Assembly (NCBI GenBank): GCA_026004495.1
Contig: BPJG01000001.1
Coordinates: 2,672-66,671 of the forward strand
Direction of reading: 5' to 3'
Source: Candidatus Parcubacteria bacterium
GTDB lineage: Bacteria > Patescibacteriota > Minisyncoccia > UBA6257 > HR35
DNA length: 64,000 nt
Part shown: piece by piece, positions 1-64,000 of the stretch
How positions within the stretch are numbered: the stretch's first letter is position 1
How the letters are laid out: each line of letters begins with the position of its first letter
The notes under the pieces: model-generated
The model's input: the letters and a program-made list of their open reading frames with translations, nothing else
What the model was told of the DNA's origin: nothing
The model's database searches: none
Program-made: the position numbers and the translations under genes

Positions 1-6
1 AAAAAA

Positions 7-1668
7 TTGATTTCGGAATCAAATATTGAAATTAAAGAAGACCATTTCAGCCAATCTTTATTTTTTGGGATCAACGAGAACAATTCTCCTATAAACATAC
101 TAATAGGCTCAAAAAAATTTATAGAAGGTTGGAACTCATGGCGTGTTTCAAATATGGGATTAATCAATATGGGTAAAGGAGAGGGACCACAAATTATACA
201 GCTTTTTGGAAGGGGTGTAAGACTTAAAGGGAAGGATTACTCGTTGAAAAGAGAAGAAAATCCAAATTATAAATTGAAAGTATTGCAAACGCTTTTTATT
301 TTCGGTTTGAATGCAGACTATATTAATGCATTCCTAGCAACAATAGAGAAAGAAGAAGTAGATTATAAAGAGATAGCAATCCCGATTAAGTTTAACCAAT
401 ATGAAAAATGGAAAAGAAAGATTTACACAATAAAAACAAAAGATAATTTCGATTTTCTCAATTATTCTATAAGAGTTACAGTAGATGATGACATTTTGAG
501 AAATATTAAGATTGATTTAAGGCCAAAAATCACTGTAGCACATGGGTTAACAGTTGGAACTGCTGAGTCAGTAATAGATGAGCCATTAACAATTCCAGAA
601 GAATATTTTGAGATTATTGATCGGAATTTCCTCTATTCTGAAATCATAAATTACAAAATCACAAAAGGTATGTATAATTTGATTTTAGATACTAACGCAA
701 TAATGCAAATAGTAAAATCAGGCGCATATAAAATATTTTTAAGCGAATCGACTGCGATAAGTATTGAGAATAACAATGGAAAACCAGTTTTAAAAATTTA
801 CTCATTTGATGGGATAAGAAAATTTCACGAGATTATTTTAATGGTTTTGAAGGATTACATCCTCAAATTTTACAGGAAAGAAGAGAAAAGAAAAACTATG
901 GATTATTTAGAAGTAGAACCACTAACAATAAATAAACATCCTTCGACGTATCCCGAGAATAAAGAAATCCTACTTAAAATTCCTAAAAAATTAGCAGACG
1001 ATATTGAAGAGGTTATGAAACATCTTGAAAGATACGACCCAGTCAACAATAAATTACCCGAGGCATGGAAAAATTGGGATTCATTTATTGTTCATCTTGA
1101 CAATCATTTATACACTCCTTTAATAATCTGGAAGAAAAATAAGGAGGAAATTAAATCAATTCCTATCAAACTTAATAAAGGAGAAACTAAGTTTTTAGAA
1201 GATTTTAAAAATTTTCTGGATAAAAATAAGAATATGCTTGAAAACAACGATTTGTTTTTACTTAGAAATCTTTCAAGAAGAGGCATAGGATTTTTTATAA
1301 CCTCAGGATTTTATCCAGATTTTATTATTTGGCTCATGAAAGAAGATAAACAGAACATAATTTTTATAGATCCAAAGGGGATCAGAAACCTAGGGAATTT
1401 TAATGATGATAAAATCCAATTATGCGTATCGTATATCAAAGAGATAAATAAAAGAATAAGCGAAGAACTAAAGAATAAAAAAGAAAATATTAATCTGCAA
1501 TTAGACGCTGTTATTTTATCTACATCTTCTTACAGTGATATAAAAAGTACATTTGGTGAAGGAAATCATACTAAAGAAGAATTCTGGGAACATAATGTAG
1601 TTTTTCAAGAAGATTCTGAATACATTAAAAAGATCTTTAAAAAAGCAGGAGCTATTAATAACAATTAA
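7..1668 (+). CDS. C-terminal ~550 aa of a Type III restriction Res-like SF2 helicase/PD-(D/E)xK nuclease; 5' end lies outside the window
   Basis: Reading frame is open to the window edge (TTG picked by the ORF finder). Helicase motif VI-like 'QLFGRGVRL' and a C-terminal 'PDF..(16)..IDPK' PD-DxK motif. Clear paralog (~40-45% identity in aligned blocks) of the 959-aa protein at 50425..53304. Confidence 0.6.
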   Translation: MISESNIEIKEDHFSQSLFFGINENNSPINILIGSKKFIEGWNSWRVSNMGLINMGKGEGPQIIQLFGRGVRLKGKDYSLKREENPNYKLKVLQTLFIFGLNADYINAFLATIEKEEVDYKEIAIPIKFNQYEKWKRKIYTIKTKDNFDFLNYSIRVTVDDDILRNIKIDLRPKITVAHGLTVGTAESVIDEPLTIPEEYFEIIDRNFLYSEIINYKITKGMYNLILDTNAIMQIVKSGAYKIFLSESTAISIENNNGKPVLKIYSFDGIRKFHEIILMVLKDYILKFYRKEEKRKTMDYLEVEPLTINKHPSTYPENKEILLKIPKKLADDIEEVMKHLERYDPVNNKLPEAWKNWDSFIVHLDNHLYTPLIIWKKNKEEIKSIPIKLNKGETKFLEDFKNFLDKNKNMLENNDLFLLRNLSRRGIGFFITSGFYPDFIIWLMKEDKQNIIFIDPKGIRNLGNFNDDKIQLCVSYIKEINKRISEELKNKKENINLQLDAVILSTSSYSDIKSTFGEGNHTKEEFWEHNVVFQEDSEYIKKIFKKAGAINNN

Positions 1669-2070
1669 AACTATTGATGATGTGTTAAACTTTTATTCGG
1701 TTTTGTAAAGCTTATTTCTCGGATTAAATAATAAACGAATATTTGATTTAAGTTTTTAGTCTTTAGCAGAGTTATTCTATAGATTTTAAGTATTAATGAT
1801 ATTATTAAGTTAAAAACAAAGAAGATATCAAAAATTTAAAAGAAATTTTAAAACCCTAAAATCACTTCTGCTATATTTTTTATCTTCAATTTCACTCTCC
1901 ACTCTGTTTGTTTTATAATATTTTCAAGAGTTCGAATAAAATTTTCCCTGCGGAGCATTCCAGAACGAATTTCCTCAAAATTATCAATTTCTCCTCTTAA
2001 AATCTTATATTTTTGTGGTTCGCAAATTTTTTTAACTTGGGAAAAGATTTATGTTTTCTTATAATTAATT

Positions 2071-3162
2071 TTGATGAATAAAAAAGCTTTATTTTTAATT
2101 TTTATATTTCTAACAAGTTCACAAATTGCTCTGGGACAAAATTATTTAAATTCTGAAAAAATAAAAGATTTTTTTGTTGAAATTAATATACAAAAAAATG
2201 GCTTTATTTTTGTAAAGGAGGAAATTATTTATGATTTTGGTGAAAATTTAAAGCATGGAATTTTTCGAAATATTCCTTTAGATAACCTTAAAATAAAAAT
2301 TTTAAAGATTACTAATGAATTAGGTCAACCCCTTCCTTTTAAAATTACTAAAAATAATAATTATCTAAACATAAGAATTGGAGATCCTAATAAATTGATA
2401 AAAGGAGAAAATACTTATAAGATTTTTTATAAAATCCTTGGGGGATTAATATTTTTTGATAATTATAATGAACTTTATTGGAATGTAACCGGTAACGAAT
2501 GGAATGTGCCGATAGAAAAATCAGCAGCTTTGATTAGATTGCCAGAAAAGATTTCAATTGAAAATATGGACTTTAATTGTTTTACGGGGGTATTTGGTTC
2601 AAAAGAAAAGAATTGCAATTTTAAAGTGAATGAAAATGGTGATACTATTTTCCAAAGTAATAAAAATCTAAATCCTAACGAAGGATTGACAATTGTTCTA
2701 AGATTTCCTAAAAACGTAGTTCGGATGCCAACTTTTTTCGAAAAAATTTTATTTGATCAGACAAATTATTGGCTTATACTGATGCCTATTTTTGTATTTT
2801 TTTATCTTTTAATGATATGGTGGTATAAAAGCAAAGATTTAGAAATAAAAAAACCTATCATTGTTCAGTATGAACCACCAGATAATCTGAACCCAGCTGA
2901 AGTGGGTACGATTATCAATCAAAAAGCTAAACCTAAAGACATAACTGCGACGATTATATATTTAGCAATTAAAGATTATCTAAAAATTAAAGAAATAGAG
3001 ATTTCTAAAAATAAACATGATTATGAGTTAGAACTTTTAAAAGAGGATTTTGTTACTTCCCAGGATCTCAAAGAATATGAGAAAGAGATATTGAAAAAAA
3101 TTTTTTATATTAATGATCCAACTAATAATTTTCTTAGAAAAAAAATTCTATTTCTAAATTAG
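2071..3162 (+). CDS. DUF2207-family membrane protein, N-terminal part (signal peptide, extracellular domain, first TM); continues in the ORF at 3138/3267..3779 after an apparent 1-nt deficit in an A8 run
   Basis: Signal peptide, then a TM segment (YWLILMPIFVFFYLLMIWWY). Frame 0 is open from 3138 and overlaps the end of this ORF. Adding one A to the A8 run (3137-3145) fuses both ORFs into one ~570-aa protein. Confidence 0.55.
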   Translation: MMNKKALFLIFIFLTSSQIALGQNYLNSEKIKDFFVEINIQKNGFIFVKEEIIYDFGENLKHGIFRNIPLDNLKIKILKITNELGQPLPFKITKNNNYLNIRIGDPNKLIKGENTYKIFYKILGGLIFFDNYNELYWNVTGNEWNVPIEKSAALIRLPEKISIENMDFNCFTGVFGSKEKNCNFKVNENGDTIFQSNKNLNPNEGLTIVLRFPKNVVRMPTFFEKILFDQTNYWLILMPIFVFFYLLMIWWYKSKDLEIKKPIIVQYEPPDNLNPAEVGTIINQKAKPKDITATIIYLAIKDYLKIKEIEISKNKHDYELELLKEDFVTSQDLKEYEKEILKKIFYINDPTNNFLRKKILFLN

Positions 3163-3266
3163 GTAAAAATTTTTATCAATATATACCCCATATTCTTTCA
3201 AAAATTCAGGAAAGTGTATTCAATCTTGATTATCTTGATAAAGATTCATATAAATTATCATTAAAT

Positions 3267-3779
3267 TTGTTTTCAATTGGAATATTGCTGTTAATTTCTT
3301 CTGTTTTCTTTTTCAAAAACTTGGTATTTATAATTTCTTTTTTAATATCTAGTGTGTTGTTCATAATTTTTTCTTTTTTTATTCCCAAAAGAACCAAAAA
3401 AGGAGCAGAAGCTTATTGGAAAATTTTAGGCTTTAAAGAATATATTAATAAAGCTGAAAAGTATAGGGCTAAATTTTATGAAACAGAAAACATTTTTGAA
3501 AAATATTTACCTTATAGTATTATTTTTAATTTAGTTAATAAATGGGCATCAGTATTTGAAGATGTATATAAATCTCCACCTTCATGGTATGAAGCTAAAA
3601 TTGATCAAATAGCTGATTTTCCAACTTTTATTTATTCGCTCAACAGAAGTATAGACAGAATGAATTCTGTTTTTGTCGCCAAAAGTAAAGGAGAAAGTAA
3701 TCGCATTGTTAGAAAAAATAGTTTTTCTAGTGGTTTTTCTGGGGGAGGTTATGGTGGTGGAGGTGGTAAAAGTTGGTAA
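3267..3779 (+). CDS. DUF2207-family membrane protein, C-terminal part (TM segments plus Gly-rich tail ...SGGGYGGGGGKSW)
   Basis: Hydrophobic segments and a C-terminal poly-Gly tail ending SW, typical of DUF2207. The frame is contiguous with 2071..3162 if one base is added. Confidence 0.55.
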   Translation: MFSIGILLLISSVFFFKNLVFIISFLISSVLFIIFSFFIPKRTKKGAEAYWKILGFKEYINKAEKYRAKFYETENIFEKYLPYSIIFNLVNKWASVFEDVYKSPPSWYEAKIDQIADFPTFIYSLNRSIDRMNSVFVAKSKGESNRIVRKNSFSSGFSGGGYGGGGGKSW

Positions 3780-3840
3780 AATATAATAGTTAATTATAAG
3801 AGAAATATTAATTAAAAATTTAAAAAATAATTTTATTATT

Positions 3841-4250
3841 ATGGAAAAAGATCGTGTGTTTTGTAAAATAATTAAAAGAAAGAATGCTTCAAGGATTATT
3901 TACGAAGATAAAGATGTTATTTGTTTTTTGCCGAAAACAATTCATGTTATGGCCATACTTTAATTGTTCCTAAAAAGCATTATGAAAGTTTATATGATAT
4001 TCCCGAAAAAGATTTAATTGAACTTATTAAAACTTCTAAAAAATTAACCTTAGCTTACAAAAGAAAAATTAAAGCAACAGGAGTAAATTTACTTCACGCT
4101 AGTGGCAAAGACGCTCAACAATCTGTTTTCCATTTTCATCTCCATCTTTTCCCAAGATTTAAAAACGATAATTTAGATACTTGGCCTAAATTACCAAAAA
4201 TAAAAGTTGATCCAGATGAATTATTAAAAAAGCTAAAAATAGAAAGGTAA
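3841..4250 (+). CDS. HIT-family (histidine triad) hydrolase; frameshifted at a T6 run (~3926-3931) in this sequence (the ORF track shows only 3921..4250)
   Basis: N-terminal frame gives MEKDRVFCKIIKRKNASRIIYEDKDVICF. Downstream frame gives FAENNSCYGHTLIVPKKH ... HFHLHLFPR, which is the HxHxHxx triad. One extra T joins the two frames. Confidence 0.75.
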
Positions 4251-4253
4251 TCG

Positions 4254-4280
4254 AAAAGGGCGGGAAGGCCCGCCCTTTTT
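4254..4280. terminator. Bidirectional rho-independent terminator between convergent genes
   Basis: AAAAGGGCGGG-AAGG-CCCGCCCTTTTT: a 7-bp GC stem flanked by an A-tract and a T-tract, in an AT-rich background. Confidence 0.8.
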
Positions 4281-4362
4281 AAGTTTTTTATTTTCAATTT
4301 AGAAACTTAAATCAATTCCTGGGTTTTCGCCTGTTAGACCTGAACCACAATTTTTTCTATCA

Positions 4363-4602
4363 CTAACGAATTGCTCCATATTTGATTATTAGTTTTTTTA
4401 TATTCAACCCAAGCGCTTTTACTGCTTTGCGGAAATTTAACCAAGCATTTTGAACTGCCTTATTCCTTTCTTTGTTGTTTTCAATTGGCCAAGAATTGCT
4501 TAAGGCAATTTTTCTTTCTTCATAAGCTTTTCTTATTTTTGAGAAATAATTTTCTCTTGCAGTTTTTAAAGCATCTTCTCTTTTTTCAAGAGCATCTTTC
4601 AT
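4363..4602 (-). CDS. Small secreted protein. It probably extends upstream to an ATG at 4757-4759 (signal peptide plus Thr/Pro-rich linker) through a 1-nt homopolymer deficit.
   Basis: The same frame is open upstream of the annotated M with no ATG and reads LIISLPFFIVSLFGLAQEPTSTPTSTPISIPTSRPTTTPPEG. An adjacent frame gives 'ATG AAA AAC TTT' (MKNF). One extra T (an A on the plus strand at 4751-4754) yields a classic signal peptide. Confidence 0.45.
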   Translation of the reverse strand: MKDALEKREDALKTARENYFSKIRKAYEERKIALSNSWPIENNKERNKAVQNAWLNFRKAVKALGLNIKKLIIKYGAIR

Positions 4603-4837
4603 ACAAGCAAGATCTAATTTTTTAGGACCCTCTGGAGGTGTAGTGGTTGGTCTGCTTGTAGGAATCGATATGGGTGTTGAAGTTGGTGTTGAAGTTGGTT
4701 CTTGAGCTAAACCAAATAGAGAAACGATAAAAAATGGTAAAGAGATTATTAAAAGTTTTTCATTTTACTTTTATTGTTTAATTACGATCATTTTCTTTGT
4801 TAAAATTATATACTAATTTTGCTCTTAATTTCTAAAA

Positions 4838-5320
4838 ATGAATAATAATTTTTTTGCTATTTTGCATAATATTCGAAGCACTTATAATGTTGGAGCAATT
4901 TTTAGAACTGCTGATGCCGTAGGAATTGATAAATTATATTTGACTGGTTATACGCCAACTCCAGCTAAAGATAAAAAAATTGAAAAAACTGCGTTGGGCG
5001 CTGAAAAATATGTTACCTGGGAATATTATCAAAATATTAGTTATCTTTTGAAAAAATTAAAAAAAGAAAGTTTTCAAATTGTTGCCTTAGAACAAAACGA
5101 AAAAAGCATTCCTTATTATCAATTCAAACCTAAATTTCCTTTAGTTTTGATCGTTGGTAACGAAGTTAAAGGTTTAAATAAAAAAATTCTTAATTACGCC
5201 GATTATATTATTGAAATTCCAATGTTTGGCAAAAAAGAATCATTAAATGTTGCTGTTGCTTTTGGAATTGTTGTTTATTATTTAAAATTTTACAAATATA
5301 CGGGGATGGGGTATAATTAG
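4838..5320 (+). CDS. SpoU/TrmH-family RNA 2'-O-methyltransferase
   Basis: SPOUT motifs: LHNIRSTYNVGAIFRTADAVGI ... LVLIVGNEVKGL ... IPMFGKKESLNVAVAFGIVVY. Confidence 0.8.
   Translation: MNNNFFAILHNIRSTYNVGAIFRTADAVGIDKLYLTGYTPTPAKDKKIEKTALGAEKYVTWEYYQNISYLLKKLKKESFQIVALEQNEKSIPYYQFKPKFPLVLIVGNEVKGLNKKILNYADYIIEIPMFGKKESLNVAVAFGIVVYYLKFYKYTGMGYN
5289..5320 (+). promoter_or_regulatory. Sigma70-type promoter TTTACA-N17-TATAAT with a CsoR/RcnR-type operator (TATAC-G4-AT-G4-TATA) in the spacer. It is embedded in the 3' end of the trmH-like coding sequence.
   Basis: The 32-bp block is almost identical to 9814..9846 upstream of csoR. It lies immediately upstream of the copper ATPase. Confidence 0.7.
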
Positions 5321-5326
5321 TATGAA

Positions 5327-7552
5327 ATGAAAAAATATATTTGTCCAATGGGATGTGTTAGTCCCCAAAATGAGCCTGGTGGTAATTGTCCTGTTTGTGG
5401 AATGCGACTTGTTGAGGTGGAAGAAAAACATAGAATAAGCAGAACTGACGCAGAACATACAGAACATATTAATATTGTTCGCATTGGTTCGCGTATAGTT
5501 CGCATCAGTTCGCGTTTTAAAAGAAAAGAATATAACGAGCATTTTGACAAACATCATGGACATCGAGCCGAAGATTTTCTTAAAAAATTTTGGCTTTGTT
5601 TAATTTTAACTATTTTTGTTATTTTTCTTTCTTTTGATTTTTTAAACCTAAATTTTTTTAGTCTACGTGAGTTTACATTTAGTCTGTTAAAGTCTGCGCT
5701 AGTTTTAATTTTTTCTTCAATTGTTTTCTTTTATGGTGGTTGGGTTTTTCTTGTTGGCGCTTATAGAGAAATCAAGAGCAAAAATCCAGGGATGATGACT
5801 TTAATTTCTTTAGCCATAACCTCAGCTTATGTTTATAGTGTGGTTTTAATGATACTTAATGTTGTTCGCATGAGTTTGCGGGTAAGTTCGCAAGAGTTCG
5901 CGGAAGTTGGTTTTTTCTGGGAACTTACTTCCTTAATTACGATTATGCTTTTAGGTCATTATTTTGAAATGAAATCAGTTTCTTCAGCTCAAAGAGCTTT
6001 GCAAGAAATAGAAAAATTATTGCCTGATACAGCTGAATTAGAAAGCGGTAAAATAATTCCTTTAAATGAATTAAAAGTTGATGATATTGTTTTAGTTCGG
6101 CCTGGAGGGAAAATTCCAGCTGATGGAGTTGTTGTTGAAGGTAAATCAGAAGTTAATGAAAGTATGATAACTGGTGAAAGCAGACCTATTTTAAAAGAAG
6201 TTGGTTCTGAAGTTATTACTGGGACAATTAATGGTGATGGAATCTTAAAAATCAAAGTAACTAAAATTGGTGAAGAAACATTTTTAGCTGGAATAAAAAG
6301 ATTAATTCAAGAAGCACAAAAATCCAAATCTAAACTTCAAGTTTTGGCTGATGTTTTTGCTAAATATTTAACTTTTATTGCTCTTGGAGTTGGTTCTTTA
6401 AGTTTTGTAATTTGGCTTTCGCTTCAAAAAGATTTTGCTTTTGTTTTAGAAAGATTAGTTACAGTTTTAGTTATTGCTTGCCCTCATGCTTTAGGCCTTG
6501 CTGTTCCTTTAGTTGTTGCTATTTCTACATCTTTAGCAATTCATAATGGTTTTTTAATCCGTAATAGTTTGCAATTAGAATTAGCCCGAAAAGTCGATGT
6601 TGTTCTCTTTGATAAAACCGGAACATTGACTAGCGGTAAATTTGTTGTAAAAGAGATTAAAAAATTAAATGATATTTCAGAGGAAAAAATTCTTCAAATT
6701 GCCGGCTCTTTGAATCAATATTCTCAACATTTTATTGCTCAAGGTATTTTAAGAAAAGTAAAGGAGCAAAGTATATCACTTTTACCTGTAAATGATTTCG
6801 AAAATTTAACTGGCCGAGGAGTTAAGGGTATAGTTGATGGTCAAATTTACTATCTAGGTGGTGATAATTTATTAAAAGAATTAAATTTAAAAGCACCAGA
6901 AATAGAAGGTGTTGGTACCATTGTTTATTTAATTGATGAGGGTAAAAATATTTTAGGAGCAATCATTTTAGAAGATGAAATAAGAAAAGAAGTAAAAGAA
7001 GCAGTTAAAGAGCTTCATCAACTTGGTATTAAAGTTTTGATGGTCACTGGAGATAAAAAAGAAGTTGCTGAAAAAGTTGCTAAAGAATTAGGAATTGATG
7101 AATATTTTGCTGAAGTTTTACCACAAGAAAAAGTTGAAAAAGTAAAAGAACTTCAACAGAAAGGATTAAAAGTAATGTTTGTTGGTGATGGAATTAATGA
7201 TGCTCCAGCTTTAATGCAAGCAGATGTTGGAGTTGTTATTGGCGCTGGAACGAATGTTGCCATTGAATCAGCAGGAATAATTTTAGTTAGAAATGACCCT
7301 CGAGATATTGTTAAATTAATAAAACTTTCAAAATTAACTTATCGCAAAATGATTGAAAATTTATTTTGGGCAACTGGCTATAATGTTGTTATGATTCCTC
7401 TTGCAGCAGGAATTTTCGAAATATTTAAAATGATTTTTTCTTTACCGGGTAGTGAATTTATTCTAATACCTGGGCCAGCAATTGGATCAATTTTAATGAG
7501 TCTATCCACAATCATTGTTAGTTTAAATGCTTTAAGAATGAGGAAGATATAA
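5327..7552 (+). CDS. copB: Heavy-metal (copper) translocating P1B-type ATPase
   Basis: N-terminal CPMGC...CPVCG metal-binding/zinc-ribbon-like motif and a His-rich stretch. CPH in TM6, DKTGTLT phosphorylation site and the GDGINDAPAL hinge. The copB versus copA assignment is tentative and rests on CPH plus the His-rich N-terminus. Confidence 0.85.
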   Translation: MKKYICPMGCVSPQNEPGGNCPVCGMRLVEVEEKHRISRTDAEHTEHINIVRIGSRIVRISSRFKRKEYNEHFDKHHGHRAEDFLKKFWLCLILTIFVIFLSFDFLNLNFFSLREFTFSLLKSALVLIFSSIVFFYGGWVFLVGAYREIKSKNPGMMTLISLAITSAYVYSVVLMILNVVRMSLRVSSQEFAEVGFFWELTSLITIMLLGHYFEMKSVSSAQRALQEIEKLLPDTAELESGKIIPLNELKVDDIVLVRPGGKIPADGVVVEGKSEVNESMITGESRPILKEVGSEVITGTINGDGILKIKVTKIGEETFLAGIKRLIQEAQKSKSKLQVLADVFAKYLTFIALGVGSLSFVIWLSLQKDFAFVLERLVTVLVIACPHALGLAVPLVVAISTSLAIHNGFLIRNSLQLELARKVDVVLFDKTGTLTSGKFVVKEIKKLNDISEEKILQIAGSLNQYSQHFIAQGILRKVKEQSISLLPVNDFENLTGRGVKGIVDGQIYYLGGDNLLKELNLKAPEIEGVGTIVYLIDEGKNILGAIILEDEIRKEVKEAVKELHQLGIKVLMVTGDKKEVAEKVAKELGIDEYFAEVLPQEKVEKVKELQQKGLKVMFVGDGINDAPALMQADVGVVIGAGTNVAIESAGIILVRNDPRDIVKLIKLSKLTYRKMIENLFWATGYNVVMIPLAAGIFEIFKMIFSLPGSEFILIPGPAIGSILMSLSTIIVSLNALRMRKI
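5438..5517. repeat. Intragenic GC-rich tandem-repeat mini-element: degenerate (CAGAAC)x3 followed by (GTTCGCnnn)x4, in-frame in the ATPase N-terminus
   Basis: ...cagaactgacgcagaacatacagaacat...gttcgcattggttcgcgtatagttcgcatcagttcgcg. Homologous to the element at 17918..18004. Confidence 0.8.
5862..5903. repeat. Second intragenic (GTTnGCnnn)x4 repeat inside the ATPase, between membrane segments
   Basis: gttcgcatgagtttgcgggtaagttcgcaagagttcgcg. Encodes VVRMSLRVSSQEFAE. Confidence 0.7.
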
Positions 7553-7555
7553 AAT
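7514..7555. repeat. 42-bp direct repeat, copy 1 (3' end of the ATPase gene including its stop codon)
   Basis: attgttagtttaaatgctttaagaatgaggaagatataaaat. Repeated at 8291..8332 with one mismatch. Confidence 0.85.
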
Positions 7556-7571
7556 AGTATATAATTAAGTT

Positions 7572-7883
7572 ATGGTAGAAGACATATCAAAACCAGATAG
7601 AGATAAAAAAGCAGAAGATTTAAGAAAGTTAGGATTTTCTAAGGAAGAAGCTATTAAATATTTATCAGCCAAATTTACATTAGAGACTTTAAAACAAAAA
7701 ATTAATTCTTTACAATCAGCTGGTTTTTCTAATCCTGTTAAATTAATAGAGGAACATCCTCAAATTGCTGGCCTTGATATTACTCGTGTTAAAATGAGAT
7801 TAAAATTAATTGATAGATTAAATAGAAAATTCAATCTTAATTATGATCCATATTCAATAGTAGAAAAATTCCACAATATTTAG
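7572..7883 (+). CDS. Hypothetical protein (inside the 735-bp segment bounded by the 42-bp direct repeats)
   Basis: ORF only. No recognisable motif. Confidence 0.4.
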   Translation: MVEDISKPDRDKKAEDLRKLGFSKEEAIKYLSAKFTLETLKQKINSLQSAGFSNPVKLIEEHPQIAGLDITRVKMRLKLIDRLNRKFNLNYDPYSIVEKFHNI

Positions 7884-7913
7884 GATATGATTTAGCGAGA
7901 ATCTTTTTTTTGT

Positions 7914-8280
7914 TTGAGAATAGCTGCCTATTTTAATTTTGATGAAGCAAGATATAGAGGTCTAATAAAAACGAATTCACACTTGTTGTTTGATGAGCTT
8001 ATTAGAAAAACAAGACAAAAAATAAGTCAAGCAGGAGAATTGCCTCAGACAGTAGAATTGTACCAAGGAGATATGTTGAATATACTAAGAGCTATAAGAA
8101 ACTAACAAAAGAAGAAAAAAAGCAAAGAATTGAAGAAACTAAACAAAATTTACCTCAATTAAAAGATGAAATAAACAAATTACCTGATTCAAATTTAAAA
8201 AAATTACTCCTCAAACTTTTAAGATATCTTGAACGATTAAAAAGCAAAGAACAAGTTAGAGAACAAAGAAGACAAAAATA
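7914..8280 (+). CDS. Hypothetical protein, split in this sequence. Frame 0 (7914..8105) continues in frame 2 (8090..8280); one extra A in 'gaaac' (8097-8101) fuses them (~122 aa).
   Basis: Overlapping open frames with no start codon in the second. The continuous read would be ...LNILRAIRKLTKEEKKQRIEETKQ... Confidence 0.4.
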
Positions 8281-8290
8281 AATGTTAATA

Positions 8291-8332
8291 ATTGTTAGTT
8301 TAAATGTTTTAAGAATGAGGAAGATATAAAAT
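8291..8332. repeat. 42-bp direct repeat, copy 2 (relic 3' end of the ATPase gene)
   Basis: attgttagtttaaatgttttaagaatgaggaagatataaaat. Would encode IVSLNVLRMRKI*. Confidence 0.85.
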
Positions 8333-8333
8333 T

Positions 8334-9584
8334 TTATAAACCAACTTCGTGGGGTAATTGATTTAAAATAAATTCTTTTGGTTTTTCAGTAAAAATAATT
8401 ATTTTTCCTAAAGAATGAGCATAGCCGATTTCCAGAAGATCATAAGCACCTACATAACCATTTGGATCGCAAACTATTAAAGCATCAGAATTTTCAATTG
8501 AATCTAAATGATATCTTTCAAGTTCTAATGGACTCAAATTCTCTTCGCCGGTAAAAATAACAAACTCTTCTCCCGGATTTTTGGGTTCCTCAAATCTAGG
8601 ACTTAAAATATGGACCCCATTATTTTCTAATTCTTTTTTAATCTTTAAAATATAATCTAAATGTTTTCTAAAACTCCCACTTATTGTAACATATCTAAAT
8701 TCTTGTCTAATTACACCATTTATTAAATTTGAATCAGAAGGAATAATTATTTGAATATTATATTTTTCACAGATTGCTTGAGCTAAAGCAGAAAAAGGTC
8801 TGGCTCCATGCATCCATTTAGGATTTTCCGGCATCATATTTTCTAATTCTTCTAACTTTATTTTTTCAAAAACTTCTTTATTCTTTAATTTATAATCTTC
8901 AAAAGATATTAGATAAGGATGATCCTCGTCGTCAAATAAATTATTTTTCTTAAGAGGATAATTCGCTACTTTCATATAAGTCAATTCACCTCCGCTAAGA
9001 AAAGCAATTTTTGGCTTATTTTCTATAGGAGGCAAAATCTCTTTAAATTGTTCTATCAACTCTTCTATTTTAATTTCCGATGTGCTTTTATTAATCTCAG
9101 GAAATTCATTTAAAATTTTTCCAACTCCTAATTCTATATTTTTTCTTTCTATAGCTTCTTCACCATACATAACTACAAGCTCAGTAGTGCCTCCTCCGAT
9201 ATTTACCAAAAGTAAAGGTTCATTTAAATTGCACTTACCTACCAATGCTTTCTCTAAGTAAAAATTTTCTAATTCATGAGAAATAATATTAAAATAAAGT
9301 CCTGTTTTTAAAAATATTTCATCAATAAAATTTCTTTTAGTTTTTGAAGCTAAATTTCTAAATATACCAGTGGTATAAATTTTTATTTTAGCATCATGAT
9401 TGCTTTCTTTGATTGAATATAGAAGCTCTAAAAGTTCTCTTTTGTTGTTTTCAGAAATACCTCCTTCAGGATCAAAGCCATCTTTAAAAAATATAGTCCT
9501 TTGAAGTAATTGCTCTAACTTATTTTCTTCATATTTATAAACTTTTATTGTCGATGAGCCTATGTCTAATAGAATTTTTTTCAT
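8334..9584 (-). CDS. Ppx/GppA-family (ASKHA fold) phosphatase-like protein with a C-terminal nucleoside 2-deoxyribosyltransferase-like domain
   Basis: N-terminal LLDIGSSTIKVY and LLVNIGGGTTELVV resemble the Ppx/GppA phosphate-binding loops. C-terminal ...DALIVCDPNGYVGAYDLLEIGYAHSLGKIIIF resembles the NDT/YtoQ-like fold. The C-terminal assignment is low confidence. Confidence 0.45.
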   Translation of the reverse strand: MKKILLDIGSSTIKVYKYEENKLEQLLQRTIFFKDGFDPEGGISENNKRELLELLYSIKESNHDAKIKIYTTGIFRNLASKTKRNFIDEIFLKTGLYFNIISHELENFYLEKALVGKCNLNEPLLLVNIGGGTTELVVMYGEEAIERKNIELGVGKILNEFPEINKSTSEIKIEELIEQFKEILPPIENKPKIAFLSGGELTYMKVANYPLKKNNLFDDEDHPYLISFEDYKLKNKEVFEKIKLEELENMMPENPKWMHGARPFSALAQAICEKYNIQIIIPSDSNLINGVIRQEFRYVTISGSFRKHLDYILKIKKELENNGVHILSPRFEEPKNPGEEFVIFTGEENLSPLELERYHLDSIENSDALIVCDPNGYVGAYDLLEIGYAHSLGKIIIFTEKPKEFILNQLPHEVGL

Positions 9585-9813
9585 CTTTATGTTTATTTTA
9601 AATTAGAAATTTTAAACTAAACTAAACTAAAATAAACTTATAATATCAAGTTATTTTCTATATTTTTTGCTTTCAATTTACAATTTTCCCACAAAGTCTG
9701 AAATTTTAATTAAAATTTATTATAATTTTGATAATTTTATTTCTTAAAAAATTAAAATTAGTTTCTAAAATTTATCACTTCGATGCTAAAAGAATTTTTG
9801 ATGAATTAAATAT

Positions 9814-9846
9814 TTGACAAATATACGGGGATGGGGTATAATTAAG
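9814..9846 (+). promoter_or_regulatory. Sigma70-type promoter TTGACA-N17-TATAAT with the CsoR/RcnR-type operator (TATAC-G4-AT-G4-TATA) in the spacer, upstream of csoR
   Basis: Consensus -35 and -10 boxes with 17-bp spacing. Same 23-bp core as at 5297..5319. Confidence 0.75.
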
Positions 9847-9855
9847 AAAAAGAAA

Positions 9856-10125
9856 ATGAACAAAGAATTAAAAAATAGAGTTTTAAGAAGATTGAATATA
9901 ATTAAGGGGCAGGTTGATGGTTTAAGGAATATGATTGAAAATGATAAATATTGCATTGATATTTTAATTCAGTCAATGGCAATTAAAAATGCTTTGTCAG
10001 GGATTGAAGACTTAATTTTAGAAAATCATCTAAAAACTCATGTTAAAGAACAATTTAAAACCAAAAAAGAAAAAGTCGCAGTTAAAGAATTAGTAAAAAT
10101 TTATAAATTAGCAAAAAGAAAATGA
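9856..10125 (+). CDS. csoR: CsoR/RcnR-family metal-sensing transcriptional repressor (DUF156). The true start is MNKELK at 9856; the longer ORF in the track reads through the operator.
   Basis: RLNIIKGQVDGLRNMIENDKYCIDILIQSMAIKNALSGIEDLILENHLKTH: the CsoR W-X-Y-Z region with Cys and His ligand positions. Confidence 0.8.
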   Translation: MNKELKNRVLRRLNIIKGQVDGLRNMIENDKYCIDILIQSMAIKNALSGIEDLILENHLKTHVKEQFKTKKEKVAVKELVKIYKLAKRK

Positions 10126-10757
10126 ATAAACACAAATTGCAACGAATATATTACGAATGGCAACAAATAATTAAGATATTATTTTTAAGTTTTTTAATTC
10201 TCTTTTCTTTAAATTTTACTTTTGCTCACACTGAAGATGCTGAACTTAATACTGAAATTCAAAAGGGTAGAGAATTGGTTGAGAAATTTTATCGCGGTGA
10301 AATTAAATGCCAAGATTTAACCAATGAAGATTTTCATTCAGTTGGTGAATATGTAATGGAGCAGATGGTTGGTGGGAGTGATCATTTAACAATGAATAAA
10401 ATGATTGAACAAATGCATGGCAAAGAAGGAGAAGAATTGATGCATATTAATATGGGGAAAAGATTTTTAGGTTGTGAAACGCTAACATCTTCGAATTCTA
10501 GGCGAACTAATGCAAACAACTTCTTTATGATGCCGATGCATATGTGGGGTTCAAATTTTCCAATGATGGGTTATTGGCAAGGATGGTGGAATTTTACTAA
10601 TTGGAGAGGTTGGAATGTTTTAGTACCGATTTTTGGAATTTTAAGCTTTTTATGGCTTTTGATAATTTTATCTTTTCCAGTTTTAGTGTTAATTTTGCTT
10701 GTTTTGAGCATAGTTTATTTGATTAAAAAGTTAAGAAACGAAATTAAAAAAGAATAA
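10122..10757 (+). CDS. Met/His-rich membrane-anchored protein, putative copper-binding. A degenerate copy of the CGCAGAC element lies at ~10494-10520.
   Basis: Signal/TM segment, M/H-rich motifs (MMPMHMWGSNFPMMGYWQGWW) and a C-terminal TM. ATGA overlap with csoR. Confidence 0.5.
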   Translation: MNKHKLQRIYYEWQQIIKILFLSFLILFSLNFTFAHTEDAELNTEIQKGRELVEKFYRGEIKCQDLTNEDFHSVGEYVMEQMVGGSDHLTMNKMIEQMHGKEGEELMHINMGKRFLGCETLTSSNSRRTNANNFFMMPMHMWGSNFPMMGYWQGWWNFTNWRGWNVLVPIFGILSFLWLLIILSFPVLVLILLVLSIVYLIKKLRNEIKKE

Positions 10758-10758
10758 A

Positions 10759-11847
10759 ATGGTTAAAATAATTAAGAACGAGGATAAAGATTATTATCAA
10801 TGTGAAGAATGTCAATATTTTTATGAAAATGAAGTACTAGCAAAAGAATGTGAAGATTGGTGTCAAAAATATAAAAGTTGTAATTTAGAAATTATAAAAC
10901 AAGCAGTCAAATTGCAAAATAATGAAGAAAACGAAAACAATCTTAATGAAAATAATTTAAAACAAAAGCTTAACTTAAAACAACTTTTAATTGGTATTTT
11001 GATTGGAGTATCAGTTATTTTTATTTTGACTAATTTTACTTTCGTAAAAATACCTAAAACTAGTTCTAATAACTCAATTAATAATCAATTAATTCAGCAA
11101 ATTATTGCCCAGGTTTTGCCTCAAGAAGGATTTAAAACAAGAATAGTTTTTGGTGATGCAGTTAAAAAAATGATTGATTGTGGAGTGATTGATTTAGAAA
11201 AAATGACAAAATTATATAATGGTAAGGTTCCTGAGTATATACAAAAATTGATAGAAGGCTCAAATGAGCCAATTGTTATCAATCAAGAAACTGCTAATTA
11301 TCTTTTAAATTTATTTTGGCCCTTAGGACTTTCAAATAAAACTGAATTTAATAAAAATATTCCTTTTTCAGAAAAAGATCTACCTCATTTAGCTTCAACT
11401 GGTGGTTGGTGGTTAGGTAAAAAAGAGAATGGTGCTGAATATTTTAATAAATGTGAAATTATAAAATTAACACCTCAGCAAGAAGAAATTGTTTATCGAG
11501 TCGCTCAAAATACTTTTCGTCCGTGTTGTGATAATTCAACATTCGCTCAAGATTGTAATCATGGTTCAGCCTTACTCGGTGCTTTAGAATTGGCTGCTTC
11601 TCAAGGTTATTCAGAAGATGAGCTTTATAAATTAGCATTACAGCTTAATTCATTTTGGTTTCCTCAAAATTACATAAAAATTGCTTTATATAAAAAATTA
11701 GTTGAAGGCAAAGACTGGCAAAATGTTGATCCAAAAGAAATTATGTCAGCTAAGTTTTCATCAATTTCAGGTTATATTCAAAATGTTGAGAAAAAATTAG
11801 CTAATGTACCAAACATTCCTTCAACTGGCGCAGGATGTGGATTGTGA
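10759..11847 (+). CDS. Hypothetical membrane-anchored protein with an N-terminal CxxC..CxxC zinc ribbon
   Basis: YYQCEECQ...CEDWCQ, one TM segment and a large extracytoplasmic domain ending GAGCGL. Confidence 0.4.
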   Translation: MVKIIKNEDKDYYQCEECQYFYENEVLAKECEDWCQKYKSCNLEIIKQAVKLQNNEENENNLNENNLKQKLNLKQLLIGILIGVSVIFILTNFTFVKIPKTSSNNSINNQLIQQIIAQVLPQEGFKTRIVFGDAVKKMIDCGVIDLEKMTKLYNGKVPEYIQKLIEGSNEPIVINQETANYLLNLFWPLGLSNKTEFNKNIPFSEKDLPHLASTGGWWLGKKENGAEYFNKCEIIKLTPQQEEIVYRVAQNTFRPCCDNSTFAQDCNHGSALLGALELAASQGYSEDELYKLALQLNSFWFPQNYIKIALYKKLVEGKDWQNVDPKEIMSAKFSSISGYIQNVEKKLANVPNIPSTGAGCGL

Positions 11848-12449
11848 AAAATTTTAAATTTATACTAATAAGTCTTCTAGGGATTTCGATTTTATTTAAT
11901 GGCTATTTGTTTTATCAAAAAATTAATTTAGATAAAAAGGTTTCTGAAATTCAAAAATATTTGTTGGATTTAGGCAGGCTCTCAGGAATTGATAATTATG
12001 GGTCGACACACATTCATGCAGATATCAAAATCTATTTAAATGGCGAAGAATTAAATTTATATAGTCCAGAAAATTTTGAAAAAAATCAATTTGTTCATTT
12101 TCATGAAACTAAAGATAAAACAAAACCTAATGATAATGTTATCCATATTCACGCTAAAGGCATAACTTTAAAACACTTTTTTAAATCTTTGGGAATTGAA
12201 TTAGAAAAAAATTGCTTCACTTATAATTTAAAAAGATATTGTAATGATGGTAAAAACACATTAAAGATATATGTTAACGGAAAGAGAATAGATAATTATG
12301 CAGATTATGAAATTAAAGACTTAGATAAAATATTAGTAAGTTATGGTTCAGAAAATGAAAAAGAAATTCAAAAACAAATTAATTCAGTCGGTAATAATTC
12401 AAAATTTCACAGCACCAAATTTAATTTTGAGTGCGGTGATGGATGCTAA
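11835..12449 (+). CDS. Hypothetical secreted/membrane-anchored protein with His-rich motifs (HIHADIK, FVHFHETK, IHIHAKG) and a C-terminal CGDGC
   Basis: N-terminal TM/signal segment and His-rich putative metal-binding motifs. In the operon with csoR. Confidence 0.4.
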   Translation: MWIVKNFKFILISLLGISILFNGYLFYQKINLDKKVSEIQKYLLDLGRLSGIDNYGSTHIHADIKIYLNGEELNLYSPENFEKNQFVHFHETKDKTKPNDNVIHIHAKGITLKHFFKSLGIELEKNCFTYNLKRYCNDGKNTLKIYVNGKRIDNYADYEIKDLDKILVSYGSENEKEIQKQINSVGNNSKFHSTKFNFECGDGC

Positions 12450-12931
12450 AAATGAAAAAGAATAATCTCTGGCTTTTAATTGGAATAATCTTGGGCGCTA
12501 TTTTGATTTTGTTAATTTCAAACAATTTGTCGTTAAAACCTTCAAATAAATTTTCAGGGATTAAAGCAAAAGTTTATTATCAAGAAAATTGTGGTTGTTG
12601 TAAAGAATATATTGACTATTTGAGAAGGAATGGATTTAATATAGAGACGCAGGTTATGAGTTTGGAAGAGTTAGATAGGAATAAAAAAGAGCTAAAAATT
12701 CCGGAAAGTTTGTACGCTTGCCACACAGTTTTAATCGGGGATTATTTTATTGAAGGCCATATTCCAATTGAAGCAATTCAAAAGCTTTTAACTGAAAAAC
12801 CAGACATTAATGGAATTGCTTTACCAGGAATGCCTTCAGGATCACCAGGAATGCCAGGCTTTAAAATCTATCCCTTCAAAATTCATTCAGTCAAAAATGG
12901 AGAAGATAAAGGAATATTTATGGAGATATGA
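12443..12931 (+). CDS. DUF411-family periplasmic metal (copper) resistance-associated protein
   Basis: Signal peptide, then the CGCCKEYIDYLRRNGFNIE motif (the CxCC motif of DUF411). Confidence 0.65.
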   Translation: MLKMKKNNLWLLIGIILGAILILLISNNLSLKPSNKFSGIKAKVYYQENCGCCKEYIDYLRRNGFNIETQVMSLEELDRNKKELKIPESLYACHTVLIGDYFIEGHIPIEAIQKLLTEKPDINGIALPGMPSGSPGMPGFKIYPFKIHSVKNGEDKGIFMEI

Positions 12932-12987
12932 ACGCAGACCTATGCGGACTACACGCAGACTTTCGCAGACAATAATAAATCGCAGAC
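12931..12987. repeat. (nnACGCAGAC)-type tandem-repeat mini-element, 5 units, immediately 3' of the DUF411 stop
   Basis: aacgcagacctatgcggactacacgcagactttcgcagacaataataaatcgcagac. Confidence 0.75.
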
Positions 12988-13270
12988 TAGTGGAGAAATT
13001 ATATTTGAAAATTTAATTAACGAAAAATGAAAATTGTTTTTTTATTAATTATAACAATTTTACCATTTTTTGCTTTTGCTCATTGTCCGTTGCGTACTTT
13101 ATCTTGATCTTATTTACTTTAAAACAAAGTCCCCAATCAACACTTCAAAAACTTCTTGAATGCTGTAAAAATTGGTAAAATTTAATTAATGATATAGATA
13201 TTCGCGATCTTAGTCTTTTAATTTTTAGTAATTAGAGTATTTTTTAATAACTTAAAAAAGAACAGAAAGA

Positions 13271-14434
13271 ATGAACAAAAAGAAAATCTTAGGAGTGAAT
13301 AAGAATGTTTTTTATTTAAGTTTAGTGAGTTTGTTTAATGATTTTTCAAGCGAGATGGTTTATTCAATTATGCCTGTTTTTTTAACCAGAGTTTTAGGTG
13401 CGCCAATTTGGTTTGTTGGTTTTTTAGAAGGATTTGCCGAGGCTTTAAATAATATTTTAAAAATTTTTTCAGGCAGATTAGCAGATTATCTCAATCGACG
13501 AAAAATTTTAGCAGTTTTTGGTTATTCAATTTCAACTTTGACAAGATTTTTTCTTTATTTAGTTAATAATTTTTGGCAAATTTTGGTTTTAAGAGTTTTA
13601 GATAGAGTAGGTAAGGGCCTGCGTGATGCTCCTAGAGATGCTTTAATTTATTTATTTTCAGAAAAAGAACAATTAAATAAATTATATAATTTTCATCGAG
13701 CCTTTGATACAATTGGAGCAATCTTAGGACCAATTGTTGGTTTTATTCTTTTAAATTATTTTCTTCAATTAAATTATAGATTATTATTTTTAATTGCTTC
13801 ACTTTTAGGCTTTTTAACAATTTTAACTTTTATTTTTGTTGAAGATAAAAAAGAAAATTATTCAAAAAATAAAAAATTTATTTTCAGTTTAAAAATTTTT
13901 CCAGCCAACTTAAAACTTTATTTAATTTCATTCTTTTTATTTTCTCTAGGCTATTTTCCTCTTTCATTTACTCTTTTAAGAATTCAAACAATTGATTCAA
14001 GTTTAAAAACATTACCACTTTTTTATTTTATCTTTAATTTCTTCTTTGTTATTTTTGCTTTCCCAATTGGTAAATTGGCTGATAAATATGGAGAAAGATT
14101 AATGTTAAAACTCGGATTTATTTTTGCTATTTTATCTTTTTTGATTTTTTCAATCCCTAATAATCTTTTAATTTTTCCAGCAATTGTTTTGCTTTCTTTA
14201 AGTTTAGCTTTGATTGATGGAATTAAAGTGGTTTATCTAGGTAAAAATATTGCTCAAGAATATTTGGCTACAGCTCAGGGTACTTTAAATTCTCTATATG
14301 GCTTTGGCCAACTTTTTGGCGGTTTAATTGGTGGCTTGATTTGGACAAAATTAAACTTTACTTATGCTTTTATTTATGGATGTTTTTTAATTCTAATGTC
14401 ATTAATATTAATTGATCTTGCTCTGAGAAAATAA
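13271..14434 (+). CDS. MFS-family transporter
   Basis: About 12 predicted TM segments and an MFS-like loop motif (LDRVGKGLRDAPRDALI). Confidence 0.7.
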   Translation: MNKKKILGVNKNVFYLSLVSLFNDFSSEMVYSIMPVFLTRVLGAPIWFVGFLEGFAEALNNILKIFSGRLADYLNRRKILAVFGYSISTLTRFFLYLVNNFWQILVLRVLDRVGKGLRDAPRDALIYLFSEKEQLNKLYNFHRAFDTIGAILGPIVGFILLNYFLQLNYRLLFLIASLLGFLTILTFIFVEDKKENYSKNKKFIFSLKIFPANLKLYLISFFLFSLGYFPLSFTLLRIQTIDSSLKTLPLFYFIFNFFFVIFAFPIGKLADKYGERLMLKLGFIFAILSFLIFSIPNNLLIFPAIVLLSLSLALIDGIKVVYLGKNIAQEYLATAQGTLNSLYGFGQLFGGLIGGLIWTKLNFTYAFIYGCFLILMSLILIDLALRK

Positions 14435-14496
14435 ATTAAAAACTTGATAATGATTATTTTATGCAATAATATTTTTGAATAAATATTAAAATTGAA

Positions 14497-15000
14497 GTAA
14501 CTTGCATTAATGTTGGTTGCGTACTATCAAAATTTTTAATTAATAAAGTAAAAATAAGTGTTTTAAAAAATCATTATTTAAATTTTGCTGAAGTTATTGA
14601 AGAAGAAATAAATTTAGTTAACTTAGTACCTTATACAATCTTTACTGATCCAAAATTAGCTGACATTGGTTTTACTGAAGAAAGTGAATTGAAAGAATTA
14701 AATGTTTGTGCTTGTCGTGTTTTGAAATTAAAATTTGTACCCAAAGAAAGAATAATTAAAGAAACTGATGGTTTAATAAAAATGCTGATTAATCCTAAAA
14801 CAAAAGAAATAACTGGTCTTCATCTTTTAGCATCATTTGCTAGTGAAATTATCAATCAAGGAATCTGGTTAATTAAAAATAAAATGACAATTGATGATGT
14901 TATTAATTCAATGCCTGTTTTTCCAACAATTTCTAAATCAATTAAACTTTGCGCTTTAAGTTTTTATAAAGATGTCGCCAAAATTAGTTGTTGTATCTAA
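14497..15000 (+). pseudogene. merA: Remnant of a class I pyridine nucleotide-disulfide oxidoreductase, most likely mercuric reductase MerA. The redox-active CxxxxC motif is fused directly to the C-terminal dimerisation domain and the C-terminal Cys-Cys pair; the central ~300 aa are missing.
   Basis: TCINVGCVLSK (disulfide active site), then ...VPYTIFTDPKLADIGFTEE ... LHLLASFASEIINQGIWLIKNKMTIDDVINSMPVFPT ... KISCCI*. No start codon and no FAD/NAD(P) domains. Confidence 0.55.
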
Positions 15001-15187
15001 AATGGAAATAATTGAAGCAATAAAATTAATTTTTATAAATGAAAAACAAAGATTGTTATATATTTTGAGTTTTCTTGTTTTAACTTTAATTTTTATTTTT
15101 CTTTTTGCTGAACTTTAAGTTTTATTAAACATTGAACCTGATAATGTTTGGCTTTACTTTCAAATCTGGCGCTTAAAAGATTGGTCA

Positions 15188-15529
15188 ATGATAATCACTC
15201 TTTCGAGTTTAATATCGCTTAATTTAATATTTTTTATTTATTTGATGACACGCAGATTTACGCAGACTACACGTAGAACTACGCAGACAGTTATTAAGTC
15301 AACATCCACAACCATCATTGGCACTTTATCAGCAATTTTTTCAGGAATTTTAGCAACTGCTTTCTGCTCTTCTTGTTTAGTTGCTTTATCTAGTATTTTA
15401 GGAATTAGCTTTGCTTTAGGAATTTTGCTTTTAAAATACAGATTTTGGATTTTTATTATCTCAATCATTATCCTTTTAATTTCTCTCCACCTCACTTCAA
15501 AAAAGATAAACAAAAATTGTAATCGCTAA
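15188..15529 (+). CDS. Small polytopic membrane protein with CSSC in a TM segment, carrying an in-frame CGCAGAC-element insertion (TRRFTQTTRRTTQT)
   Basis: Three or four hydrophobic segments and ATAFCSSCLVAL. The repeat at 15249..15289 lies inside the ORF. Confidence 0.4.
   Translation: MIITLSSLISLNLIFFIYLMTRRFTQTTRRTTQTVIKSTSTTIIGTLSAIFSGILATAFCSSCLVALSSILGISFALGILLLKYRFWIFIISIIILLISLHLTSKKINKNCNR
15249..15289. repeat. 41-bp (ACGCAGAnnn)x4 mini-element, near-identical to 31659..31699
   Basis: acgcagatttacgcagactacacgtagaactacgcagacag. Confidence 0.8.
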
Positions 15530-15658
15530 AAATTACCTCTTTTTAACAAATAAAAAACACAAAACAATCACACTACTTTTTTTAGCAAAAGATATTGAGA
15601 ATAATAACGCATTGGTTTTAAAAGAAGCAATAGAGAAATAAAATTTATTTTAAATTTT

Positions 15659-15997
15659 TTACTCTAAAATTTTATCTATCTTTGCTGCTAAAATAAAATC
15701 ATTTTGATGAAGACCTTTGATTGCATGAGTCCATAATTCTATTTCAACTTTATTGTAAAAAATATAAATATCAGGATGATGTCCTTCTTCTTCAGATATT
15801 TCTGCTACTTTATTTACAAACTCCATTGCCTCTTTAAAATCTTTAAATTCAAATTTTTTTCTTATTTTATGTGGTTTTCCTTCTTCTCTTACTAACTCCC
15901 AATCCTTAACTTCTTTTATATATTTTTCTTCCTCTTCATCGCTCAACGGCGGAACTCCTCCCTTACATGGTATACAATGTATCTTGTTAAGCTCCAT
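15659..15997 (-). CDS. Pterin-4a-carbinolamine dehydratase (PCD/DCoH)
   Basis: EEEGHHPDIYIFYNKVEIELWTHAIKGLHQNDFILAAKID: the signature [EH]-H-H-P-D and THxxxGL motifs. Confidence 0.8.
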   Translation of the reverse strand: MELNKIHCIPCKGGVPPLSDEEEEKYIKEVKDWELVREEGKPHKIRKKFEFKDFKEAMEFVNKVAEISEEEGHHPDIYIFYNKVEIELWTHAIKGLHQNDFILAAKIDKILE

Positions 15998-16409
15998 ATG
16001 TTAATTATAAGATATTATATATTAAAGACAACAAAATAAACAACTTTATTGTTTTATTAGAAATTTTGAAGGTTTAATCATTATTTAAATAATATAAAAA
16101 ATTATCATATTACAAAAAATTTGAAAATATTCTTTTAATTATAAAAATATATATCTAATCGAAAATTGATTTAAGCGTTTAAGATGCTATAGCGTTTTAA
16201 ACTGTCAGATTATCAAAGATAAATTTTAAAAGATATAGCGTTTTATTTTATTTTCATTTCTAAATTAAAATTCAATTGATTATTTTCTTACTTTTTTAAG
16301 AAATTAAAAAATAGATAAAAACAATCCTTTCTTTAAATACAAATAAATATTCTAATATCTTGTAGAGTGTTAAAATGTTTTCTATTTAATTTTTATTGGA
16401 AGTTTATTT

Positions 16410-17123
16410 TTAATATCCACTAAAGTTTTCGCCTTTGATTTTTTCTTCGTCAACTCCCATATTGCTTAAAAGTTTATACATTGCCTGAGACATTTGTGGA
16501 GGGCCAGCGATATAAAAAATTGTATTTATAATTTCTTTACCTAAATATTTTTTAATCATTTCTTCATTAATATAATTTCTTTCACCATCCCAATATTTGA
16601 AAGAATTTTCCATTTGAGTCATGGTAGCAATTAATTTTATTTTTCCTTGTTTATCATATTCTAAAAGTTCGTCTAAATAAGCAGTATCTTCAGGACGACG
16701 ATTTGAATAAAAAAGATAAATTTTATATGGCAAATTATTTTTGGCAGAATATCTAATCATACTCATAAAAGGGGTGATACCAATTCCACCAGCAATAAAG
16801 GCAATAGTTTTATTAGTATCCTTTGGCAAGACCATTTGACCATAAGGACCATCAATTTCTATTTCGCTGCCCTCTGATAAATTTTTTAATAATCTTTTAA
16901 AATCAGAATTTCTCATTCTAATAGCAAAACAAATTTTATTTTCATCGGGACTGGAAACAACCGAAAATACTCTTTCATTTTTTTCTTCATCAATTTCCGT
17001 TGTATTTATTAATTTTAAAACAAAATGCTGGCCAGCTTTAAAATTTAAACCTTCAGGTTTTCCAAAACAAAACTCCATTGTTCCCTCAGCTATTTCCTTT
17101 TTTGATAAAAGTTTAATTTTCAT
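16410..17123 (-). CDS. Ferredoxin-NADP+ reductase-like FAD/NAD(P)-binding oxidoreductase (PyrK/sulfite-reductase-B-like). The likely start is MKIKLL; the longer ORF has a poly-Ile leader.
   Basis: FAIRMRNSDFKRL... (FAD-binding RxYS-like) and IAFIAGGIGITPFMSMI (the NAD(P)-binding GGxGxxP motif). Confidence 0.65.
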   Translation of the reverse strand: MKIKLLSKKEIAEGTMEFCFGKPEGLNFKAGQHFVLKLINTTEIDEEKNERVFSVVSSPDENKICFAIRMRNSDFKRLLKNLSEGSEIEIDGPYGQMVLPKDTNKTIAFIAGGIGITPFMSMIRYSAKNNLPYKIYLFYSNRRPEDTAYLDELLEYDKQGKIKLIATMTQMENSFKYWDGERNYINEEMIKKYLGKEIINTIFYIAGPPQMSQAMYKLLSNMGVDEEKIKGENFSGY

Positions 17124-17176
17124 AATAATATAAATTATAATAATTATTATAATTAATTTTAATCTCAAAATATACT

Positions 17177-18538
17177 ATGAATATTTATGAAAACACATTA
17201 GCAAAAATAAAAAAATTAGCTAATCTATTAATAAAAATTGGTTACGATAAGATAAAAATTGAAGAATTGCTCAGATTTTTAATTTTACCACAAAGAATTA
17301 TTAAAGTTTTTATTCCCTTAAAAAGAGATAATGGTGAGTTAGAAATTTTTGAAGGCTATCGAGTTCAACATAATAATTTTTTAGGACCATATAAAGGAGG
17401 AATTAGATATTTTCCTGAAGTTAACGAAGACGAAATTAAAACTTTAGCTTTGCTTATGACATTGAAATGTGCTTTAGTTGATTTACCATTAGGTGGCGCT
17501 AAGGGAGGAATTAAAGTTGATCCAAAAAATTTATCTGAAACTGAATTAGAAAGACTTTCAAGAGAATATGTAAGAAAAATTTATGATTTTATTGGATCGG
17601 ATAAAGATATACCTGCTCCAGATGTAAATACTAATTCTAAAATTATGGGTTGGATGGTAGATGAATACATTAAAATAATACAGACTTACGCAGACTACAA
17701 GCAGACTAATGAAGAAAAAAATAAATTATTAGCAACTTTTACTGGAAAATCTCTTGAAAATGGAGGGATCGAAGGAAGAGAAGAGGCAACAGGTAAAGGT
17801 GGAGAAATTATTTTAAATAAATTGGTAAAAAAACTAAATTTGAATAAGAAAGAATTAACTGTTGCTATCCAAGGATTTGGCAATGTTGGTTATAATATTG
17901 CAAAATTTTTATATAGGACGCAGACCTTCGCAGACTATACGCAGACTAATGCAGACAATATAGATGTTCGCATAGGTTCGCGTGAAGGTTCGCATAAGTT
18001 TGCGAAATCAGAAATTTCTTACAAGATTATTGCTCTTTCTGATAGTAAAGGAGGAATTTATAGCAAAGAAGGTTTTAATCCAGAAATTGTGATGAAATGG
18101 AAAAAAGAAAAAGAGATGATAGGTCAAGATATAACTAATGAAGAAATTTTAGAACTTGATGTTGACATTTTAATTCCCGCTGCCCTGGAAAATGTAATAA
18201 CTAAAGATAATACCCATAGAATAAAAGCAAAAATAATTTTAGAAATGGCAAATAATCCAATAACTGAGGAGGCAGATGAAATTTTAAATCAAAAAGGAAT
18301 TATCGTTGTGCCTGATATTTTGGCAAATGCTGGTGGAGTAATTGTTTCTTATTTTGAAATGTTACAAAATATTGAAAATAGAAAATGGAGCAAAAAAGAA
18401 GTTTTTCAAAAATTAGAAGAACATCTAAGTAAGGCATTTGATAGGGTGTGGGAAACCTCAAAAAAACATAAAATATCATTAAGAAATTCAGGTATTTTAG
18501 TAGCCCTAAATAGATTATTAGAAAAATATAATTTTTAA
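17177..18538 (+). CDS. gdhA: Glutamate dehydrogenase (Glu/Leu/Phe/Val dehydrogenase family) carrying two in-frame repeat-element insertions
   Basis: LGPYKGGIRYFP, LPLGGAKGGIKVDP, GFGNVGYNIAKFL, ANAGGVIVSYFE. Insertions QTYADYKQTNEE and RTQTFADYTQTNADNIDVRIGSREGSHKFAK. Confidence 0.85.
   Translation: MNIYENTLAKIKKLANLLIKIGYDKIKIEELLRFLILPQRIIKVFIPLKRDNGELEIFEGYRVQHNNFLGPYKGGIRYFPEVNEDEIKTLALLMTLKCALVDLPLGGAKGGIKVDPKNLSETELERLSREYVRKIYDFIGSDKDIPAPDVNTNSKIMGWMVDEYIKIIQTYADYKQTNEEKNKLLATFTGKSLENGGIEGREEATGKGGEIILNKLVKKLNLNKKELTVAIQGFGNVGYNIAKFLYRTQTFADYTQTNADNIDVRIGSREGSHKFAKSEISYKIIALSDSKGGIYSKEGFNPEIVMKWKKEKEMIGQDITNEEILELDVDILIPAALENVITKDNTHRIKAKIILEMANNPITEEADEILNQKGIIVVPDILANAGGVIVSYFEMLQNIENRKWSKKEVFQKLEEHLSKAFDRVWETSKKHKISLRNSGILVALNRLLEKYNF
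17681..17707. repeat. (CAGACTnnn)x3 mini-element inside gdhA
   Basis: cagacttacgcagactacaagcagact. Confidence 0.75.
17918..18004. repeat. Composite ~87-bp mini-element inside gdhA: (CGCAGACnn)x4 + (GTTCGCnnn)x4
   Basis: gacgcagaccttcgcagactatacgcagactaatgcagacaatatagatgttcgcataggttcgcgtgaaggttcgcataagtttgcg. The 3' half aligns with 5471..5517. Confidence 0.85.
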
Positions 18539-18602
18539 GAAATCTTAAAATTAGATTATAATTAAATAGTCGAAATTTAGAAATTGATTATTAAAAACAA
18601 TC

Positions 18603-20027
18603 ATGAAAAAGATATCAATATTTCTAATTTTAGGAATATTAATCTTTAGTCAGATTATTTTTGCTGCGACGAATTCCAAGGTTTCTCTCACTATTCCAGA
18701 TAGAGATGTATATCTTTTGTTGGTGGATGGAGGAAGATATAAACCAAATTTACTTCCCACGAGTCCCTTCTATTTTACTAAAGAATTGTGGCGAGGTATT
18801 AAGCTTTTCTTTACTTTTGATCCAGTTAAAAAAGCAGATTTAGAATCACAAATTGCTGATGAAAAATTAGCTGAATTAGTTAAGGTATACGAAACCTCAA
18901 AAAGCAAAGAAGCCTTACAAAAAGCAATTCAAAATTATATTAAATCAAAAGAAAGATTGGCAAATAGAATTAAAAGTTTAGAAGTTAATCCAAAAGTTGA
19001 AGAATTAATTACTAAAATCTCAGAAAGAAACACCCAACACTTAATTTTATTTGATGAATTAATTGCTAAAGAGCGTGACCAACTCATAATAGATGACCTT
19101 ATTCAAGCAAGACAAGCTTCTGATGCTGTAACTGCTAATCAAGTTGATAAATCTTGGAGAGCAGCTCAAGCAGGAATCGATAATGCTTTAAATACCTTAC
19201 CTTATGAGGAAGGAATAAAAGAATTAAAAGCTTTAGAAGTTTTAACTAGAATTGAAGAAAAACTGCCAGAGGAAGCTAAAAAAGGAATTAAAACCGCAAA
19301 AGAAAATATTGAAAAGAGATTGATTGAGGAGGGAAAGATAGAGAAGATCTTGCGCGACGAAGAATCAACGGCAAAAATAGAGGAAACTGGTGGCGGAACA
19401 TCAGTTTTACCCCAGTCAAGCGAAGGTAAGGGAATCAAAAAAAAGGATTTCTCTACTATGCGAGTAGAAGGTGGTTCTGACGGCAAATCAACTGATGCTA
19501 ATTGGATTATCATTAAAGATGTTCCTCTCTCTCAAAAAGCGTTAGAAAGTGTGATTGATAAATTAGAAGAAAAAGCAAAAAAATCACTATCAGTTTCTCA
19601 AAAATCAAATATTGTTAATATTGAAGCATTGAAAGAAACAGTATCAAGAAAATATATACTTTCAGAAACCAAAGATATAAAAATTAAAAATAAAGGTTCC
19701 TCTGATTCTTCTGAGGTGAGAAAAAATTCTGGTGGGGTAGTAACTGAAAGTGAAAGTACTGGTGAATTTTCGGGAAAAATTGAAAATAAAAATACTTCTA
19801 ATTCTTCTGAGATTAGAAAAAATTCTGGTGGGGTAGTAACTGAAAGTGAAAGTACTGGTGAAAGATTAATAAAATCTACAAGTTCCGAAGCAAAGAATTC
19901 AAGGATAAAACAAGAAGAAAATCAATCAATAAATAAGTCAATTGAACCTATAATGAAACAATTAAAAGATGGAGGTGATCGATTACCTGGCCAAACAGAA
20001 GATGAAACAACTGATTATACAGAATAA
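18603..20027 (+). CDS. Secreted protein, paralog A of a tandem pair. It shares a ~270-aa near-identical core with 20093..21772. C-terminal low-complexity tandem repeat (SSEVRKNSGGVVTESESTGE x2).
   Basis: Signal peptide, a coiled-coil-rich core and a 60-bp tandem repeat at ~19690-19870. Confidence 0.5.
   Translation: MKKISIFLILGILIFSQIIFAATNSKVSLTIPDRDVYLLLVDGGRYKPNLLPTSPFYFTKELWRGIKLFFTFDPVKKADLESQIADEKLAELVKVYETSKSKEALQKAIQNYIKSKERLANRIKSLEVNPKVEELITKISERNTQHLILFDELIAKERDQLIIDDLIQARQASDAVTANQVDKSWRAAQAGIDNALNTLPYEEGIKELKALEVLTRIEEKLPEEAKKGIKTAKENIEKRLIEEGKIEKILRDEESTAKIEETGGGTSVLPQSSEGKGIKKKDFSTMRVEGGSDGKSTDANWIIIKDVPLSQKALESVIDKLEEKAKKSLSVSQKSNIVNIEALKETVSRKYILSETKDIKIKNKGSSDSSEVRKNSGGVVTESESTGEFSGKIENKNTSNSSEIRKNSGGVVTESESTGERLIKSTSSEAKNSRIKQEENQSINKSIEPIMKQLKDGGDRLPGQTEDETTDYTE
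18776..19585. repeat. Copy 1 of a ~0.8-kb near-identical tandem gene duplication (partner at 20264..21070)
   Basis: Long stretches of >90% nucleotide identity between the two paralogs. Confidence 0.8.
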
Positions 20028-20092
20028 AACTATTAAAAGTTATCATAAATGCATATGTTAGATAAAAATTAAAATTTAAATAAATAAAAAAA

Positions 20093-21772
20093 ATGAAAAA
20101 AATATTAATAACACTATTAACCTTAAGTTTATTGATTTTAAATAATATTGTTTGGGCGCAGGAAAATGAAGTACAAAAAAGTGGTGGTGAGCCTGGGTAT
20201 GCAATAAGAAATCCTAGGTTTAGTCCAGGTAAAGTAGCCCTCCTTCCCACCAGTCCATTTTATTTCACTAAAGAATTGTGGCGAGGTATTAAGCTTTTCT
20301 TTACTTTTGATCCAGTTAAAAAAGCAGATTTAGAATCACAAATTGCTGATGAAAAATTAGCTGAATTAGTTAAAGTATACGAAACCTCAAAAAGCAAAGA
20401 AGCCTTACAAAAAGCAGTTCAAAATTATATTAAATCACAAGAAAGATTGGCAAAGAGAATTAAAAGTTTAGAAGTTAATCCAAAAGTTGAAGAATTAATT
20501 ACTAAAATCTCAGAAAGAAACACCCAACACTTAATTTTATTTGATGAATTAATTACTAGAATAGGTGGTGATGGGATACATGGTGGTCTTATTGAAGCAA
20601 GAAAAGCTTCTGATGCTGTAACTGCTAATCAAGTTGATAAATCTTGGAGAGCAGCTCAAACAGGAATTGAAAATGCTTTAAATAACTTACCCTACGAAGA
20701 AGGACTAAAAGAATTAAAAGCCTTAGAAGTTTTAACTAGAATTGAAGAAAATTTACCAGCAGAAGCTAAAAAAGGAATTGAAACAGCCAAAGAAAATATT
20801 GAAACAAAATTGATTGAGGAAGGAAAAATTAAGAATATTTTAGGAGAAGAATCAACGGCAAAAATAGAGGAATATGGTAACGGAAAATCAATTTTATCTC
20901 AGCCAAGTGAAAATAATGAAATAAAGAAAACACCTATTTCTAATATACAATTAGGAGGCGGCCCTAACGACAAATCAACTGATGTTAATTGGATTATCAT
21001 TAAAGATGTTCCTCTTTCTCAAAAAGCGTTAGAAAGTGTGATTGATAAATTAGAAGAAAAAGCAAAAAAAGTAAATTCCGCAATACAAAAATCCAACATT
21101 GTTAAAATCCAAACAATTAAAGAATTGAAAACGGCAATTGAAGAAGCAAAATCAGATGAATTTTATCAATTTGTACCAAAACCAATTGGTCCCAATTGTC
21201 CTCAAATCTCTCCTGATACATCAAAGGGATTAGAAGAATGTTTTAAATCGGCAAAATCATTAGAAGATAAATATCCAGGATGTAATTATTCGAATATATG
21301 TAAGTCATCATCAAAACTTCAAAATATTGAAAAATGTGGTCCAATGCCTCTTTACCCAACAAAAGAAGGTTGTGAAAGAATATGCCAAGATGGAAAATGG
21401 CAAGATTTTTGCATAGTTGAACCAAGTCCTCTAACGCAAGATAAATTACCAAAAGAAAAATTTCCAACTTGCGGTAAGATTCAATGTCTAAGATATGATC
21501 CTATTTGCGGTACTGATGGTAAAACTTATGCTTGCGGTGAGGCTGATGCTAAAGCTTGCGGAGTAGAGGTTGCTTATAAAGGTGAGTGTAAACCATCTTC
21601 GTTAACTCCACCTCCTGATAAACAAGTTGTTTGCACTCAAGAATGGAATCCTGTTTGCGGTACTGACGGCAAAACTTATTCTAATGAATGTATGGCAAAA
21701 GTTGCTGGAGTAGATATATCTTATAAAGGAGAGTGTCAAATTAGAGAAACCTTGCCATTGAGGCAATATTAA
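20093..21772 (+). CDS. Secreted protein, paralog B, with two C-terminal Kazal-type serine-protease-inhibitor domains
   Basis: CLRYDPICGTDGKTYACGEADAKACGVEVAYKGEC and CTQEWNPVCGTDGKTYSNECMAKVAGVDISYKGEC: canonical Kazal C-x(n)-PVCG-TDG-x-TY-x-NEC spacing. Confidence 0.7.
   Translation: MKKILITLLTLSLLILNNIVWAQENEVQKSGGEPGYAIRNPRFSPGKVALLPTSPFYFTKELWRGIKLFFTFDPVKKADLESQIADEKLAELVKVYETSKSKEALQKAVQNYIKSQERLAKRIKSLEVNPKVEELITKISERNTQHLILFDELITRIGGDGIHGGLIEARKASDAVTANQVDKSWRAAQTGIENALNNLPYEEGLKELKALEVLTRIEENLPAEAKKGIETAKENIETKLIEEGKIKNILGEESTAKIEEYGNGKSILSQPSENNEIKKTPISNIQLGGGPNDKSTDVNWIIIKDVPLSQKALESVIDKLEEKAKKVNSAIQKSNIVKIQTIKELKTAIEEAKSDEFYQFVPKPIGPNCPQISPDTSKGLEECFKSAKSLEDKYPGCNYSNICKSSSKLQNIEKCGPMPLYPTKEGCERICQDGKWQDFCIVEPSPLTQDKLPKEKFPTCGKIQCLRYDPICGTDGKTYACGEADAKACGVEVAYKGECKPSSLTPPPDKQVVCTQEWNPVCGTDGKTYSNECMAKVAGVDISYKGECQIRETLPLRQY
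20264..21070. repeat. Copy 2 of the tandem gene duplication
   Basis: See 18776..19585. Confidence 0.8.
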
Positions 21773-21776
21773 TAAA

Positions 21777-22142
21777 ATGACTGATAAAAAAGAATTAATT
21801 AAAAATATTTATCTTTATTCTGCAACCTTTATTGGTTTGATTTTGATAATTATTGCTTCTATTCAATTAATTGATCTAGGGCTGAAGACTTTTATTTTTA
21901 AAAAAGCAGATGAAGTAATTGTTTATCCTGTTTATCAAAAACTATTTGATCCCGAAGGTAAAGAATTAACTGAAGAAGAAATTAAAAAACAACAAGAAGA
22001 ACAAAGGCAATTTGAAATAAAACAAAGGGAAATTGAAAAACAAAGAAAAACTGCTAATTCTTTAGCAATGTTAATTGTTGGTATTCCAATTTTTATTTAT
22101 CATTTAAAATTAACAAAGAGGAATGATGAAACTAAAAATTGA
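21777..22142 (+). CDS. Small membrane protein with a charged coiled region
   Basis: Two hydrophobic segments flanking a KQQEEQRQFEIKQREIEKQRK segment. Confidence 0.35.
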   Translation: MTDKKELIKNIYLYSATFIGLILIIIASIQLIDLGLKTFIFKKADEVIVYPVYQKLFDPEGKELTEEEIKKQQEEQRQFEIKQREIEKQRKTANSLAMLIVGIPIFIYHLKLTKRNDETKN

Positions 22143-22599
22143 TCAACCAGCACCTGATTTTAGCTTAAAAGATCAAAATGGTGATTTTCATAGACTTTCA
22201 GATTATAAAGGTAAATGGGTTTTAGTTTACTTTTATCCAAAGGATAATACTCCTGGTTGTATCAAAGAAGCATGTGTTATTCGGGATAATTTTCCAGCGT
22301 TCGAAAAATTAAATATTGCTATTTTAGGAATAAGTAACGATACAGTTGAATCACATAAAAAATTTGCTCAAAAATATAAATTACCATTCACTTTACTTGC
22401 TGACGATAAAAAAGAGGTTGTTAAAAAATATAGCGTTTGGGGAAAGAAGAAATTTATGGGTATAGAATATGAAGGAATATCAAGAACATCATTTTTAATT
22501 AATCCACAAGGTAAAATAGTAAAAATTTATGAAAATGTTAAACCAGCGATTCACGCTAAAGAAGTTTTAGATGACCTAAACTTGTTAATTAATAAATAG
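22123..22599 (+). CDS. bcp: Thiol peroxidase Bcp (peroxiredoxin Q family)
   Basis: FYPKDNTPGCIKEAC active-site motif. Confidence 0.85.
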   Translation: MMKLKIDQPAPDFSLKDQNGDFHRLSDYKGKWVLVYFYPKDNTPGCIKEACVIRDNFPAFEKLNIAILGISNDTVESHKKFAQKYKLPFTLLADDKKEVVKKYSVWGKKKFMGIEYEGISRTSFLINPQGKIVKIYENVKPAIHAKEVLDDLNLLINK

Positions 22600-22605
22600 A
22601 TTTTA

Positions 22606-23535
22606 TTGATTAACTTAATGATATCTTTTAAAAATATAAAATTCAATTATGGATTTATTTGTTCTACCTATAAATCTTATTTATCAACAAATCATTCATT
22701 TCGTTTAAAAAACTTGAACAAAATAAATATTTTAAAAACAGTTGAAAAAAATTTAGAAGATTTTATCGAATTACTCAAATTAAGCAAAAAACTCAATTGT
22801 GGTATTTTTAGATTGGGCAGTCAATTTATACCCTTTGCCAGTCATCCAAATTTCAATAAAGAATGGCTAAAGGATATTAGGCAACTAATCAATAATTATT
22901 TAGAAGAAATAAAAAAATTTAACATAAGAATTACTATGCATCCTGGGCAATATACCATTTTATCAACAGAAAATAAATCTATCATTAAAAGATCACTAAA
23001 TGAAATAAAATATCATTTTTGGCTTTTAGATGAGCTGGAATTAAACGAAAATTCAATTGTAGTTATTCATCTTGGTGGTATTTATGGTGATAAAGAAAAA
23101 ACTAAAAAAATTTTCATAAAAAATGTAAAAATAAATAATTGGTTAAAATCAAGATTGGCTATAGAGAATGACGAAAGGTGTTATCACGCCAAAGAATTAA
23201 TTGAAATTGCCAAAGAATTATCTTTGCCTATTGTTTTTGATTGGTTCCATCATCAACTTAATCATTCTGTTTTTTCTCTAATAGATTTAATTGAAACTTG
23301 GGGCAATAGAACTCCAGAAATGCATATTTCTTCTGGATCAAAAATAAATAAATATGGCCATGCTGATTATGTTAATTTCAAAGATTTCTTAAATTTTTTA
23401 AGTTTTTTAAACGAAAATTCTAAATCACAAAAAATAAAAATTGACATTTTATTTGAAGCAAAAAAGAAAGAACTAGCGATAAAAAAATTTATTAATAACT
23501 GTAATAAATTTAGATTTTTAGAATGCGCTCAATAG
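22606..23535 (+). CDS. uvsE: UV DNA damage endonuclease UvdE/UvsE
   Basis: TMHPGQYTILST, VVIHLGG, LAIENDERCYHAKELIEIAKEL and VFDWFHH motifs of the UvdE TIM-barrel family. Confidence 0.75.
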   Translation: MINLMISFKNIKFNYGFICSTYKSYLSTNHSFRLKNLNKINILKTVEKNLEDFIELLKLSKKLNCGIFRLGSQFIPFASHPNFNKEWLKDIRQLINNYLEEIKKFNIRITMHPGQYTILSTENKSIIKRSLNEIKYHFWLLDELELNENSIVVIHLGGIYGDKEKTKKIFIKNVKINNWLKSRLAIENDERCYHAKELIEIAKELSLPIVFDWFHHQLNHSVFSLIDLIETWGNRTPEMHISSGSKINKYGHADYVNFKDFLNFLSFLNENSKSQKIKIDILFEAKKKELAIKKFINNCNKFRFLECAQ

Positions 23536-24824
23536 TATTATTTAAAAGGGATTTGAGGGCAGAGGATAACAAAGTTTTATATGAAGCTTTTAAAAACTCA
23601 AGGGAATTAATACCCATATTTATTTTTAATAAGTCCATTTTGAAAAAATTCAATAGTTATAATCAAAAGCTGGGTTTAATTATTGATGGTGTAAAAAAAT
23701 TATCAGAAAAAATTAATCTATATGTTTTTTATGGCGAAGATGATGAGGTTTTAGAATTTTTGTTTCTAAAATATAAACCTGATGCTTTATATACAGCTGA
23801 ATCTTTTTCTTGGCAAGGTGAAAAGAGAGATAAAGGGATAGAAAAATTATGTTTAAAATATAGAATTGGTTTTAATAAAATTTTTGATAATTTTTTAGTT
23901 AATTTTCGTTTGATACCATACAATAAAGTTTTTACTCCTTTTTATAAAAAGTGGTTAAATTTTATTGACAATCAAGAAGTAAATATAAATTTGAATGAAC
24001 TTAATAAAAAGATTTTAAATTTAAACTTAGATAAAATTGACGATTTGTTAATTAAAAATAAAGAGATAGATTATCAAAATAATATCTGGAACTATGAATT
24101 TGGTATTAAAAGATTAAAAGAGTTCAATTTCAAAGATTATGATAAAAATCGAAGTTTTCCTTCATTGGATGGAACATCAAAGCTTTCACCTTATATTAGA
24201 TTTGGCCTAATTTCAGTTAGAAAGATTTATAACTTAACATCAAAATTAAATCAATCTTATGTTCAAGAATTATCCTGGAGAGAATTTTGGTATCATATTA
24301 AATATAATTTTAATGATTTTAAAAATTTGGAATTTCAAGAAAAAAGAAGGAATATAAATTGGAATAATGATTCTAAATTATTAGATAAATTTTTAAATGC
24401 TCAAACTGGATATCCAATTGTAGATGCTGGAATTAGACAATTAAAAACTGAAAATTGGATGCACAACCGAGTGAGAATGATTGTTGCTAATTTTTTAACT
24501 AAAGATTTATTGATTGATTGGCGAATTGGAGAAAAATTTTTTAAAGACTATTTAATTGATTATGATGAAATAGTTAATGTTGGAAATTGGCAGTGGTGTG
24601 CTTCTGTTGGCCCAGATCCACGACCTTTAAGAATTTTTAATCCAATAATACAATCTGAAAAATTTGATCCTGAAGCCAACTATATTAAAACTTATATACC
24701 AGAATTAAAAAATATAAATCCAAAATTAATTCATAATCCACTTAAAAATAAATTATCATACTATAAACCGATAGTTAATCATTATGAACAAATACAAAAA
24801 ATTAAAAATCAATGGATAAATTAA
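23523..24824 (+). CDS. phr: Deoxyribodipyrimidine photolyase/cryptochrome family protein
   Basis: FAD-binding domain: GYPIVDAGIRQLKTENWMHNRVRMIVANFLTKDLLIDWRIGEKFF...NWQWCASVG. Confidence 0.85.
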   Translation: MRSIVLFKRDLRAEDNKVLYEAFKNSRELIPIFIFNKSILKKFNSYNQKLGLIIDGVKKLSEKINLYVFYGEDDEVLEFLFLKYKPDALYTAESFSWQGEKRDKGIEKLCLKYRIGFNKIFDNFLVNFRLIPYNKVFTPFYKKWLNFIDNQEVNINLNELNKKILNLNLDKIDDLLIKNKEIDYQNNIWNYEFGIKRLKEFNFKDYDKNRSFPSLDGTSKLSPYIRFGLISVRKIYNLTSKLNQSYVQELSWREFWYHIKYNFNDFKNLEFQEKRRNINWNNDSKLLDKFLNAQTGYPIVDAGIRQLKTENWMHNRVRMIVANFLTKDLLIDWRIGEKFFKDYLIDYDEIVNVGNWQWCASVGPDPRPLRIFNPIIQSEKFDPEANYIKTYIPELKNINPKLIHNPLKNKLSYYKPIVNHYEQIQKIKNQWIN

Positions 24825-25717
24825 TAAAAAATTTTTTAATAAAAATTATAGCTGAATTTAAATTCTTGATTAAAATTTCAAGATTTCGATTTTGGCTTTA
24901 TGAAGCTGGTACATTTTTTATAGGTTATTTAATTGCGGCACAAAGTTTGGGAGATTTTTTAAATTTAAATTTTTTAATTTATCTTTTTTATTTTCTTTTT
25001 CCAGCAAATCTTTTAATCTACGGAATTAATGATATCTTTGATTATGAAACTGACAAAAATAACCCTAAAAAGGCTGGTTATGAGAAATTACTTTTGCCAA
25101 AATATCACAAAGAAGTTTATTTTTACATTCTGATTTTTAATTTACCGTTTTTAATATATTCATTTTTAAATCTTAACTTAATCCAAAACCTCTTTTTCTT
25201 ATTATTTTTATTTTTTGCTATTTTTTATTCTGCCAAGCCAATCAGAGCAAAAACTATACCAATTTTAGATTCATTTTTTTCAGCCAGCCACTATGTTTTC
25301 ACTGGTATTTTTGGATATTATCTTATAGAAAGAGAAAACATCGAATTTCCAATTTTTGCTTTTGTTTTTGGTATTCTGTGGGCGATGGCAATGCATGCCT
25401 ATTCAGCTGTTCCGGACATAAAATTTGATAGGGAAGCAAAAGTATCAACTATTGCTACATTTCTTGGCGCTAAAAAAACAATAATTTTATGTCTATTACT
25501 TTATCTTTCCTCGTTTTTGATTTTATCTAATATAAAAAAAATCTTTATTTTAGGAGCTGTACCTTATTTAGTTCTAATGATTTTATCTTTAAAAAATTAT
25601 GATGATAATCAAAAAATAATGAAACTCTACAAATATTTTCCTTATATTAACACTATTTTACCGATGCTCTGGTCTATTTATTATATGACCGTTAAATTCG
25701 GAGTATTAAATTTCTGA
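24812..25717 (+). CDS. UbiA-family prenyltransferase (membrane). Probably carotenoid-related: a lycopene-elongase/hydratase-like role, inferred from context.
   Basis: NDIFDYETDKNNPKK (the Asp-rich UbiA motif) and ~8 TM segments. Adjacent to crtI, crtB and GGPPS. Confidence 0.55.
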   Translation: MDKLIKNFLIKIIAEFKFLIKISRFRFWLYEAGTFFIGYLIAAQSLGDFLNLNFLIYLFYFLFPANLLIYGINDIFDYETDKNNPKKAGYEKLLLPKYHKEVYFYILIFNLPFLIYSFLNLNLIQNLFFLLFLFFAIFYSAKPIRAKTIPILDSFFSASHYVFTGIFGYYLIERENIEFPIFAFVFGILWAMAMHAYSAVPDIKFDREAKVSTIATFLGAKKTIILCLLLYLSSFLILSNIKKIFILGAVPYLVLMILSLKNYDDNQKIMKLYKYFPYINTILPMLWSIYYMTVKFGVLNF

Positions 25718-27205
25718 AATAGGTCCTCCTTTCCTAATATTTAGAATCTTTTTATAAACAATCTGTCCGGAAACTAAAACCATTGGCACCCCAATCCCTG
25801 GGTAAGTATACTGACCAACATAATATAAATTTTTTACTTTTTTGCTTTTAATTTTGGGTCTAAAAAGCGTTTGTTTTAAATCATGAATAATTCCTAAAGC
25901 TGTCCCTTTATAAGCATTATAATCTCTTATAAAATCAAAAGGAGTATATATTCTTTCAAATTCAATCAAATCTTTAATGTTTTTAATATCAAATTTCTCT
26001 TCTATAGTTTTATAAATTTTTTCTTTAAATATATTTATTGACTCTTGATTTAAGTATTTTCCATTAGATATTGGAACTAAAATAAACAGCTGATCTTTAT
26101 TTTTAGGTGAGACAGTCGGATCACTCTTTGAAGCTGAACAAATATAAAAAGATGGATCATCTGGAAGATTGTTGTAGTTGAAAATTTGTTTAAAATTTAA
26201 ATCCCAATTTTTGGAAAAATAAAAATTATGATGAATAAATTGGTCTAATTTTTCTTTAAGTCCTACATAAAGGATAAATCCAGAAGGAGCTAATTCTAAT
26301 TTTTTAAAATAATCTTCATTATAATCTCGGTATTCTCTCTCTAATAAATTAATTTGGGTATGAAATAAATCAGCGTTTGAGATAACATAGTCAGCTAAAA
26401 TAGTTTCGCCGTTCTCTAATAAAACTCCCTTAACCTCACTATCTTCAACTAAAATTTTTTTAACTGGTGTGTTATTGAATAATTTAGCATTGTTTTCTTT
26501 TAAAATCTGTAGTAGAGCTTGAACAATTTTATAAATTCCCCCAAGTGGATAAAAGACTCCCTGTTTAAATAAAAAATAATTAATAATTCCATATACCGAT
26601 GGCGCTTTTTTAGGGTCTGTTCCTAAAAATAGAAAATCAAACTCTAATATTTTCAAAATTTTTTCGTTTTTAAATATATTCTTTAGCTTATTATGAGCAC
26701 TAGCGATAGGATTTATTTTTAAAAAAATACTAAAAAATTTTGGATTAACTAATCCTAACAAAGAATTGATGTCATTAAAAATATACTCATTTTTTATTAT
26801 CTTATATATCTTTTCTTGTAAATTTATGTATTCCTTTATCTTTTCAAAAGAACCCTTTTCTAAATTTTCAAAAGTTTCTCTGTTTACATCTAGTTCAGAA
26901 TAAATTGTTACACTCGTTTTATCGTCAAAAACTATTTTAAATGATGGATCTAGTTTTATAATGCTTAGTTCTTTATAAAAATCTTTATTAAATAATTTAA
27001 AAAAATCTTCAAAAATATCTTCCATCAAGATCCAAGATGGACCCATATCAAACAAATGACCATTACCATTAAAGAAATTTACTCTCCCTCCAAAATTTTG
27101 ATTTTTTTCGAAAATTAATACTTCAAATCCTTTTTTGGCAAGCAATGCCCCGACAGACAATCCACCTATCCCCGAACCAATAATAATTACTCTCTTCTTT
27201 TTCAT
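25706..27205 (-). CDS. crtI: Phytoene desaturase-family FAD oxidoreductase (CrtI/CrtN-like)
   Basis: N-terminal IIIGSGIGGLSVGALLAKKGFEVLIFEKNQNFGGR dinucleotide-binding motif. About 500 aa. Confidence 0.75.
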   Translation of the reverse strand: MKKKRVIIIGSGIGGLSVGALLAKKGFEVLIFEKNQNFGGRVNFFNGNGHLFDMGPSWILMEDIFEDFFKLFNKDFYKELSIIKLDPSFKIVFDDKTSVTIYSELDVNRETFENLEKGSFEKIKEYINLQEKIYKIIKNEYIFNDINSLLGLVNPKFFSIFLKINPIASAHNKLKNIFKNEKILKILEFDFLFLGTDPKKAPSVYGIINYFLFKQGVFYPLGGIYKIVQALLQILKENNAKLFNNTPVKKILVEDSEVKGVLLENGETILADYVISNADLFHTQINLLEREYRDYNEDYFKKLELAPSGFILYVGLKEKLDQFIHHNFYFSKNWDLNFKQIFNYNNLPDDPSFYICSASKSDPTVSPKNKDQLFILVPISNGKYLNQESINIFKEKIYKTIEEKFDIKNIKDLIEFERIYTPFDFIRDYNAYKGTALGIIHDLKQTLFRPKIKSKKVKNLYYVGQYTYPGIGVPMVLVSGQIVYKKILNIRKGGPISEI

Positions 27206-27211
27206 TGATAT

Positions 27212-28072
27212 TCAGTATTTGTTAGTGATAAAATTTAATAGTGTTTTTAAAAAACTAGAAAATTTTCTTCTAGCTCTTAATTTATAACTAAAACTAAAAA
27301 CATCATATTGATTATTCTTTATTTCATCTAAAATTGAACTATATAATTTTGAGGCATACAATACTGAAAAACGAACTTTGGACGGTAAAATTTTTATACC
27401 TTGATTTGCTTTTTTATACATATTAAAGTTAATCTCAATTAAATATTTTATCAAATCTCTGAAGTTTTTATTAGAATTAAAATCAAAAAAATCTTTTTCG
27501 GTAATATTAAATCTAGAATAAATTTCTTCAGGAATGTAAATTCTGTTTAATCTTAAATCTTCCTTAATATCTCTGATGAAATTTGTTAATTGCATCGCTT
27601 CAGCTAAAGCAGCTGCATATTCTTTTAATTCCTCTCTAAAGTAATCAAAAATGTAAAGCATAAAATAACCAACAACTACTGCCGAACCGAATATATATTC
27701 TTTTAATTCATCAAATGTTTTAATCCTTACTGGCTTTAAATCATATCTCATACTTCTGATAAATGCTTCAATATATTCCATATCAATATTTTTCTCTTTA
27801 ACTATTTCATAAAATAAATTTAACTCTTCAAACTTTGATTCTCTTCCGTTTATCACATTTAACCATTCTGATTCCCATTCCTTAAATTTTTCTATTTTCT
27901 CTTCCACGGTTAAATTAAAATCATCAACAATATTATCAAGCCGACGAACAAAAGCATATAAAATTATTACCTGATTTCTAATTTTTTTAGGAAAAAATAA
28001 GGTGGCGTAATAATAATGTTTTCCATAAGAAAACATTACCTTTTTAAGTTTCTGTTCAATTTTTTGATTCAT
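27212..28072 (-). CDS. crtB: Phytoene/squalene synthase family (CrtB/CrtM)
   Basis: YYATLFFPKKIRNQVIILYAFVRRLDNIVDD ... YAAALAEAMQLTNFIRDIKEDLRLNRIYIPEE. Confidence 0.75.
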   Translation of the reverse strand: MNQKIEQKLKKVMFSYGKHYYYATLFFPKKIRNQVIILYAFVRRLDNIVDDFNLTVEEKIEKFKEWESEWLNVINGRESKFEELNLFYEIVKEKNIDMEYIEAFIRSMRYDLKPVRIKTFDELKEYIFGSAVVVGYFMLYIFDYFREELKEYAAALAEAMQLTNFIRDIKEDLRLNRIYIPEEIYSRFNITEKDFFDFNSNKNFRDLIKYLIEINFNMYKKANQGIKILPSKVRFSVLYASKLYSSILDEIKNNQYDVFSFSYKLRARRKFSSFLKTLLNFITNKY

Positions 28073-29097
28073 TGCTGTCGTTGATGTATTAAATTTAAAA
28101 GATAATCTAAATTATTTTTGAGTTTTTTATTTTTTATTTGATTAATTAAGATTTTTGCCTTTTTATGATTCAGGTTAATTTCATTCTGAATATATTTATC
28201 AACTTTATTTTTAAAAATTAATTCATTTAAAAATTTTTTTTCTTGATAGTTTAGCTTTTTATAAAAGAGTTTTTTCATGATTGCCCCATATTTAGTTTTA
28301 TTTAATAAATAATAGGTAATATAAGTTTTTTGGCCTTCTTTAATATCATTAAATCTATCTTTGTCTTGTTTTGATAAATAATAATCAAATAAATCATCTT
28401 GAATTTGAAAAATATTACCAATTAAAAATCCAATTTTTTTTATTTTTTCAATTTCTTTTTTATTTAGATTGCAAAAAATGCTAGCAATAGTCATTGGCCT
28501 GACAAAGGTGTAGCTTGCCGTTTTTAGGAGATTTTTATTTTTGATATCATTAATATTTGAATTTAATTTGGGTTCATTGGCTAAATATAAATCTAAAAAT
28601 TGTCCAACCAAAACTTCATTAATCATGATATAAAATTCATTTTTAATTTGAGGCGGCAGATTTGAGATATGATTATAAAAAATATTAAAAATAATATCGC
28701 TTAGTAAAATGCTTACATTATTTGAATAATCTCTTTTATTTTTTGGATTATAAAGTTTTGAATTTTGAAAAATAAATTCATTTAAAGTTAAAATCTCTCT
28801 TCTGGTTTTAGCTTTATCCATAACATCATCTTGAATTAGGGCAAATAAATGAATTAATTCTAGGGCAATCATTATTTTGAAACCATTTTGATCAATTTTT
28901 TTATTTAAAGATTTTAGAATCAAATAAAAAATAAACGGTCTAAGACGTTTGCCTTCTTTTGCTAAAGAAATGATGTGATCGAAATATAGTTTTAGATCTA
29001 GATTTTTAATAAAAACAAAATCCTTTTTCAATTTTTGATTAAGAAATTTAATGAATTTTTTATCAAAATTCTTTTTAAATTTATTAATATTCATCAT
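28069..29097 (-). CDS. Polyprenyl diphosphate synthase (GGPP synthase-like)
   Basis: Two Asp-rich motifs, LIQDDVMD and QIQDDLFDY. Confidence 0.75.
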   Translation of the reverse strand: MMNINKFKKNFDKKFIKFLNQKLKKDFVFIKNLDLKLYFDHIISLAKEGKRLRPFIFYLILKSLNKKIDQNGFKIMIALELIHLFALIQDDVMDKAKTRREILTLNEFIFQNSKLYNPKNKRDYSNNVSILLSDIIFNIFYNHISNLPPQIKNEFYIMINEVLVGQFLDLYLANEPKLNSNINDIKNKNLLKTASYTFVRPMTIASIFCNLNKKEIEKIKKIGFLIGNIFQIQDDLFDYYLSKQDKDRFNDIKEGQKTYITYYLLNKTKYGAIMKKLFYKKLNYQEKKFLNELIFKNKVDKYIQNEINLNHKKAKILINQIKNKKLKNNLDYLLNLIHQRQQ

Positions 29098-29101
29098 TGA
29101 T

Positions 29102-29797
29102 TTAATAATTTTTTGTTATATTAAATATTTTACCATCCCTTAATTCTATTTTTTCTTTACAGTTATTTGCTATCTTTTCATTATGAGTAACAATAAGAAA
29201 AGTCGTTTTTTTAATTTTGTTGATTTTCATGAATAAATTTATAATAATCTCAGTATTTTTTGAATCTAAATTACCCGTTGGTTCATCCGCTAAAACTATT
29301 TTCGGTTCATTGATTAAGGCTCTGCAAATTGCAGCTCTTTGTCTTTGCCCCCCAGAAACATAATCCGGATATTTAAATAAAATATCTTCAATGTCAGTAA
29401 TTTTAGCTAATTCTATTGCTTTACTTTTTGCCTCATTGACATTTTTAATTTTGCTTTTTGAAATATAAAATGGCATTAAAATATTTTCTAGTATATTGAA
29501 TTCTGGAATTAGGTAATGAAATTGAAATATAAAACCTATTTTTTTGTTTCTAAAATCAGCTAACTCTTTTTGATCTAGATTGTTAATATTTTGATTATCA
29601 ATGATGATTTCGCCTGAAGTAGGCGAATCAAGGCAACCAAGCATATTTAGTAAAGTAGTTTTACCACTACCTGATTGACCATAAATACTATAAACATAAC
29701 CATCTTCTATTTCTAAATTAATATTATCTAGGGCAAGAGTCGAAATCTTACCTTCATATATTTTGGTTAAATTTTTAACTATTATGATTTTATTCAT
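29102..29797 (-). CDS. ABC transporter ATP-binding protein (LolD/MacB-type)
   Basis: Walker A GQSGSGKTT, signature LSGGQRQRAAI and Walker [12 protein letters not shown]. Confidence 0.8.
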   Translation of the reverse strand: MNKIIIVKNLTKIYEGKISTLALDNINLEIEDGYVYSIYGQSGSGKTTLLNMLGCLDSPTSGEIIIDNQNINNLDQKELADFRNKKIGFIFQFHYLIPEFNILENILMPFYISKSKIKNVNEAKSKAIELAKITDIEDILFKYPDYVSGGQRQRAAICRALINEPKIVLADEPTGNLDSKNTEIIINLFMKINKIKKTTFLIVTHNEKIANNCKEKIELRDGKIFNITKNY

Positions 29798-29817
29798 TAT
29801 TTATTTCAATATTGTTT

Positions 29818-31005
29818 TCAGGCACCGACTATAATTTTGGCTGGTTCATATTTTATTGCCTTTCTTGAAGAAATATAACCAGCAAAAATTACAGCAAATA
29901 AGTTAAATAAAATTGTAGCAATTAAAAAATTTGTTCTTATTACTAAATTAAATAATGGAATTCCTTCTGGACTTTTAGTTAAATTAATAAATATATTTAA
30001 AAGTAGAAAAGCAAACAAAGTACCCAAAAGTACACCTAAAAAACCGATTAATAAACTCATAAAAATAAAAATTTTAGAAATTTTATTATTATTCATTCCT
30101 AATGCCTTTAAAATTCCAATTTCTTTATATTTTTCAACAACCTTCATATTTAAAATACTTAAAATTGAAATGGCAATTGAAATCAAAATAAAAAATTGAA
30201 TAAAAAAACTAGATTGAGATTGTGCTGACAAACCATTTAGAAGTTGTTTGTTTGATTCTTTCCATTCGGTTAATTCATAAGGAAAATTAAAATTATTTGA
30301 AATTATTTTTTTAATCTTGTCAGATTCAAAAACATTATTAATTTGAAATAAAATAGAACTATATTCATTTCTCTTAAAGCCCAAAAAATCTTGTGCCTCC
30401 TCAATTTTAATAAAAATAGTATTATCTAAGCTTTGATTTCCGCTTTTAAAAATTCCAACAATCTTAAAAGATTTATAATCTCCTAAATTATTTTTAATAG
30501 ATATTAGATTGTCAATTTCTAAATTAAGTTTTTCATAAATGTTATAACCTATAATAGCTTCCCTGTTTTTTAATAAACTAAAATTGCCTTTTAATAAATT
30601 TTCTTCAATTCCATATATATCTTTACCGTAAACATCTTTAAAACCTATTAATCTTACATTTAAATCATCTTTATTGATAAAGTTATAAGCTAAAACACCT
30701 CCTTCAACCGTATAAATTATCTTTTTAAAATTTTCTAATGGATAATTATCTTTAATTTGGTTTAAAATTATTTCTGGATTTTTTATTTTATCATTTATTT
30801 TTTCATCGTCATAAGGTTTAATTAAAATATGCGAGCTATATCCAAGAGTTCTTTTAAGTAGATTTGCTTGAGTGCTATCAATAATAATAGCAACAAAAAT
30901 TTGAACTGCAACTCCAATTGAAATTGCTAAAACGATAAAGAAAGTTCTTAAAATTCTATAACTTATAAATTTATATGAAATATAAAACTCTAAACTTTTA
31001 AACAT
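29818..31005 (-). CDS. ABC transporter permease, FtsX/LolCE/MacB family
   Basis: N-terminal TM, large periplasmic domain and three C-terminal TM segments. Paired with the upstream ATPase. Confidence 0.7.
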   Translation of the reverse strand: MFKSLEFYISYKFISYRILRTFFIVLAISIGVAVQIFVAIIIDSTQANLLKRTLGYSSHILIKPYDDEKINDKIKNPEIILNQIKDNYPLENFKKIIYTVEGGVLAYNFINKDDLNVRLIGFKDVYGKDIYGIEENLLKGNFSLLKNREAIIGYNIYEKLNLEIDNLISIKNNLGDYKSFKIVGIFKSGNQSLDNTIFIKIEEAQDFLGFKRNEYSSILFQINNVFESDKIKKIISNNFNFPYELTEWKESNKQLLNGLSAQSQSSFFIQFFILISIAISILSILNMKVVEKYKEIGILKALGMNNNKISKIFIFMSLLIGFLGVLLGTLFAFLLLNIFINLTKSPEGIPLFNLVIRTNFLIATILFNLFAVIFAGYISSRKAIKYEPAKIIVGA

Positions 31006-31193
31006 TTAACTTATTTAAATTTTTTTATAATACTTATCTGAGAATCAAAAGAGTAAGGCATATTTCTTAAACTAACTATTGTGATACAAAGATACACATT
31101 ATTATTTTTTTAATAAAAATTAAAATTATTATGTAATTAAATTCTTTAGTTACAAAAATTACAAATAAATTATAATTATATTATAATAAGTCA

Positions 31194-32720
31194 TTGTACA
31201 AAAAATGTTTTAAAATGAAGTATTTTAAATATTTTTTTAATCTATTACTTACTCTGATTATTTTTGCGTTTTTTATCTTATTAATATTTAATTCACAAAT
31301 CAAAAAATTATTTTTTAAACCTCAAGAAATTATTGGCCAAAAATTAGAACAGTTAAAAAATGATAGTGATTTTGAAATTATTCTAGAAAATTTAGAAATT
31401 CCTTGGTCGATTATTTTTTTAAATCAAAATGAAATTTTAATTACTGAAAGACTAGGTAAGATAAAAATTTTAGAATTAAAAGATAAAAAATTAGTAAAAG
31501 AATTTAAAATAACACAAGTAAAACATATTGGCGAAGGAGGACTCTTAGGCACAACTCTGCATCCAAATTTTAAAGAAAATAATTTTATCTATTTTTATTA
31601 CACAACTGAAAAAAGTGGAAATTTAATTAATCGGGTTGAAAGATATACTTTAAAAATAAACGCAGATTTACGCAGACTGAACGCAGACTTACGCAGACAA
31701 GATAAAAATTATTATTTAACTAAAGATAAGATTATTTTAGATGATATTCCAGCTGGTAGATTTCATAATGGGGGAAGAATAAAATTTGGTCCCGATGGTT
31801 ATTTATATATAACAACTGGAGATGCCGGTAATTCAGAAAATTCTCAAAATATCAATTCTTTAGCTGGGAAAATTTTAAGATTAAAAGATGATGGTTCAAT
31901 TCCCAAAGATAATCCATTTAAAAATGCAATTTTTGCTTATGGAATTAGAAATTCTCAAGGAATTACTTGGGACGATGAAGGCAATTTATGGTCAATTGAC
32001 CATGGAAGGTCAGGAATTCAAACAGGATTAGATGAAATAAATCTAATTCAAAAGGGTAAAAATTATGGTTGGCCAGTTATTCAAGGAAATGAAAGAATGA
32101 AGGAAATGGAATCTCCAGTTATTCACTCAGAACCAAATATCACTTGGGCACCGGCAGATTTGATTTATTATAACAATTCTTTATTTTTTACTGGCTTAAG
32201 AGGTGAAGGTTTATATCAATATGATTTAATTAATAAAAAATTAAAAGTTAATTTTTTCCAAAAATTTGGAAGATTAAGGGCTATAACTTTAGGACCAGAT
32301 GGTTATTTTTATATTTCAACTTCAAATAGAGATGGAAGAGGTTATCAAAGAAAAGGTGATGATAAAATAATAAAAATTAATCCTGAAATATTTTTTGATT
32401 TTATAAATTATAATTTAGAAGGCAAAAATTATAAACTTTTAATTGCTAATGAACCATTAGAATGGAGCAGGGGATTAATGTTTGTAAAAAAGACACTAAA
32501 TAATAAAGAAAATAAATTTGACGGTATGATTTTTATTTTCCCTGATAAACAAACTAGATCTTTTTGGAACAAAAATACTTTTGTTGATTTAGATATTTAT
32601 TGGTTAGATGATAATAAAATTGTTGGTAAAGACTTTTTGCCTTCAATTGAAAAAACAAAAGAAATCTATACTCTAATTTCTCCAGCACCAGTAAATAAAG
32701 TAATTGAAATAATAAAATGA
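31194..32720 (+). CDS. PQQ-dependent soluble sugar (glucose/sorbosone) dehydrogenase beta-propeller domain fused to a C-terminal DUF192 domain. Carries an in-frame CGCAGAC-element insertion.
   Basis: GEGGLLG, FGPDGYLYITTGD, IFAYGIRNSQGITWDDEGNLWSIDHG and C-terminal ...DGMIFIFPDKQTRSFWNKNTFVDLDIYWLD (DUF192). Insert NADLRRLNADLRRQ. Confidence 0.65.
   Translation: MYKKCFKMKYFKYFFNLLLTLIIFAFFILLIFNSQIKKLFFKPQEIIGQKLEQLKNDSDFEIILENLEIPWSIIFLNQNEILITERLGKIKILELKDKKLVKEFKITQVKHIGEGGLLGTTLHPNFKENNFIYFYYTTEKSGNLINRVERYTLKINADLRRLNADLRRQDKNYYLTKDKIILDDIPAGRFHNGGRIKFGPDGYLYITTGDAGNSENSQNINSLAGKILRLKDDGSIPKDNPFKNAIFAYGIRNSQGITWDDEGNLWSIDHGRSGIQTGLDEINLIQKGKNYGWPVIQGNERMKEMESPVIHSEPNITWAPADLIYYNNSLFFTGLRGEGLYQYDLINKKLKVNFFQKFGRLRAITLGPDGYFYISTSNRDGRGYQRKGDDKIIKINPEIFFDFINYNLEGKNYKLLIANEPLEWSRGLMFVKKTLNNKENKFDGMIFIFPDKQTRSFWNKNTFVDLDIYWLDDNKIVGKDFLPSIEKTKEIYTLISPAPVNKVIEIIK
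31659..31699. repeat. 41-bp (ACGCAGAnnn)x4 mini-element, near-identical to 15249..15289
   Basis: aacgcagatttacgcagactgaacgcagacttacgcagaca. Confidence 0.8.
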
Positions 32721-33577
32721 TTTTAATAAAAAATAAAAAATATTTATTAATAAGCTTTTCTTTAATTTTTATCTTTATCCTATTAATACTTTTATTTGCC
32801 TATGATAAAAATAGCAATTTTTTTCAAAATATCTCTAAAAATACTTCAGATATAATCATCTTTAATCCTAAAGAAAATCAAAAAATAAGTTCACCATTGT
32901 TAATTCAAGGAAAAGCAAGAGGAACTTGGTTTTTCGAGGCTGAGTTTAATGCTGAACTTTATGATGACGAAAATAATTTATTAGGTAAAGCAATTTTAAC
33001 AGCAAAGAGTGATTGGATGACAGAAGACTTTGTTAATTTTGAAGGTGAATTAAATTTTAAGAAGCCAACAACTAAGCTTGGTAAATTAATTTTTTTATCT
33101 GCTAATCCTTCTGGGTTGCCCGAACATCAAAAAATTTATAAATTACCTGTTCAATTTGAGAATATACAATATAGAAAAATTTTTCTTTATTATTACAATT
33201 CGGAAAAAGATAAAGATAGTCAAGGAAATATAAAATGTTCAGAAGATGGATTAGTTCCAATTGAAAAAGAAATTCCATTAAGCCAAAATCTTATTCAATA
33301 TACAATTAATTTATTACTAAAGGGAAAAGAAAATCTAAATCAAGAAGAAATAAATCAAGGTATTGAAACTGAATTTCCATTACAGGGCCTTGAATTAAAG
33401 TCGGTCAATTTAAAGTCAGATGGAACTTTAATTTTAGAATTTAATGATCCTTATCGTCAAATATCAGGTGGTTCTTGTCGAGTTAAGATATTATGGTTAC
33501 AGATAGAAAAAACAGCCAAACAATTTCCTCAAGTTAAAAAGATAGAATTTAAACCAGAATATCTTTTTCAACCTTAA
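32717..33577 (+). CDS. Gmad2/GerMN-domain protein (membrane-anchored)
   Basis: N-terminal TM, Ig-like Gmad2-like region and C-terminal GerMN-like block (LSQNLIQYTINLLLKGKENLNQEE). Confidence 0.45.
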   Translation: MILIKNKKYLLISFSLIFIFILLILLFAYDKNSNFFQNISKNTSDIIIFNPKENQKISSPLLIQGKARGTWFFEAEFNAELYDDENNLLGKAILTAKSDWMTEDFVNFEGELNFKKPTTKLGKLIFLSANPSGLPEHQKIYKLPVQFENIQYRKIFLYYYNSEKDKDSQGNIKCSEDGLVPIEKEIPLSQNLIQYTINLLLKGKENLNQEEINQGIETEFPLQGLELKSVNLKSDGTLILEFNDPYRQISGGSCRVKILWLQIEKTAKQFPQVKKIEFKPEYLFQP

Positions 33578-33673
33578 AAGTTATAAAATTATATTAAGAA
33601 TCTCAACGTGATAAATTTAATTATTTATTTTGATATAGTATAATTAATTTATTTTTCATAAGAAATTTGTAAT

Positions 33674-35056
33674 ATGAAAACAATAAATATCTTGTTTATA
33701 TCTTTTATTTTTTTAACTTTTTTATTTAGTAATGTTTTTGCTGAAAAAAATCAAGAAAATAGTCATAGCAATATAACTTCTACTTTGTTATGGTTATCTT
33801 TATTAATAATTCTTTCTCGAATTGGAAGTTTAGTCGAAAAAATTAAACAGCCATCTGTATTAGGAGAAATTTTAATTGGTATTATTATTGGCAATTTAGG
33901 ACTACTGGGTTTTAACTTTTTAAATGGTATAAAACATGATAATTTGTTAGCATTTTTAGCTGAGTTGGGCGTTATCATTTTACTTTTTCAAATAGGACTT
34001 GAATCTAATATTGCCCAAATGAAAAAAGTTGGTTTGCCATCGTTATTAGTAGCTTTAATAGGTGTTATTTCTCCATTTTTATTGGGTACTTATATAGTAG
34101 GTCCCTTATTTTTTCCTGGTCTTTCTTTTAATACTTATCTTTTTCTAGGAGCCACTTTGACAGCTACATCAGTTGGTATTACTGCAAGGGTTTTTAGAGA
34201 TTTAGGAGCCTTAAATTCGTCGGAGGCTAAAATAATTTTAGGAGCTGCTGTTATTGACGATGTTTTAGGTTTAATAGTTTTGGCTATTGTATCAGCTATT
34301 GTTACTACAGGTTCTGTTGCTTTATCTAACATTATTTGGATTACTGCTAAAGCCTTTCTTTTCTTATTAGGAGCTATAATTTTAGGCAATAGCTTGGCTA
34401 CCTATTTAAGTAAATTATTTTCAAAAATACATACTGGAGTAGGAATGAAATTTGCTTTAGCTCTAAGTTTTTGTTTCTTTTTTTCTTTTTTGAGTTCAAA
34501 AATAGGTTTAGCTCCAATAGTTGGAGCTTTTGCTGCTGGTTTAATTTTAGATCCGGTTCATTTTAAATCTTTCTCAAAGCCAAAGATAGTTGAAGAATTA
34601 GAAGAATTTGAAAAAAAATTACAAAATAATGAAAAAAGTAAATTAAAAAACATTATTCATCACCACTCAGAACATCATATTGAAGATTTAGTTGAACCCG
34701 TAGCTTATCTATTAGTGCCTTTGTTTTTTGTTTATACTGGTTTGGGGGTTGATATCTCATCATTATTTAATTTAAAATCTCTTATCCTAGCTGTAGCTAT
34801 TACTTTAGTTGCTATCATAGGTAAATATTTATCAGGGGTAGGAATTATTTTCTTTAAAGAATTTAGAAATTTGAATAAAAATATAATTGGGTTTGGTATG
34901 GTTCCAAGAGGAGAAGTTGGTTTAATATTTGCAGTCATAGGAAAAAATTTAGGAGTTATTAATGATACCTTGTTTTCAATAATAGTATTAATCATAATAG
35001 CAACAACTTTAATTAGTCCTCTTATTTTAAGTTCTCTATTAAGGAAAAATAAATAA
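33674..35056 (+). CDS. Cation:proton antiporter (CPA1/CPA2, Na+/H+ exchanger family)
   Basis: About 12 TM segments with the characteristic ...GEILIGIIIG... and ...MVPRGEVGLIFA... motifs. Confidence 0.7.
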   Translation: MKTINILFISFIFLTFLFSNVFAEKNQENSHSNITSTLLWLSLLIILSRIGSLVEKIKQPSVLGEILIGIIIGNLGLLGFNFLNGIKHDNLLAFLAELGVIILLFQIGLESNIAQMKKVGLPSLLVALIGVISPFLLGTYIVGPLFFPGLSFNTYLFLGATLTATSVGITARVFRDLGALNSSEAKIILGAAVIDDVLGLIVLAIVSAIVTTGSVALSNIIWITAKAFLFLLGAIILGNSLATYLSKLFSKIHTGVGMKFALALSFCFFFSFLSSKIGLAPIVGAFAAGLILDPVHFKSFSKPKIVEELEEFEKKLQNNEKSKLKNIIHHHSEHHIEDLVEPVAYLLVPLFFVYTGLGVDISSLFNLKSLILAVAITLVAIIGKYLSGVGIIFFKEFRNLNKNIIGFGMVPRGEVGLIFAVIGKNLGVINDTLFSIIVLIIIATTLISPLILSSLLRKNK

Positions 35057-35110
35057 CATTATTTTTAGTTTATAATTTAATTTTTTTAAATTATTTGAAT
35101 ATTTAAAATA

Positions 35111-37738
35111 ATGATTTATCATTTTTGGGAATTAAAGCAGATATTGGAAGAATTTAAAACAGATTTTATTGGTTTATCTAAAGAAGAAGTACAAAAAAGA
35201 CTTTCTAAATATGGGAAAAATTCTTTGCCTGAAGAAAAGGTTTCTTTATTTAATATTTTTCTAAAACAATTTAAAAATATTTTTAATTTAGTTTTATTTT
35301 TTGTTTTGATTTTAACTTTATATTTAAGTAAATTTACTGACTCATTTGTGATTATTTTAATAATTTTAGCTAATGCTTTTATAGGTTTCTTTTTTGAATT
35401 ACGAACAGAAAAAACTTTAGAAAAATTAAAACAACTTTTAAAACCTAAAGCTAAAGTTTTAAGAGACAAAGAATTATTTGAGATAAATTCTGAAAATTTA
35501 GTCCCTGGTGATATTATTTTTATTGAAGAAGGAGATATAATTCCTGCTGATTTAAGATTTTTTGAAATTGAAAATTTAAAGGTTGATGAATCAATTTTAA
35601 CTGGTGAATCTTTGCCTGTTGAAAAAGATATAAAAATATTACCAGAAGAAACTTCAATACCTGAAATGAAAAATATTGGTTTTATGGGTAGTTATGTTAT
35701 TGAAGGTAAGGGAAGAGGAATTGTTATAGCAACTGGTATTAAAACATATATAGGATCAATATACGAAAAATTTCGAAAGATAGAACAATTTGCACCTCAT
35801 TTTGAAAAACTTTCTAAAGATTTAATTTTAAAAATGATTGTGATTGCTATTTCAACTTCAATTTTAATATTTTATTTTGCCTTTCAAAGAAATTATTTTT
35901 TGTCAGATAGCTTACTGTTTGTTCTGTCATCTTTTGTTTCTTCAATTCCAGAAGGTCTACCAGTAATTATTACTGTTTTACTTGTTATTAGTGCTTATGC
36001 TTTATATAAGAAAAATATTTTAGTTAAAAATATACAGGCAACTGAAAATTTATCTGTGATCAATCTTTTATTATCAGATAAAACTGGTACTTTAACCGAA
36101 AATGTTATGACTATAAGAAAAATATTTGTTACTAGTGAGGAAATTGAAATTACCGGTGAAGGCCATAATCTAGAAGGTAAGTTTTTAAAAGATGGGAAAG
36201 AAATAAATATTTTAGAAAACTACCCCTTGGTTAAGCTTTTAAATATCTGTGCTATTGTAAGCGAAGGTTCAATAATTAAAAATGGAGATTTAAAGGTTAA
36301 AGGCAATCCTAGAGATATTGCTTTACTTATTTTGTTAGAAAAATCTGGTTTTAAAAGAGAAGAAATTTTAGAAAAAGAAAAAATAAAGAAAAGAGAGTCA
36401 TTTTCTAGAATTAAAAAACATAAAAGAGTTATTGTAGAACATGAAAGAATTGAATCTTACTATTTAGGTGCCTTCGAAAAAATAATTAATTATTGTAATT
36501 ATATTTTAACTTACGAAGGAGTAAGGGAATTTAAAAATAAAGAAGAAATTTTAAATAAAGCTATTGAATATGCTAATAATGGTTTTAGTATCTTAGCTGC
36601 TGCTTACAACGAAGGAGAAAAAGAAGAAAACTTAATTTTTGTTGGTTTAATTGCTTTATATGATCCTCCTAAAAAAGGGGTTAAGGAGACTATTCAAAAA
36701 TTAAAATCTGCTGGAATTGATATTAGAATTTTAACAGGCGATCATAAAGCAACAGCAGTTTATATTGCTAAAGAAATTGGTTTTGAAAATATAAATGCAG
36801 TTGATGAAGATGAAATTAGAAATTTACCTGAAGAAAAATTAAAAGAAATATTAAAAAATATTTATATTTTTGCTAGAATTACTCCTGAAACTAAACTTAA
36901 AATTTTAGAACTTTATCAAAAATTAGGTTATTCAGTTTCTTATATTGGTGATGGTGTTAATGATGTCTTAAGTTTAAAAAAAGCAGAGGTTGGTGTTTGT
37001 ATGGGGAAACGTGGTTCAGAAATTGCTAAATCGGCAAGTGATATTATATTAATTGATGATAATTTAGAAAGTTTACTTTCCGGCTTTATTGAAGGAAGAA
37101 AAATATTTAACAATCTTAAAAGAGTTGTTTTCTTTTTGATTACCACTAATGTTGCTGAAAGTTTAACAATTTTAACTGCTTTGATTTTAGGTTTCCCATT
37201 TATTTTAAAACCAACTCATATTTTATTTTTAAATTTTGTGACTGATACTTTAATTGGAACTACCTTAGCTTTCGAAAAAGAACATGGTAATGAACTTCAA
37301 TCAAAACCAAGAAATCCCAAAGAATCTTTGATAAGCCTTGATTTATTGCCCTTTCTTTTAATGATGGCATCAATAATGATGATATTGACTGTTTTAATTT
37401 TTAGCATTGAATATTTATTTGATTTAGATAAAGCTAGAACTTATGCGTTTTTAGTTATGAGTCTAACCCAGCTTTATAATGCTTTAAATTTAAGATCTTT
37501 AAATAAAACTATATTTAGATTAAATTTTAAGCTAAATCCTTACATAATAGTTGGAATTGTTTTATCATTATTTTTACAATATTTTGTAATTTTTAATCCA
37601 ATAGCTCGTTCAATTTTAGGATTTAGTCAAATAACTTTATTTGAATTTTTTATTATTTTACTGTTAAGCTCTATTGTTTTGGTAGTAGGTGAGTTGTATA
37701 AATTTATTAAACAAAAATTCATTAAGATAAATAAATAA
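35111..37738 (+). CDS. P-type cation-transporting ATPase (type II, Ca2+/Mg2+-like)
   Basis: TGES, DKTGTLTEN, TGDHKATA, GDGVNDVLSLKKAEVGV and 10 TM segments. Confidence 0.8.
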   Translation: MIYHFWELKQILEEFKTDFIGLSKEEVQKRLSKYGKNSLPEEKVSLFNIFLKQFKNIFNLVLFFVLILTLYLSKFTDSFVIILIILANAFIGFFFELRTEKTLEKLKQLLKPKAKVLRDKELFEINSENLVPGDIIFIEEGDIIPADLRFFEIENLKVDESILTGESLPVEKDIKILPEETSIPEMKNIGFMGSYVIEGKGRGIVIATGIKTYIGSIYEKFRKIEQFAPHFEKLSKDLILKMIVIAISTSILIFYFAFQRNYFLSDSLLFVLSSFVSSIPEGLPVIITVLLVISAYALYKKNILVKNIQATENLSVINLLLSDKTGTLTENVMTIRKIFVTSEEIEITGEGHNLEGKFLKDGKEINILENYPLVKLLNICAIVSEGSIIKNGDLKVKGNPRDIALLILLEKSGFKREEILEKEKIKKRESFSRIKKHKRVIVEHERIESYYLGAFEKIINYCNYILTYEGVREFKNKEEILNKAIEYANNGFSILAAAYNEGEKEENLIFVGLIALYDPPKKGVKETIQKLKSAGIDIRILTGDHKATAVYIAKEIGFENINAVDEDEIRNLPEEKLKEILKNIYIFARITPETKLKILELYQKLGYSVSYIGDGVNDVLSLKKAEVGVCMGKRGSEIAKSASDIILIDDNLESLLSGFIEGRKIFNNLKRVVFFLITTNVAESLTILTALILGFPFILKPTHILFLNFVTDTLIGTTLAFEKEHGNELQSKPRNPKESLISLDLLPFLLMMASIMMILTVLIFSIEYLFDLDKARTYAFLVMSLTQLYNALNLRSLNKTIFRLNFKLNPYIIVGIVLSLFLQYFVIFNPIARSILGFSQITLFEFFIILLLSSIVLVVGELYKFIKQKFIKINK

Positions 37739-37970
37739 TTCATACTTGTTGGAGAAGTATGATATAATATTTTTTTATAACTAAAAAGTATAAAAATTTG
37801 GAAAATAAAATTTATTGTTCCACTGTTTTGGGGAAAGGGGTAGATCATTATTTTCAAAGAAACAAGAAATAATTTAAAATAACAGGAAAGCAGAAAAATA
37901 TTAATTTTAACATAATTCATATTATATTTATAAAAAAATTTTAAAATATCTTAAAGAAAATATAAAAAAA

Positions 37971-39647
37971 ATGATTAAAAGAATTTTTCAAAATAAGAAA
38001 ACAATTTTTTTGCTAATTTTGATTTTAGGAGGAATCGGATATCTCATTTATTCAAAAAATAAAAATAATCAAATTACTGAAGGTTATATTTTGGCAAAAG
38101 TTGAAAGGGGAACGATTGAAAAAAGCATTTCTGGAACTGGTTATGTAACTTCAACTGATATTTTTGAAGTTAAACCTTCTATTTCTGGCAAAATTTTAAA
38201 TATTTATTCAGTAGAGGGTAGTTATATTAAGAAAGGCGAACTTTTATTTGTTTTAAGTGATTCAGATATAAAAAGGCAAATTCGAGATTTAGAATTAGAT
38301 ATCGAAAATTCAAAAATAAATTTAACCAAGACTCAAGATGATTATCAAAGAATTATAAGAGGAGATGATCTCAGAAAAAATTACGAAAATTTGCTAAAAA
38401 ATTTAAATGATATTTTCATAGATTATCCCGATGATTTAGAAACAATAAGAAAAACTTATTTTGATAAAGATCTAGATCCTTTTAAGGACAATATTGATTA
38501 CTATCTTTATTATTTTCCACAAAGTCAAGTAAATTCTACTAATCTTCAAAAAACATATAATGAGTTAAAAAATAATTTTGTTTTAATTTCTCAAAATCTT
38601 CAAGAAGCAAAATTTAATACCCAAAATGCTAAATATGATTTAACTAAAAATTCTTATGATCTTCTTTTAGAAACCCAAGATTTTGTTAAATCTGGTTTAG
38701 ATTTAATCAGAAGATTAAAGGAAGATTTAAGTTTAAGTCAATCCTATCATACAAAACAAGAAATTATTGATAGGCATTATAATGATCTAAATTCTATTTA
38801 TGAAAAATATAGTGGTTATATTGATTATCTATCTTCAATGGTAAACACTTTAAATAATTACCAAGATACACTTAAACAAAAAGAATACGATATCCAATCT
38901 TTAAAACTTGCTATTCAACAGAAAGAAAATAAGCTAAATGATTTAAAAGAAGACTTAAAAGATTATTATATTTATGCTCCTGTCGGAGGCATAGTTCAAG
39001 ATATTAATGTTAAATTAAATGATATTGTTTCCCCTAACTCTGTTTTGATGAAGATCGTTTCTAACGAAAAAATTGTTGAAGTTTATTTAAATGAAATTGA
39101 TGCCGCTGAAGTAAAATTAGGACAAAAAGTAGTTTTAACTTTTGATGCCTTACCTGACCTTAAATTAAGTGGTGAAGTTTTTTATATTTCGGCAGTAGGA
39201 GAAATTAATCAAGGAGTTGTTAATTATTTAGTTAAAATTAATATGAAAAATAGTCCAAAGGTAAAAATTGGAATGACTGCTAACGCAGAGATAATCACTA
39301 ACATAAAAAGAGATATTTTATTAGTACCTAATTCAGTAATTAAAAGTATGAATGATAAAAACTATATTGAAATTCCAGATGAAAAGGAGAGTATAAGACA
39401 ATTAACAAAAGAACCGGTAAAATTAAATTATCCATTAAAAAAAGTTTTTATTAAAACTGGTCTTTCTGATAATAATAAAACTGAGGTTTTAGAAGGCTTA
39501 AAAGAAGGAGATATCATAGTAGTTAAAAAAATTGATAATAGTAACAATAACAACAAACAATCACAAGGTTTATTTCAAAGATTAATGCCTAACCCAAGAC
39601 AATTTGCACCCCAACAGAGACCTCAAAATACTCAAAGACAATTTTAA
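37971..39647 (+). CDS. Efflux periplasmic adaptor (HlyD/MacA family) with a long coiled-coil
   Basis: N-terminal TM, biotinyl/lipoyl-like hairpin (ISGTGYV...VKPSISGKI) and a long alpha-helical region. Upstream of the macB-like ATPase and permease. Confidence 0.65.
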   Translation: MIKRIFQNKKTIFLLILILGGIGYLIYSKNKNNQITEGYILAKVERGTIEKSISGTGYVTSTDIFEVKPSISGKILNIYSVEGSYIKKGELLFVLSDSDIKRQIRDLELDIENSKINLTKTQDDYQRIIRGDDLRKNYENLLKNLNDIFIDYPDDLETIRKTYFDKDLDPFKDNIDYYLYYFPQSQVNSTNLQKTYNELKNNFVLISQNLQEAKFNTQNAKYDLTKNSYDLLLETQDFVKSGLDLIRRLKEDLSLSQSYHTKQEIIDRHYNDLNSIYEKYSGYIDYLSSMVNTLNNYQDTLKQKEYDIQSLKLAIQQKENKLNDLKEDLKDYYIYAPVGGIVQDINVKLNDIVSPNSVLMKIVSNEKIVEVYLNEIDAAEVKLGQKVVLTFDALPDLKLSGEVFYISAVGEINQGVVNYLVKINMKNSPKVKIGMTANAEIITNIKRDILLVPNSVIKSMNDKNYIEIPDEKESIRQLTKEPVKLNYPLKKVFIKTGLSDNNKTEVLEGLKEGDIIVVKKIDNSNNNNKQSQGLFQRLMPNPRQFAPQQRPQNTQRQF

Positions 39648-39650
39648 AAA

Positions 39651-40370
39651 ATGATTGAACTTCAAGATGTTTTCAAGGTTTATAAAAACGGAGAAATAGA
39701 AACTATTGCTTTAAAAAATATTAATCTAAGAATTAATAAGGGTGAATTTATTTCAATTATGGGTCCTTCTGGTTCAGGAAAATCAACCTTGATGCATATT
39801 ATTGGTCTTTTAGATCGCCCAACAGGTGGTAAATACTTATTAGATGGCCAAGATGTTTCTAAATTAAAAGATGAAGAATTATCTAAATTAAGGAATAAAA
39901 AAATCGGTTTTATTTTTCAAGCTTTTTTTCTATTACCAAGAAAAAACGTTTTAGAAAATGTTATTTTACCTTCGATCTATTCTGACTTAAAACAGTCATC
40001 AAGAAAGGAAAAAGCAATTGAATCTTTAAAAGAATCTGCTTTTCCTTTAAATTTTATTTATCATTATCCCAATCAACTTTCTGGTGGAATGATGCAGAGA
40101 GTTGCGATTGCTCGATCTTTAATTAACGACCCAGAAATTATTTTAGCTGATGAACCAACTGGTAACTTAGATACCAAAACAGGAGAATTTGTTTTGCATA
40201 CATTCCAGAGATTAAATATTGAAAAAGGAATAACTATTATTTTAATTACTCATGAAGAATATGTGGCTGAACATGCAGAAAAAATAATTAGGATTAAGGA
40301 TGGTGAAATAATAAGTCAAGAAAAGGTAAAAAATAGAAAAATTTTACACCACAATAATGAAAACTATTGA
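39651..40370 (+). CDS. macB: ABC transporter ATP-binding protein (MacB-type)
   Basis: [35 protein letters not shown]. Confidence 0.8.
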
Positions 40371-41568
40371 TTTAATTAAAGAATCTTTTGATTCATTAAA
40401 AAGTAATAAGTTAAGGACAGGATTAACTATTTTAGGAATTGTTATTGGTATTGCTGCGGTTATTTCGATGATTTCTTTAGGCGAAGGATCAAAAATTAGT
40501 ATTCAGAAAAGTATTGAAAGCTTAGGTTCAAATAATTTAATTGTTTTCCCCGGAATTATTCAACCAGGCAGAGGTTTTGTCTCTAGTGGAAGAGGAGAAG
40601 CTCAGGTTTTAAAAAAGGCTGACGTTGAAGAAATTGAAAAAATTGATAATATTGTTGCTATTTCTTCAGAAATTCAAAGAAGATTTCAAGTCATAGCTGA
40701 AACTGGTAATAATCGTAATGTAATTATCTTAGGAGTTAATATTGGTTTTTTTACAGTAAGAAATATGGAAATTGAAAATGGAAATTTATTTTCTGATGAA
40801 CAAATTAGAAATTATTCAAAGGTTGCTATTCTGGGAAGCCAAATTGCCAATGATTTATTTGGTGACAATGATCCAATCGGCAAAAAAATCAAAATCAAAA
40901 ATTTAACCTTTAAGGTTATTGGAATTTTAAAAGCTAAAGGCTCAACTGGTTTTGTTAGCTATGATGATTTTATTATTATTCCTTATACGGTTATGCAAAA
41001 ACAATTAGCTGGAACAGAATACTTTAATTCAATTGCTGTTAAGGTTAACTCAAAAGAAAACATTCAAAAAGTTAGAGAAGAAATTATCAATAGATTAACT
41101 ATTTTACATCGAGTCGATGAGCCCGATTTTACTGTTTTTTCTCAAGAAGATATTTTAAGCACCTTAACCTCAATTATTAATACTTTTACCATTTTTCTTT
41201 CTTTTATTGCTGGTGTTTCGCTTTTGGTTGGCGGAATTGGAATTATGAATATGATGCTGACAAGTGTTACTGAAAGAACAAAAGAAATTGGCCTTAGAAA
41301 AGCTGTTGGGGCAAAAAATAATGATATTTTAAATCAAATTTTATTAGAATCAATTTTTATAACTTTATTAGGCGGTATTTTAGGAATTTTATTGGGTCTT
41401 TTAATTTCTTATGGTGTAAGTAAGATTGCTAATATTACAACTTATATTTCTTTAAAATCTATTTTAGCTTCAGTTATTGTATCAACTGGTGTTGGTTTAA
41501 TTTTTGGTTATTATCCAGCTAAAAAAGCAAGTAATTTAGATCCAATTGTTGCTTTAAGATATGAATAA
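40357..41568 (+). CDS. ABC transporter permease (FtsX/MacB family)
   Basis: MacB-like topology and a C-terminal FtsX domain. Overlapping start with the ATPase. Confidence 0.75.
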   Translation: MKTIDLIKESFDSLKSNKLRTGLTILGIVIGIAAVISMISLGEGSKISIQKSIESLGSNNLIVFPGIIQPGRGFVSSGRGEAQVLKKADVEEIEKIDNIVAISSEIQRRFQVIAETGNNRNVIILGVNIGFFTVRNMEIENGNLFSDEQIRNYSKVAILGSQIANDLFGDNDPIGKKIKIKNLTFKVIGILKAKGSTGFVSYDDFIIIPYTVMQKQLAGTEYFNSIAVKVNSKENIQKVREEIINRLTILHRVDEPDFTVFSQEDILSTLTSIINTFTIFLSFIAGVSLLVGGIGIMNMMLTSVTERTKEIGLRKAVGAKNNDILNQILLESIFITLLGGILGILLGLLISYGVSKIANITTYISLKSILASVIVSTGVGLIFGYYPAKKASNLDPIVALRYE

Positions 41569-41600
41569 AATCATATTATAATAATATATTCTTATAAGAA

Positions 41601-42044
41601 ATGGAAATAATAAAGATAACAAAACTAATTTGGATAATTTTTGCTTTACTTTCAGCAATTAGCGCAGCCTTAGTAGCAATTTTTGGTAAAATTGGTGTTT
41701 CGCATATAGACTCTACTTTAGCAACAACAGTTAGGGCAATTGTCATGGCTTTATTTTTAATTGTTGTTTCTTTATTTTTAGATAAATTTCAATTGCTAAA
41801 AACAATTGACAACAAAGCTTTAACTTTTATAATTTTGGCTGGTATTTCTGGCGCTCTTTCTTGGCTTTTTTATTTTCTTGCCTTGAAATTAGGTCCGGTA
41901 TCAGGAGTAGCTGCCTTAGATAGATTAAGCGTTATTTTTGTTTTGATTTTTTCTGTTATATTTTTAGCTGAGAAGTTAACATTAAAATCAGCCCTAGGGG
42001 CTATTTTTATTACAATTGGGGCGATTTTAATGATATTAAAATAG
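41601..42044 (+). CDS. EamA/DMT-family small membrane transporter
   Basis: Four TM segments and EamA-like repeats. Confidence 0.5.
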   Translation: MEIIKITKLIWIIFALLSAISAALVAIFGKIGVSHIDSTLATTVRAIVMALFLIVVSLFLDKFQLLKTIDNKALTFIILAGISGALSWLFYFLALKLGPVSGVAALDRLSVIFVLIFSVIFLAEKLTLKSALGAIFITIGAILMILK

Positions 42045-42120
42045 GTCGAATTAAAACAACTAAGACAGAAGAAAAATTTTATAATATAATTTAAAATATA
42101 TTTAAAATTTTTAAAATAAA

Positions 42121-42579
42121 ATGAATAAAAAATTAATCTATATATTAATAGGTGGTTCCTTAATAATTTTAATTTCTGGAGGTTTTTTATTTTATTTAAA
42201 AAATAAATCAATTGAATATCCAGCAGAAAACCAAACTCAACAAGAAATTCAAAACCAGCCAATCAGTAATAGCAATATAGTTAATCAAATAACAAACAGT
42301 TCAGAATTAACAACATCTACCCCAACTGAAAAAACCGAAGAAAAATTTTATACAATGGAAGAAATTGTTCGACATAATTCTAAGGAAAACTGTTGGACAG
42401 TTATTCGAGGTGAAGTTTATGATTTAACTCAATGGATTGATAAACATCCAGGTGGAGCAGATGAAATTTTGTCTTTATGTGGCAAAGATGGAACTCAAGG
42501 ATTTGAGAGAAAACATGGAGGGGAAGAAAGACCAGAAAAAGCTTTAGAAGGATTTGAAATTGGTAAATTAAAACAATAA
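42121..42579 (+). CDS. Membrane-anchored cytochrome b5-like heme-binding domain protein
   Basis: YTMEEIVRHNSKENCWTVIRGEVYDLTQWIDKHPGG (b5 HPGG motif). Confidence 0.7.
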   Translation: MNKKLIYILIGGSLIILISGGFLFYLKNKSIEYPAENQTQQEIQNQPISNSNIVNQITNSSELTTSTPTEKTEEKFYTMEEIVRHNSKENCWTVIRGEVYDLTQWIDKHPGGADEILSLCGKDGTQGFERKHGGEERPEKALEGFEIGKLKQ

Positions 42580-42953
42580 TGGAAGATTACGGCAAATTAA
42601 TTTTAAGAATAGGATTAGGAATTGTTTTTCTTTATTTTGGTATAAGCCAGTTAATTGTTCCTCAAAGATGGATTTATTTAATTCCAGATATTAAAGTTAT
42701 TTATCTGAATGATATTTTTAAACAGAAAATAGTTCTAATAAATGGTATTTTTGATTGTTTAATCGGGATTTGTTTTATTTTAGGACTATTCATTAAAATA
42801 GTCTCTCTTTTATCTACGCTACACCTTTTGTTTATTTTCTTTTTTTCTTTGGGTTTTACTCCTTCGGGTTTTCGTGATTTAGGGCTTGCTTTAGCTTCAT
42901 TATCTTTATTTTTTTTAGGTGCCGGCAATTTTAAATTAAAAAAAATATTTTAA
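42579..42953 (+). CDS. DoxX-family membrane protein
   Basis: Four-TM DoxX-like topology. Confidence 0.5.
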   Translation: MEDYGKLILRIGLGIVFLYFGISQLIVPQRWIYLIPDIKVIYLNDIFKQKIVLINGIFDCLIGICFILGLFIKIVSLLSTLHLLFIFFFSLGFTPSGFRDLGLALASLSLFFLGAGNFKLKKIF

Positions 42954-42989
42954 TTCTAATAAATTTTCATTAAACTAATATAATTTAAA

Positions 42990-43451
42990 ATGATAAACAT
43001 TGAAGGACAAATCGATAAAAACATAGCATTCGCAATATTAATTTTTATGGCGTTTATAATTTTATTATTTGCTACAGTAATAATTCTTTATTCATATAAT
43101 AATAAGAAAAAAAATAAAATGATAGAGATAAAAAAATCAGAATTAAAAAAAAATTATAATAATGAAAAAATATTCTTTTGCGATTATGTTATTAAAGATG
43201 GTAACGCATTTCAATTAAATGGAGAAGCTTTTAATACTTCAATAACTCCAGGTATGAAAATTGAAATAAACGGCATTGAACACGAAATAAAAGAGGTTTA
43301 TGGTTTTGATGATACGCCAGAAGATCCAGATCCTGCTATTCCTCAAACTAACCCTTACGGTTTAGTTTTAATCGAAAGCAATCAAATAAACTACCAGAAA
43401 CTCAAGGAAAGATTAAAAAAAGAGTTAGTCATCCCATTTATCTTAAGATAA
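42990..43451 (+). CDS. Hypothetical membrane-anchored protein
   Basis: ORF with an N-terminal TM. No motif. Confidence 0.35.
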   Translation: MINIEGQIDKNIAFAILIFMAFIILLFATVIILYSYNNKKKNKMIEIKKSELKKNYNNEKIFFCDYVIKDGNAFQLNGEAFNTSITPGMKIEINGIEHEIKEVYGFDDTPEDPDPAIPQTNPYGLVLIESNQINYQKLKERLKKELVIPFILR

Positions 43452-43968
43452 TTAATAATTAGGTAATAAATTTTCATCTTTTGAGATATTTAACTCACAA
43501 ACTAGTTTTAATTAATTAAATTTTAAAATAAAATTTGATGAATAAATTTTGAATGAAAATTTTAATGATGGTGATTTTTATTACCATTTAGTGATTTAAG
43601 ATTTAATGATAATAACATAAAGGTCAATAATCTTAGCCAATAATTTGAGCTTATTAAAAAAAGATAATTTTTATTGGTGAAGTTGGTTGGATTTTCACTA
43701 TTTTAAATAAAGTAAAAATAAACAATTAGAAATTTTTAGATATTCAATTAAAAATTGCTGAAAAATTTAATTTATTCATAGTTATTCATATTAAAAAGTC
43801 TTTTGATGATATTTTTTAATAATAAAAAAATATAATATTTTACCTATTTAGCATTCTTTTGTTAAATATTCTTATTATTTCTTAGCGAATTATTTAAATA
43901 TTAAAAATATAAAAGAAATTGTTGATGAAAATTTTAATAATATTTTTAAAGATATAAATTTACAAATC

Positions 43969-44748
43969 TTAAATCAATAATAAAATTAAAATACCAATAA
44001 TTATTCTATAGAATCCAAAGGGAATAAGATTATTTTTTTTAAGATATTTAATAAACCAATTAATTGTTAAAAGGGCAAAAATAAAAGAACTAACAAAACC
44101 AATTAAGAGATAAATAAAATTTTGACCGATAAATAAACTATTAATACCCGTTTTATAAAGGTCATACAAGCTAGCTGAAATTATAGTCGGAGTTGCTAAC
44201 AAAAATGAATATAAAACTGCTTCTTCTCTTTTAAATCTCAATATTAGCATTATTAAAATAACAGCTCCGGCCCTAGAAACACCTGGAATGATTGCTAAGC
44301 CTTGAAACAGTCCAATTAAAAAAGCTTGTTTATTATCTAAATTATTTAAATCAAGACTTAATCTAAGTTTATTTTTAGATATTAATTTTTCCACTAAAAT
44401 AAAAATAAAACCAATAATTATAAGTGACGAGGCAATAATTAAATAATTTTCGAAAAATAAATTTTTAATTATTTTATAAAATACAATACCTATTATGGCT
44501 GTGGGTATAAAAGATACAATAATTTTTTTAATTAAATTTAAATTATTTTTTAAAAGATTAAAATAATTAAAAATTACTGCTAGAATTGCTCCGCTTTGAA
44601 TAAAAACTTCAAAAAGTTTATGAAAATCTGTTTGTTGGATTTTAAGTAAATTACTTACTAATATTAAATGAGCTGTTGAAGAAATTGGCAAAAATTCTGT
44701 TATACCTTCAACTATACCTAAGATAAAATAATTTAGAAAATTTTCCAT
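43969..44748 (-). CDS. uppP: Undecaprenyl-diphosphatase UppP/BacA
   Basis: ILGIVEGITEFLPISSTAHLIL and GVSRAGAVI motifs. Eight TM segments. Confidence 0.85.
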   Translation of the reverse strand: MENFLNYFILGIVEGITEFLPISSTAHLILVSNLLKIQQTDFHKLFEVFIQSGAILAVIFNYFNLLKNNLNLIKKIIVSFIPTAIIGIVFYKIIKNLFFENYLIIASSLIIIGFIFILVEKLISKNKLRLSLDLNNLDNKQAFLIGLFQGLAIIPGVSRAGAVILIMLILRFKREEAVLYSFLLATPTIISASLYDLYKTGINSLFIGQNFIYLLIGFVSSFIFALLTINWFIKYLKKNNLIPFGFYRIIIGILILLLI

Positions 44749-44845
44749 TACTAAAATTATAACCTTTATAATTTTATTTTATAACCTATTTATAAATTAA
44801 AAATAATGTTAAAATAAAAATAATTAAAATTTTTTAAAATAAAAT

Positions 44846-45799
44846 ATGATATATATTATTTTAATTTCAGCTATAATAGGTTGTTATATTACTTATCATA
44901 TATATTCACACAAATATAAGAAAAAACCTTTAGTTTGCCCCTTAAAAGCTAAATGTGACCCAGTTATTCACAGTGAGTATTCTAAATTTTTAGGAATTGA
45001 AAATACAATTTTAGGTTTTACTTATTATGTTTTTATTTTAATTTTTCATTTATTATTTCTTATTTTTAAATTTAATAATTATTTCTTAGAATTTTTTGTT
45101 TTCAATTTATCACTTTTAGCTGTATTTTTTTCAATTTATTTAACATTTATTCAACTTTTTAAATTAAAAAAGTTTTGTAGTTGGTGTCTTTTATCTGCTT
45201 TATTATGTTTTTTGATTTTTATTAATTCATATTTAATTTATAAAGATACAATAATTAAAGCAGCAATTCAATTACAAAAATTAAGTATTTTTATTCATGC
45301 TTTAACTTCTGGAATTGCTTTAGGAATTGTTTCTGTAGTTGATTATCTGTTTTTTAAATTTCTAAAAGATAAAAAGATTGACGAAAAAGAAAAATCAATT
45401 TTAGATAATTTATCAGATTTTATTTGGTTAATTTTAGGATTAATTATTGTTTCTGGTGTTTTTATTTATTTGTCTGATATGGATAAATATCATAATTCTG
45501 TTAAGTTTATGCTTAAAATGATAATTGTCTTGATTATTGTTATTAATGGATTTTTAATGAATTTAATTGTTTCACCTAAATTAATTGAATTTGACTTTCA
45601 AAAATTAAACAATTTAAAAGAGAGAATTTTTATTTCGATGGGAGTTATTTCTATCACATCTTGGTTATTAGCTTTTATTTTAGGTAGATTAAAAACTATT
45701 CCCCTTAGTTTAATCGAGGCCTTAGGTTTATATTTATTGTTCTTAATAATAACTATAATTAGCAGTATTTTTTTTATTAAATTAAAATTGAAAAATTAA
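44846..45799 (+). CDS. Vitamin K epoxide reductase (VKOR)-family membrane protein with a C-terminal extension
   Basis: Cys pair in the first loop (CPLKAKCDP) and CSWC in TM4. Confidence 0.6.
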   Translation: MIYIILISAIIGCYITYHIYSHKYKKKPLVCPLKAKCDPVIHSEYSKFLGIENTILGFTYYVFILIFHLLFLIFKFNNYFLEFFVFNLSLLAVFFSIYLTFIQLFKLKKFCSWCLLSALLCFLIFINSYLIYKDTIIKAAIQLQKLSIFIHALTSGIALGIVSVVDYLFFKFLKDKKIDEKEKSILDNLSDFIWLILGLIIVSGVFIYLSDMDKYHNSVKFMLKMIIVLIIVINGFLMNLIVSPKLIEFDFQKLNNLKERIFISMGVISITSWLLAFILGRLKTIPLSLIEALGLYLLFLIITIISSIFFIKLKLKN

Positions 45800-45832
45800 A
45801 AGCCTCCTTTTAAATAAAAGGAGGCTTTTGCT
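45799..45832 (+). terminator. Rho-independent terminator
   Basis: AAAGCCTCC-loop-GGAGGCTTTTG. Confidence 0.7.
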
Positions 45833-45854
45833 TTATTTTGATTTCTTATATTTA

Positions 45855-45989
45855 TTAGATATTTTCTTCCTGATCATAAGAGGTTTCTTCATTTGCATTG
45901 CATTGACAACAATTTTGACAACCTTTACAAATTTGACATAATGATTCAGTAATTTGTTGGCAAACTTGACAAACGTTTTGATTTTCCAT
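45855..45989 (-). CDS. 44-aa Cys-rich (8 Cys) small peptide, MENQNVCQVCQQITESLCQICKGCQNCCQCNANEETSYDQEENI. Not in the ORF track.
   Basis: Clean ATG..TAA ORF in an otherwise empty 600-bp intergenic region. CxxC/CxxCxxCxxCCxC pattern. Confidence 0.4.
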   Translation of the reverse strand: MENQNVCQVCQQITESLCQICKGCQNCCQCNANEETSYDQEENI

Positions 45990-46415
45990 TTTTAGGGGAA
46001 TATTAAAAAAAATTTCGACCTTTTATTAAGTAATATATATTATAACATAATATAATATAACACATAGATTTAAAAAATAAATCTTAAATAAATTTAAAAA
46101 ATTATAGTGAAAATAGTTAACAATAAAAATTAGCAAAAAAATTTATTTGCTTGGATTAACAATAAATCTTTATTATGATTTTAATTTTAATAATAAACTA
46201 AGAAAAAATTTTTTTGAGATTTATGGACTTTAAAAATTAATTTGATTAGATTGTATTAAACAAATAAGTAATTTATCTCAATCAATCTATTTTTATTTTT
46301 ACAGAAACGTAATCCACTTTTTATCTCCCTATGGCAAGAAATTTATTGAATTTATAAAAAATTTCGAATAGACCTCGTTTTTAACTAATAAAGTTTTTAA
46401 CCAATAAATACAAAA

Positions 46416-46492
46416 ACATTCTAACATTCTATAGACTACAACCCACCCTCCACATCTTCCCGTTCTTTCGAACGGGCCCCTGTTAGAATGTT
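46416..46492 (+). ncRNA. GC-rich structured element: 12-bp perfect inverted repeat (AACATTCTAACA/TGTTAGAATGTT) enclosing a C-rich segment and an inner hairpin CCCGTTC-TTTC-GAACGGG. Function unknown (candidate sRNA or regulatory structure).
   Basis: Strong local GC enrichment and nested stems in a ~30% GC background, ~100 bp upstream of the methyltransferase gene. Confidence 0.35.
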
Positions 46493-46599
46493 GTTTCGTA
46501 TAAAAAGAGAAAAGGAGAAAAAAGGTATAAGAAAAATTGGAATGGTTTTTAAGATGTATAAAATTTATTATTCCTCAAGATATGCTAAAATTTAATTAA

Positions 46600-49197
46600 A
46601 TGGCACAGAATTACAAAGAAAAATTTTATGGGATATTAGAGGATATGTTTGTAGGAGATGCTGAGATAGAAGGGCAGGGAGGGTTTATTAATCTTTTAAA
46701 AATCAAGCAAAATTACTATCAAAAAGTTTTTAAACCAAAACTTGAAGAAAAAGTAAATGAAATTTTAACTAAATATCCAAATTTTGAGACAGAACTTTTT
46801 GAAAAACTTTATACATTCCTTTCTCGTTATTTTTCTGAATCAGGCTCAATTTATTTTGTTAATACTCCATCTTATCATCAAATTTATGAAAGAATTTACT
46901 CGGATAGAGAAGATGTAATTTTATTCTGGAAAACAAGAGATCTTTATTACATAAAAACAGATAGAATATATAAAAGTTTAGAAGTTGAAATAGAAAATTA
47001 TAAATTTTATTTTGATGTTTCAAAACTTGAATACAAAAAAGCAAACGAAAAAAGAGAAATAATTTATGAACTTGACAAAGATAAAACAACAAAAGATAAA
47101 ATTTACTTTTATGTTTATTATTCAGAAAGAGGAAAGACAACAAAAATTGAAGAGATATTAAAAGCATTAAAAAAGAAAGATATTAAACTTAATGAAGAAA
47201 TTTTGGAAAAAGCATTTAGAAGATTTGAGCAACAATCAGAAGTAGACTATTTTATTCATAAAAACGCAAAAGCTTTCTTATCAGAACAATTAAAACTTTA
47301 TATTTATAACTACCTTTTTAAAGAAGCTCAAAATTGGACAATTGAAAGAATTGATCAGATAAATAAATTTAAAGAAACCGTTGAACTTATAATTGATTTT
47401 GTTTCTAAATTTGAAGATGAATTAGTTAAGATATGGAATAAACCAAGATTTGTTTTAAATTCAAATTATGTAATAACTCTTGATAGAATAATAAAACAAA
47501 ACAAACAAAAAGGATTTGAAATTATAAAGAAAATAATTAAACATAAAAATTTTGATGAGCAAGTTAAGGAATGGAAAGAACTTGGAATTATTGATGAAAA
47601 CTTCAATAAGAATGAAATAATTGAAAAAGATTTAATAGGAGAAAATTTAAATTCAAAATACCAATTTTTGCCAATTGATACAAAATATTTTAAGGATTTA
47701 GAAATTGAAATTTTAGAACTTTTTGATGATTTAGATAATCAATTAGATGGTTGGCTAATAAAAAGTGAAAATTATCAAGCTTTAAATACAATACTTCCAA
47801 AATTTAAAGAAAAAGTACAAACGATTTATATTGATCCACCATTTAATAAAGAACAAGATGCTGATTATCTTTATAATGTTAAATACAAAGATGCTACTTG
47901 GATTACATTACTTGAAAATAGATTAAGATTGGCAAAAGATATTTTGAAGGATACAGGAAGCATTTTTGTAAGATGTGATTATAATGGCAATATGTTTGTT
48001 AAATTATTGATGAATGAAATTTTTGGAAAAGAGAATTTTAGAAATGAGATAATTTTACAGCGAGGTATGCAAACTAGAAAAGCGGAAAAAAGATTGTTAA
48101 ATAAAATCGATTCGCTTTTCTTTTATTTCAAAAGTTTAGAAAAAGGATACTTAAATATTTTACTACGAGAAAAGGAACATGTGATACATTTTAATGAAAC
48201 ATTAAAAGCATTGAAGAAACTGATCGAGCCCAAAGTTTTCGAAGAAATAAAAAATAAATTAAGCGAAACACTCTGGATGCCATTTTTAAGCATGCCAGGA
48301 GAACAAAAAACAAAAAATTCAAGAGAAATTTTTGGTATTAAACTTTATCCTCCCAAAGGAAGACATTGGGCATTTTCACAAGAGAATTTAAATTTGGCAA
48401 TTGAAAAAGGTATAGCGAGATTAGTTTGTAAAAATTGTGGAACTATAATATTAGATAAAAGCCAAATAGAAAATAGAAAATGCAAAAATTGTGGCGGAGC
48501 AGATTTAGAAGGACAAATTTATAGTTTATATAATCAAATAAATGATAATTGGACAGATATACCAGGTTACGAACAAGATCCAGATTTTCCTACTAAAAAC
48601 TCTGAAATTCTCTTAAAGCGTGTTATAGAATCAACATCTAACGAAGGCGATTTAGTTATGGATTTCTTTTTAGGAAGTGGTACAACAACAGCAGTAGCAC
48701 ATAAGCTCAAAAGAAAATGGCTTGGTGTTGAGATGGGTGAGCATTTTTACAGCGTGGTTTTGCCGAGAATGAAAAAAGTTTTGGCTTATGATAAATCTGG
48801 AATTTCAAAAGAAAAAGATATAAAAGAGAAATATAACGAAAACAATGCTGGAGGATTTTTTAAATACTACGAACTTGAGCAATATGAAGATATTTTAAGA
48901 AAAGCGAAATATCAAGATATAAACGAACCAAAAACATTATTTGATAAGGACTTTAATTATATTTTTATGCCTGATGAAAAAATGTTATCAGCATTAGAAA
49001 TTGATTATGAAAACAACAAAGTTAAATTTGATTTAAATAAAATTTACCCAAATATTGATATTGCTGAAACATTATTAAACTTGAAAGGAAAATGGATAAA
49101 GAAAATTACGAAAGATTATATTGAATTTGAGGATGGAGAAAAAATAGATTTAAATAATTTAGATTTAAAGTCGGTTAAAAATTTAATATGGTGGTGA
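46600..49197 (+). CDS. Large (865 aa) beta-class amino-DNA methyltransferase (Type III Mod-like N6A/N4C MTase). It has a ~400-aa uncharacterised N-terminal region and a Cys4 zinc ribbon.
   Basis: Motif IV IYIDPPFN precedes motif I VMDFFLGSGTT (beta-class order). CKNCG...CKNCGG ribbon in the presumed TRD. Confidence 0.75.
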   Translation: MAQNYKEKFYGILEDMFVGDAEIEGQGGFINLLKIKQNYYQKVFKPKLEEKVNEILTKYPNFETELFEKLYTFLSRYFSESGSIYFVNTPSYHQIYERIYSDREDVILFWKTRDLYYIKTDRIYKSLEVEIENYKFYFDVSKLEYKKANEKREIIYELDKDKTTKDKIYFYVYYSERGKTTKIEEILKALKKKDIKLNEEILEKAFRRFEQQSEVDYFIHKNAKAFLSEQLKLYIYNYLFKEAQNWTIERIDQINKFKETVELIIDFVSKFEDELVKIWNKPRFVLNSNYVITLDRIIKQNKQKGFEIIKKIIKHKNFDEQVKEWKELGIIDENFNKNEIIEKDLIGENLNSKYQFLPIDTKYFKDLEIEILELFDDLDNQLDGWLIKSENYQALNTILPKFKEKVQTIYIDPPFNKEQDADYLYNVKYKDATWITLLENRLRLAKDILKDTGSIFVRCDYNGNMFVKLLMNEIFGKENFRNEIILQRGMQTRKAEKRLLNKIDSLFFYFKSLEKGYLNILLREKEHVIHFNETLKALKKLIEPKVFEEIKNKLSETLWMPFLSMPGEQKTKNSREIFGIKLYPPKGRHWAFSQENLNLAIEKGIARLVCKNCGTIILDKSQIENRKCKNCGGADLEGQIYSLYNQINDNWTDIPGYEQDPDFPTKNSEILLKRVIESTSNEGDLVMDFFLGSGTTTAVAHKLKRKWLGVEMGEHFYSVVLPRMKKVLAYDKSGISKEKDIKEKYNENNAGGFFKYYELEQYEDILRKAKYQDINEPKTLFDKDFNYIFMPDEKMLSALEIDYENNKVKFDLNKIYPNIDIAETLLNLKGKWIKKITKDYIEFEDGEKIDLNNLDLKSVKNLIWW

Positions 49198-49201
49198 GAA
49201 G

Positions 49202-49669
49202 ATGGAAAATGAAATTTTAAAAATAATTTTAAATAATATATTACCTTCTGTTATTCTTTTTATTTTATATAAATTTGTAGAAGAATTTATAATAAAACCG
49301 CATTTGGAATACAAAAAAATAATAGCTAAAATTGATCATTTTTTGAAATTTTATCTCAATATAATTTGGAACATCAATCCACCTACTAGAACTAAGCCGT
49401 ATGAACCCTTACCCGAAGATTGGGGAAAAGCAAAAGAAACATTTAGAAACTTATCTTGCGAGCTAGAAGCTCAATATAAATCTATGATTTTAAAACGTTT
49501 TTTGCCCAATAAGAAGTATATTGACACTGCAATTAAGGATTTAATGATATTATCAAACATAATAGGCACTGTAAATGATTATAAAGGTGCATTTCAAAAC
49601 AAAGCAATTAACTTAGAAGAAGAAATTAGAACATGCTTAAGAATATCTCGAATGATCGATGAAAAATAA
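49202..49669 (+). CDS. Hypothetical 155-aa protein with an N-terminal TM segment, in the mod-res operon
   Basis: Begins 5 bp after the mod stop and overlaps the next gene by 11 bp. No motif recognised. Confidence 0.4.
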   Translation: MENEILKIILNNILPSVILFILYKFVEEFIIKPHLEYKKIIAKIDHFLKFYLNIIWNINPPTRTKPYEPLPEDWGKAKETFRNLSCELEAQYKSMILKRFLPNKKYIDTAIKDLMILSNIIGTVNDYKGAFQNKAINLEEEIRTCLRISRMIDEK

Positions 49670-50432
49670 AAATTTATCAATTAAGCAAAAACAAGAAATA
49701 ATAAGAAAGAAAGCAAGAGAAATATTAGAAAAACATAATGAGGGAATAAGATATATGGATTTAGTAAGAAAAGTTAAAGAAGAATGCCCGGGAATAGACT
49801 TGCGTAGAATTAAGTGGGAAGTTTGGTATTTACCAAGGATATCCCAAGATGTAATAAAACCCGAGAGAGGACTGCTTATTTTGAAAAAATATTATGAGGA
49901 AATTTCAAAAGGAGAAACAGAGGTAAAAGAAAAAAGAATTTATAGAATAGATGAATCTGTTTTTTATCAACATTTTGCTGATTATTTAGTGAATGAATTA
50001 GAAGAATGTACAAAAGCTATATCATTGGGAGGAAGTAGATTCCAGGATAAGTGGGGAACTCCTGATGTATTGGGAATATATAAAATTTCTGAAACTGAAC
50101 CCATAAGACCTTTGCCTGAAATAATAAGCGCTGAAATAAAAATTGATATTAATCAATTAATAACTGCTTTTGGCCAGGCTTGTGCTTATAAATTATTTAG
50201 TCATAAAGTTTATTTAGTTGTGCCTAAGGATGCTTCGCCTGTGGATTTGAGCAGATTAGAATCTTTATGCTTAAGATTTAGTATTGGTTTAATAACTTTT
50301 GATAGAAATAATTCTCAAAATCCAGATTTTAGAATAATAACGAGAGCAATTAAAAGCGAACCTGATTATTTTTATGTTAATGAATATTTAAGAAGATTAG
50401 ATAAAAGAGATTTAAAAGAGTTATTTGGATAA
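49659..50432 (+). CDS. Hypothetical 257-aa protein: N-terminal winged-helix-like region plus a possible PD-(D/E)xK-like (Mrr/restriction-endonuclease-like) core
   Basis: ...GGSRFQDKWGTPDVLGIYK...PEIISAEIKID (candidate D...ExK). Overlaps the res start by 8 bp. The fold assignment is speculative. Confidence 0.35.
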   Translation: MKNKNLSIKQKQEIIRKKAREILEKHNEGIRYMDLVRKVKEECPGIDLRRIKWEVWYLPRISQDVIKPERGLLILKKYYEEISKGETEVKEKRIYRIDESVFYQHFADYLVNELEECTKAISLGGSRFQDKWGTPDVLGIYKISETEPIRPLPEIISAEIKIDINQLITAFGQACAYKLFSHKVYLVVPKDASPVDLSRLESLCLRFSIGLITFDRNNSQNPDFRIITRAIKSEPDYFYVNEYLRRLDKRDLKELFG

Positions 50433-53304
50433 ATTTATGAATATTAAACTTATCTTAAAAAACATACTTGAAAACATTGATTTAAACGATCTATCTTCTA
50501 ATTGGCATAATTTTGATTTTGAGAGTTTTTCGAAAGATAAGAAGCTTTATGATTTTCAAATTGAGGCGTTAGAGAATTTTTTAAAAGTTTTGTGGTTTTA
50601 TTACGAAAAAGACTTTGATTACCAAGAAGGAGAAAATTTAGAAATCAATGATAAAAGAAAAGAAAAATTGTTTAAAGAATATTTAGATTATGATTTAAAT
50701 CATAAAGATGTTTCTCTTAAATACAAGGAAGAAAAGAAACATAAATTTATTTTTGAGTATTATCCTTTAGAAAATGAAGAAATAAATTTTAAGCATCTGG
50801 TGAATAGAGCTGGGTTTTGGATGGCGACAGGAAGTGGAAAAACATTAGTAATTGTTAAAATTATTGAATTTTTAAGAGAATTGATAAAAAGAAAAGAAAT
50901 TCCTAATTTTGATATTTTATTTTTAACTCACAGAGAAGACTTAATAAATCAATTTAAAAAGCATATTGAAGAATATAATGAAGGTATGGAAGATAAAATT
51001 ACAGTTTATGATTTAAAAGAATACGAAGAATTAAAAAGAAATTTATTTTGTCAAAATTTTGTTTTTTACTATAGAGCTGATTTGTTTTCTGATGAAGAAA
51101 AAGAAAAGATTGTAGATTTTAGAAATTATTATAATGATGGGAAGTGGTTTGTAATTTTAGATGAAGCTCATAAAGGTGATACTGAAGAATCAAAAAGACA
51201 ACATATATTTTCAATACTTTCTAAAAATGGATTTCTATTTAATTTTTCAGCAACTTTTAGTGATCCTATTGATTTAATTACCACTTGTTTTGAATATAAT
51301 CTTTCAACATTTATTGAAAATGGTTATGGAAAGAAAATTTATATTTCAGATTATGAAGCAAGAGTTTTTAAGAATAAAGATGATTTTAGACAAAAAGAAA
51401 AGCAAAAAATTATTTTAAAAGGGTTAATTCTTTTCACTTATATTAAAAAGCAGTTAAATAAAATTAGAGAAAAAATTTTAAATGCTTATCATAATCCATT
51501 ACTCCTTGTTTTAGTGAATTCTGTAAATCAAGAAGATGCTGATTTAAAGTTATTTTTTGAAGAAATTAAAAACATAGTAGAAGGGAGTTTTGATAAGGGT
51601 TTAATTGAAGAAACTAAAAATGAATTAATTAAAGAATTTAAAGAAAAAGAAGAATTTGTAATTCCGGAAAATGATAAATTAAAGATAGATTTTAATTTGC
51701 TTTCAGAAATAAATTATCAGGATATTTTAAAAGATGTTTTTAATTCTGGTGAAGAAGGAAAAATAGAAATTTCTTATAGTCCCAGAGAAAAAGGAGAAGT
51801 TGCTTTTAAATTAAAAACATCTACTTCTCATTTTGCTTTGATTAAAACAGGAGCTATGCCAGATTGGCTTGAAAGTTCTTTAAATAAATTTGAAGTTAAT
51901 CATAAATTTGAAAACGAGAAGTTTTTTGAAGAAATAAATAGTGAAAATTCATCAATAAATATATTATTAGGTTCAAGAGTTTTTTATGAAGGATGGGACT
52001 CAAACAGACCAAATATTATTATGTTTATAAATATAGGTACGCAAAAAGATGCTAAAAAATTCGTTTTACAATCAATTGGAAGAGGTATAAGAATTGAACC
52101 GATAAAAAATGAAAGAAAAAGATTTTTGTATATTAAAGAAAAAATGGGTGAAGTTTTTGATGAAATTAAAGATTATATTTCGTCGATAGAAAGTTTATTT
52201 ATTTTTGGAACTAATAAAAATGCTATTGAAACTATAATTAAAGAGGTTAATACATTCAAAAAAGAAACATTTAGGGGTGTTAAAATCTCTCTTTTCAAAA
52301 ATGTTGAAGCAATCAAAGAGAATATTTTGTTAGTACCGAAATATAAAGAGGGAGAAAAAAGAATTTTTGAAGAAGAGATTAGATATGGAATTTCTGAAAA
52401 TGATTTTGAAAAATTAAAAGAATTTAATGAATTTATTAGAGATGACAGAGTTTTGTTAATGTTTTTTAATACTGAACCAAAATTAATTAAATATTTTAGG
52501 GAATCTTTGACTAAGCAAGTTGAATTAGATAGCGGAAATTATTATAAAAAAGCAGATTTAGAAAGAGTGGATGTTAAGGTAATTTTAACTGATATTTTTA
52601 GTTTTTGGGGAGCAAGATTTAAAGATTTTGAAAAGCTGGAGGAATTAAAAGATGAAATAAGGCATTTTGAAAATGTTGTTATTGAAGAAGCTAAATTCAA
52701 AGATTTTAACTCTATAAAAGAAGCTGTTTTGAGCACAAAAAGAAGTTTACCGTTTGAAAATTTGAAATTGGAATATATAGCTAATCATTATTATTTCCCT
52801 TTAATTTTAAGTAAAGATGAAAAAATTGATTATATTAAACATATCATTAAAACAAAAAGTGAAGTTGAATTTATTGAAAAACTTGAAAATTACTTAGATT
52901 CAGAAAATAATAAATTTAAAGAATTTGATTGGTGGATGTTTAGTAAAATTGATGAGAGTTTAGACGAAGTTTATATTCCTTATTATGATATTGAAAAAGG
53001 TTCTATAAGAAAATTTAAACCAGATTTTATATTTTGGCTTAAAAAAGCTAATAATTATTTTATTGTTTTTGTTGATCCAAAATCTACAAAATTCACTGAT
53101 TATGAAAATAAAATTTCTTGGTATAAAAGATTATTTGAAAAGAATGACAAACTAAAGGCTTTTGAATATAAAAACTTGAAATGTTATGTATATTGTTTCT
53201 TATATACCGATGATAAAGACAAAGTGAAAAATTTTGGTTATGAAAATTATTGGTTTGAAAGTATAGATGATATGTTGGCAAAAATTCTAAAAATGTCTTT
53301 TTAA
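50425..53304 (+). CDS. Type III restriction Res-like protein: SF2 DEAH helicase plus a C-terminal PD-(D/E)xK nuclease
   Basis: Walker A MATGSGKTLV, DEAH box VILDEAHKGD, motif III FSATFSD, motif VI QSIGRGIRI and C-terminal KPDFIFW..(15)..VDPK. Confidence 0.75.
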   Translation: MDKFMNIKLILKNILENIDLNDLSSNWHNFDFESFSKDKKLYDFQIEALENFLKVLWFYYEKDFDYQEGENLEINDKRKEKLFKEYLDYDLNHKDVSLKYKEEKKHKFIFEYYPLENEEINFKHLVNRAGFWMATGSGKTLVIVKIIEFLRELIKRKEIPNFDILFLTHREDLINQFKKHIEEYNEGMEDKITVYDLKEYEELKRNLFCQNFVFYYRADLFSDEEKEKIVDFRNYYNDGKWFVILDEAHKGDTEESKRQHIFSILSKNGFLFNFSATFSDPIDLITTCFEYNLSTFIENGYGKKIYISDYEARVFKNKDDFRQKEKQKIILKGLILFTYIKKQLNKIREKILNAYHNPLLLVLVNSVNQEDADLKLFFEEIKNIVEGSFDKGLIEETKNELIKEFKEKEEFVIPENDKLKIDFNLLSEINYQDILKDVFNSGEEGKIEISYSPREKGEVAFKLKTSTSHFALIKTGAMPDWLESSLNKFEVNHKFENEKFFEEINSENSSINILLGSRVFYEGWDSNRPNIIMFINIGTQKDAKKFVLQSIGRGIRIEPIKNERKRFLYIKEKMGEVFDEIKDYISSIESLFIFGTNKNAIETIIKEVNTFKKETFRGVKISLFKNVEAIKENILLVPKYKEGEKRIFEEEIRYGISENDFEKLKEFNEFIRDDRVLLMFFNTEPKLIKYFRESLTKQVELDSGNYYKKADLERVDVKVILTDIFSFWGARFKDFEKLEELKDEIRHFENVVIEEAKFKDFNSIKEAVLSTKRSLPFENLKLEYIANHYYFPLILSKDEKIDYIKHIIKTKSEVEFIEKLENYLDSENNKFKEFDWWMFSKIDESLDEVYIPYYDIEKGSIRKFKPDFIFWLKKANNYFIVFVDPKSTKFTDYENKISWYKRLFEKNDKLKAFEYKNLKCYVYCFLYTDDKDKVKNFGYENYWFESIDDMLAKILKMSF

Positions 53305-53363
53305 AATCTATTAATATATTAAATCTATGTAATTTTCATTATTCATTGTCATAGTAGAAAATA

Positions 53364-53900
53364 ATGAAAAATTACTTAGTAATTAAACGAAAAGTGAAGT
53401 ATTTGAGGTTGGAGATAAGGGAGTTTAATTTGAGGGTGATTGTGCCGGAGGGGTTTAGTGGAGATGTTGAGAAAGTTATTGAAAGACATAAAAGGTGGTT
53501 GGAGAAAAAATTTGCTTTGTTGAATGAAATAAAAAGTTTGAGTGAAGGTTTGGAAATTTATAATCACGAGAATTTAGAAGAAATTGTTGATGGATATATA
53601 GATGAAATTAGTCAGATTTTGAAAGTAAGGCCAAAAGAAGTTTCTTTTAGAAATATGAAAGTAAGATGGGGAAGTTGTACTTCAGATGGAAGATTGATTT
53701 TTAATAAAAAATTAAAATTTTTGCCGAAAGAACTTATAAGATATGTTGCTATTCACGAAATGTGTCATTTGTTAGTAAGAAATCATAAAAAAGAATTTTG
53801 GCAATTAGTGGAGAAATTATGTCCTGAATTCAAGAATTATCAAAAGTTGTTAGTGGGGTATAAGATGAGATTAGAGAATAATTTTAAACTATCTTATTAA
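53364..53900 (+). CDS. DUF45/YgjP-like (WLM/SprT-like) zinc metallopeptidase, a type commonly encoded next to R-M helicase subunits
   Basis: HExxH: RYVAIHEMCHLLVRNHKKEFW. Confidence 0.7.
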   Translation: MKNYLVIKRKVKYLRLEIREFNLRVIVPEGFSGDVEKVIERHKRWLEKKFALLNEIKSLSEGLEIYNHENLEEIVDGYIDEISQILKVRPKEVSFRNMKVRWGSCTSDGRLIFNKKLKFLPKELIRYVAIHEMCHLLVRNHKKEFWQLVEKLCPEFKNYQKLLVGYKMRLENNFKLSY

Positions 53901-54017
53901 ATTATTGTGTAATGGTTAACAATAGGATTGTTTTTTTATTATTTCCGAAATGTATTTATCTTTTTCTTAAATAAGTTTAGTGGTTTCTATTTTCCTTTAA
54001 AATTAAGAAATATAATT

Positions 54018-54089
54018 TGGGCGCAGGAGGATTTGAACCTCCGACCTCCTCGATGTGAACGAGGCGTTCTGCCACTGAACTATACGCCC
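54018..54089 (-). tRNA. tRNA-Val (anticodon CAC)
   Basis: GGGCGUAUAGUUCAGUGGCAGAACGCCUCGUUCACAUCGAGGAGGUCGGAGGUUCAAAUCCUCCUGCGCCCA: cloverleaf with a 7-bp acceptor stem, the GGUUCAAAUCC T-arm and anticodon loop UUCACAU. CCA is not encoded. Confidence 0.9.
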
Positions 54090-54244
54090 TTAATATTTTT
54101 GTTTTTTATTTATATTTTTGTTATTTTTTAGATAAATAGATATAATTTAATTTTATCAAAATTTTCAGTTTTAATCTTATTTCATTTATAATTTTGAATA
54201 ATTTAAGGTTGATAACAATAACTTAAAAAACTTAAAATAATATT

Positions 54245-54922
54245 ATGACCGAAAAAACTATTTATCTTTCACCATCAAAACTTAATTTATTTTTAAATTG
54301 TCCTTTATGTTTTTGGTTAAGTGAAGTTGAAAAAGTTCATCGACCAGAAGGAATTTCTTCAACTTTGCCAAGAGGAATGGATCTATTAATTAAAAAATAT
54401 TTTGATAAGTACAGAGCTTTAGGTAAATTACCGCCAGAAATTGAAGGCAAAGTGAGAGGAAAATTAATTAATGAAAGCATTTTAAAAAAATGGCGAACAA
54501 CTCACAAATATAGTGAACCATTTTATTACAATGAAAGATTAGATGCAGTTCTATTTGGTGGATTAGATGAATGTTTGGTCGATGATGAATATTATATTCC
54601 TACTGATTATAAAACTTATGGCTTTGAATTAAAAGAAAACTCTCATTCTTTTCATCAATTACAACTTGATGCCTATACTTTAATGCTTCAGGCTAACGGC
54701 TATAAACATTTAAACTTAGCTTATTTAATTTATTATATTCCTCAAGAAATTAAAGAAAATGGAGTAATTAAGTTCAAAGTTGAAGTAGTTGAAGTTAAGA
54801 CAAATCCAGAAAATGCAAAAATGATTTTTGAATCAGCAATTAATCTCTTAAGAGGGCCAAAACCAAAATCCCATAGTGAATGCGAATATTGCTCTTGGAC
54901 AAACGAGTTTTTTAAGCATTAG
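54245..54922 (+). CDS. Cas4/RecB-family PD-(D/E)xK exonuclease-like protein with a 4-Cys cluster (stand-alone; no CRISPR array or other cas genes present)
   Basis: N-terminal Cys (NCPLCFWL), IPTDYKTYG (D/ExK), the QLQLDAYTLML (QxxxY) motif and C-terminal CEYCSW. Confidence 0.55.
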   Translation: MTEKTIYLSPSKLNLFLNCPLCFWLSEVEKVHRPEGISSTLPRGMDLLIKKYFDKYRALGKLPPEIEGKVRGKLINESILKKWRTTHKYSEPFYYNERLDAVLFGGLDECLVDDEYYIPTDYKTYGFELKENSHSFHQLQLDAYTLMLQANGYKHLNLAYLIYYIPQEIKENGVIKFKVEVVEVKTNPENAKMIFESAINLLRGPKPKSHSECEYCSWTNEFFKH

Positions 54923-54934
54923 CAAATACCTCTT

Positions 54935-56062
54935 ATGATCATAAATAATTCATTATTTAAGTTTGGTATTGAGCATGAAATTGCTTTAGTTAATAAAAAT
55001 GGTAAATTTTTGGATCATAGAAGTTTAAGCTTAAATAGTTTAAATAAAATTATTCAAAAATTTCCTGTTTATCAAAATGATTATCAGTATTTGAGAATTG
55101 GTGATTTGGGTATTAAAGTTAAAAGAGTTTATGTAGAGGGTTTAGAGATCTTTGATAAAGATGGTTATTTAATAAAACAATATCCTAAAGGATTAGAATT
55201 AAGAACAAGACCTAATAGTAATATTGATCATTTATTTGCTGAGTTTTTAAGTGATTTTAATTTTATTTCCAAAAGCTTAAAACAATTTAAAATCCAACCA
55301 ACATTTTTAAGTTTTAATCCGTATTTAGATAGAGTAAATATAAAAATTGAACTACATTCTTATGAGAAAAAATTAAGAAGTGAGGACCCAGGAAGAAAAA
55401 CTGCTTCTTTTACTTTACTTACTTTTGGTCCTGATATAAATATTTCTTTTTCTGAATTAAGTGATAAAGGTATTTTAGATATTATTTTGAAACTTAATTA
55501 TTATGCTCCTTTTATTGTGCCCCTTACCTTTTCTTCGCCATTTTATAAAGGTAAATTATGGGATGGTTATTCAGTTAGAACTTATTTCCGTTCACAGTTA
55601 AGGCCATCGGCAGTTGGTTTTATTAATGATAAAAATTTGCTTTTAAAATATTCAGATAAGTGGATATTAAATAAAAATAGAACAGAAAGTGAGAGTGGGA
55701 GAATTGAATTTAAGGCAATTGATACTATTTGGGATATTAAAATTTATAAAGGTCTTTTTATAATTTTAAAGGGTTTGATTTTAGAAAATAATTTAAAGGG
55801 TAGAGCAGAATGGTCAGATAAAAAATTAATGGAGTTATCAGCTAAATATGGTTTTGATGATAATTTAATTTATGATGGTGCTTATGAGGTTTTATCTACC
55901 TGTTATAAAATTATTAGAAACAATGAAGAAAGAAAATATTTAAAATATCTATTTGAAGTTTTAAAGAAAAAATGGAATTTTAGTAAAATATTAATTAGTG
56001 ATTTTAAAAAATTCGGATCAATAAATAAAGTTCTAATAAAATATGACAAATTTAAAATATGA
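54935..56062 (+). CDS. Hypothetical protein, weakly resembling the carboxylate-amine ligase/GCS2 family
   Basis: N-terminal FGIEHEIALVNKNGKF resembles the GCS2 start. Otherwise unsupported. Confidence 0.3.
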   Translation: MIINNSLFKFGIEHEIALVNKNGKFLDHRSLSLNSLNKIIQKFPVYQNDYQYLRIGDLGIKVKRVYVEGLEIFDKDGYLIKQYPKGLELRTRPNSNIDHLFAEFLSDFNFISKSLKQFKIQPTFLSFNPYLDRVNIKIELHSYEKKLRSEDPGRKTASFTLLTFGPDINISFSELSDKGILDIILKLNYYAPFIVPLTFSSPFYKGKLWDGYSVRTYFRSQLRPSAVGFINDKNLLLKYSDKWILNKNRTESESGRIEFKAIDTIWDIKIYKGLFIILKGLILENNLKGRAEWSDKKLMELSAKYGFDDNLIYDGAYEVLSTCYKIIRNNEERKYLKYLFEVLKKKWNFSKILISDFKKFGSINKVLIKYDKFKI

Positions 56063-56966
56063 TTTAATAATAGTTGGCGGAGGTCCAATTGGCTCAAGTA
56101 TTGGTTATTTTATTTCTCAAGATAAAGATAAATTTAATTTAAACAAAATTGCTCTTATTCAAAAAGAACCAGATGTTTATGATGGCATTGCTTATCTTAA
56201 TGCTGGCGGAAGTATTAGATGGTATTTTGAAGATGAGGAAATAAGAGATAATACAAGAAAAACTGCTGAGTTTATTTTGAGTCTCAAAGATAAAGTTGAT
56301 TTAAATTTGATTGAAGATAATTATTTTTTTGTTCATAAAGGAATTTTTGTACCGAGTATAAATATTGCTGGAGGTAAGTTAGTAAATTATTTTAAGAAAG
56401 TAACTGAAAAAAATGGTGTTGAAATTTTTAATTCAAGTGAATTTCAAAAAATTGAAAAAGGTGGCGAAATTTATAAAATAATCACAAACAAGGGAGAATT
56501 TTGGGCTGATAAAGTTATCTTTGCCATGGGTTATAAAAATAAAGAATATCTCGATGTTCCTATTGAAATCGAAAAAAGACAGCTTTTTATTTTAAATTTA
56601 GAAGTCAAAGAGGAGCAACTTAAAATACCACATACAATAATAAGATTTAGAGATGGTATTATCTATTACTTTTTAAAAAAATTTGATTATGGCTATCGAA
56701 TAGTTTTAGGCCAAGAAGAAATTATTGAACATAGTTTAGAACCAAAATCTGAAAATTATTTTAAAGATTTACTTTCAATGGGTCTAGGTGATGTTTTGCC
56801 GTTTTTAAAAAAAGCAGAAGTTGAAAAAATTCTTTGGGGGTATGATACAACTAATAAAAAACCTCTAATATATGAATACGATAAAAATGTTTTCGCCGTA
56901 AATTGCGGAAGTGCATTAAGATCGTTAATAGGAATAATTGAACAAGTCTTAAAAAAACTTAAATGA
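56043..56966 (+). CDS. FAD-dependent oxidoreductase (DAO-like)
   Basis: N-terminal YDLIIVGGGPIGSSIGY dinucleotide-binding motif. Confidence 0.5.
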   Translation: MTNLKYDLIIVGGGPIGSSIGYFISQDKDKFNLNKIALIQKEPDVYDGIAYLNAGGSIRWYFEDEEIRDNTRKTAEFILSLKDKVDLNLIEDNYFFVHKGIFVPSINIAGGKLVNYFKKVTEKNGVEIFNSSEFQKIEKGGEIYKIITNKGEFWADKVIFAMGYKNKEYLDVPIEIEKRQLFILNLEVKEEQLKIPHTIIRFRDGIIYYFLKKFDYGYRIVLGQEEIIEHSLEPKSENYFKDLLSMGLGDVLPFLKKAEVEKILWGYDTTNKKPLIYEYDKNVFAVNCGSALRSLIGIIEQVLKKLK

Positions 56967-57268
56967 TATTTGTTTATATAACTAATCCCAATCGAAAAAC
57001 TGCTTTGATAATTTCTCAAAAGCTTTTAAATCAAAAACTTATTGGTTGCGCTAATATTCTTCCAATCCAAAGTTTATATTGGTGGCAAGGAAAAATTGTT
57101 AAAGATAAAGAATATGTTTTAATTGCTAAAACTCTTGAGAAAAATTATAAAAAAATAAAAGAAGCTGTTGAGAAAATTCATCCTTATTCAGTCCCATGTA
57201 TTTTGAAAATTAAAATCGATGAGGTAAATAAAAAATATTTTAAATGGCTTAAAGAAATAGTGAAATAA
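56963..57268 (+). CDS. cutA: Divalent-cation tolerance protein CutA
   Basis: CutA1 signature ...GCANILPIQSLYWWQGKI...HPYSVPCIL. Confidence 0.8.
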   Translation: MIFVYITNPNRKTALIISQKLLNQKLIGCANILPIQSLYWWQGKIVKDKEYVLIAKTLEKNYKKIKEAVEKIHPYSVPCILKIKIDEVNKKYFKWLKEIVK

Positions 57269-57627
57269 GAATAATAAAAAAATATTTAAATATTTATTTT
57301 TTTTAGGAAGATTGATTTTATTTCTATATTTATTATCACTAAAAATCAATAAAATAAAACTAAAAATCTTAAACCTTATAGAATAAATTATCAAAAATAT
57401 CTTGAAAAATTTAAGTTGATCTAATGCAATTTAATTATATAAAATTAATCTTAAATAAATATATGCCATTTGATAAATCTTTATAAAAAATTACATTGTA
57501 TTAGATTACAAAAAAAATTGATGAACTAGATTTTACTGGAAGATTTAAATTAAAGATAGATAAAAATTAAAAAATTTTATTAAGAATAATATATCACAGG
57601 TTTCTATTTTGCTAAATTTAATATTTA

Positions 57628-59805
57628 TTAATCTCTAATAACAATTTTATTTTCAAAACCTCGTTCTTTTAATAATCTTATTAATTCTTCATCTTTACTA
57701 CTTACAAAGAAGTATCCACCTATTTCTTCTAACTTACCCAAATTTTTTATAGGAGCGTATCTAAAAAAGGCATCACCTCTTATTATTCTTAAATTTCCTA
57801 AATCTTCCACTTTGGAATTTCTAAAAAAAGCATTACCCCTAATTTCCTCTAAGTTTTTTAATGTTTTAATTCTTGATCTTTCAAGAAAGACATGACCTCC
57901 TATTATTCTTAAATTTCCCAGATCTTCTACTTCGGAATTCTTAAAAAAAGCATTACCTCTAATTTCCTCTAAATTTTTTAATGTTTTAATTCTTGATCTT
58001 TCAAAATTGGCATCACCTTCTATTATTCTCAAATTTCCCAGATCTTCTACTTCGGAATTCTTAAAAAAAGCATTACCTCTAATTTCCTCTAAATTTTTTA
58101 ATGTTTTAATTCTTGATCTTTCAAAATGAGTATCACCTCTTATTATTCTCAAATTTCCCAGATCTTCTACTTCGGAATTACTAAAATAAGTATTACCTCC
58201 AATTTCCTCTAAGTTTTTTAATGTTTTAATTCTTGATCTTTCAAAAAAGGCATCACCTCTTATTATTCTTAAATTTCCCAAATCTTCTACTTCGGAATCA
58301 CTAAAATCAGCATTACCTGAGATAAATGTTAGTTTCTTAGGAAAATAAGTCCACTTTTGTGGCATTAGATAGACTAAATAATCATACACAACAACTGTTT
58401 CATCTGTAATTTCAATAGTTTCTGTAGTAATTTGCTCTTCTCGGCAATTAAAAATTTTAGATAAGTCTTTTTTAAGATTTCGTCTTCTTAAAATATTATT
58501 TATTCTTTCATCTATTTCATAGCCAAATCCTACTATATCTCTATCTATTTCATATAAAAATTTTAATTCTTCGAGATCTAATTCTTGATTGTTTAAATAT
58601 TTGATATAAATTTCTGCTAATCTGTTCATATCTTCAGTCGCTTGAAGATATCTTTCTGATCCAGGTAAAATTATTTTTTTTTCTTCTATTTCTAATCCTT
58701 CAGTTAAAGATTTCTTAACAACAGGAGTAATATATTGGTCTAAATTCTGACCCTTAGAAATTCCTCTTATTTCAGTTATTTGATTTAAATTTCTATTAAA
58801 AACTATCGCAACTCTAGGTATCGTAGGATTACCTTCATTATCTTCTGAAAAATAAATATAGATATCGGAGTGTGATAAATAATTTTTTGCCGTTTCTTCA
58901 CCAGCAATACACCAGTTAGTATTAAAACCCCCTATTGCTTTAATTAAATCTTTAGGATTAGAGGCTTGCGAAAACAATTTCCACTTACCTTCAGTAATAA
59001 TTAATTTTTCTTCAGGAAGCTTAAGGCTATTTACGTATTCTAATAACCATGGGTATAGTTTTCTAAAATCTTCAGATTGAATAAGTTTTTGTAATTCTTT
59101 TTGTTGCTCCTCGTTTAAATTTGTTAATCCTGATGGTTCTCCCTTTTCTTTTCTAATAAGTTCATCAATTAAAAGACCTAGGGCTTGTGAATTTAGTTCA
59201 GGAAAGGTAGCAACTGTTGTTTCTGTTCTTTTATTATATTCTTTTCTTATTTCATCATAAGCACCACATCTTAAAACTTCAGCAAAAATCCAATATCTAA
59301 ATTCAGTAGGATAATTTTCAGCCTCAGGAGAAGTTAAATAATCAAACCAAGTATCTAAGCTTCTTTTTTGATCTTCAATTATTTGTTGGATTAATTGTTG
59401 TTTTTCTTGTTCTGGAACTTGATAAGTCTCAAAAGATTGACCTATTCGCTTTTCAAATAACTCAATTACGGCTTGCCTAATTTGTGGTTCTCGTAATTCT
59501 TCTCTTGTATGACCTAATATTTCGGCAAAATTAACCAATAAAACATTTTTAAAATAGTCTGATGGTATATTTTCTGGTTTAATAATAAATTTTTTATAAA
59601 GTATTTGTTTTTTAAATAATTCTTTTCCACTTTCTTTTTTTAGGATATCTATAATTCTTTGAATATAATAAGGAATTTGATCTTTGGGATTAGGAGGAAT
59701 TTTACCTATTTTTCTTTTGCTTGACCTTGATACAGCTTCCCTAAAATCTTCAAACTTCCAATAATTTCTTTTTAAAAATTTTTCTGGCTTAAAAATTTCT
59801 GGCAT
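57628..59805 (-). CDS. Large protein with a C-terminal array of BspA-type leucine-rich repeats (about six 40-aa/120-bp near-identical units) and an uncharacterised N-terminal domain
   Basis: Repeating TLKNLEEIRGNAFFKNSEVEDLGNLRIIRGDAFFERSRIK. The nucleotide repeats are highly similar over ~57700-58320. Confidence 0.6.
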   Translation of the reverse strand: MPEIFKPEKFLKRNYWKFEDFREAVSRSSKRKIGKIPPNPKDQIPYYIQRIIDILKKESGKELFKKQILYKKFIIKPENIPSDYFKNVLLVNFAEILGHTREELREPQIRQAVIELFEKRIGQSFETYQVPEQEKQQLIQQIIEDQKRSLDTWFDYLTSPEAENYPTEFRYWIFAEVLRCGAYDEIRKEYNKRTETTVATFPELNSQALGLLIDELIRKEKGEPSGLTNLNEEQQKELQKLIQSEDFRKLYPWLLEYVNSLKLPEEKLIITEGKWKLFSQASNPKDLIKAIGGFNTNWCIAGEETAKNYLSHSDIYIYFSEDNEGNPTIPRVAIVFNRNLNQITEIRGISKGQNLDQYITPVVKKSLTEGLEIEEKKIILPGSERYLQATEDMNRLAEIYIKYLNNQELDLEELKFLYEIDRDIVGFGYEIDERINNILRRRNLKKDLSKIFNCREEQITTETIEITDETVVVYDYLVYLMPQKWTYFPKKLTFISGNADFSDSEVEDLGNLRIIRGDAFFERSRIKTLKNLEEIGGNTYFSNSEVEDLGNLRIIRGDTHFERSRIKTLKNLEEIRGNAFFKNSEVEDLGNLRIIEGDANFERSRIKTLKNLEEIRGNAFFKNSEVEDLGNLRIIGGHVFLERSRIKTLKNLEEIRGNAFFRNSKVEDLGNLRIIRGDAFFRYAPIKNLGKLEEIGGYFFVSSKDEELIRLLKERGFENKIVIRD
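57700..58320. repeat. 120-bp near-identical tandem repeats (x5-6) encoding the LRR units
   Basis: Visible periodic repetition of '...attacctctaatttcctctaaatttttt aatgttttaattcttgatctttcaa...'. Confidence 0.8.
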
Positions 59806-60355
59806 TTTACGACTTTTTCTGTTAGTTTATAATATATATTTTAAAAGTTATTTTTTAAAAATACCAATTAAAATTAGATTTTAATATTTAATTTATTTTA
59901 AAATTTAATACAAAGATCAAAGCATAATTTAAATAAAAAAATATAATTAAAGGGTAATATTGATAAAATTTGAAATTACTGTTAATATATTTACTCCCTT
60001 AAGATTTAGAACTGATGGCATTATTTTTTCTACTTAAAAAGATTCAACTGATTATAATCTTTAAGCTAAAAAACAATTAATATATATGATAATTATTTAA
60101 TTATGGTACAGCCGATAGTTACTCAGTTATTTAACTATGATACCAATGATTATTGATTACAATAATGTTATAAATATAAAAGTAAAATTTAAAGATATAA
60201 AATCTTGGCTTTTTGTTAACAAAAAAAGTTATTATAAAAATAAAAAATAATGAAATTTTAGAAATAACAAGCTGATGAAATATTAATTTACTCTTAGGTA
60301 GATTTTTTTAATAAAATCTTTTAAAAATTAATTAATTACTTAATTATTAATTAAA

Positions 60356-61327
60356 ATGAATATTTATGAAGCCATAAAAAATTTTAATCAACAGTTTGAA
60401 TATAAACCTAAAATTGAAAATGAAGATAAATTAAAAATTAAATTTTCTAAATTTGTTATTGGTGGAATGGGTGGCTCTAATTTAGCTTCCGATCTGCTTA
60501 AAATTAGAGATCCTTATCTTGATATACTAATTTATCGAAATTATGGTTTACCTAAAATAAATGAAAGAGAATTAAAAGAAAAACTTTTGATTGCTAATTC
60601 TTATTCTGGCGATACCGAAGAGACCATTGATTTTCTTTTGAAAGCAATTGAAAAAAAATTAAATTTAGCAATTATCAGTATTGATGGTAAATTAATTGAA
60701 ATTGCTAAAGACAATAATTTGCCTTATATTCAAATACCAGATATAGGACTTCAACCACGTTATGCTTTAGGATTTAATTTGAAAGCTATTGTTAAACTAA
60801 TTGGTCGTGATGATTTATTAAAAGAATTAGATGAATTAAAAGATTTACTTAAGCCAGAAGAATATAAAGAGAAGGGGAAAGAATTAGCAGAAAAAATTAA
60901 AGGTTATGTTCCAATAATTTATTCTTCAATTGAAAACGTTGGTATTGCCTATAATTGGAAAATCAAATTTAATGAAACTGGCAAAATCCCTGCTTTTTAT
61001 AATATTTTTCCAGAATTAAATCATAATGAGATGGCTGGCTTTGGGGTAAAAGAATTAGTTGAAAAATTTTGTTTCATTATCTTAAAAGATAAAAATGATC
61101 AACTAAGAATTCAAAAAAGAATGGAGATTTTTGAGAAAATATTTACTCAACTTGGTTTTAAAATAGAAATTATAAATTTTGATGGTATTTCTGTTTTTCA
61201 TAAGATTTTCAACACATTAATTTTAGCAGATTGGACAAGTTATTATTTGGCTCTCTATTATTCTCAAAACCCAGAAAAAGTTCCTTTAATTGAAGAATTT
61301 AAAAACCTAATTAAAGAATCTAATTAA
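60356..61327 (+). CDS. Bifunctional phosphoglucose/phosphomannose isomerase (SIS domain, PGI/PMI family)
   Basis: FVIGGMGGSNLASDLL motif and the size (~320 aa) typical of the archaeal-type PGI/PMI family. Confidence 0.65.
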   Translation: MNIYEAIKNFNQQFEYKPKIENEDKLKIKFSKFVIGGMGGSNLASDLLKIRDPYLDILIYRNYGLPKINERELKEKLLIANSYSGDTEETIDFLLKAIEKKLNLAIISIDGKLIEIAKDNNLPYIQIPDIGLQPRYALGFNLKAIVKLIGRDDLLKELDELKDLLKPEEYKEKGKELAEKIKGYVPIIYSSIENVGIAYNWKIKFNETGKIPAFYNIFPELNHNEMAGFGVKELVEKFCFIILKDKNDQLRIQKRMEIFEKIFTQLGFKIEIINFDGISVFHKIFNTLILADWTSYYLALYYSQNPEKVPLIEEFKNLIKESN

Positions 61328-61433
61328 AGAAGACTACTTTTAGATTGTTATCTTTAAAAATGATTTCTTTTATTTTAAAATCAAAATAAATTTGAATTGA
61401 TTTAATTTTTTTCTAATTTATTATAATTTATTT

Positions 61434-62093
61434 ATGGAACCAAAAGTTATTCCTATTTATCATGCTTCTTTTATTTTAAATTGGGGAGAGAAAATTATTT
61501 ATGTTGATCCCGCCTGGGATGAAAAATTATATCAAGATAAACCAAAACCTGATTTAGTTTTAATTACCGATATTCATTTTGATCACTTAGATAATAATGT
61601 TTTAGAAAGTTTAAGCCAAAAGGGTGATTTTGATCTGATTGTACCAAAATCAGTTTATGATGAGCTTTTAGGAAAACTAAAAACTAAAGCAAAAATTTTA
61701 AATAATGGAGAAGAAACAAATTGGGATGATTTTAGGGTTACAGCTTTGCCAATGTATAATCTAACTCCTGAAAGATTACAATTTCATCCAAAAGGAAGAG
61801 GTAATGGCTATTTAATTGAGAAAAATAATTTTCTGGTTTATATTGCTGGAGATACTGAAGATATTCCTGAAATGAGAAATTTGAAAAATATTGATCTTGC
61901 TTTTGCACCAATGAATTTACCCTATACTATGGATGTTGAACAGGCAGTTTCAGCTGTTTTAGAATTCCAGCCGAAAAAAATTTATCCTTATCATTATCGA
62001 GGCGAAAATGGTTTTAGTGATGTTAATAAATTTAAAGAATTAGTTGAGAAAGAAAATAAAAATATTGAAGTAATTTTAGCTAAATGGTATTAA
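61434..62093 (+). CDS. MBL-fold metallo-hydrolase
   Basis: LVLITDIHFDHLD (HxHxDH-like) and downstream Asp/His positions. Confidence 0.5.
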   Translation: MEPKVIPIYHASFILNWGEKIIYVDPAWDEKLYQDKPKPDLVLITDIHFDHLDNNVLESLSQKGDFDLIVPKSVYDELLGKLKTKAKILNNGEETNWDDFRVTALPMYNLTPERLQFHPKGRGNGYLIEKNNFLVYIAGDTEDIPEMRNLKNIDLAFAPMNLPYTMDVEQAVSAVLEFQPKKIYPYHYRGENGFSDVNKFKELVEKENKNIEVILAKWY

Positions 62094-62118
62094 ACTCTTC
62101 TCCCATTTCTTCTCTTAA

Positions 62119-63087
62119 TTATTCTTCTTCTTTTAATTTTCCCTCTATTAACTCCTGAGCTTTTTCTAGAAAAGTATTAGGAAAGTAAATAGCTAATTCT
62201 TTTCTTAAACTTAGATTTAATTGAGGATATTGTTGTTCTAATATATTTAACCTTTCTTTAACTTTCCTTAAAAATTCTTCAGGATTATTAGGTTTTTTAG
62301 GACTAGGAGGATAATTAACGACAGCATGGTTTATTATCCAATAATCTATATCTTGAAATTCAGGATTATTTTTAATTTCTTCAATTTTTGTTTTAAATTT
62401 TCTTAAAAATTCTTCAGGATTAGTAGGATTATGAGTAACAGCATGTTTTATTATCGAATCATCCATATCTTGAAATTCAGGATTGTTTTTAATTTCTTCA
62501 ATGTTTATCTTAACTTTTCTTAAAAATTCTTCAGGATTACTATAATAAACAACAGAACGTTTTATCATCCAATAATCTATATCTGGAAATTTTTGCTCCA
62601 ATTCATCAATTACCCTTGGTGGAAAAATATATACATGGGAAGCAATTTGAAGTATTGTTTTAGGTGTAATTTCATATTTTTCTTTTTCAATTTTTCTTAA
62701 ATAGTGATGCAGTGTACTTCTGAAATTTAAGACATAGCCAGTTATTAAAGTTTCTAAAATTTGTCTAAATTCTTCTTCTGATGTAGGATTTTGGGGTAAA
62801 TCTCCTAGTCTATAAGCAGCCTTGATATTAAATCTTAATCCTTTTTCAAAATATTCTTTTAATTCTTCATTTTCAATTCCTAATTCTTTTGCTAATTCTC
62901 TGATTTTTTCTTCATTATTTTTACCTTCAGGAGTTTGCCTTAATTCTTCTAATAAATTTTCTGCTTGATCTAAATAATCTTTCAATAACTTACTTTCTCC
63001 ACCTCTTGCATTCACTTTTCTTTCTTTTATTTCCTTTCTTATCTCTTCTTGTTTACCTAATCCCTCTTTTGCTTTTTTATATTCCAT
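62119..63087 (-). CDS. Hypothetical protein with ~37-aa internal tandem repeats (NPEEFLRKxK..IEEIKNNPEFQDxD)
   Basis: Three repeat units at the protein and nucleotide level (~62290-62600). Confidence 0.4.
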   Translation of the reverse strand: MEYKKAKEGLGKQEEIRKEIKERKVNARGGESKLLKDYLDQAENLLEELRQTPEGKNNEEKIRELAKELGIENEELKEYFEKGLRFNIKAAYRLGDLPQNPTSEEEFRQILETLITGYVLNFRSTLHHYLRKIEKEKYEITPKTILQIASHVYIFPPRVIDELEQKFPDIDYWMIKRSVVYYSNPEEFLRKVKINIEEIKNNPEFQDMDDSIIKHAVTHNPTNPEEFLRKFKTKIEEIKNNPEFQDIDYWIINHAVVNYPPSPKKPNNPEEFLRKVKERLNILEQQYPQLNLSLRKELAIYFPNTFLEKAQELIEGKLKEEE

Positions 63088-63137
63088 TTAAATATATTAT
63101 AATCTATGATATATAAGAAAACAAAAATTTTAGATAA

Positions 63138-63605
63138 GTGTTATCAAATTTTCAGATGTTAAAACAGAAAAATTTAATTTTTATTTTTAGTTTAATTGGA
63201 TTTTTGGTTGCAAGTTATTTATTTTATATTGAGTTTAAGAATAATTCTCCTATTTGTTTTACTAATTCAAGTTGTGATTTTGTTTTAAAAAGTAAATATA
63301 GTAAATTCTTGGGGTTGCCAGTTGCTTTATGGGGAGTTTTTTATTTTGGAAGTGTCTTAGTTTTGAATTTTTTTGAAAAAACTAGAAATTTATTAAAGAT
63401 TATTTCATTTCTTGGATTTATTTTTGCTCTTTATTTAATTTATCTTCAAGCTATTGTTTTAAAATCTTTTTGCATTTATTGTTTAATAGCTGATATTTCA
63501 TCAATTATTATTTTTTTAATTTTATTTTTAAACATTTTTTTAAAAAATTTAGTTAATTATTTTAAATATGGAAATAAATATCTACAAAAAATCTTTAAAA
63601 GATAG
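63138..63605 (+). CDS. VKOR-family membrane protein (second paralog)
   Basis: CFTNSSCDF loop Cys pair and CIYC in TM4. Four TM segments. Confidence 0.6.
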   Translation: MLSNFQMLKQKNLIFIFSLIGFLVASYLFYIEFKNNSPICFTNSSCDFVLKSKYSKFLGLPVALWGVFYFGSVLVLNFFEKTRNLLKIISFLGFIFALYLIYLQAIVLKSFCIYCLIADISSIIIFLILFLNIFLKNLVNYFKYGNKYLQKIFKR

Positions 63606-64000
63606 AAATTTATTGAAACTGGAAAAGCCAACTCCGGGATCTTGGATTTTTGTTGAAAATTTTAATAAAAATGATATTAATTTTTTAGCTAAAAATTTTA
63701 AAATTAATAGAAATTCCTTAGAAGATGTTATTGATGAATTTACTCAACCACGTTTAGAAATTATAAAAAACTTTTTGTATATTTTTTTAAAAATACCTCA
63801 TTTTGAAAATAATGAAATAAAGCTTTTACCAATTTTAATTATTCTGACCCCTAAATACATTTTTACTATTTTTAATAAAAAAACCAATATTTTTAATTTG
63901 CTTACAAATGATCAAATTAATTTTTTTACTACTCAAAAAACTAAATTTTTTCTTTTAAAATTAAATTTAATAAATAAATCCTATAGAAATTTAGTTGATA
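63568..64000 (+). CDS. corA: CorA-family Mg2+/Co2+ transporter, N-terminal part (3' end beyond the window). Not in the ORF track.
   Basis: MEINIYKKSLKDRNLLKLEKPTPGSWIFVEN ... NSLEDVIDEFTQPRLEIIKNFLYIFLKI matches the conserved CorA N-domain 'LEDxLxxxQRPKxE..xxY.FIVLK' block. Frame open to the window end. Confidence 0.55.
   Translation, partial: MEINIYKKSLKDRNLLKLEKPTPGSWIFVENFNKNDINFLAKNFKINRNSLEDVIDEFTQPRLEIIKNFLYIFLKIPHFENNEIKLLPILIILTPKYIFTIFNKKTNIFNLLTNDQINFFTTQKTKFFLLKLNLINKSYRNLVD

Follow-up and report, generated by a model that had tools for sequence, protein, structure and literature searches.

Two Promoters Predicted to Place Copper Resistance under CsoR Repression in a Hot-Spring Member of the Parcubacteria

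The 64-kb stretch of DNA analysed here (hereafter, the window) belongs to a hot-spring member of the Parcubacteria (Patescibacteria) and, judging from sequence comparison, very probably carries a small copper-resistance regulon with two promoters under CsoR repression. An earlier sequence-only reading of this DNA had put forward a CsoR-family operator within the promoters of both a copper ATPase gene and a csoR operon. Comparison with relatives strongly supports it at both predicted sites, the headline evidence being a PF02583 gene, a TIGR01511 ATPase, and a site found in 31/31 csoR loci as well as before ATPase genes.

Promoter Blocks

The two promoters share an exact 28-bp repeat (ACAAATATACGGGGATGGGGTATAATTA; 5292–5319 and 9817–9844), which is part of a fuller 40-nt repeat of 93% identity (5280–5319 vs. 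9805–9844). Within the window (G+C content of 25.5%), the 28-mer has these two matches alone with up to three mismatches allowed and none in 100 dinucleotide shuffles, and its 19-mer core gave the same outcome (two matches, none in the shuffles). The near-identical promoter blocks of the sequence-only reading are thus real and were correctly located, with end positions 1–2 nt off (copy 1 reads ttttacaaatATACGGGGATGGGGTATaatta at 5288–5319, and copy 2 reads ttgacaaatATACGGGGATGGGGTATaatta at 9814–9844). A repeat or mobile-element origin of the 28-mer was dropped, as it occurs no more than twice, each time at a promoter position conserved among orthologous loci. Using a promoter scan, we found the two near-consensus blocks to be the top two sigma-70 matches in the region 4500–13,500, with TTTACA-17-TATAAT in the copB promoter (5289–5317) and TTGACA-17-TATAAT in the csoR promoter (9814–9842; Table 1).

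Table 1. Coordinates of the promoter elements, predicted operators, and genes in the window.
Feature	Coordinates	Strand	Remarks
SpoU/TrmH-family RNA methylase gene	4838..5320	+	Pfam PF00588, E 3.5e-37
-35 hexamer TTTACA, copB promoter	5289..5294	+	scan 11/12, 17-bp spacer
Operator 1 (predicted), ATAC-GGGGATGGG-GTAT	5298..5314	+	TAC-N9-GTA dyad
-10 hexamer TATAAT, copB promoter	5312..5317	+	first 3 nt within operator right arm
copB-like copper P1B-type ATPase	5327..7552	+	Pfam E1-E2_ATPase, Hydrolase, HMBD; TIGR01511
-35 hexamer TTGACA, csoR promoter	9814..9819	+	scan 12/12, 17-bp spacer
Operator 2 (predicted), ATAC-GGGGATGGG-GTAT	9823..9839	+	identical to operator 1
-10 hexamer TATAAT, csoR promoter	9837..9842	+	promoter scan
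csoR, CsoR/RcnR-family repressor, 89 aa	9856..10125	+	Pfam PF02583
Met- and His-rich membrane protein, 211 aa	10122..10757	+	start overlaps csoR stop by 4 nt
Cys-rich protein, 362 aa, conserved operon member	10759..11847	+	weak DUF7128-like N-terminus
204-aa protein, function unassigned	11835..12449	+	overlaps genes on both sides
DUF411 (CopG-type) protein, last operon gene	12443..12931	+	Pfam PF04214, E 6.9e-24

Each block contains a 17-bp dyad, the last three nucleotides of which (TAT) are also the start of the -10 hexamer; the operator had been placed exactly in the 17-bp spacer, which needs correcting to this extent. When the window was scanned for additional sites, as the sequence-only reading had proposed, GGGGNNGGGG and ATAC-N9-GTAT were found at the two promoters and nowhere else, and the two operators were also the only G/C-rich occurrences of TAC-N9-GTA. 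The strict TAC-N9-GTA search returned one extra match, composed of A/T only, at 45273. A relaxed scan of the 64 kb (up to two mismatches in ATAC/GTAT, at least six G/C in N9) returned chance intragenic, non-promoter matches alone, and there is no third site in the window. The start codon of copB follows the -10 box by 9 nt, and its mRNA is probably leaderless or nearly so. For csoR, the gap is 13 nt in the window vs. 6 nt in HR35, so the csoR mRNA of the window may not be strictly leaderless.

Operator Class

By published definitions, a type 2 (CsoR) operator is a TAC-N9-GTA with two short G/C tracts 2–4 bases apart and ~11 bp between AT-rich repeats, while a type 1 (RcnR) site has TACT/AGTA arms and a single unbroken G/C tract of 3–8 bp, its AT-rich repeats lying 6–9 bp apart (PMC3902906). 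The operators in the window read ATA-C-GGGG-AT-GGGG-TAT, with the TAC-N9-GTA inverted repeat (TAC at 5299–5301 and GTA at 5311–5313 in operator 1; TAC at 9824–9826 and GTA at 9836–9838 in operator 2), two G/C tracts of 4 nt each with 2 nt in between, and 11 bp from the ATA to the TAT repeat. The frame is type 2 and not type 1 by these definitions, as AT interrupts the tract, the repeats are 11 bp apart, and the arms read ATAC/GTAT. The sites had been matched to RcnR/CsoR type 1 sites, an assignment we revise. The RcnR site given for that match (TACT-G6-N-AGTA) agrees with PMC3902906, and what is reminiscent of type 1 here is the same-strand polarity of both G runs and nothing more.

The TAC-X9-GTA dyad is common to CsoR operators, and in Streptomyces lividans, binding is lost on swapping any dyad base, each site takes up two CsoR tetramers, and recognition of the G-tracts is by their shape (PMC3902906). 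Type 2 inner tracts are palindromic, with a C-tract on the left and a G-tract on the right; here, GGGG stands on the left, which breaks the palindrome in the inner part of the box. One G/C half with its G run on the other strand is the unusual point of an otherwise well-known circuit, and could lower the affinity or change the binding mode.

Genes under the Two Promoters

Upstream of copB lies the RNA methylase gene (PF00588 domain at residues 6–147 of 160), the last 10 codons and stop of which (5288–5320) traverse the copB promoter and operator. The first block does lie within the end of this trmH-like gene, as had been noted, with the coding sequence doubling as promoter and operator; the methylase tails that follow AFGIVxYxLK differ among relatives (FYKYTGMGYN in the window, and LGKYTG, LDKNTP, LKRLNI, or IK, each ending at the stop codon). 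On this comparison, the overlap is a non-conserved read-through tail and not constrained dual-use sequence.

The ATPase scored 566.9 bits against the copper P1B model TIGR01511 (cutoff 397) and contains an N-terminal HMBD, a CPH motif (VIACPHALGLAVP), and FDKTGTLT with the phosphorylation motif DKTGT. From the CPH motif, we take it to belong to the CopB-like subgroup. The linkage of csoR to a copper ATPase gene is kept in the related loci L081–L085 and L089.

The csoR gene heads a five-gene operon (9856–12931), the synteny of which is kept in L081–L089, with a multicopper oxidase added in L084. The Met- and His-rich protein had no Pfam or NCBIfam match, and a gene for a product of ~180–225 aa likewise follows csoR in L081–L089. 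The gene for the Cys-rich protein, which matched PF23447 below the cutoff (E 0.0024), is syntenic in the same loci. The 204-aa protein had no Pfam or NCBIfam family match, and the DUF411 gene is syntenic in all close relatives.

The CsoR Repressor

The csoR product matched PF02583 (Trns_repr_metal) over residues 6–82 of 89 with 86.1 bits (cutoff 22.8, E 2.1e-24), and in the PDB, it is closest to the CsoR structures 4m1p, 2hh7, and 3aai. We noted the CsoR ligand positions C33, H58, and H62 (x-C-H-H) and the second-shell residues Y32 and E78, with C33, H58, Y32, and E78 invariant in an alignment of 25 homologues. C33 and H58 are 25 residues apart, as are C36 and H61 in Mtb CsoR, and E78 lies 20 residues past H58, like E81 past H61 in Mtb, where the second shell is numbered Y35 and E81 (PMC11672702). 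The window protein and most relatives have His at position 62, in place of the Cys of the classical x-C-H-C motif; x-C-H-H is, however, the motif accepted for Thermus CsoR (PMC11672702), the structure of which (3aai) aligned HLKDHV with HLKTHV, with the same H-x3-H. A copper-efflux P1B ATPase gene lies nearby, the linkage looked for in Cu(I)-sensing CsoR, and tblastn found no second CsoR paralogue in the 64-kb window. The copper specificity of the protein is nonetheless not certain, because its Z ligand is His, which in Thermus CsoR is tied to relaxed metal selectivity.

A Ni/Co (RcnR-like) or broad-specificity sensor on a type-1-like G-tract site, with a regulon answering other metals, is accordingly the first alternative to weigh, and we consider it unlikely. 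The His at Z is that of the RcnR H-C-H-H set, but the N-terminal His of this set is absent (the N-terminus, MNKELKNRVL, has neither His nor Cys at the W position), and in the close relatives P0005 and P0011, H62 is replaced by Cys, giving the classical C-H-C. The G runs share a strand, as they do at type 1 sites, but the frame is TAC-N9-GTA with its AT-rich repeats 11 bp apart, and not TACT-G6-N-AGTA. Thermus CsoR, likewise with His at Z, reportedly answers several metals in vitro, as far as the account in PMC5057107 goes; the neighbours here are nevertheless of the copper type (a TIGR01511 ATPase with CPH and HMBD, DUF411, and the multicopper oxidase in L084), the CsoR second-shell Tyr and Glu are invariant, and the NCBIfam RcnR model gave 35.1 bits against a cutoff of 138.

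Conservation and Evolution of the Operator

A G/C-rich TAC-N9-GTA lies just upstream of csoR in all 31 Patescibacteria loci examined; a TTGACA-like -35 box precedes it, and it is usually fused to a -10 box of the form TATNNT. Secondary sites in other loci precede P1B ATPases. In 16/31 of the csoR loci, the ATG follows the -10 box after exactly 6 nt, which suggests a leaderless csoR mRNA.

The canonical palindrome ATACCCC-N-GGGGTAT is present at the csoR promoters of 24 more distant Patescibacteria. Closer to the window, the orthologous copB promoters have the same frame and carry ATACCCCATAGGGGTAT (L083), ATACGGGGTAGGGGTAT (L081), and ATACCTATAGGGGGTAT (L082), and the orthologous csoR promoters ATACGGGGATGGGGTAT (L083, L084, and L106), ATACCAGGATGGGGTAT (L082), and ATACCCGGATGGGGTAT (L085). 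The left tract forms a series of CCCC (L083 copB), CCGG (L085), CAGG (L082), and GGGG (the window, L081, and the csoR promoters of L083 and L084) within one clade, in which the repressors are 83–94% identical and the TAC/GTA arms and their spacing are constant. L083 has both the canonical box (copB) and the G-variant (csoR) on one contig, with a CsoR 88% identical to that of the window. In the survey of L001–L089, a left tract of no C and four G with a G-rich right tract was confined to the window's clade (L081, L083, and L084). We conclude that the box derives from the canonical palindrome, its left C-tract having turned into a G-tract. A metagenome scan for ATACGGGGNNGGGGTATAAT found a single close relative (L106); the same scan returned many ATAC-G10-TATAAT sites upstream of unrelated genes.

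The description of a duplicated promoter holds for the two near-identical copies and not for a duplication, given both positions are conserved in relatives. The N9 cores of the copB and csoR sites are identical (9/9) in this genome alone vs. 2–6/9 in relatives, and both promoter positions are ancestral and were homogenised in this genome, with no fresh duplication.

The broken palindrome also raises the possibility of two copies of a strong promoter in which the G-rich spacer is hitch-hiking or degenerating, with repressor binding absent or much weakened and expression constitutive. The left G4 tract would fit such decay, and the identity of the copies is what recent conversion would also give, but every relative has kept a G/C-rich site with its TAC/GTA arms 9 bp apart, while the flanks diverge. 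The G-variant, moreover, occurs in at least five separate contigs (the window, L081, L083, L084, and L106) and persists through further substitutions (AT to TA, GGGG to AGGG), an intact csoR under purifying selection lies directly downstream, and sites of the same G polarity adjoin PF02583 genes in unrelated organisms; we regard loss of repression as quite improbable. Another regulator (e.g., a MerR/CueR-type activator or CopY) or non-B DNA such as a G-quadruplex might be suspected from a G-rich dyad between -35 and -10 boxes, but is highly implausible, as the site accompanies csoR in 31/31 loci and fits the CsoR box established by experiment, a quadruplex is ruled out by two G-runs where four are needed, and MerR-type activation, judged on spacer length, is at odds with a spacer of 17 bp (optimal) where MerR-type promoters have 19–20 bp.

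Taking the G-variant as a functional CsoR operator, we tentatively view it as a possible natural "strand-swap" experiment. If CsoR binds both forms equally, this would show in vivo that it recognises the inner tracts by shape alone (as A-like G·C stacks), irrespective of base identity. Alternatively, the flip may tune the repression strength of the autoregulatory promoter, the change then reaching the copB promoter by conversion. No DNA-contact substitution tracking the flipped tract was visible by eye in the CsoR alignment (25 homologues).

Proposed Regulatory Circuit

The sequence features and family memberships are observed, as is where the box lies in relatives and how well it is conserved there; for binding, copper response, stoichiometry, and transcription start sites, we infer the following. 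The 17-bp CsoR box (ATAC-N9-GTAT) takes up the spacer and runs 3 nt into the -10 box. Without copper, apo-CsoR would bind the TAC/GTA dyad together with the inner G/C tracts and would block RNA polymerase; a pair of tetramers would probably sandwich the DNA, as in S. lividans. Cu(I) bound at C33/H58′/H62′ would lower DNA affinity, and both units would be transcribed: copB as the first, and the autoregulated csoR with the Met-rich, Cys-rich, unassigned, and DUF411 proteins as the second. Transcripts would probably start 0–7 nt before the ATG, making the mRNAs leaderless or nearly so. Over evolution, the left C-tract became a G-tract with the essential TAC/GTA arms, 9-bp spacing, and G/C richness retained, and the two boxes were homogenised to identity in this genome.

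In the regulon so predicted, one repressor would act through two operators on six target genes, of which three have no assigned family. It offers a clean, testable copper regulon in an uncultured Parcubacteria lineage with reduced genomes. The circuit of a CsoR box fused to a -10 box, usually with a leaderless csoR, appears widespread in Patescibacteria, and the flipped half-site and its intermediates provide natural operator variants for testing the shape-read-out model. Among the 10 listed of 17 papers that mention both, no dedicated CsoR study in Patescibacteria was evident from titles and abstract openings.

Comparison with Known Systems

A close parallel is found in the type 2 CsoR operators of S. 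lividans (csoR, copZA1, and copZA2; Tan, Vijgenboom and Worrall 2014, PMC3902906). As in the window, these have a TAC-N9-GTA dyad with flanking TA repeats and G/C tracts between the arms, and lie at the promoters of csoR and of a copper ATPase operon; a box in the promoter of csoR itself makes the repressor autoregulated. The helix alpha2 Gln is also conserved (Q39 in the window CsoR). In contrast to S. lividans, the left tract in the window is GGGG and not C-rich, with both G runs on one strand, and the window CsoR is shorter (89 aa), has a Z ligand of His instead of Cys, and reads RRLNI where S. lividans has RLXR.

In the csoR-cueA divergon of Bradyrhizobium liaoningense, the CsoR box likewise extends into the -10 element, and mapping showed a leaderless csoR mRNA (PMC5057107). 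One type of box-bearing promoter serves the ATPase gene and csoR in both systems. Bradyrhizobium, however, has a single bidirectional box between divergent genes where the window has two co-directional promoters 4.5 kb apart, and its box is palindromic (TATACCCnnnnnGGGTATA), unlike that of the window.

The CsoR of Thermus thermophilus HB8 was reportedly described by Sakamoto et al. in 2010. As far as the accounts in PMC5057107 and PMC11672702 extend, this protein (PDB 3aai) has the C-H-H ligands in common with the window CsoR, in an aligned HLK(T/D)HV, and the two share a thermophilic habitat and a link to copper ATPase genes. The similarity is distant (E 2.6e-10), and one paper credits Thermus CsoR with an additional N-terminal His5, which the window CsoR lacks. 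The partner ATPase in the window has CPH (CopB-like), in place of a CopA/CopZ pair.

For Escherichia coli RcnR, the type 1 site is said to go back to Iwig and Chivers in 2009. In the account that PMC3902906 gives of it, the site shares with the window an AT-rich inverted repeat, G runs on one strand, and a proposed shape read-out of an A-like G-tract. It differs, in that same account, in its single unbroken tract, its 6–9 bp between repeats, its TACT/AGTA arms, and its binding of one tetramer per site, with Ni/Co sensed via H-C-H-H. Apart from the flipped half-site, the circuit in the window is textbook, and an ordinary addition to a known system.

Promoters and Predicted Operators Upstream of copB and csoR

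A sigma-70 promoter scan of the region 4500-13500 returned the promoters of copB and csoR as its top two matches. Both lie in near-identical blocks, as the sequence-only reading had described, although its end coordinates were off by 1-2 nt. The exact common block is 28 bp (ACAAATATACGGGGATGGGGTATAATTA), within a longer repeat of 40 nt (93% identity). No third copy was found in the window (25.5% G+C) at up to three mismatches, nor in any of 100 dinucleotide-preserving shuffles; the 19-mer core likewise had no extra copies in the window and none in the shuffles. Both GGGGNNGGGG and ATAC-N9-GTAT were confined to the two blocks in the 64-kb window. The predicted operator sits in the 17-bp spacer, as had been proposed, but also runs three bases into the -10 box. 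The ATG codons of copB and csoR lie 9 nt and 13 nt past the -10 box, respectively, leaving no room for a normal leader at either gene; transcripts would be predicted to begin around 5323-5325 and 9849-9850.

Features of the copB-csoR region (window coordinates)
Feature	Position	Length	Remarks
SpoU-family methylase	4838-5320	160 aa	Pfam domain at residues 6-147
copB promoter	5289-5317		TTTACA-17-TATAAT, 11/12
Common block, first copy	5292-5319	28 bp
Operator 1	5298-5314		ATAC-N9-GTAT
copB, heavy-metal P1B ATPase	5327-7552 (+)		N-terminal HMBD; TIGR01511 (copper subfamily), 566.9 bits vs. cutoff 397
Small ORF between repeat copies	7572-7883	103 aa	Weak mTERF-like match
Small ORF between repeat copies	7914-8105	63 aa
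csoR promoter	9814-9842		TTGACA-17-TATAAT, 12/12
Common block, second copy	9817-9844	28 bp
Operator 2	9823-9839		ATAC-N9-GTAT
csoR, CsoR/RcnR-family repressor	9856-10125 (+)		PF02583, E 2e-24
Met/His-rich membrane protein		211 aa	csoR operon, no family
Cys-rich protein		362 aa	csoR operon; weak DUF7128-like zinc-ribbon N-terminus
204-aa protein		204 aa	csoR operon, no family

In translation, the ATPase carries a CPH motif within VIACPHALGLAVP. Downstream of csoR are four tightly packed or overlapping genes, encoding a Met-rich membrane protein, a Cys-rich protein, the 204-aa protein, and, last, a DUF411 protein. The three operon genes spanning 10122-12449 have no assigned family in Pfam or NCBIfam, close relatives carry genes of like size and position 3′ of csoR, and their products are candidate new copper-handling proteins. 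One relative (L084) has a multicopper oxidase as an extra operon member, and an HR35 relative (L082, 14612-16270) has a Cas12f/TnpB-like gene (RuvC_1 match and a faint Cas12f1-like_TNB match) a few kb downstream of the operon.

At 5322-5330, a mini-ORF of two codons (ATG AAA TGA) begins with an out-of-frame ATG 4 nt past the -10 box and runs into the copB start. In this place, L081 and L083 have in-frame ATGATG and L082 has ATGGTG; the second of the two codons is the counterpart of the window's copB start. Among the few further G/C clusters in the window is a G+C-rich hairpin followed by a T-run (4258-4285, GGGCGGGAAGGCCCGCCCTTTTT), probably a bidirectional terminator, located between the convergent genes 3921-4250 (+) and 4363-4602 (-).

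Conservation of the CsoR Box

GTDB species genomes were scanned with the CsoR alignment, giving at least 80 loci, and the Patescibacteria loci among them showed 44-62% CsoR protein identity. A G/C-rich TAC-N9-GTA box was present upstream of csoR in 31 of 31 loci (Patescibacteria, including close relatives). The Patescibacteria pattern comprises a TTGACA-like -35 box, ATACCCC-N2-3-GGGGTAT, a TATNNT -10 box merged with the right arm of the palindrome, and the ATG. Fusion of the box to the -10 element upstream of csoR was noted across the phylum (L001-L025, L082, and L089). Secondary boxes of the same form occur upstream of P1B ATPase genes in these and other loci. The conserved boxes thus support the earlier suggestion of CsoR-type control at both promoters, with binding and Cu(I) release as the inferred part. 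In 16 of the 31 loci, the ATG follows the -10 box at a distance of exactly 6 nt, as in leaderless mRNAs, and leaderless csoR transcripts appear, on this spacing, to be the rule in Patescibacteria.

The Regulator and Its Metal

Hot-spring Parcubacteria MAGs (KatS3mg095, HR35) encode the closest homologues (83-94% identity) of the 89-aa window CsoR. Across an alignment of 25 homologues, Y32, C33, H58, and E78 are invariant, and at position 62 most members have His, with Cys in P0005 of L085 and P0011 of L089, both close relatives. This toggle among CsoRs 74-83% identical to the window protein indicates that C-H-H and C-H-C are easily interconverted in the clade. The top PDB matches were the CsoR structures 4m1p, 2hh7, and 3aai, the last being Thermus CsoR, in which HLKDHV aligns with HLKTHV. 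Together with invariant C33/H58 and His62, this alignment points to the ligand motif x-C-H-H, known in this form from Thermus CsoR, a protein taken to sense Cu(I), possibly with relaxed selectivity (PMC11672702, PMC5057107). His at the third ligand position would also suit a Ni/Co or broad-metal sensor. We consider such a sensor quite improbable, as the N-terminal His expected of an RcnR-type H-C-H-H sensor is missing, the third ligand toggles between His and Cys among relatives, the neighbouring genes are copper-type, and the site has a type 2 frame.

A single MAG (GCA_026004515.1) holds three csoR-copB modules on three contigs (L081, L083, L084), which differ in their operator variants and encode CsoRs sharing 84-94% identity with the window protein; the modules are either true paralogues or the product of a bin with mixed strains. 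Within the L084 ATPase (964 aa) is a PDDEXK_3 domain match, a region that may be an inserted element.

The G-Variant and Related Operators

The left inner tract of the window boxes is GGGG, whereas the family norm is a C-tract. Contigs of close relatives, retrieved as those encoding near CsoR homologues, display a graded series in which the arms, spacing, right-hand G-tract, and TATAAT fusion are constant.

Promoter boxes and methylase C-terminal tails (residues before the stop codon) in the window and related contigs
Locus	csoR box	copB box	Methylase tail
L085	ATACCCGGATGGGGTAT	ATACCCCATATGGGTAT	IK
L082 (HR35)	ATACCAGGATGGGGTAT	ATACCTATAGGGGGTAT	LKRLNI
L083	ATACGGGGATGGGGTAT	ATACCCCATAGGGGTAT (canonical)	LDKNTP
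L084	ATACGGGGATGGGGTAT	ATACCACCTAGGGGTAT
L081	ATACGGGGATAGGGTAT	ATACGGGGTAGGGGTAT	LGKYTG
L106 (metagenome contig)	ATACGGGGATGGGGTAT
Window	ATACGGGGATGGGGTAT	G-variant	FYKYTGMGYN

When every TAC-N9-GTA site in L001-L089 was surveyed, only the window's clade combined a G-rich right tract with a left tract containing four G and lacking C. The N9 cores of the copB and csoR boxes are identical (9/9) in the window only, compared to 2-6/9 in relatives, indicating that both promoter positions are ancestral and were homogenised in the window lineage, rather than freshly duplicated. An exact-pattern metagenome scan found ATAC-G4-NN-G4-TATAAT in unrelated, higher-GC organisms beside PF02583 genes, an HMA protein with a copper ATPase, and an ArsP-type permease; the G polarity of the left tract is not unique in nature.

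It is very unlikely that these are constitutive promoters with a decayed box, given that arms and spacing are conserved and the variant persists in at least five contigs. Control by a different regulator, or a non-B DNA structure, is extremely unlikely, considering the 17-bp spacer, the presence of two G runs only, and the strict co-occurrence of the box with csoR.

Separately, many unrelated metagenome contigs of 36-49% G+C (L092, L095-L098, L101, L103, L105, L108, L112, L113) carry consensus-like promoters with ATAC-G10-TATAAT, preceding genes for secreted proteins, lipoproteins, or unrelated proteins, with no CsoR-family gene in view on those contigs.

Gene Overlap and Rearrangements

The -35 box of copB starts at methylase codon 151, and codons 154-160 hold the operator and -10 box. 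Beyond the conserved ...AFGIVxYxLK, methylase tails vary between the window and four relatives; the TAG at the operator centre serves as stop codon in L081 and L083. The coding sequence does overlap promoter and operator, as had been noted, but the shared stretch is not under double constraint, the reading frame in this compact genome simply running on into the promoter.

A 52-nt direct repeat (7510-7561 and 8287-8338, 92% identity) comprises the copB 3′ end including the stop codon, with the second copy 777 bp downstream, adjoining the end of a minus-strand Ppx/GppA-like gene. As only 5 nt separate copB from the Ppx gene in L081, the window has a ~0.78-kb insertion flanked by the duplicated gene end; the insert had no match among the fetched loci. 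In L085 (7880-7960, 4960-5020), an exact second copB 3′ end is joined directly to the csoR -35 box (...aggataaagaaagTTTGACAaaaATACCCGG...), and L082 (4170-4250) has a degenerate csoR promoter copy (tatTTGACAaaaATACTAGGATTAAG) directly 3′ of copB. These two arrangements suggest ancestral copB-csoR contiguity, later broken by insertions, with the ancestral copB stop codon probably in or beside the csoR -35 box.

Proposed Mechanism and Comparison with Known Systems

As predicted from sequence, the two sites are most probably a pair of CsoR-controlled promoters, correctly spotted, ordinary and of a kind already known. We propose that apo-CsoR would cover both promoters from -29 to -13, including the initial three bases of the -10 box, and exclude RNA polymerase; Cu(I) at C33/H58/H62 would release it, yielding the CPH-type ATPase and the products of the autoregulated csoR operon. 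In Bradyrhizobium, the CsoR box also overlaps the -10 box, and csoR was mapped as leaderless (PMC5057107). TAC-X9-GTA is common to CsoR operators (Tan et al., PMC3902906), and in S. lividans, where two tetramers bind per site, swapping any TAC/GTA arm base abolished binding (PMC3902906).

Type 1 operators have one unbroken G/C tract (3-8 bp) and AT-rich repeats spaced 6-9 bp apart, whereas type 2 operators have two shorter tracts 2-4 bases apart, with ~11 bp between repeats (PMC3902906). The sequence-only reading gave the RcnR site (TACT-G6-N-AGTA), the published type 1 example, correctly, but it was the wrong comparison: ATA-C-GGGG-AT-GGGG-TAT has the type 2 frame, follows the TAC-N9-GTA rule, and departs from the type 1 definition, its sole type 1-like trait being that both G runs are on one strand. 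The flipped half-site and the forms intermediate to it are a minor curiosity, mainly for CsoR specialists. The apparent tolerance of the C-to-G flip would fit the shape read-out that Tan et al. propose for the inner tracts, as the A-like propensity of a G·C stack does not depend on which strand has the G.

Follow-up and report, generated by a model that had tools for sequence, protein, structure and literature searches.

Results

Repeat arrays in a 64-kb window of a Parcubacteria genome

The DNA analysed here, the window, is a 64-kb stretch of the tiny, 634-kb genome of a Candidatus Parcubacteria (CPR) MAG. Within it, short repeat arrays lie in the genes for a copper ATPase (CopA), a Met-rich protein, a small membrane protein, GDH and a GSDH-type sugar dehydrogenase, and in the intergenic DNA behind a DUF411 gene (Table 1). 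All of the sites listed in an earlier note on this DNA exist at or within a few bases of where it placed them; the candidate array at copA 5655..5700 was absent from that list and is common to relatives. The islands are GC-rich, as claimed (41–52% GC, against 25.5% for the window), and the copies at 15249 and 31659, described as about 85–90% identical, match at 35 of 41 positions (85%). Of two open reading frames put down as spurious antisense products of the repeats, the one at 5282..5563 is indeed antisense, but that at 12810..13016 lies on the + strand in an alternative frame.

Table 1. Repeat modules, degenerate arrays and insertions in the window
Location	Position	Strand	Composition	Reading or remark
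CopA, N-terminal linker	5438..5467	+	degenerate A-like units AGCAGAACtg ACGCAGAACat ACAGAACAT	
CopA	5468..5518	+	51-nt insertion: linker ATTAATATT, B module GTTCGCATtgGTTCGCGTataGTTCGCATcaGTTCGCGT, TTT	encodes INIVRIGSRIVRISSRF
CopA	5655..5700	- (reverse orientation)	possible degenerate A module, agtctacgtg/agtttacatt/tagtctgtta/aagtctgcgc	encodes FFSLREFTFSLLKSAL; uncertain
CopA	5862..5903	+	B module GTTCGCATgaGTTTGCGGgtaaGTTCGCAAgaGTTCGCGG	encodes VVRMSLRVSSQEF
Met-rich protein	10479..10520	- (reverse orientation)	degenerate B-like units GTTAGCGT, GTTCGCCT, GTTTGCAT	
Intergenic	12932..13023	+	insertion of ~92 nt: A module (4 units), linker AATAATAAA, one further unit, AT-rich tail	
Small membrane protein	15250..15288	+	A module	read TRRFTQTTRRTTQT
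gdhA, turn between two helices	17678..17706	+	three A units	QTYADYKQT
gdhA	17918..18005	+	composite: A module, linker AATATAGAT, B module	
GSDH-type sugar dehydrogenase	31656..31706	+	51-nt insertion with solo A module	read (K)INADLRRLNADLRRQD

A fixed module of four phased 8-mers

The common building plan is a 39-nt module: four 8-mers (ACGCNGAC type) with start points 10-11-10 nt apart, about one DNA helical turn. In type A the unit is ACGCAGAC, with the 10-11-10 start spacing; in type B it is GTTCGCRT, an imperfect inverted copy of A, with a spacing of 10-11/12-10. An AT-rich linker, AATATWGAT, connects modules into composites, and the forms seen are solo modules, inverted composites (87–190 nt) and direct concatenates. 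In the window, CGCAGAC occurs 14 times against 0.21 expected (none of 100 shuffles reaches 14), GTTCGC 15 times against 3.45, and ACGCAGAC with at most one mismatch 26 times against 5.0 ± 2.1. All 10 exact matches to ACGCAGAC lie inside arrays, and isolated matches with at most one mismatch outside the window's arrays are at chance level (6 versus 5.0 ± 2.1 expected).

The earlier note took the structure to be based on tandem repeats; the arrays are instead fixed four-unit modules. The 10-11-10 plan is constant in at least 20 independent copies and is common to the window, independent CPR genomes and metagenome loci. We rejected an open-ended or slippage tandem repeat, or a contingency locus, because the number of units is fixed at four and the spacers between them are unlike. 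There is an exception to the fixed number, in that the unit count varies between relatives at some sites, and modules contain an internal 21-nt duplication (TRF period 21). No near-identical pairs of copies were seen; identity is concentrated in the 8-mers and the spacers have diverged, a pattern that could alternatively reflect a host function keeping the 8-mers under selection. Every well-formed copy in the window is on the + strand; the host genes are coded on this strand, and it is also the G-rich one, so a function linked to transcription or replication is inseparable from peptide-level selection.

Modules occupy sites that are empty in close relatives

Orthologous loci in which the flanks are conserved and the insertion site is empty were found for the GSDH, CopA and GDH genes and behind the DUF411 stop codon. 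These bear out the claim of insertion into unrelated genes, and the possibility that all orthologs carry the segments fails on them. The GSDH insert is clean (17 aa / 51 nt); the ortholog in HR35, a close relative, reads ACT TTA AAA|AAT TAT and contains no seed unit, and the junction falls in an ambiguous TAAAA/ATAAA repeat. The 51-nt (17-aa) insert at CopA 5468..5518 is likewise without counterpart in the GCA_026004515.1 ortholog (empty site acagaacat|aaaagaaaag), and its junction shows no target-site duplication. This new B module adjoins the older degenerate A units at 5438..5467, an insertion common to the two closest relatives (R-x-x-RTDxEHTEH). Further along the gene, the module at 5862..5903 is a 13-aa / 39-nt loop insertion that the clade P0121-P0126 has and P0128-P0139 lack. 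Orthologous copies at CopA site 3 have decayed. The intergenic insertion starts directly after the DUF411 stop codon, where the relative reads gagatatga|aaaatgaaaa. In gdhA, the composite plus AAATCAGAAATTTCT stands where the empty site has 9 nt, lengthening the gene by a net 96 nt / 32 aa, and here too an orthologous copy has decayed (P0004 versus the window).

Other sites differ between relatives in the size of the array. The first gdhA site has two units in HR35, three in the window and about six in L254; in the ortholog of the small membrane protein (L122 4156-4605), the flanks are conserved and the insert at the same place is 54 aa long, versus 14 aa here. The degenerate array reported in the Met-rich protein is present, but a close relative has the same segment at equal length, so that an insertion is not demonstrable. 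The reverse situation also occurs: a syntenic relative has inserts of its own (in CopA, a 362-aa protein and DUF411) where the window is empty, and the two genomes have equal array density but different positions. HR35 has zero arrays in 20 kb.

The same DNA is read in three frames

As the earlier note held, all three reading frames are used in the window: TQTFADYTQTNADN in gdhA, TRRFTQTTRRTTQT in the small membrane protein and NADLRRLNADLRRQ in the sugar dehydrogenase. The three frames (TQT/xAD/RR) are also used in other phyla and, because the same DNA is read in all of them, conservation is at the level of nucleotides and not of protein. The modules themselves recur in Saccharibacteria, Pacebacteria and at least 120 metagenome loci, mostly within ORFs; the linker and the 8-mer both recur in unrelated metagenomes (L207), and the 8-mer is also found in tandem in AT-rich viral contigs. 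A frame open for at least 150 nt on both sides crosses 35 of 46 canonical modules. Within ORFs, A modules are sense in 29 cases and antisense in 6, and the TQT/xAD frame accounts for about 70% of sense copies. Nested composites were observed, as were copies in intergenic DNA; in five intergenic copies, a stop codon and a small hairpin precede the module, on the strand of the upstream gene.

Identical DNA units have been inserted independently at four positions of GDH in different CPR lineages. The GDH insert of the window (29 aa missing from solved structures, 32 aa missing from close relatives) was mapped onto an AlphaFold model with a pLDDT of 89.6, in which it is the sole segment below 50. 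This segment, residues 250-277, is the only one of low confidence and is looped out between a helix (236-247) and a strand (281-289). The inserts of GDH occupy loops and are predicted to be disordered.

Composites, but not solo A modules, fold as hairpins

CGCAGAC and GTTCGCG had been called near-complementary, and they form five Watson-Crick pairs, one G-U and one A-C. The further proposal that the two halves pair in RNA holds for the composites, which fold with RNA parameters as long imperfect hairpins (z -3.6 to -5.1); at the DNA level, however, the hairpin of the A/B composite in the window is not significant (DNA z -1.1 and -1.9, versus RNA z -3.8 and -3.6). Solo A modules have no structure (z ~0, RNA parameters). 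Of the two strands of a heterotypic composite, the one opposite ACGCAGAC forms the better hairpin, so this hairpin is usually missing from the mRNA. Complementarity from arm to arm resides at unit positions 1-4 and 6-8 and is only 10% at position 5; because the arms carry different unit variants, each 8-bp arm-to-arm helix has a central mismatch. An Rfam 15 search at the gathering threshold returned only tRNAs and one RNase P RNA, none overlapping the element.

Mobilisation

Neither the window nor the densest locus yielded a mobilising gene, and both the window and L195 lacked any visible Y1_Tnp domain. Among about 250 loci and in the window, there was no autonomous element flanked by modules and no related IS with the same ends. 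Flanking direct repeats average 4.6 nt versus 4.1 ± 1.3 (n=9), which is not significant as evidence of target-site duplication. Composites have inverted arms, but A and B modules are also inserted alone, with no second arm, which is unusual for MITEs that depend on terminal inverted repeats (TIRs). That single arms are inserted and that target-site duplications are lacking together count against transposition of the classical DDE cut-and-paste type.

Discussion

These results support the earlier interpretation as essentially right. We think it probable that the elements are a new family of selfish in-frame insertion elements resembling Rickettsia palindromic elements (RPEs) and MITEs, that is, short GC-rich non-autonomous repeats, functionally akin to RPEs and to MITEs that land in genes, which have proliferated in CPR (Patescibacteria). 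They add loops, predicted from the GDH model to be disordered, to conserved proteins in many unrelated genes of a CPR bacterium and its relatives. We found no published description of the four-8-mer phased module architecture in the literature.

The likeness to RPEs is apt, with differences that had already been noted. RPEs and the present elements alike are short palindromic repeats of a reduced, AT-rich genome that lie in frame in many unrelated genes and add fold-compatible peptides, and neither has a known transposase (for RPEs, PMC10969869); the empty sites, the open frames and the GDH loops all speak for in-frame, fold-compatible insertion in unrelated genes. RPEs, however, are about 150 bp long and form ten sequence families, each encoding a conserved peptide in one frame (PMC10969869), whereas the elements here are 39-nt modules of phased 8-mers that use three frames for identical DNA and have a unit common to several CPR phyla; the description of RPEs sets them apart. 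In-frame fusions are also known among MITEs, including Coxiella QMITE1, intragenic ERIC/RU elements and BOX (PMC10969869, PMC2759123, PMC5896051). MITEs are similarly small, multi-copy and non-autonomous and sometimes lie within a gene, an open frame running through them, but they are defined by terminal inverted repeats, a target-site duplication and a related autonomous IS. In our elements single arms can insert, a parent IS was not found in the window or among about 250 loci, and no target-site duplication of fixed length was detected.

Among other systems, the GC clusters of yeast mitochondria are likewise mobile, palindromic and GC-rich islands within a very AT-rich genome, and can sit in frame in a protein gene. 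They differ in belonging to an organelle of an unrelated organism, in sequence and in lacking the plan of four 8-mers. REP/REPIN elements, mobilised by RAYT (IS200/IS605-like Y1) transposases, share with ours an imperfect palindrome of about 90-110 nt in which two halves are inverted, a strand asymmetry of the hairpin, orientation bias and the absence of target-site duplications (in part PMC3733652). REPs lie outside genes, each as a single hairpin of 20-40 nt headed by GTAG or CGTC, and have a RAYT gene alongside. Our elements are mostly intragenic, with 4+4 phased 8-mers and a unit, ACGCNGAC, without a tetranucleotide head, and do not fit that pattern. In PARCELs, a 25-residue protein motif that a protein HMM defines is repeated in tandem within ORFs of unknown function (PMC2996958). 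They too are repeats inside genes that show dyad symmetry and have spread horizontally among microbes with small genomes (PMC2996958), whereas our elements are defined by their DNA, use three frames and are inserted into conserved enzymes.

The building block of the family is one four-8-mer module followed by a short AT-rich linker, with modules strung together in direct or inverted order. Whole modules with their linker (51 nt), and composites, are present where close relatives have an empty site, and the converse is seen as well. Copies are found in unrelated genes and intergenic gaps and are read through in three frames, and the old ones decay. Insertion itself may be more or less indiscriminate; with almost no intergenic space, the survivors would be copies that are a multiple of 3 in length, free of stops, hydrophilic and located in surface loops, and this filter would explain both the sense-strand bias and the bias toward the TQT/xAD frame. 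The phased and strongly conserved 8-mers could be recognition sites of a putative oligomeric DNA-binding enzyme acting in trans.

An unlikely alternative is that these are arrays of a motif recognised by the host (super-sites for a DNA-uptake receptor, a Chi-like recombination signal or sites for a centromere/partition-type RHH protein), carried from one CPR lineage to another not by transposition but by natural transformation and homologous replacement (molecular drive). CPR bacteria are believed to rely on DNA uptake, the 8-mer is kept across CPR phyla while the spacers drift, and helical 10-11-10 phasing is what arrays contacted on a single DNA face typically show; the strong orientation bias, the tandem 8-mers in viral contigs and the failure to find a transposase, target-site duplication or autonomous element are also in its favour. 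However, known uptake and Chi sequences are mostly dispersed singletons, whereas single 8-mers here are at chance, which speaks against such a signal. HR35 is a close relative without arrays in 20 kb, orthologous copies decay, and the first entry of a 51-nt cassette into a gene would go unexplained.

Somewhat less credible again is an origin without dedicated machinery, by minisatellite-like expansion in situ (slippage or unequal recombination) and spread through ectopic gene conversion or template switching. Variation in unit number at one site (2, 3 and ~6 at the first GDH site; 14 versus 54 aa in the small membrane protein), the internal 21-nt duplications, the lack of target-site duplications and the habit of new modules to adjoin older ones (the CopA B module; nested composites) are consistent with this. 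Slippage gives variable numbers, though, and four units are constant across phyla; since the 10/11-nt period is not a multiple of a codon, slippage by single units would shift the frame. The complete 51-nt GSDH module, where the empty allele has no seed unit, and the joint recurrence of 8-mer and linker in unrelated metagenomes also argue against it.

We give only a small chance to RNA-level elements, that is, protein-binding sites or structures in mRNA that affect stability, translation speed or termination and are retained for that reason. Such a role would suit the 29-to-6 sense bias of A modules, the five copies that follow a stop codon and small hairpin on the upstream gene's strand, and the pairing of the A/B composite, significant with RNA parameters alone. 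Yet solo A modules are unstructured, heterotypic composites hairpin better on the strand opposite ACGCAGAC, no Rfam family matches, and the copies are patchy among close relatives and decay; moreover, the TQT/xAD bias shows that peptide-level selection alone can generate orientation bias.

That the inserts are low-complexity peptides selected for protein function, with DNA similarity as a by-product, is very improbable: the prevalence of the TQT/xAD frame and the hydrophilic, loop-compatible residues would accord with it, but three-frame usage, with one DNA giving three unrelated peptides in three genes of one genome, and orthologs without the segments effectively refute it, and intergenic copies and the predicted disorder of the inserts also count against it. 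An assembly or sequencing artefact, for which we found no supporting point, deserves practically no credence and is excluded by frame-preserving copies of the same modules in independent assemblies from several projects (NCBI, JGI, ENA) and by orthologous copies that have diverged in relatives.

Arrays of conserved 8-mers in the window

The earlier note described GC-rich repeat islands inside unrelated genes, and every coordinate it listed does hold one, with 41-52% GC against 25.5% GC in the window as a whole. The islands are strings of 8-mers, either ACGCAGAC (type A) or GTTCGCRT (type B). Relative to dinucleotide-preserving shuffles, CGCAGAC is found 14 times where 0.21 are expected and GTTCGC 15 times where 3.45 are expected; allowing up to one mismatch, there are 26 matches to ACGCAGAC compared to 5.0 expected. 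All ten exact copies of this 8-mer in the window lie within arrays, and the six similar matches outside them are the number that chance predicts. The copies at 15249 and 31659, previously noted as alike, share 35 of 41 positions. Conservation is at the nucleotide level, as had been proposed, with differing peptides: according to frame, one DNA yields TQT/xAD, RR/TQT or xAD/LRR. The host genes are listed in the table. At the Met-rich protein the array itself was recovered (degenerate and in reverse orientation), but the claim that it had been inserted there was not, because a close relative shares the site at equal length. The ORF at 12810..13016, reported as antisense, lies on the + strand.

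These window-based figures cover 64 kb of a 634-kb contig from a Candidatus Parcubacteria MAG. Within them, all element copies fall in the first half (5438-31706) and none in 32000-64000, a clustering with a chance probability of ~0.05 for six host genes. In the copy-free half, too, the + strand predominates, and its genes are not evidently more essential; because it also encodes transporters and a restriction system, essentiality does not explain the clustering, which local hopping or regional tolerance could have caused.

Locations of features (window positions, unless a locus or protein is named)
Feature	Location	Remark
CopA-type P-type ATPase		Host ORF
Met-rich protein		Host ORF
Small membrane protein		Host ORF
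Glutamate dehydrogenase (GDH)		Host ORF
GSDH-type sugar dehydrogenase		Host ORF
DUF411 protein		Copy just 3' of stop codon
Other unit families	L195 8231-8418, 13757-13946	Densest locus
Other unit families	L240	
Other unit families	L141 292-448	
Other unit families	P0003	GDH site 1
Other unit families	P0150/P0151	CopA
UvdE endonuclease, DNA photolyase, UbiA prenyltransferase, phytoene-desaturase-like amine oxidase, squalene/phytoene synthase, polyprenyl synthetase	22606-29097	
Mod	46600-49197	N6_N4_Mtase domain
Res	50425-53304	ResIII/helicase domains

Architecture of modules and composites

The arrays are not open-ended tandem repeats. Almost every copy, in the window and in independent genomes, contains exactly four units, forming a module of 4 x ACGCNGAC at 10-11-10. 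The start-to-start spacing of the units is 10-11-10 nt in type A and 10-11/12-10 nt in type B, which gives a core of 39-40 nt, and this core consists of two half-modules of 21 nt (7 codons) each. Type B is an imperfect inverted copy of type A (GTTCGCGT versus GTCTGCGT). An AT-rich linker (AATATAGAT, AATATTGAT, AATAATAAA or AATATTAAA) recurs between modules and leads either to further direct modules or to an inverted module; the latter arrangement creates a composite, such as the 87 nt in gdhA and the CopA N-terminal composite. Other metagenome loci contain a nested plan of ~190 nt (A x4, X x4, X' x4, A' x4) built with a different unit, X (TTACCCGGAT), that is likewise in the four-unit format. 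Further families of 8-10-mer units share the four-unit, 10/11-nt module format (TTACCCGGAT/ATCCGGGTAA, ATCACGAAT, and units encoding TDQFG / PYxSV) and are often nested within A/A' arms. The ACGCAGAC units may represent just one family among several.

In 18 composite detections, one arm is Watson-Crick complementary to the other at unit positions 1-4 and 6-8 in 72-100% of cases and at the central position in just 10%, where the usual combination is A.C (read as G.T in the other orientation). This central mismatch means that each arm carries a different unit variant and that the element is polar. When folded as single-stranded DNA, the strand bearing GTCTGCGT...ACGCGGAC gives z-scores of -5.8 to -7.0 versus -2.5 to -3.2 for the strand bearing ACGCAGAC; neither DNA strand of the window's A/B variant folds significantly (z -1.1 and -1.9). 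With RNA parameters composites do fold, in line with the pairing suggested earlier, with unit i paired to unit 5-i (z -3.6 to -5.1).

Distribution across metagenomes, genomes and viruses

Searching metagenomes for three consecutive units in 10/11-nt register (24 specified bases) matched at least 120 loci and, with microsatellites and GC-rich arrays removed, at least 68 canonical modules in loci below 50% GC. Among the matches listed, 49 of 68 canonical modules sit in ORFs of at least 450 nt, and a frame open for at least 150 nt on both sides crosses 35 of the 46 adequately flanked modules, compared to 56% for random positions in the same loci. The crossed modules in this set carry ACGCAGAC in sense in 29 of 35 cases and in antisense in 6, and ~70% of the sense copies use the TQT/xAD frame.

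A scan of genome contigs with three CGCAGAC units was dominated by the 9- and 12-nt codon repeats of GC-rich genomes, and sorting by GC brought out matches from Patescibacteria (CPR). Among those listed from species-representative genomes, canonical modules occur in long ORFs of Candidatus Saccharibacteria (two MAGs), Candidatus Pacebacteria and several unclassified 'bacterium' MAGs; recognizable signatures are present in roughly 5-10% of the CPR GDH and CopA orthologs retrieved. A BLAST search of plasmids and phages with the composite gave no match. The 10-11-10 module was not found among the matches listed from viral contigs, which were exact 11-nt tandem repeats with a shared 8-mer. These include AT-rich viral contigs of 27-37% GC (L245-L253 from IMG/VR, L127, L145) with (ACGCAGACGAA)x3-4 in ORFs, read as ...NADETQTKRRR...; they have the 8-mer in common with the CPR elements, but not the 10-11-10 module.

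Two other repeats were encountered. MAGs of Desulfobacterales and other deltaproteobacteria carry a distinct MITE-like repeat (L001, L003, L045, L050, L055, L078, L106, L143, L235 and others), in which TTAGC-CGCAGACnnnCGCAGACnnnCGCAGAC precedes two hairpins, first one of GGCCGACCnGGCC type and then GCCC-TTCG-GGGC; its triple arrays are inverted pairs 99-366 nt apart, it has a 7-mer in common with the CPR elements, and it has no Rfam match. Intergenic-looking ttttacctc-ACGCAGACctACGCAGACtcACGCAGAC-tttccgcagac repeats (L027, L101, L130, L131, L134, L137, L169, L183, L187, L200) are in Bacteroidota-like loci of 52-59% GC, and two genome matches are Sphingobacteriaceae and Bacteroidales MAGs.

The orientation bias of the copies and the placement of some after stop codons suggest that modules may act at the RNA level. 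However, solo A modules show no structure on folding, the distribution is patchy, and where ACGCAGAC is in sense the mRNA bears the A.C-mismatched, weaker hairpin, leaving the better one on the non-mRNA strand. Within the window, orientation with respect to replication is confounded with that with respect to transcription. A search of the window and 13 loci against Rfam at gathering thresholds gave no match on the elements, and TIGR/CRISPR-like guide arrays were rejected because here the 8-mer is conserved and the variable part is just 2-3 nt. L189, L204, L209 and L231 form a subclass that may be a 3'-end element: the stop codon of a gene and a small hairpin (loop GAGTAC; N4-GAGTAC-N4') immediately precede the A module, which is on the same strand as that upstream gene.

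Gain and loss at orthologous sites

We compared the window site by site with the syntenic 22-kb region of the relative GCA_026004515.1, in which orthologs are 80-90% identical. Present in the window only are a 51-nt linker+B cassette in CopA (empty site acagaacat|aaaagaaaag, with no duplication at the cassette junction), the GDH composite (net +96 nt) and a 92-nt insert right behind the DUF411 stop codon. Inserts of the same family that are found only in GCA_026004515.1 comprise 46 aa in CopA, 19 aa and ~55 aa in a 362-aa protein, and 57 aa in DUF411. Array density is equal in the two genomes, at 2.3 per 10 kb, but positions differ; the relative HR35 has no arrays across 20 kb. Compared to its HR35 ortholog, the sugar dehydrogenase is longer by exactly 17 residues (51 nt), which carry one A module, with flanks ~85% identical.

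In the nearest GDH orthologs, which are 424-427 aa long and include HR35 and HR34, the composite is absent. GDH residues 245-273 have no counterpart in solved GDH structures, and there is a second, 10-residue gap at the 17681 site. In GDHs of different CPR lineages the same DNA units occupy four different positions: the orthologs P0095/P0096 contain a full (ACGAAC)n - ACGCAGAC x2 - GTTCGY x4 element ahead of the GxGxxG motif, and P0099 contains two B modules elsewhere. Some sites are older and shared, among them the degenerate A units of the CopA linker and CopA site 3, where the clade P0121-P0126 has a 13-aa insertion; such sites decay or vary in unit number among relatives.

Discrete module+linker cassettes and composites have been gained and lost at many unrelated sites; with their survival as in-frame loops, decay and patchiness, they behave as selfish non-autonomous repeat DNA rather than as a conserved host function. 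This pattern agrees with the earlier note's view of mobile nucleotide-level elements, and its counter-hypothesis of ancient peptide segments conserved in all relatives fails against the orthologs. An uptake-signal or Chi-like motif is disfavoured because singletons outside arrays are not over-represented, presence is patchy and copies decay. Pure in-situ minisatellite expansion accounts for differences in unit number at some sites, but the four-unit plan fixed across phyla and the complete cassette at a seedless site argue against it. Protein-level modules are effectively excluded by the reading of one DNA in several frames and by the empty orthologous site, as is an assembly artefact by the recurrence of modules in independent metagenome loci.

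The 12931 copy, flanked by TGGAGATAT and TGGAGAAAT, did not truncate DUF411, as the relative's protein has the identical end ...GIFMEI. Two genes that the syntenic relative has intact survive at 13027-13175 as adjacent remnants, 23 aa from the N-terminus of a 199-aa membrane protein and 22 aa from the C-terminus (...LQKLLECCKNW) of a 143-aa protein. Next to them is an MFS transporter gene (13271-14434), which is absent from the relative; the region is a deletion/replacement event adjoining the 12932 element. In two GCA_026004515.1 genes, CopA (L254 11306-11416) and GDH (L122, P0004), the A module is broken by a GC-rich hairpin-like segment, CGGGCAGTAGAGC(A/G)AAG(C/T)ACACTGCC..., encoding RAVE(Q/R)STLPD(P/T)EP..., which is a second-order insertion into the element. 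Another small GC hairpin lies within the DUF411 element (L254 16880-16905).

Predicted effect on host proteins

The AlphaFold2 model of the window GDH, built from a 44-sequence alignment, has a mean pLDDT of 89.6, and its sole segment below 50 is residues 250-277, the composite insert, which loops out of the dinucleotide-binding domain between its helix 236-247 and strand 281-289. A turn between helices 154-171 and 178-185 holds the smaller insert (pLDDT ~72), so that both are modelled in a loop or turn, where the earlier note had proposed to look for them. In addition, Pfam recognizes the GDH catalytic domain as two separate stretches, one on each side of the insert. Together, these features make it most likely that the inserts are translated as disordered surface loops, with frame continuity pointing to translation; a peptide such as FLYRTQTFADYTQTNADNIDVR would then span a junction. 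Intron- or intein-like removal is unlikely, as each insert keeps to a multiple of 3, has no stop in the frame used and continues the host frame.

Possible mechanism and relation to known elements

Selection would have let survive those copies whose length is a multiple of 3, which contain no stops and encode hydrophilic peptides, and which possibly form little structure in the mRNA, and the helically phased, conserved 8-mers are putative binding sites for an oligomeric trans-acting enzyme. Pfam identified no transposase, recombinase, reverse transcriptase or HUH enzyme in ~39 window ORFs and 10 L195 ORFs. No A...A' pairs flanking a gene, a sign of an autonomous element, occur among the loci listed, where spacings are only 4-30 nt and 113 nt, and statistics for target-site duplication (TSD) were not significant. 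Solo-arm insertion, lack of TSDs and strand polarity argue against classical DDE cut-and-paste, which would leave single-strand (HUH-like), serine-recombinase-like or recombination/template-switch routes.

The Rickettsia palindromic element (RPE) is the closest described analogue: RPEs are ~150 bp long, form ten families and are frequently inserted in-frame, each family encoding one conserved peptide (PMC10969869). The CPR elements work like RPEs, but phased-8-mer modules, use of three frames and solo insertion set them apart from that description. They lack the TSD of MITEs, the extragenic location and tetranucleotide head of REP/REPIN elements and, in the window and L195, the RAYT gene of the latter, and PARCELs are protein-motif repeats (PMC2996958). 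A full-text literature search with incomplete coverage found no description of the CPR arrays, and an earlier one is possible. The arrays are grouped with in-frame palindromic repeat elements, and there is an appreciable chance that their mechanism is new. It is conceivable, although we consider it rather unlikely, that they constitute a pan-CPR class of mobile DNA, in which a 17-codon linker+4x8-mer cassette integrates without terminal inverted repeats or TSD, forms polar mismatched palindromes, is moved by candidate trans-acting machinery (for example a strand-specific ssDNA enzyme, or a process of templated-synthesis or uptake-linked kind) and is a general source of CPR surface loops.

Patescibacteria represent a large share of bacterial diversity and have tiny, gene-dense genomes; to our knowledge, almost nothing is known of their mobile DNA except phages and rRNA introns. 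If the family is abundant, it writes disordered loops of 14-60 residues into conserved enzymes (GDH, CopA, sugar dehydrogenase, YchF-adjacent genes and others), would account for many insertions that lengthen CPR orthologs and mislead alignment, HMM domain assignment and gene calling, and offers a natural experiment on the insertion tolerance of proteins. Spurious overlapping ORFs are a gene-calling effect already seen. Because close relatives differ at most sites, the elements could serve as a strain-level marker. The known bacterial transposition paradigms do not accommodate phased 8-mers, polar arms whose central mismatch is fixed, insertion of solo arms and lack of TSD; this poses a mechanistic question, for which the conserved 8-mer array is a concrete bait for the recognizing protein.

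Other features of the window

The window encodes a Type III restriction-modification pair (46600-53304); Type III enzymes have short asymmetric recognition sites and depend on site orientation. A 120-bp tandem repeat (57763-58318; 4.6 copies, 91% identity) lies inside the minus-strand ORF 57628-59805, which encodes a 725-aa protein with a weak match to Recep_L_domain (leucine-rich-like); as a codon-multiple repeat it is of the ordinary protein type and has no relation to the elements. Two tandem DUF5667 paralogs (18603-21772), the second also with a Kazal domain, have a duplicated segment in common (18972-19009 and 20462-20499), and a 96-bp x1.9 repeat lies within the first (19679-19862). Light/UV-related and isoprenoid/carotenoid-type genes are clustered in this CPR genome, as listed in the table.

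Follow-up and report, generated by a model that had tools for sequence, protein, structure and literature searches.

A locus within a 64,000-nucleotide stretch of Candidatus Parcubacteria DNA (the window) probably encodes, as judged from sequence comparisons, a canonical Type III restriction-modification system belonging to a subfamily with long Mod proteins, with two unrelated passenger genes (g2 and g3) inserted at the mod-res junction and expressed with the operon. Five genes lie on the plus strand (46600-53900) in the order mod, g2, g3, res and a DUF45 peptidase gene (Table 1). They are separated by a 4-nt gap (mod/g2), an 11-nt overlap (g2/g3), an 8-nt overlap (g3/res) and a spacing of 59 nt (res/DUF45). 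A first-pass annotation of this DNA had listed these genes, overlaps and motifs, all of which are present in the layout and translations; its account of tight packing holds for the two overlaps, but the mod/g2 gap measures 4 nt and not the 5 nt given. Likewise, its Type III mod/res operon is borne out by the shared strand, the lack of an internal terminator and profile matches for both proteins, and both intervening genes exist as described, with translational coupling. Thus mod and res form one operon with mod first, here with g2 and g3 between the two.

Table 1. Coordinates of features at the mod-res locus and its surroundings (positions within the window)
Feature	Position	Strand	Remarks
Bidirectional terminator-like hairpin	45797-45830	.	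15-pair stem then T-run; strong
mod, Type III beta-class amino-methyltransferase, 865 aa	46600-49197	+	Pfam, PADLOC and PDB matches
Mod target-recognition region, aa ~484-665, with CxxC...CxxC ribbon	48051-48596	+	Non-homologous in sister genome
Near-identical tract, 3.4 kb	48611-52037	+	From 3' end of mod through g2 and g3 into the 5' 1.6 kb of res
g2, passenger gene 1, 155 aa	49202-49669	+	Membrane-anchored helical protein
g3, passenger gene 2, 257 aa	49659-50432	+	N-terminal winged helix and PD-(D/E)xK nuclease
res, Type III restriction subunit, 959 aa	50425-53304	+	SF2 helicase and C-terminal PD-(D/E)xK nuclease
YgjP-like/DUF45 HExxH metallopeptidase, 178 aa	53364-53900	+	Pfam YgjP-like 3e-39, WLM 2.5e-6
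tRNA-Val(CAC)	54018-54089	-	ARAGORN; Rfam tRNA 71.2 bits
Solo Cas4-like PD-(D/E)xK nuclease, two CxxC pairs	54245-54922	+	PDDEXK_1 1e-12

The Mod translation carries IYIDPPF (DPPF at ~aa 413) ahead of FLGSGTT (~aa 690), the beta-class order, with the target-recognition region and its CKNCG...CKNCGG motif between the two, and its motif IV (DPPF) predicts methylation of adenine at N6. Residues 3-865 align with positions 2-816 of the 816-residue PADLOC MTase_III profile PDLC03638 (E 8e-298), and further matches were obtained to Pfam N6_N4_Mtase (7.5e-42) and to the Mod chains of PDB entries 6k0w (5e-18) and 4zcf (EcoP15I, 3e-12). Although the EcoP15I Mod is ~250 aa shorter at its N-terminus, the extra length is normal for the subfamily found here: the N-terminal 397 aa alone match PDLC03638 at 2e-151. 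The first-pass annotation had regarded the oversized Mod as unexplained, a view that this end-to-end match overturns; it had itself named an ordinary Mod with a known N-terminal domain as a result that would speak against its proposal, and on this point such a Mod is what was found.

Res contains MATGSGKT, DEAH, QSIGRGIR and a C-terminal KPDF...VFVDPK in its translation, and the elements GSGKT, DEAH, SAT, QxxGRGxR and PDF...(D/E)PK are invariant, so that the SF2 helicase and an intact nuclease motif of its own are both present. It matches Pfam ResIII (1.9e-17) and, through its core (aa 101-622), PADLOC REase_III PDLC03654 (5e-23); no sequence-level match to solved structures was found. Its start codon is TTG, and an ATG lies at 50437. 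The same beta-class Mod layout, in which motifs IV and I enclose the target-recognition region, the same Res with SF2 motifs and C-terminal PD-(D/E)xK nuclease, and the same arrangement of mod upstream on one strand are known from the Type III systems EcoP15I and EcoPI, from which the window differs by the two extra genes between mod and res.

No terminator-like hairpin was found within 46600-53900. The hairpin upstream of mod, the sole terminator-like site in 45700-55000, closes the VKOR gene and is the left limit of the transcription unit, and tRNA-Val(CAC) is its right limit. Promoter-like matches occurred at the level of shuffled sequence (64 found versus 61 expected) and are therefore uninformative in this 25% G+C DNA. 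The g2/g3 and g3/res overlaps mean coupled expression; they are also compatible with a true subunit, against the passenger view.

Comparison with relatives revealed that the two-gene mod/res form is common. In the closest annotated relative, that of Thermocrinis albus DSM 14484 (CP001931), a Mod of 841 aa is followed directly by a Res of 974 aa, which is annotated as 'type III restriction protein res subunit'; over their full length the two are 60% and 52% identical, respectively, to the window proteins. This arrangement speaks for a two-gene ancestor. The gap between the two genes is at most 30 nt in 38 of the 73 loci that hold both and 196-3241 nt in the other 35; after dereplication to 66 loci, mod and res are adjacent in 34 and carry an insert in 32. 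The proposed expanded Type III system thus does not stand, g2 and g3 not being conserved parts of it. The inserts span 0.2-3.2 kb, 29 of the 32 with an ORF of 90 aa or more, and their readable domains include AlbA_2 with HATPase_c_4, KAP NTPase, MNT with HEPN/HepT, AAA_15/21, AAA_13, DUF6119, ThsB_TIR, RhuM with Fic, and PHP with SMC; locus L003 carries an AbiU2 HEPN gene, and a relative from HR35 has four cargo genes at this position. Much of the cargo with readable domains is defence-like or toxin-antitoxin-like. While the restriction system itself is routine, this Type III cargo slot widens the picture of embedded genes, which has so far come chiefly from Type I systems, and offers a simple way to mine new defence genes; a mod-res junction acting as a defence docking site, comparable to Type I hsd loci, would be previously undescribed.

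The two passengers differ in their distribution. g2, noted earlier as a 155-aa transmembrane protein, indeed starts with a hydrophobic helix predicted to span the membrane, is a helical bundle, and occupies the mod-res junction in three loci only (the window, L001 and L002). Its family is small, with 116 distant relatives in contexts that have no link to restriction-modification; homologues elsewhere sit in unrelated gene strings. For g3, the suggested winged helix and possible PD-(D/E)xK domain are confirmed, with catalytic residues D136, E159 and K161 intact and invariant in a very highly conserved family of ~250-aa proteins (more than 3,200 clusters from 350 species of bacteria and archaea). 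No match to this family was found in Pfam, NCBIfam or PADLOC, and phages, plasmids and viral contigs hardly ever carry it. Neither g2 nor g3 matched AAA_13 or HEPN profiles.

Most of the 80 g3 loci examined lack the window-type Mod and Res families, and g3 neighbours comprise other Type III families, Type IIG and Type II enzymes, toxin-antitoxin genes, a relaxase and housekeeping genes. The g3 gene usually lies outside Type III loci, yet it often adjoins restriction-modification genes, with a methyltransferase next to it in about a quarter of its loci, unlike typical Type IV genes. It adjoins Res-type helicase-nucleases of at least three Type III families, as well as Type IIG enzymes, more commonly than chance, which may reflect functional dependence rather than hitch-hiking. 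In L109, L115 and L137 it lies directly downstream of Res, and g3-Res gaps are 2-37 nt in nine loci with two Res families. The proposed association of the middle genes with mod/res is thus upheld in that g3 recurs beside such genes in other loci, but not for most of its homologues. The identity of g3 holds steady at 55-58% while that of the adjacent Res drops from 60% to 23%.

Comparison with the sister genome L001 pointed to recent exchange at the junction. The tract from the 3' end of mod into res differs from its counterpart by 1 mismatch in 3,427 nt, with zero or one nucleotide difference across g2-g3, whereas its right flank has 13-38 mismatches per 200 nt and the sequence left of the target-recognition region shows ~85% identity. 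We read this tract as the trace of a recent exchange of the junction block by recombination. The sharing of a near-identical 3.4-kb tract by both genomes indicates that the block moves by homologous recombination, with conserved 3' mod and 5' res as the likely arms. For the Mod target-recognition region itself, blastn returned no match in L001, and at the protein level aa 501-650 are only 18-22% identical while both flanks reach 84-100%: the sister genome has a different, swapped-in region here.

Type III enzymes methylate one strand, form a sliding Mod2Res complex and then cleave. By this scheme, Mod dimers of the window system would place m6A (to judge from DPPF) on a single strand of a short asymmetric site, and Mod2Res would use ATP to enter a sliding state and cut unmethylated DNA with inversely oriented sites. 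Our best guess for g3 is an independent second nuclease layer that acts autonomously and rides on operon transcription; most likely it would spare host DNA because it needs either a foreign feature (such as modified bases, as for Type IV enzymes, or a special DNA structure) or activation. g2 would be an independent accessory membrane protein. Winged-helix-nuclease fusions act as Type IV enzymes (PMC11037411), and g3 has the Mrr-like fusion of a winged helix to a PD-(D/E)xK domain; like g3, Mrr, DpnI-like proteins and the wH fusions (PMC11037411) combine both in one polypeptide, and they are mostly solitary. g3 has no sequence homology to Mrr_N/Mrr_cat or to the DpnI-type winged helix.

A broader reading, which we regard as possible rather than probable, takes the g3 family as a new, widespread single-gene nuclease module that preferentially partners one-strand-methylating systems, either as a modification-dependent layer or as a backup sensor-effector, with the junction as a docking site for defence cargo. 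Its partners, the three Type III families and Type IIG, are enzymes that we take to methylate one DNA strand only. What can be said in any case is that a very large, strongly conserved and uncharacterised winged-helix nuclease family repeatedly adjoins restriction-modification genes.

Passenger genes of this kind have a precedent in accessory toxins encoded inside restriction-modification operons, of which PrrC is the paradigm (PMC3710099, PMC12707154), and HEPN, Fic and RhuM genes are linked to restriction-modification loci (PMC3710099). Type I loci of the prrC/EcoprrI type, and those with 'restriction-linked' genes, show the same nesting within an operon and a slot with diverse cargo, much of which is defence-like or toxin-antitoxin-like, although their host system is Type I and that of the window Type III. 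PrrC is an ABC-ATPase-HEPN RNase, whereas g3 has a DNA-nuclease fold with a winged helix; g3 and g2, a winged-helix PD-(D/E)xK protein and a helical bundle, lack the ABC-type ATPase N-domain and HEPN anticodon-nuclease C-domain of the PrrC/RloC type. By analogy, g3, possibly together with g2, could be a latent toxic nuclease kept inactive by the Mod/Res complex; a phage anti-restriction factor that disables the Type III enzyme would free it to cause abortive infection. We consider this unlikely, even though g3 is nested between restriction-modification genes just as prrC is in EcoprrI (PMC3710099, PMC12707154), and is translationally coupled with res. Other junction cargo is also of abortive-infection or toxin type (AAA_13, HEPN, Fic, TIR), AAA_13 presumably being the family that contains PrrC/RloC. 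Against it, g3 lacks both an ATPase and a sensor domain, its sequence is decoupled from Res divergence, and it must be tolerable alone because most homologues have no restriction-modification partner to mask them. If g3 is autonomous or such a guardian, it would add a new small defence module, one of frequent occurrence among archaea and the bacteria of candidate phyla, groups with few tested defence systems.

A four-component Type III enzyme, with g2 and g3 as genuine subunits altering DNA recognition or cutting by Mod/Res (for example, through second-strand cleavage or as a DNA clamp), is very improbable. The tight packing with overlapping stops and starts, the short g3-Res gaps in nine loci and the near-identity of g2-g3 between sister genomes would suit it, and Type III systems with a third gene, an SF2 helicase-like ATPase 5' of mod kept in more than 500 genomes, are known (PMC8259958). 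Those operons resemble the window in having an extra gene; the window extras, however, are both small, occupy the mod-res junction and are not conserved along with the system. Moreover, no insert separates mod from res in the cultured T. albus or in 34 of the 66 relatives, unrelated genes fill the same slot elsewhere, g2 occupies it in three loci only while its 116 distant relatives lack any restriction-modification link, and Res has its own intact nuclease motif. Least probable of all, in our estimate, is that g3 has no defence role of its own and is a mobile nuclease spreading by cut-and-repair into restriction-modification loci or a winged-helix regulator of res expression. Its very high conservation across bacteria and archaea amid highly variable neighbourhoods, the recent transfer implied by the near-identical tract and the weak resemblance of its N-terminal winged helix to Rok fit such a role, but no repeats or insertion scars were found flanking g3, its near absence from phages, plasmids and viral contigs does not, and the invariant catalytic residues speak against a pure regulator. 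We thus favour the canonical Type III system with two passengers.

The surroundings had been described as a defence island, which they are not, because housekeeping genes (BacA, VKOR, CutA1, PGI) flank the locus and no CRISPR array or cas genes were found in the window. The Cas4-like nuclease is a neighbour outside the restriction system; it matched PADLOC Cas4 (3e-11) but scored 40.1 bits with NCBIfam cas4 (TIGR00372) against a cut-off of 65, and with no cas genes or array in the window it was rejected as a Cas4 CRISPR adaptation nuclease. The peptidase belongs to the DUF45 family (motif HEMCH; PF01863, 135.6 bits against a cut-off of 26). Its proposed membership of the operon unit was overstated: it follows Res in only 3 of 31 co-directional cases with the window counted, among the loci it was seen after Res in L002, L087 and L088 only, and it is truncated in sister genome L001; it is only loosely linked to the restriction genes and possibly co-transcribed with the operon.

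The core of the locus consists of five co-directional open reading frames, namely mod (Type III methyltransferase), two small genes termed g2 and g3, res (restriction subunit with helicase and nuclease) and a DUF45/YgjP-like gene, separated by a 4-nt gap (mod/g2), overlaps of 11 nt (g2/g3) and 8 nt (g3/res) and a 59-nt gap (res/DUF45), so that the packed layout described in the first-pass annotation was borne out, as was every motif that it named in the translations. A hairpin scan found no terminator-like hairpin inside the five-gene block, and a promoter scan of this 25% G+C DNA gave promoter-like matches at shuffle level and hence no information on internal promoters.

Features of the Type III locus and its surroundings (window positions)
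Feature	Position	Strand	Remarks
Strong terminator-like hairpin	45797-45830		closes the gene upstream of mod
Cys-rich ORF	45855-45989	-	44 aa; 10 cysteines with several CxxC pairs; lies within the 800-nt interval preceding mod; could be a chance product of AT-rich DNA
mod	46600-49197	+	865 aa
g2	49202-49669	+	155 aa
g3	49659-50432	+	257 aa
res	50425-53304	+	959 aa; TTG start, alternative ATG at 50437
DUF45/YgjP-like ORF	53364-53900	+
tRNA-Val(CAC)	54018-54089	-	strand opposite to the operon
Cas4-like ORF	54245-54922	+
ORF right after the Cas4-like gene	54935-56062		375 aa; no Pfam match
Tandem repeat	57763-58318		120 nt x 4.6; inside a 725-aa minus-strand ORF with a Receptor L domain match
Tandem repeat	62321-62591		117 nt x 2.3
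Tandem repeat	19679-19862		96 nt x 1.9

Mod matches Pfam N6_N4_Mtase (7.5e-42), and its residues 3-865 align with positions 2-816 of the 816 in one PADLOC Type III methyltransferase profile (E 8e-298). The N-terminus, previously regarded as unexplained, matches positions 2-394 of the same profile when its 397 residues are searched on their own (2e-151) and thus belongs to a catalogued Type III Mod subfamily; the catalytic parts of Mod are matched by solved Type III Mods in the PDB, EcoP15I among them. Full-length Res matches only ResIII, SWI2_SNF2 and DEAD in Pfam, its core (residues 101-622) matches PADLOC REase_III (5e-23), as do Res homologues, and when aligned it has invariant helicase motifs and, at the C-terminus, a nuclease motif of the form E...PDF...(D/E)PK. 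Sequence and profile searches of the PDB with Res returned marginal helicase matches only, which provide no structural anchor. At least 5,522 proteins belong to the Res family, and several carry the name "type III restriction enzyme" in their source annotations; in the cultured Thermocrinis albus DSM 14484, the gene for a Res of 974 aa (52% identity) comes immediately after that for a Mod of 841 aa (60% identity over residues 8-865), with nothing in between. The PADLOC methyltransferase and REase_III matches uphold the Type III identity proposed for the core, which is an ordinary Type III system, and the operon very probably makes a Mod2Res-type enzyme. Type III enzymes modify a single strand of their asymmetric site and, once ATP has triggered sliding, cleave DNA that lacks the methylation; the window enzyme would be expected to do both, its modification presumably being m6A as judged from the DPPF motif.

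A scan of metagenomes with the Res alignment yielded 80 loci, to which four looked-up loci were added, and 73 of these hold both mod and res. The two genes are separated by at most 30 nt in 38 of the 73 loci and by 196-3241 nt in 35 of the 73; after near-identical loci were collapsed, 34 were adjacent versus 32 with an insert. In about 29 of the inserts there is an ORF of 90 aa or longer, most of these ORFs lying on the same strand as the operon. The largest cluster of such cargo comprises eight ORFs with AlbA_2 and HATPase_c_4 domains (representative L106), which also occur at a ninth locus, L084. Other junctions carry a KAP NTPase, nucleotidyltransferase and HEPN/HepT pairs, AAA_15/AAA_21 ATPases with a small partner, an AAA_13 protein (of the family that contains PrrC and RloC), DUF6119, a ThsB-type TIR with a partner, RhuM with Fic, a PHP-SMC protein, an AbiU2 HEPN protein and several unannotated families. 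At L002, a bacterium HR35 relative, the slot holds four genes: g2, g3 and a pair encoding a 330-aa AAA_15/21-like ATPase and a 156-aa partner (10923-12382), which recurs at the L087 and L148 junctions; a PARIS-like identity for this pair was unsupported by PDB sequence searches. An unannotated family of about 270 aa, marked by FIFSDE(S/C)G(S/Y)W at the N-terminus, likewise recurs as cargo (L013 1546-2352, L085 7195-8004, without a Pfam match, and L089 1062-1898). We conclude that the mod-res junction of this Type III family is a cargo slot. Embedded genes have long been known in Type I loci, such as prrC in EcoprrI, and HEPN, Fic and RhuM genes have been linked to restriction-modification systems (PMC3710099, PMC12707154). 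As in those Type I loci, genes are nested between the restriction-modification genes of the window's Type III family, for which a literature search found no description of this principle; the window system is of a known kind, and its passengers are a variant following a known principle.

The g2 and g3 products are identical to the "hypothetical proteins" KatS3mg095_0516 and KatS3mg095_0517, respectively, of a Candidatus Parcubacteria MAG. A word-indexed search recovered three relatives of g2, and an exhaustive HMMER search 116 representatives, all of about 130-170 aa, with a hydrophobic helix at the N-terminus and the motifs KIDNxLKFY, LRxLSCxLE and LSN in common. Those with readable context occur among runs of small genes without annotation, together with HTH_17, SLT_2, CSD or DUF5677 genes, and none in restriction-modification loci; in other loci in which a gene precedes g3 between Mod and Res, the g2 position is taken by unrelated genes (AbiU2 in L003, the family of about 270 aa in L013). 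The proposal that g2 is a component of the system is not upheld by these contexts.

No family in Pfam, NCBIfam or PADLOC corresponds to g3, the single match being to WH_Rok below threshold. We found 3,265 homologues (E <=0.001), the best 120 of which are at least 55% identical, and, in a survey that took a single genome from each species, g3 was detected in 350 bacterial and archaeal species. The invariant residues of the alignment (E116-C117, W132-G-T-P-D136-V, S157-x-E159-x-K161 and Q173) constitute a classical PD-ExK site, and an AlphaFold model (pLDDT 85.2) places a winged helix at the N-terminus ahead of a nuclease core, in agreement with the winged-helix and possible PD-(D/E)xK assignment made initially. 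This large and uncharacterised family is the main remaining interest of the locus.

In the closest relatives, g3 precedes Res and follows Mod with zero to two genes between (L001-L003, L005, L007, L011), and at L020, where the contig begins just upstream, g3-Res is present. Within the window's Type III family, g3 also comes right after Res (L109, L115, L137); in another Type III family it separates Mod from Res (L010, L013), and a third has it in a Res-g3-Mod locus (L025). At further loci it sits beside Type IIG enzymes (L061, Novosphingobium pSA1), Type II enzymes, methyltransferases, GmrSD, HicB and other toxin-antitoxin genes, a TraI relaxase or simply housekeeping genes. The initially proposed link of the middle genes to mod and res held in that g3 recurs between or beside them, but not as a rule, most g3 homologues lying away from this Mod and this Res family, some beside housekeeping genes; a subunit role for g3 is possible, with lower probability than an independent one. 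The identity of g3 stays at 55-58% while that of the adjoining Res falls from 60% to 23%, and no copy was found among 50,697 phage records, whereas one megaplasmid and 4 of 2.9 million viral contigs carried g3. Given this near-absence from phages, plasmids and viral contigs, we set aside an origin as a phage-borne or anti-defence gene. Together with the non-Type III contexts and the steady identity, the near-absence argues that g3 is a self-contained module that associates markedly, though not obligately, with restriction-modification loci.

Both g2 and g3 are probably passengers co-expressed with the Type III operon. Our preferred reading is that g3 would act autonomously as a second layer of nuclease defence, which the host would tolerate because the nuclease needs a foreign feature or activation; the many genomes in which g3 stands alone with its catalytic residues intact support this reading. 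A PrrC-like guardian, for which its place between mod and res would be apt and its solitary occurrence less so, is a less probable possibility, as is a selfish or regulatory element, the invariant catalytic residues speaking against a pure regulator.

The sister genome GCA_026004515.1 (locus L001) is syntenic with the window at about 85-92% DNA identity, and its g2 and g3 are 100% identical in DNA. Window positions 48611-52037, which run from the 3' end of mod through g2 and g3 into the 5' part of res, differ from L001 8953-12379 by one mismatch in 3,427 nt, whereas the flanks are 80-90% identical, the 5' part of mod about 85% identical, and every 200 nt in the remainder of res contain 13-38 mismatches. 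The Mod segment 48051-48596, which is the target-recognition region and includes the Cys4 ribbon, is non-homologous between the two. This mosaic indicates that the junction block was probably exchanged recently by recombination and the specificity of Mod swapped separately, both events being typical of restriction-modification loci. A search for direct or inverted repeats around the g2-g3 insert gave only low-complexity AT-rich matches. At L001 6332-6876, a VapBC-like pair (a 58-aa protein and a PIN protein) is inserted just upstream of mod.

The periphery fared differently from what was first suggested. A DUF45/YgjP-like gene follows Res in only 3 of 31 co-directional downstream neighbours, the window included, and in L001 it is truncated and separated from res by NYN and His_Phos_1 genes (13684-14963), and the peptidase is a loosely linked neighbour that may be co-transcribed. 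The supposed defence-island context was rejected because the flanking genes are housekeeping genes (BacA, VKOR, an oxidoreductase, CutA1 and PGI); the window contains no CRISPR array. The Cas4-like gene scores under the curated cas4 cut-off, and its product is best called a solo Cas4-like nuclease. Such a gene lies near g3 at three unrelated loci, in the window, a Patescibacteria MAG (L003 14957-15625) and a Woesearchaeota MAG (L035 2917-3594). Elsewhere in the window, 21-nt G+C-rich tandem motifs occur at 5473-5515, 15248-15288 and 31659-31698, two of the three being ACGCAGACT-like and the third a different unit, and are possibly a dispersed repeat or terminator element.

Follow-up and report, generated by a model that had tools for sequence, protein, structure and literature searches.

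[quoted passage not shown] This arrangement raises the question whether their products are working parts of the Type III enzyme or cargo carried within its operon, and what functions they might contribute. We analyzed the locus within a window of 64,000 nucleotides, the whole stretch of DNA under study, and all positions given below are counted from its first letter.

Layout of the mod-res locus

The operon surrounding the two genes encodes a Mod methylase and a Res protein in which an SF2 helicase is combined with a PD-(D/E)xK motif, the set of features that characterizes Type III R-M systems, even though Res did not match the PADLOC REase_III models. On the + strand the genes are arranged in the order mod, ORF2, ORF3, res and a gene encoding a YgjP-like metallopeptidase, with the following features:

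45797-45830, no strand assigned: bidirectional terminator-like hairpin that closes the gene upstream of mod; upstream edge of the transcription unit
46600-49197, + strand: mod, Type III DNA methyltransferase of 865 aa with an N6_N4 MTase domain at aa 406-718 (PADLOC MTase_III PDLC03638, 988 bits, full length; Pfam N6_N4_Mtase, E 7.5e-42)
49202-49669, + strand: ORF2, 155 aa, predicted N-terminal membrane helix (approximately aa 5-27) and four-helix bundle, unnamed family (homologue search, AlphaFold (AF2) model, hydrophobicity and contexts)
49659-49669, + strand: 11-nt overlap of ORF2 and ORF3, read from the sequence (ORF2 stop TAA 49667-49669, ORF3 ATG 49659)
49659-50432, + strand: ORF3, 257 aa, candidate two-domain endonuclease (winged helix and PD-(D/E)xK core)
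49680-49883, + strand: predicted winged-helix DNA-binding domain of ORF3, Rok type, aa 8-75
49959-50342, + strand: predicted nuclease core of ORF3, aa 101-228, alpha-beta-beta-beta-alpha-beta topology
50064-50066, 50133-50135, 50139-50141, 50175-50177 and 50187-50189, + strand: codons of the putative catalytic residues D136, E159, K161, Q173 and Y177 of ORF3, in this order
50425, + strand: alternative res start, TTG
50437-53304, + strand: res, Type III restriction subunit with SF2 helicase (Pfam ResIII, E 1.9e-17) and a C-terminal PDF...(V/I)DPK nuclease motif conserved in seven homologues
53364-53900, + strand: YgjP-like metallopeptidase gene (Pfam YgjP-like, E 3.1e-39), also present 3' of res in bacterium HR35

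The placement of ORF2 and ORF3 between mod and res in the original prediction was confirmed on the sequence, as were the length of ORF2 and its ATG on the fifth base past the mod stop (TGA 49195-49197), which leaves a spacer of 4 nt. Their products are identical to KatS3mg095_0516 (ORF2) and KatS3mg095_0517 (ORF3). ORF3 had also been described as overlapping both of its neighbours. Its overlap with ORF2 stands and recurs with the same 11 nt in bacterium HR35 (locus L001), while an overlap with res is uncertain and would require initiation at the TTG codon; an in-frame res ATG is located 4 nt past the ORF3 stop, and alignments of homologous Res proteins begin at that ATG. The overlap of the two reading frames suggests that translation of ORF2 and ORF3 is coupled. 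Because no terminator-like hairpin was found between 45830 and 54300, the five genes from mod to the YgjP-like gene probably form a single transcription unit, of which the latter is probably the final gene and with which ORF2 and ORF3 are probably transcribed and translationally coupled. Both are real genes rather than chance ORFs, since homologue searches at E<=1e-3 recovered 3,265 clusters for ORF3 and 631 representatives for ORF2.

Predicted folds and families of ORF3 and ORF2

The AF2 model of ORF3 (mean pLDDT 85.8) places a winged helix at residues 8-75 and an alpha-beta-beta-beta-alpha-beta core at 101-228, with a disordered linker between them (85-95). This core has the topology required for the PD-(D/E)xK superfamily at the fold level, with an aspartate on the second strand and (D/E)xK on the third. 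D136 opens strand two (P135-D136 at the start of strand 137-141), E159-I-K161 closes strand three (at the end of strand 155-160), and a QxxxY motif of the RecB-like/NucS type follows on the next helix. An alignment of 32 family members revealed E116-C117, G124-G125, W132-G-T-P135-D136-V137, S157-x-E159-I-K161 and F171-G-Q173-A-C175-x-Y177-K178 as invariant. ORF3 is accordingly modelled as a Rok-like winged helix joined to what is predicted to be a canonical, invariant PD-(D/E)xK core (D136, E159-x-K161 and Q173xxxY177).

The two strings on which the original prediction had drawn, GGSRFQDKWGTPDVLGIYK and AEIKID, are both contained in ORF3. Its proposal of an N-terminal winged helix and of a PD-(D/E)xK fold is supported by the model, and the putative catalytic residues lie where it had placed them, with D136, E159 and K161 shared by all 32 homologues. 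Two of its qualifiers have to be given up. The motif is not degenerate but canonical, and is among the best-conserved parts of a strongly conserved family. Likewise, the term Mrr-like fails at the family level, as ORF3 matched neither Pfam Mrr_cat (PF04471) nor Mrr_N (PF14338) at E<=1 and, in an hhalign comparison of the ORF3 profile with an Mrr_cat protein (L085 9764-10747), the probability was 0.7%; only the domain plan is alike.

For the N-terminus of ORF3, Foldseek identified the DNA-binding domain of Rok with a probability of 1.00 and 26% identity, and the family profile retrieved Rok from the PDB at E 8.9e-4. The alignment extends across the entire C-terminal winged-helix DNA-binding domain of this Bacillus subtilis xenogeneic silencer, which, unlike ORF3, has no nuclease domain. 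Against the Pfam model WH_Rok (PF23159) the window ORF3 scored 15.7 bits and remained below the gathering cut-off of 27.6 bits, while one homologue (P0012) carries a precomputed match to this model. The winged helix may also resemble HARE-HTH/Mrr_N domains; no match to these was found in Pfam. The best Foldseek match to ORF3 was AF2093 over the full length (E 1.2e-3), followed by BsaWI, FokI and XisH, and NucS was among the best structural matches as well. AF2093 (Archaeoglobus fulgidus, PDB 2ph7) is a structural-genomics protein without assigned function that is only approximately 6-10% identical to ORF3, and a literature search on AF2093/2ph7 returned nothing relevant. Searches of ORF3 against the Pfam PDDEXK_1, NucS and Cas4 profiles gave no match at E<=1.

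The ORF3 family extends over bacteria and archaea, and the best 120 of the 3,265 homologues are all approximately 250 aa long and 55-86% identical to ORF3. In a scan of one genome per species, ORF3 was detected in approximately 350 of 185,579 species from many phyla, a patchy distribution with 45-86% identity to the window protein. Bacterial hosts include Patescibacteria, Planctomycetota, Aquificota, Acidobacteriota, Chloroflexota and Bacteroidota, and the many archaeal hosts include Methanophagales, Bathyarchaeia, Woesearchaeota and Thermoplasmata. Bacterial and archaeal members share 45-60% identity, and the top-residue frequency of the nuclease domain is 0.74. Conservation of this degree is unusually high for a defence nuclease and would fit an enzyme of repair or of structure-specific cleavage as well. 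Phage collections yielded no match to either ORF3 or ORF2. In plasmid collections, ORF3 had one match, with 36% identity, in an unannotated region of Novosphingobium pSA1, while a search with an ORF2-family member gave none.

ORF2 belongs to a family that a word-indexed search barely detected, with only three relatives, while an exhaustive HMMER search recovered the 631 representatives mentioned above, 103 of them at E<=1e-10 and all approximately 140-170 aa long. Its AF2 model (pLDDT 83.5; helices 2-57, 72-94, 104-123 and 130-146) suggests a membrane anchor to which a four-helix bundle is attached. The N-terminal transmembrane segment noted for ORF2 in the original prediction proved to be a trait of the family: in 50 members analyzed by the Kyte-Doolittle method, the best 19-residue window reached at least 1.6 in 47, and the hydrophobic window began within the first 30 residues in 49. 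Besides this hydrophobic helix, the family alignment displayed a conserved proline and the motifs YK..I.KIDN.LKFY, LR.LSC.LE..YK, LI.LSN and IRK.L.I. The structural matches of ORF2 were generic helical bundles and uninformative on activity.

That neither protein would fall into a named family was borne out by the profile searches. Searches of Pfam, NCBIfam, PHROGs and PADLOC gave no match to ORF3 above threshold. ORF2 was without a match in Pfam, NCBIfam and PADLOC and had a weak one only in PHROGs (phrog_7512, E 0.037), and Pfam did not match any of the 50 ORF2-family members.

Genomic contexts of ORF3 and ORF2

The surroundings of ORF3 were analyzed at 78 usable genome loci with fetched flanks of up to 8 kb on each side. 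An N6_N4 methylase was encoded in these flanks at 19 loci and missing from 59, a Pfam ResIII or Type III helicase was among the immediate neighbours at approximately 11, and about three quarters of the loci had no R-M neighbour. Clustering of all ORFs within 3 kb of ORF3 returned just two recurrent neighbour families, the N6_N4 MTase at 15 loci and Res at 6. No other methylase family and no repair-gene family recurred in this clustering, and the remaining neighbours were varied, including tRNA synthetases, kinases and other housekeeping genes. In the original prediction, a broad occurrence of orthologs outside R-M contexts was to count against it, and for ORF3 these numbers show such an occurrence; ORF3 is not an R-M-specific component.

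The same loci bear on a possible role of ORF3 as a restriction endonuclease of the classical Type II-like kind, partnered by the adjacent N6_N4 methylase. Small methylases (290-360 aa) do adjoin ORF3 in L033, L054, L056 and L075, of which L054 and L075 resemble two-gene cassettes with housekeeping genes beyond, and the N6_N4 MTase, counted here as the sole neighbour family to recur, also speaks for this idea. However, the linked cognate methylase of a classical Type II system is found at just 19 of the 78 loci, and at the other 59 a sequence-specific nuclease would be lethal if unprotected. Moreover, the adjacent methylases are unrelated in size and family, in contrast to the high conservation of ORF3 and its winged helix. 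We consider a Type II enzyme very improbable, and the ability of ORF3 to stand alone argues against any sequence-specific nuclease in need of a protective methylase.

An accessory DNA repair or structure-specific nuclease, similar to NucS or a resolvase and riding in variable regions, would agree with the very strong conservation across domains of life, the NucS match, the RecB/NucS-type QxxxY motif and the numerous housekeeping neighbours. Such a function is nevertheless quite unlikely in view of the patchy occurrence in approximately 350 of the 185,579 species genomes, the lack of recurrent repair-gene neighbours and the repeated insertion into R-M operons amid known defence cargo.

ORF3 was found wedged between Type III mod and res genes, with spacers of 2-12 nt, in L001, L002, L006, L009, L010, L012, L017, L019 and L024, and occupied the same position on the metagenome contigs L100 and L101. 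A position enclosed by genes of a multi-gene defence system is therewith observed in the window, at approximately 11 of the 78 ORF3 genome loci and on L100 and L101, as well as in 10 of the 12 ORF2 contexts described below.

Several properties of the embedded copies would be expected if ORF3 belonged to the Type III enzyme as an additional subunit or cofactor, produced in step with Res and acting on the same DNA, for example as a second nuclease or as a target-recognition helper. In several lineages res starts 2-6 nt from the ORF3 stop or overlaps ORF3 by 4 nt; the Type III-embedded ORF3s group together in three clades; and ORF3s that are 82-89% identical are found in the same position in operons of different, unrelated mod/res families (L009 and L012, whose mod/res family differs from that of the window, compared with L006 and L010). 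On the other hand, approximately three quarters of the ORF3 loci have neither a helicase nor a methylase partner, unrelated genes may intervene between ORF3 and res (L001, L017 and L101), Res keeps a nuclease motif of its own, and related Type III operons exist without ORF3.

The latter were identified in a plasmid search seeded with Res, independent of ORF3, which retrieved two operons of the Type III family present in the window. Rhodothermus marinus pRHOM17201 carries mod, a nucleotidyltransferase (NTase), a hypothetical protein and res (39% identity to the window for mod and 42% for res), while in Athalassotoga pATS2 mod directly overlaps res (54% and 43%); both are without ORF2 and ORF3. 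Neither gene is thus common to every operon of this mod/res family. A role of ORF3 as a subunit is overall unlikely, although the clustering of the embedded ORF3s and their tight spacing with res may point to some functional tie to the Type III enzyme. Two narrower versions were rejected: ORF3 does not supply a nuclease absent from Res, which retains the conserved PD...DxK motif, and the operons without ORF3 speak against a subunit that this Type III family cannot do without.

Additional genes share the space between mod and res with ORF3 at several loci, namely HEPN_AbiU2 in L002, DUF3800 in L012, GmrSD and a Peptidase_M78 protein in L017, an AAA_15/AAA_21 ATPase and a 156-aa protein in HR35 (L001), and an SDH-type protease with an AAA_14 ATPase in L101. 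These additional genes represent known or suspected defence cargo.

Since its contents vary and two operons lack ORF2 and ORF3, the mod-res junction appears to act as a cargo slot, with mod as its upstream and res as its downstream frame. The ORF3-carrying loci were found via ORF3 itself, which biases the slot occupancy among them, and the unbiased Type III operons number two. Because related Type III operons carry other cargo or none, ORF2 and ORF3 are better described as embedded passengers than as core subunits, and judging from operon content they appear to be dispensable for the Type III system.

The ORF2 family followed a different pattern. Ten of the 12 contexts sampled lay within an R-M or methylase cluster, and in eight the gene was located immediately 5' of hsdR or res, at distances ranging from a 4-nt overlap to 192 nt but mostly 2-19 nt. 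In Type I systems it directly preceded hsdR (L081, L089, L091, L094 and L096) or was found just after hsdS (L097), and in Type III systems it directly preceded res (L085/L086, L087/L088 and L095). The remaining members followed two N6_N4 methylases (L083) or were near GmrSD/HNH (L090) or Fic/VbhA genes (L093). Contrary to ORF3, ORF2 is strongly R-M-linked.

The 11-nt overlap in the window and HR35 raises the possibility that ORF2 and ORF3 form one two-gene system in which a membrane protein cooperates with a nuclease. The order ORF2-then-ORF3 is shared by the closest ORF2 relatives, which besides HR35 are encoded on two further contig types, L083/L084/L102 and L100; on L100 it is part of the series mod, a 242-aa ORF, ORF2 family, ORF3 and res. 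On both contig types ORF2 is 47% identical to that of the window, as is ORF3 over the comparable part (a fragment on L083). Outside these relatives, however, the two families rarely meet: the ORF2 family is missing from 78 of 80 ORF3 genome loci and found only in L001, and ORF3 is missing from 10 of 11 ORF2-family contexts outside the operon lineage of the window. In addition, the ORF3 of L101 is close to that of L100 (an exact 43-nt stretch in common and nearly equal profile scores), but L101 has different genes where L100 has ORF2. A related ORF3 thus occurs with other neighbours and without ORF2, which shows that the two genes are separable, and a joint two-gene system seems decidedly unlikely.

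Comparison with known systems and proposed roles

Accessory defence genes in R-M operons are already established; it is the ORF2 and ORF3 families that are new to that arrangement. PrrC resides inside EcoprrI and is triggered on inhibition of the R-M enzyme (review PMC12707154), and the GmrSD-like Type IV system TgvAB resides inside a Type I operon of Vibrio cholerae (PMC11411939). A guilt-by-embedding survey by Payne et al., which was restricted to Hma, BREX, DISARM and Type I systems and did not extend to Type III, confirmed seven systems and predicted 145 candidates (bioRxiv 10.1101/2024.01.29.577857). In a paper on m4C Type III systems, the additional gene encodes a helicase and is located 5' of mod, not between mod and res. 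Common to PrrC, TgvAB, the survey and the locus analyzed here are unrelated, co-oriented genes with tight spacing between the methylation and restriction genes, and slot contents that differ among relatives, while the host of ORF2 and ORF3, unlike those of the survey, is a Type III operon.

At the level of the proteins the likeness is limited. Neither ORF2 nor ORF3 matched PADLOC v2.0.0, including its PDC candidates, at E<=1, and both differ from PrrC and GmrSD in having neither ATPase and anticodon-nuclease domains nor GmrSD domains. The ABC-type ATPase and anticodon nuclease that mark the PrrC/RloC guardians are missing from ORF2, and only the genomic logic is shared. ORF3 resembles Mrr-type Type IV enzymes in combining an N-terminal winged helix with a C-terminal PD-(D/E)xK domain and in being encoded by small, usually solitary genes in variable regions, but it has no profile relationship to them, its winged helix is closest to Rok and its nuclease carries QxxxY. 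This motif is shared with NucS/EndoMS and RecB-like nucleases, from which ORF3 differs in its N-terminal domain and in the missing Pfam PDDEXK_1/NucS match; its patchy distribution and its location inside R-M operons are also unlike those of a core repair gene.

We favor, with a probability of roughly 0.6, the reading that ORF2 and ORF3 are separable accessory genes embedded in the mod-res slot that provide a second line of defence co-expressed with the R-M system. The defence function, the modification dependence of ORF3 and the role of ORF2 are what we infer from folds and contexts. ORF3 would be a self-sufficient DNA endonuclease that binds DNA through its Rok-type winged helix and cuts it with the RecB/NucS-like PD-(D/E)xK domain. 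Because most of its relatives are without a methylase, ORF3 most likely spares ordinary host DNA and responds to a feature of foreign DNA; our first guess for this feature is a base modification of the kind that Type IV enzymes respond to. Phages evading the Type III enzyme would in this way still be met by ORF3, much as GmrSD-type enzymes complement Type I and BREX. In ORF2 the N-terminal helix would be anchored in the membrane, with the four-helix bundle in the cytoplasm. The membrane anchor of ORF2 and its link to the R gene in both Type I and Type III systems make it probable that it cooperates with the restriction subunit or keeps watch over it. It could tether or regulate this subunit, or else be a membrane effector or guardian that is set free once restriction fails under a block.

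A more far-reaching reading would see the ORF2 family as a hitherto unrecognised, dedicated partner of the ATP-dependent restriction subunits HsdR (Type I) and Res (Type III), either a membrane sensor or effector causing PrrC-like killing or arrest on restriction block or a tether at the site of phage-DNA entry, and ORF3 as a new, unusually conserved stand-alone family of defence nucleases. We regard this combination as tentative and unlikely.

If ORF2 and ORF3 are embedded defence genes, as we favor, they would extend defence-in-defence embedding to Type III restriction-modification operons. They also represent two sizeable families that are unnamed in databases; that of ORF3 comprises more than 3,000 clusters and that of ORF2 at least 631. 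The former may represent a new stand-alone nuclease that possibly depends on modified DNA and might serve as a reagent. Of the two families, ORF2 is the more intriguing lead: its near-exclusive occurrence in R-M operons, usually before the R gene and in two R-M types, suggests an extra layer of control or backup for restriction enzymes.

Coding content and borders of the R-M block

The features located within the block and along its two edges are as follows (window coordinates).

45855-45989, minus strand: cysteine-rich 44-aa ORF upstream of mod
45915-45942: best promoter-like site upstream of mod, 11/12 matches
48382-48510 (Mod aa 595-637): zinc-ribbon-like CxxC...CxxC insert within the methylase domain
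53364-53900: YgjP-like (WLM/SprT-like) metallopeptidase gene immediately after res
54018-54089, minus strand: tRNA-Val(CAC) gene (ARAGORN and Rfam)
54245-54922: Cas4-like PD-(D/E)xK protein (PDDEXK_1, E 1e-12; PADLOC Cas4)

No ORF longer than 44 aa was present in the 770-nt stretch 5' of mod (45831-46599), where the promoter-like site and the small cysteine-rich ORF are situated. The CxxC...CxxC insert of Mod gave weak matches to the HypA, Spt4 and Zn-ribbon families. When Res (50437-53304) was compared with PADLOC, none of the REase_III models was matched and the top match was PDC-M20B (E 0.08). In contrast, its partner Mod matched MTase_III with 988 bits, and PADLOC appears to be without models for the Res lineage of the window.

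The YgjP-like gene is retained at the equivalent position in bacterium HR35, with 76% identity. Right behind this gene, at the downstream border of the block, is the tRNA-Val(CAC) gene, into which the island may have integrated. The gene encoding the Cas4-like protein lies directly past the tRNA gene.

ORF2-family genes in Type III and Type I operons

Among the contexts of the ORF2 family, loci L085-L088 and L095 exhibited a Type III layout consisting of an SNF2 helicase, DUF4391, a variable gene, mod, the ORF2-family gene and res, with the variable gene encoding a KAP NTPase, TIR or AAA ATPase. The Candidatus Portnoybacteria loci L097-L099 harbored a Type I operon with eight genes between hsdM and hsdR: one coding for an NYN-like protein, four ORFs without a name, the member of the ORF2 family, DUF3800 and a 157-aa ORF; one unnamed ORF fewer was found in L099.

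ORF3 and res in further Type III operons

Two additional Type III operons, on a metagenome contig (L101) and on the Athalassotoga plasmid pATS2 (L105), contained the following features.

L105, 5938-10222: res, interrupted by an IS256 insertion
L101, 3126-6702, minus strand: ORF3 and flanking genes in the mod-res slot

The IS256 insertion in L105 divides the res gene of a related Type III operon. In L101, ORF3 is located inside the Type III mod/res pair and is neighbored by an SDH-type/NfeD-like serine protease as well as an AAA_14 (NB-ARC-like) ATPase, and these genes around ORF3 may represent a further embedded system.
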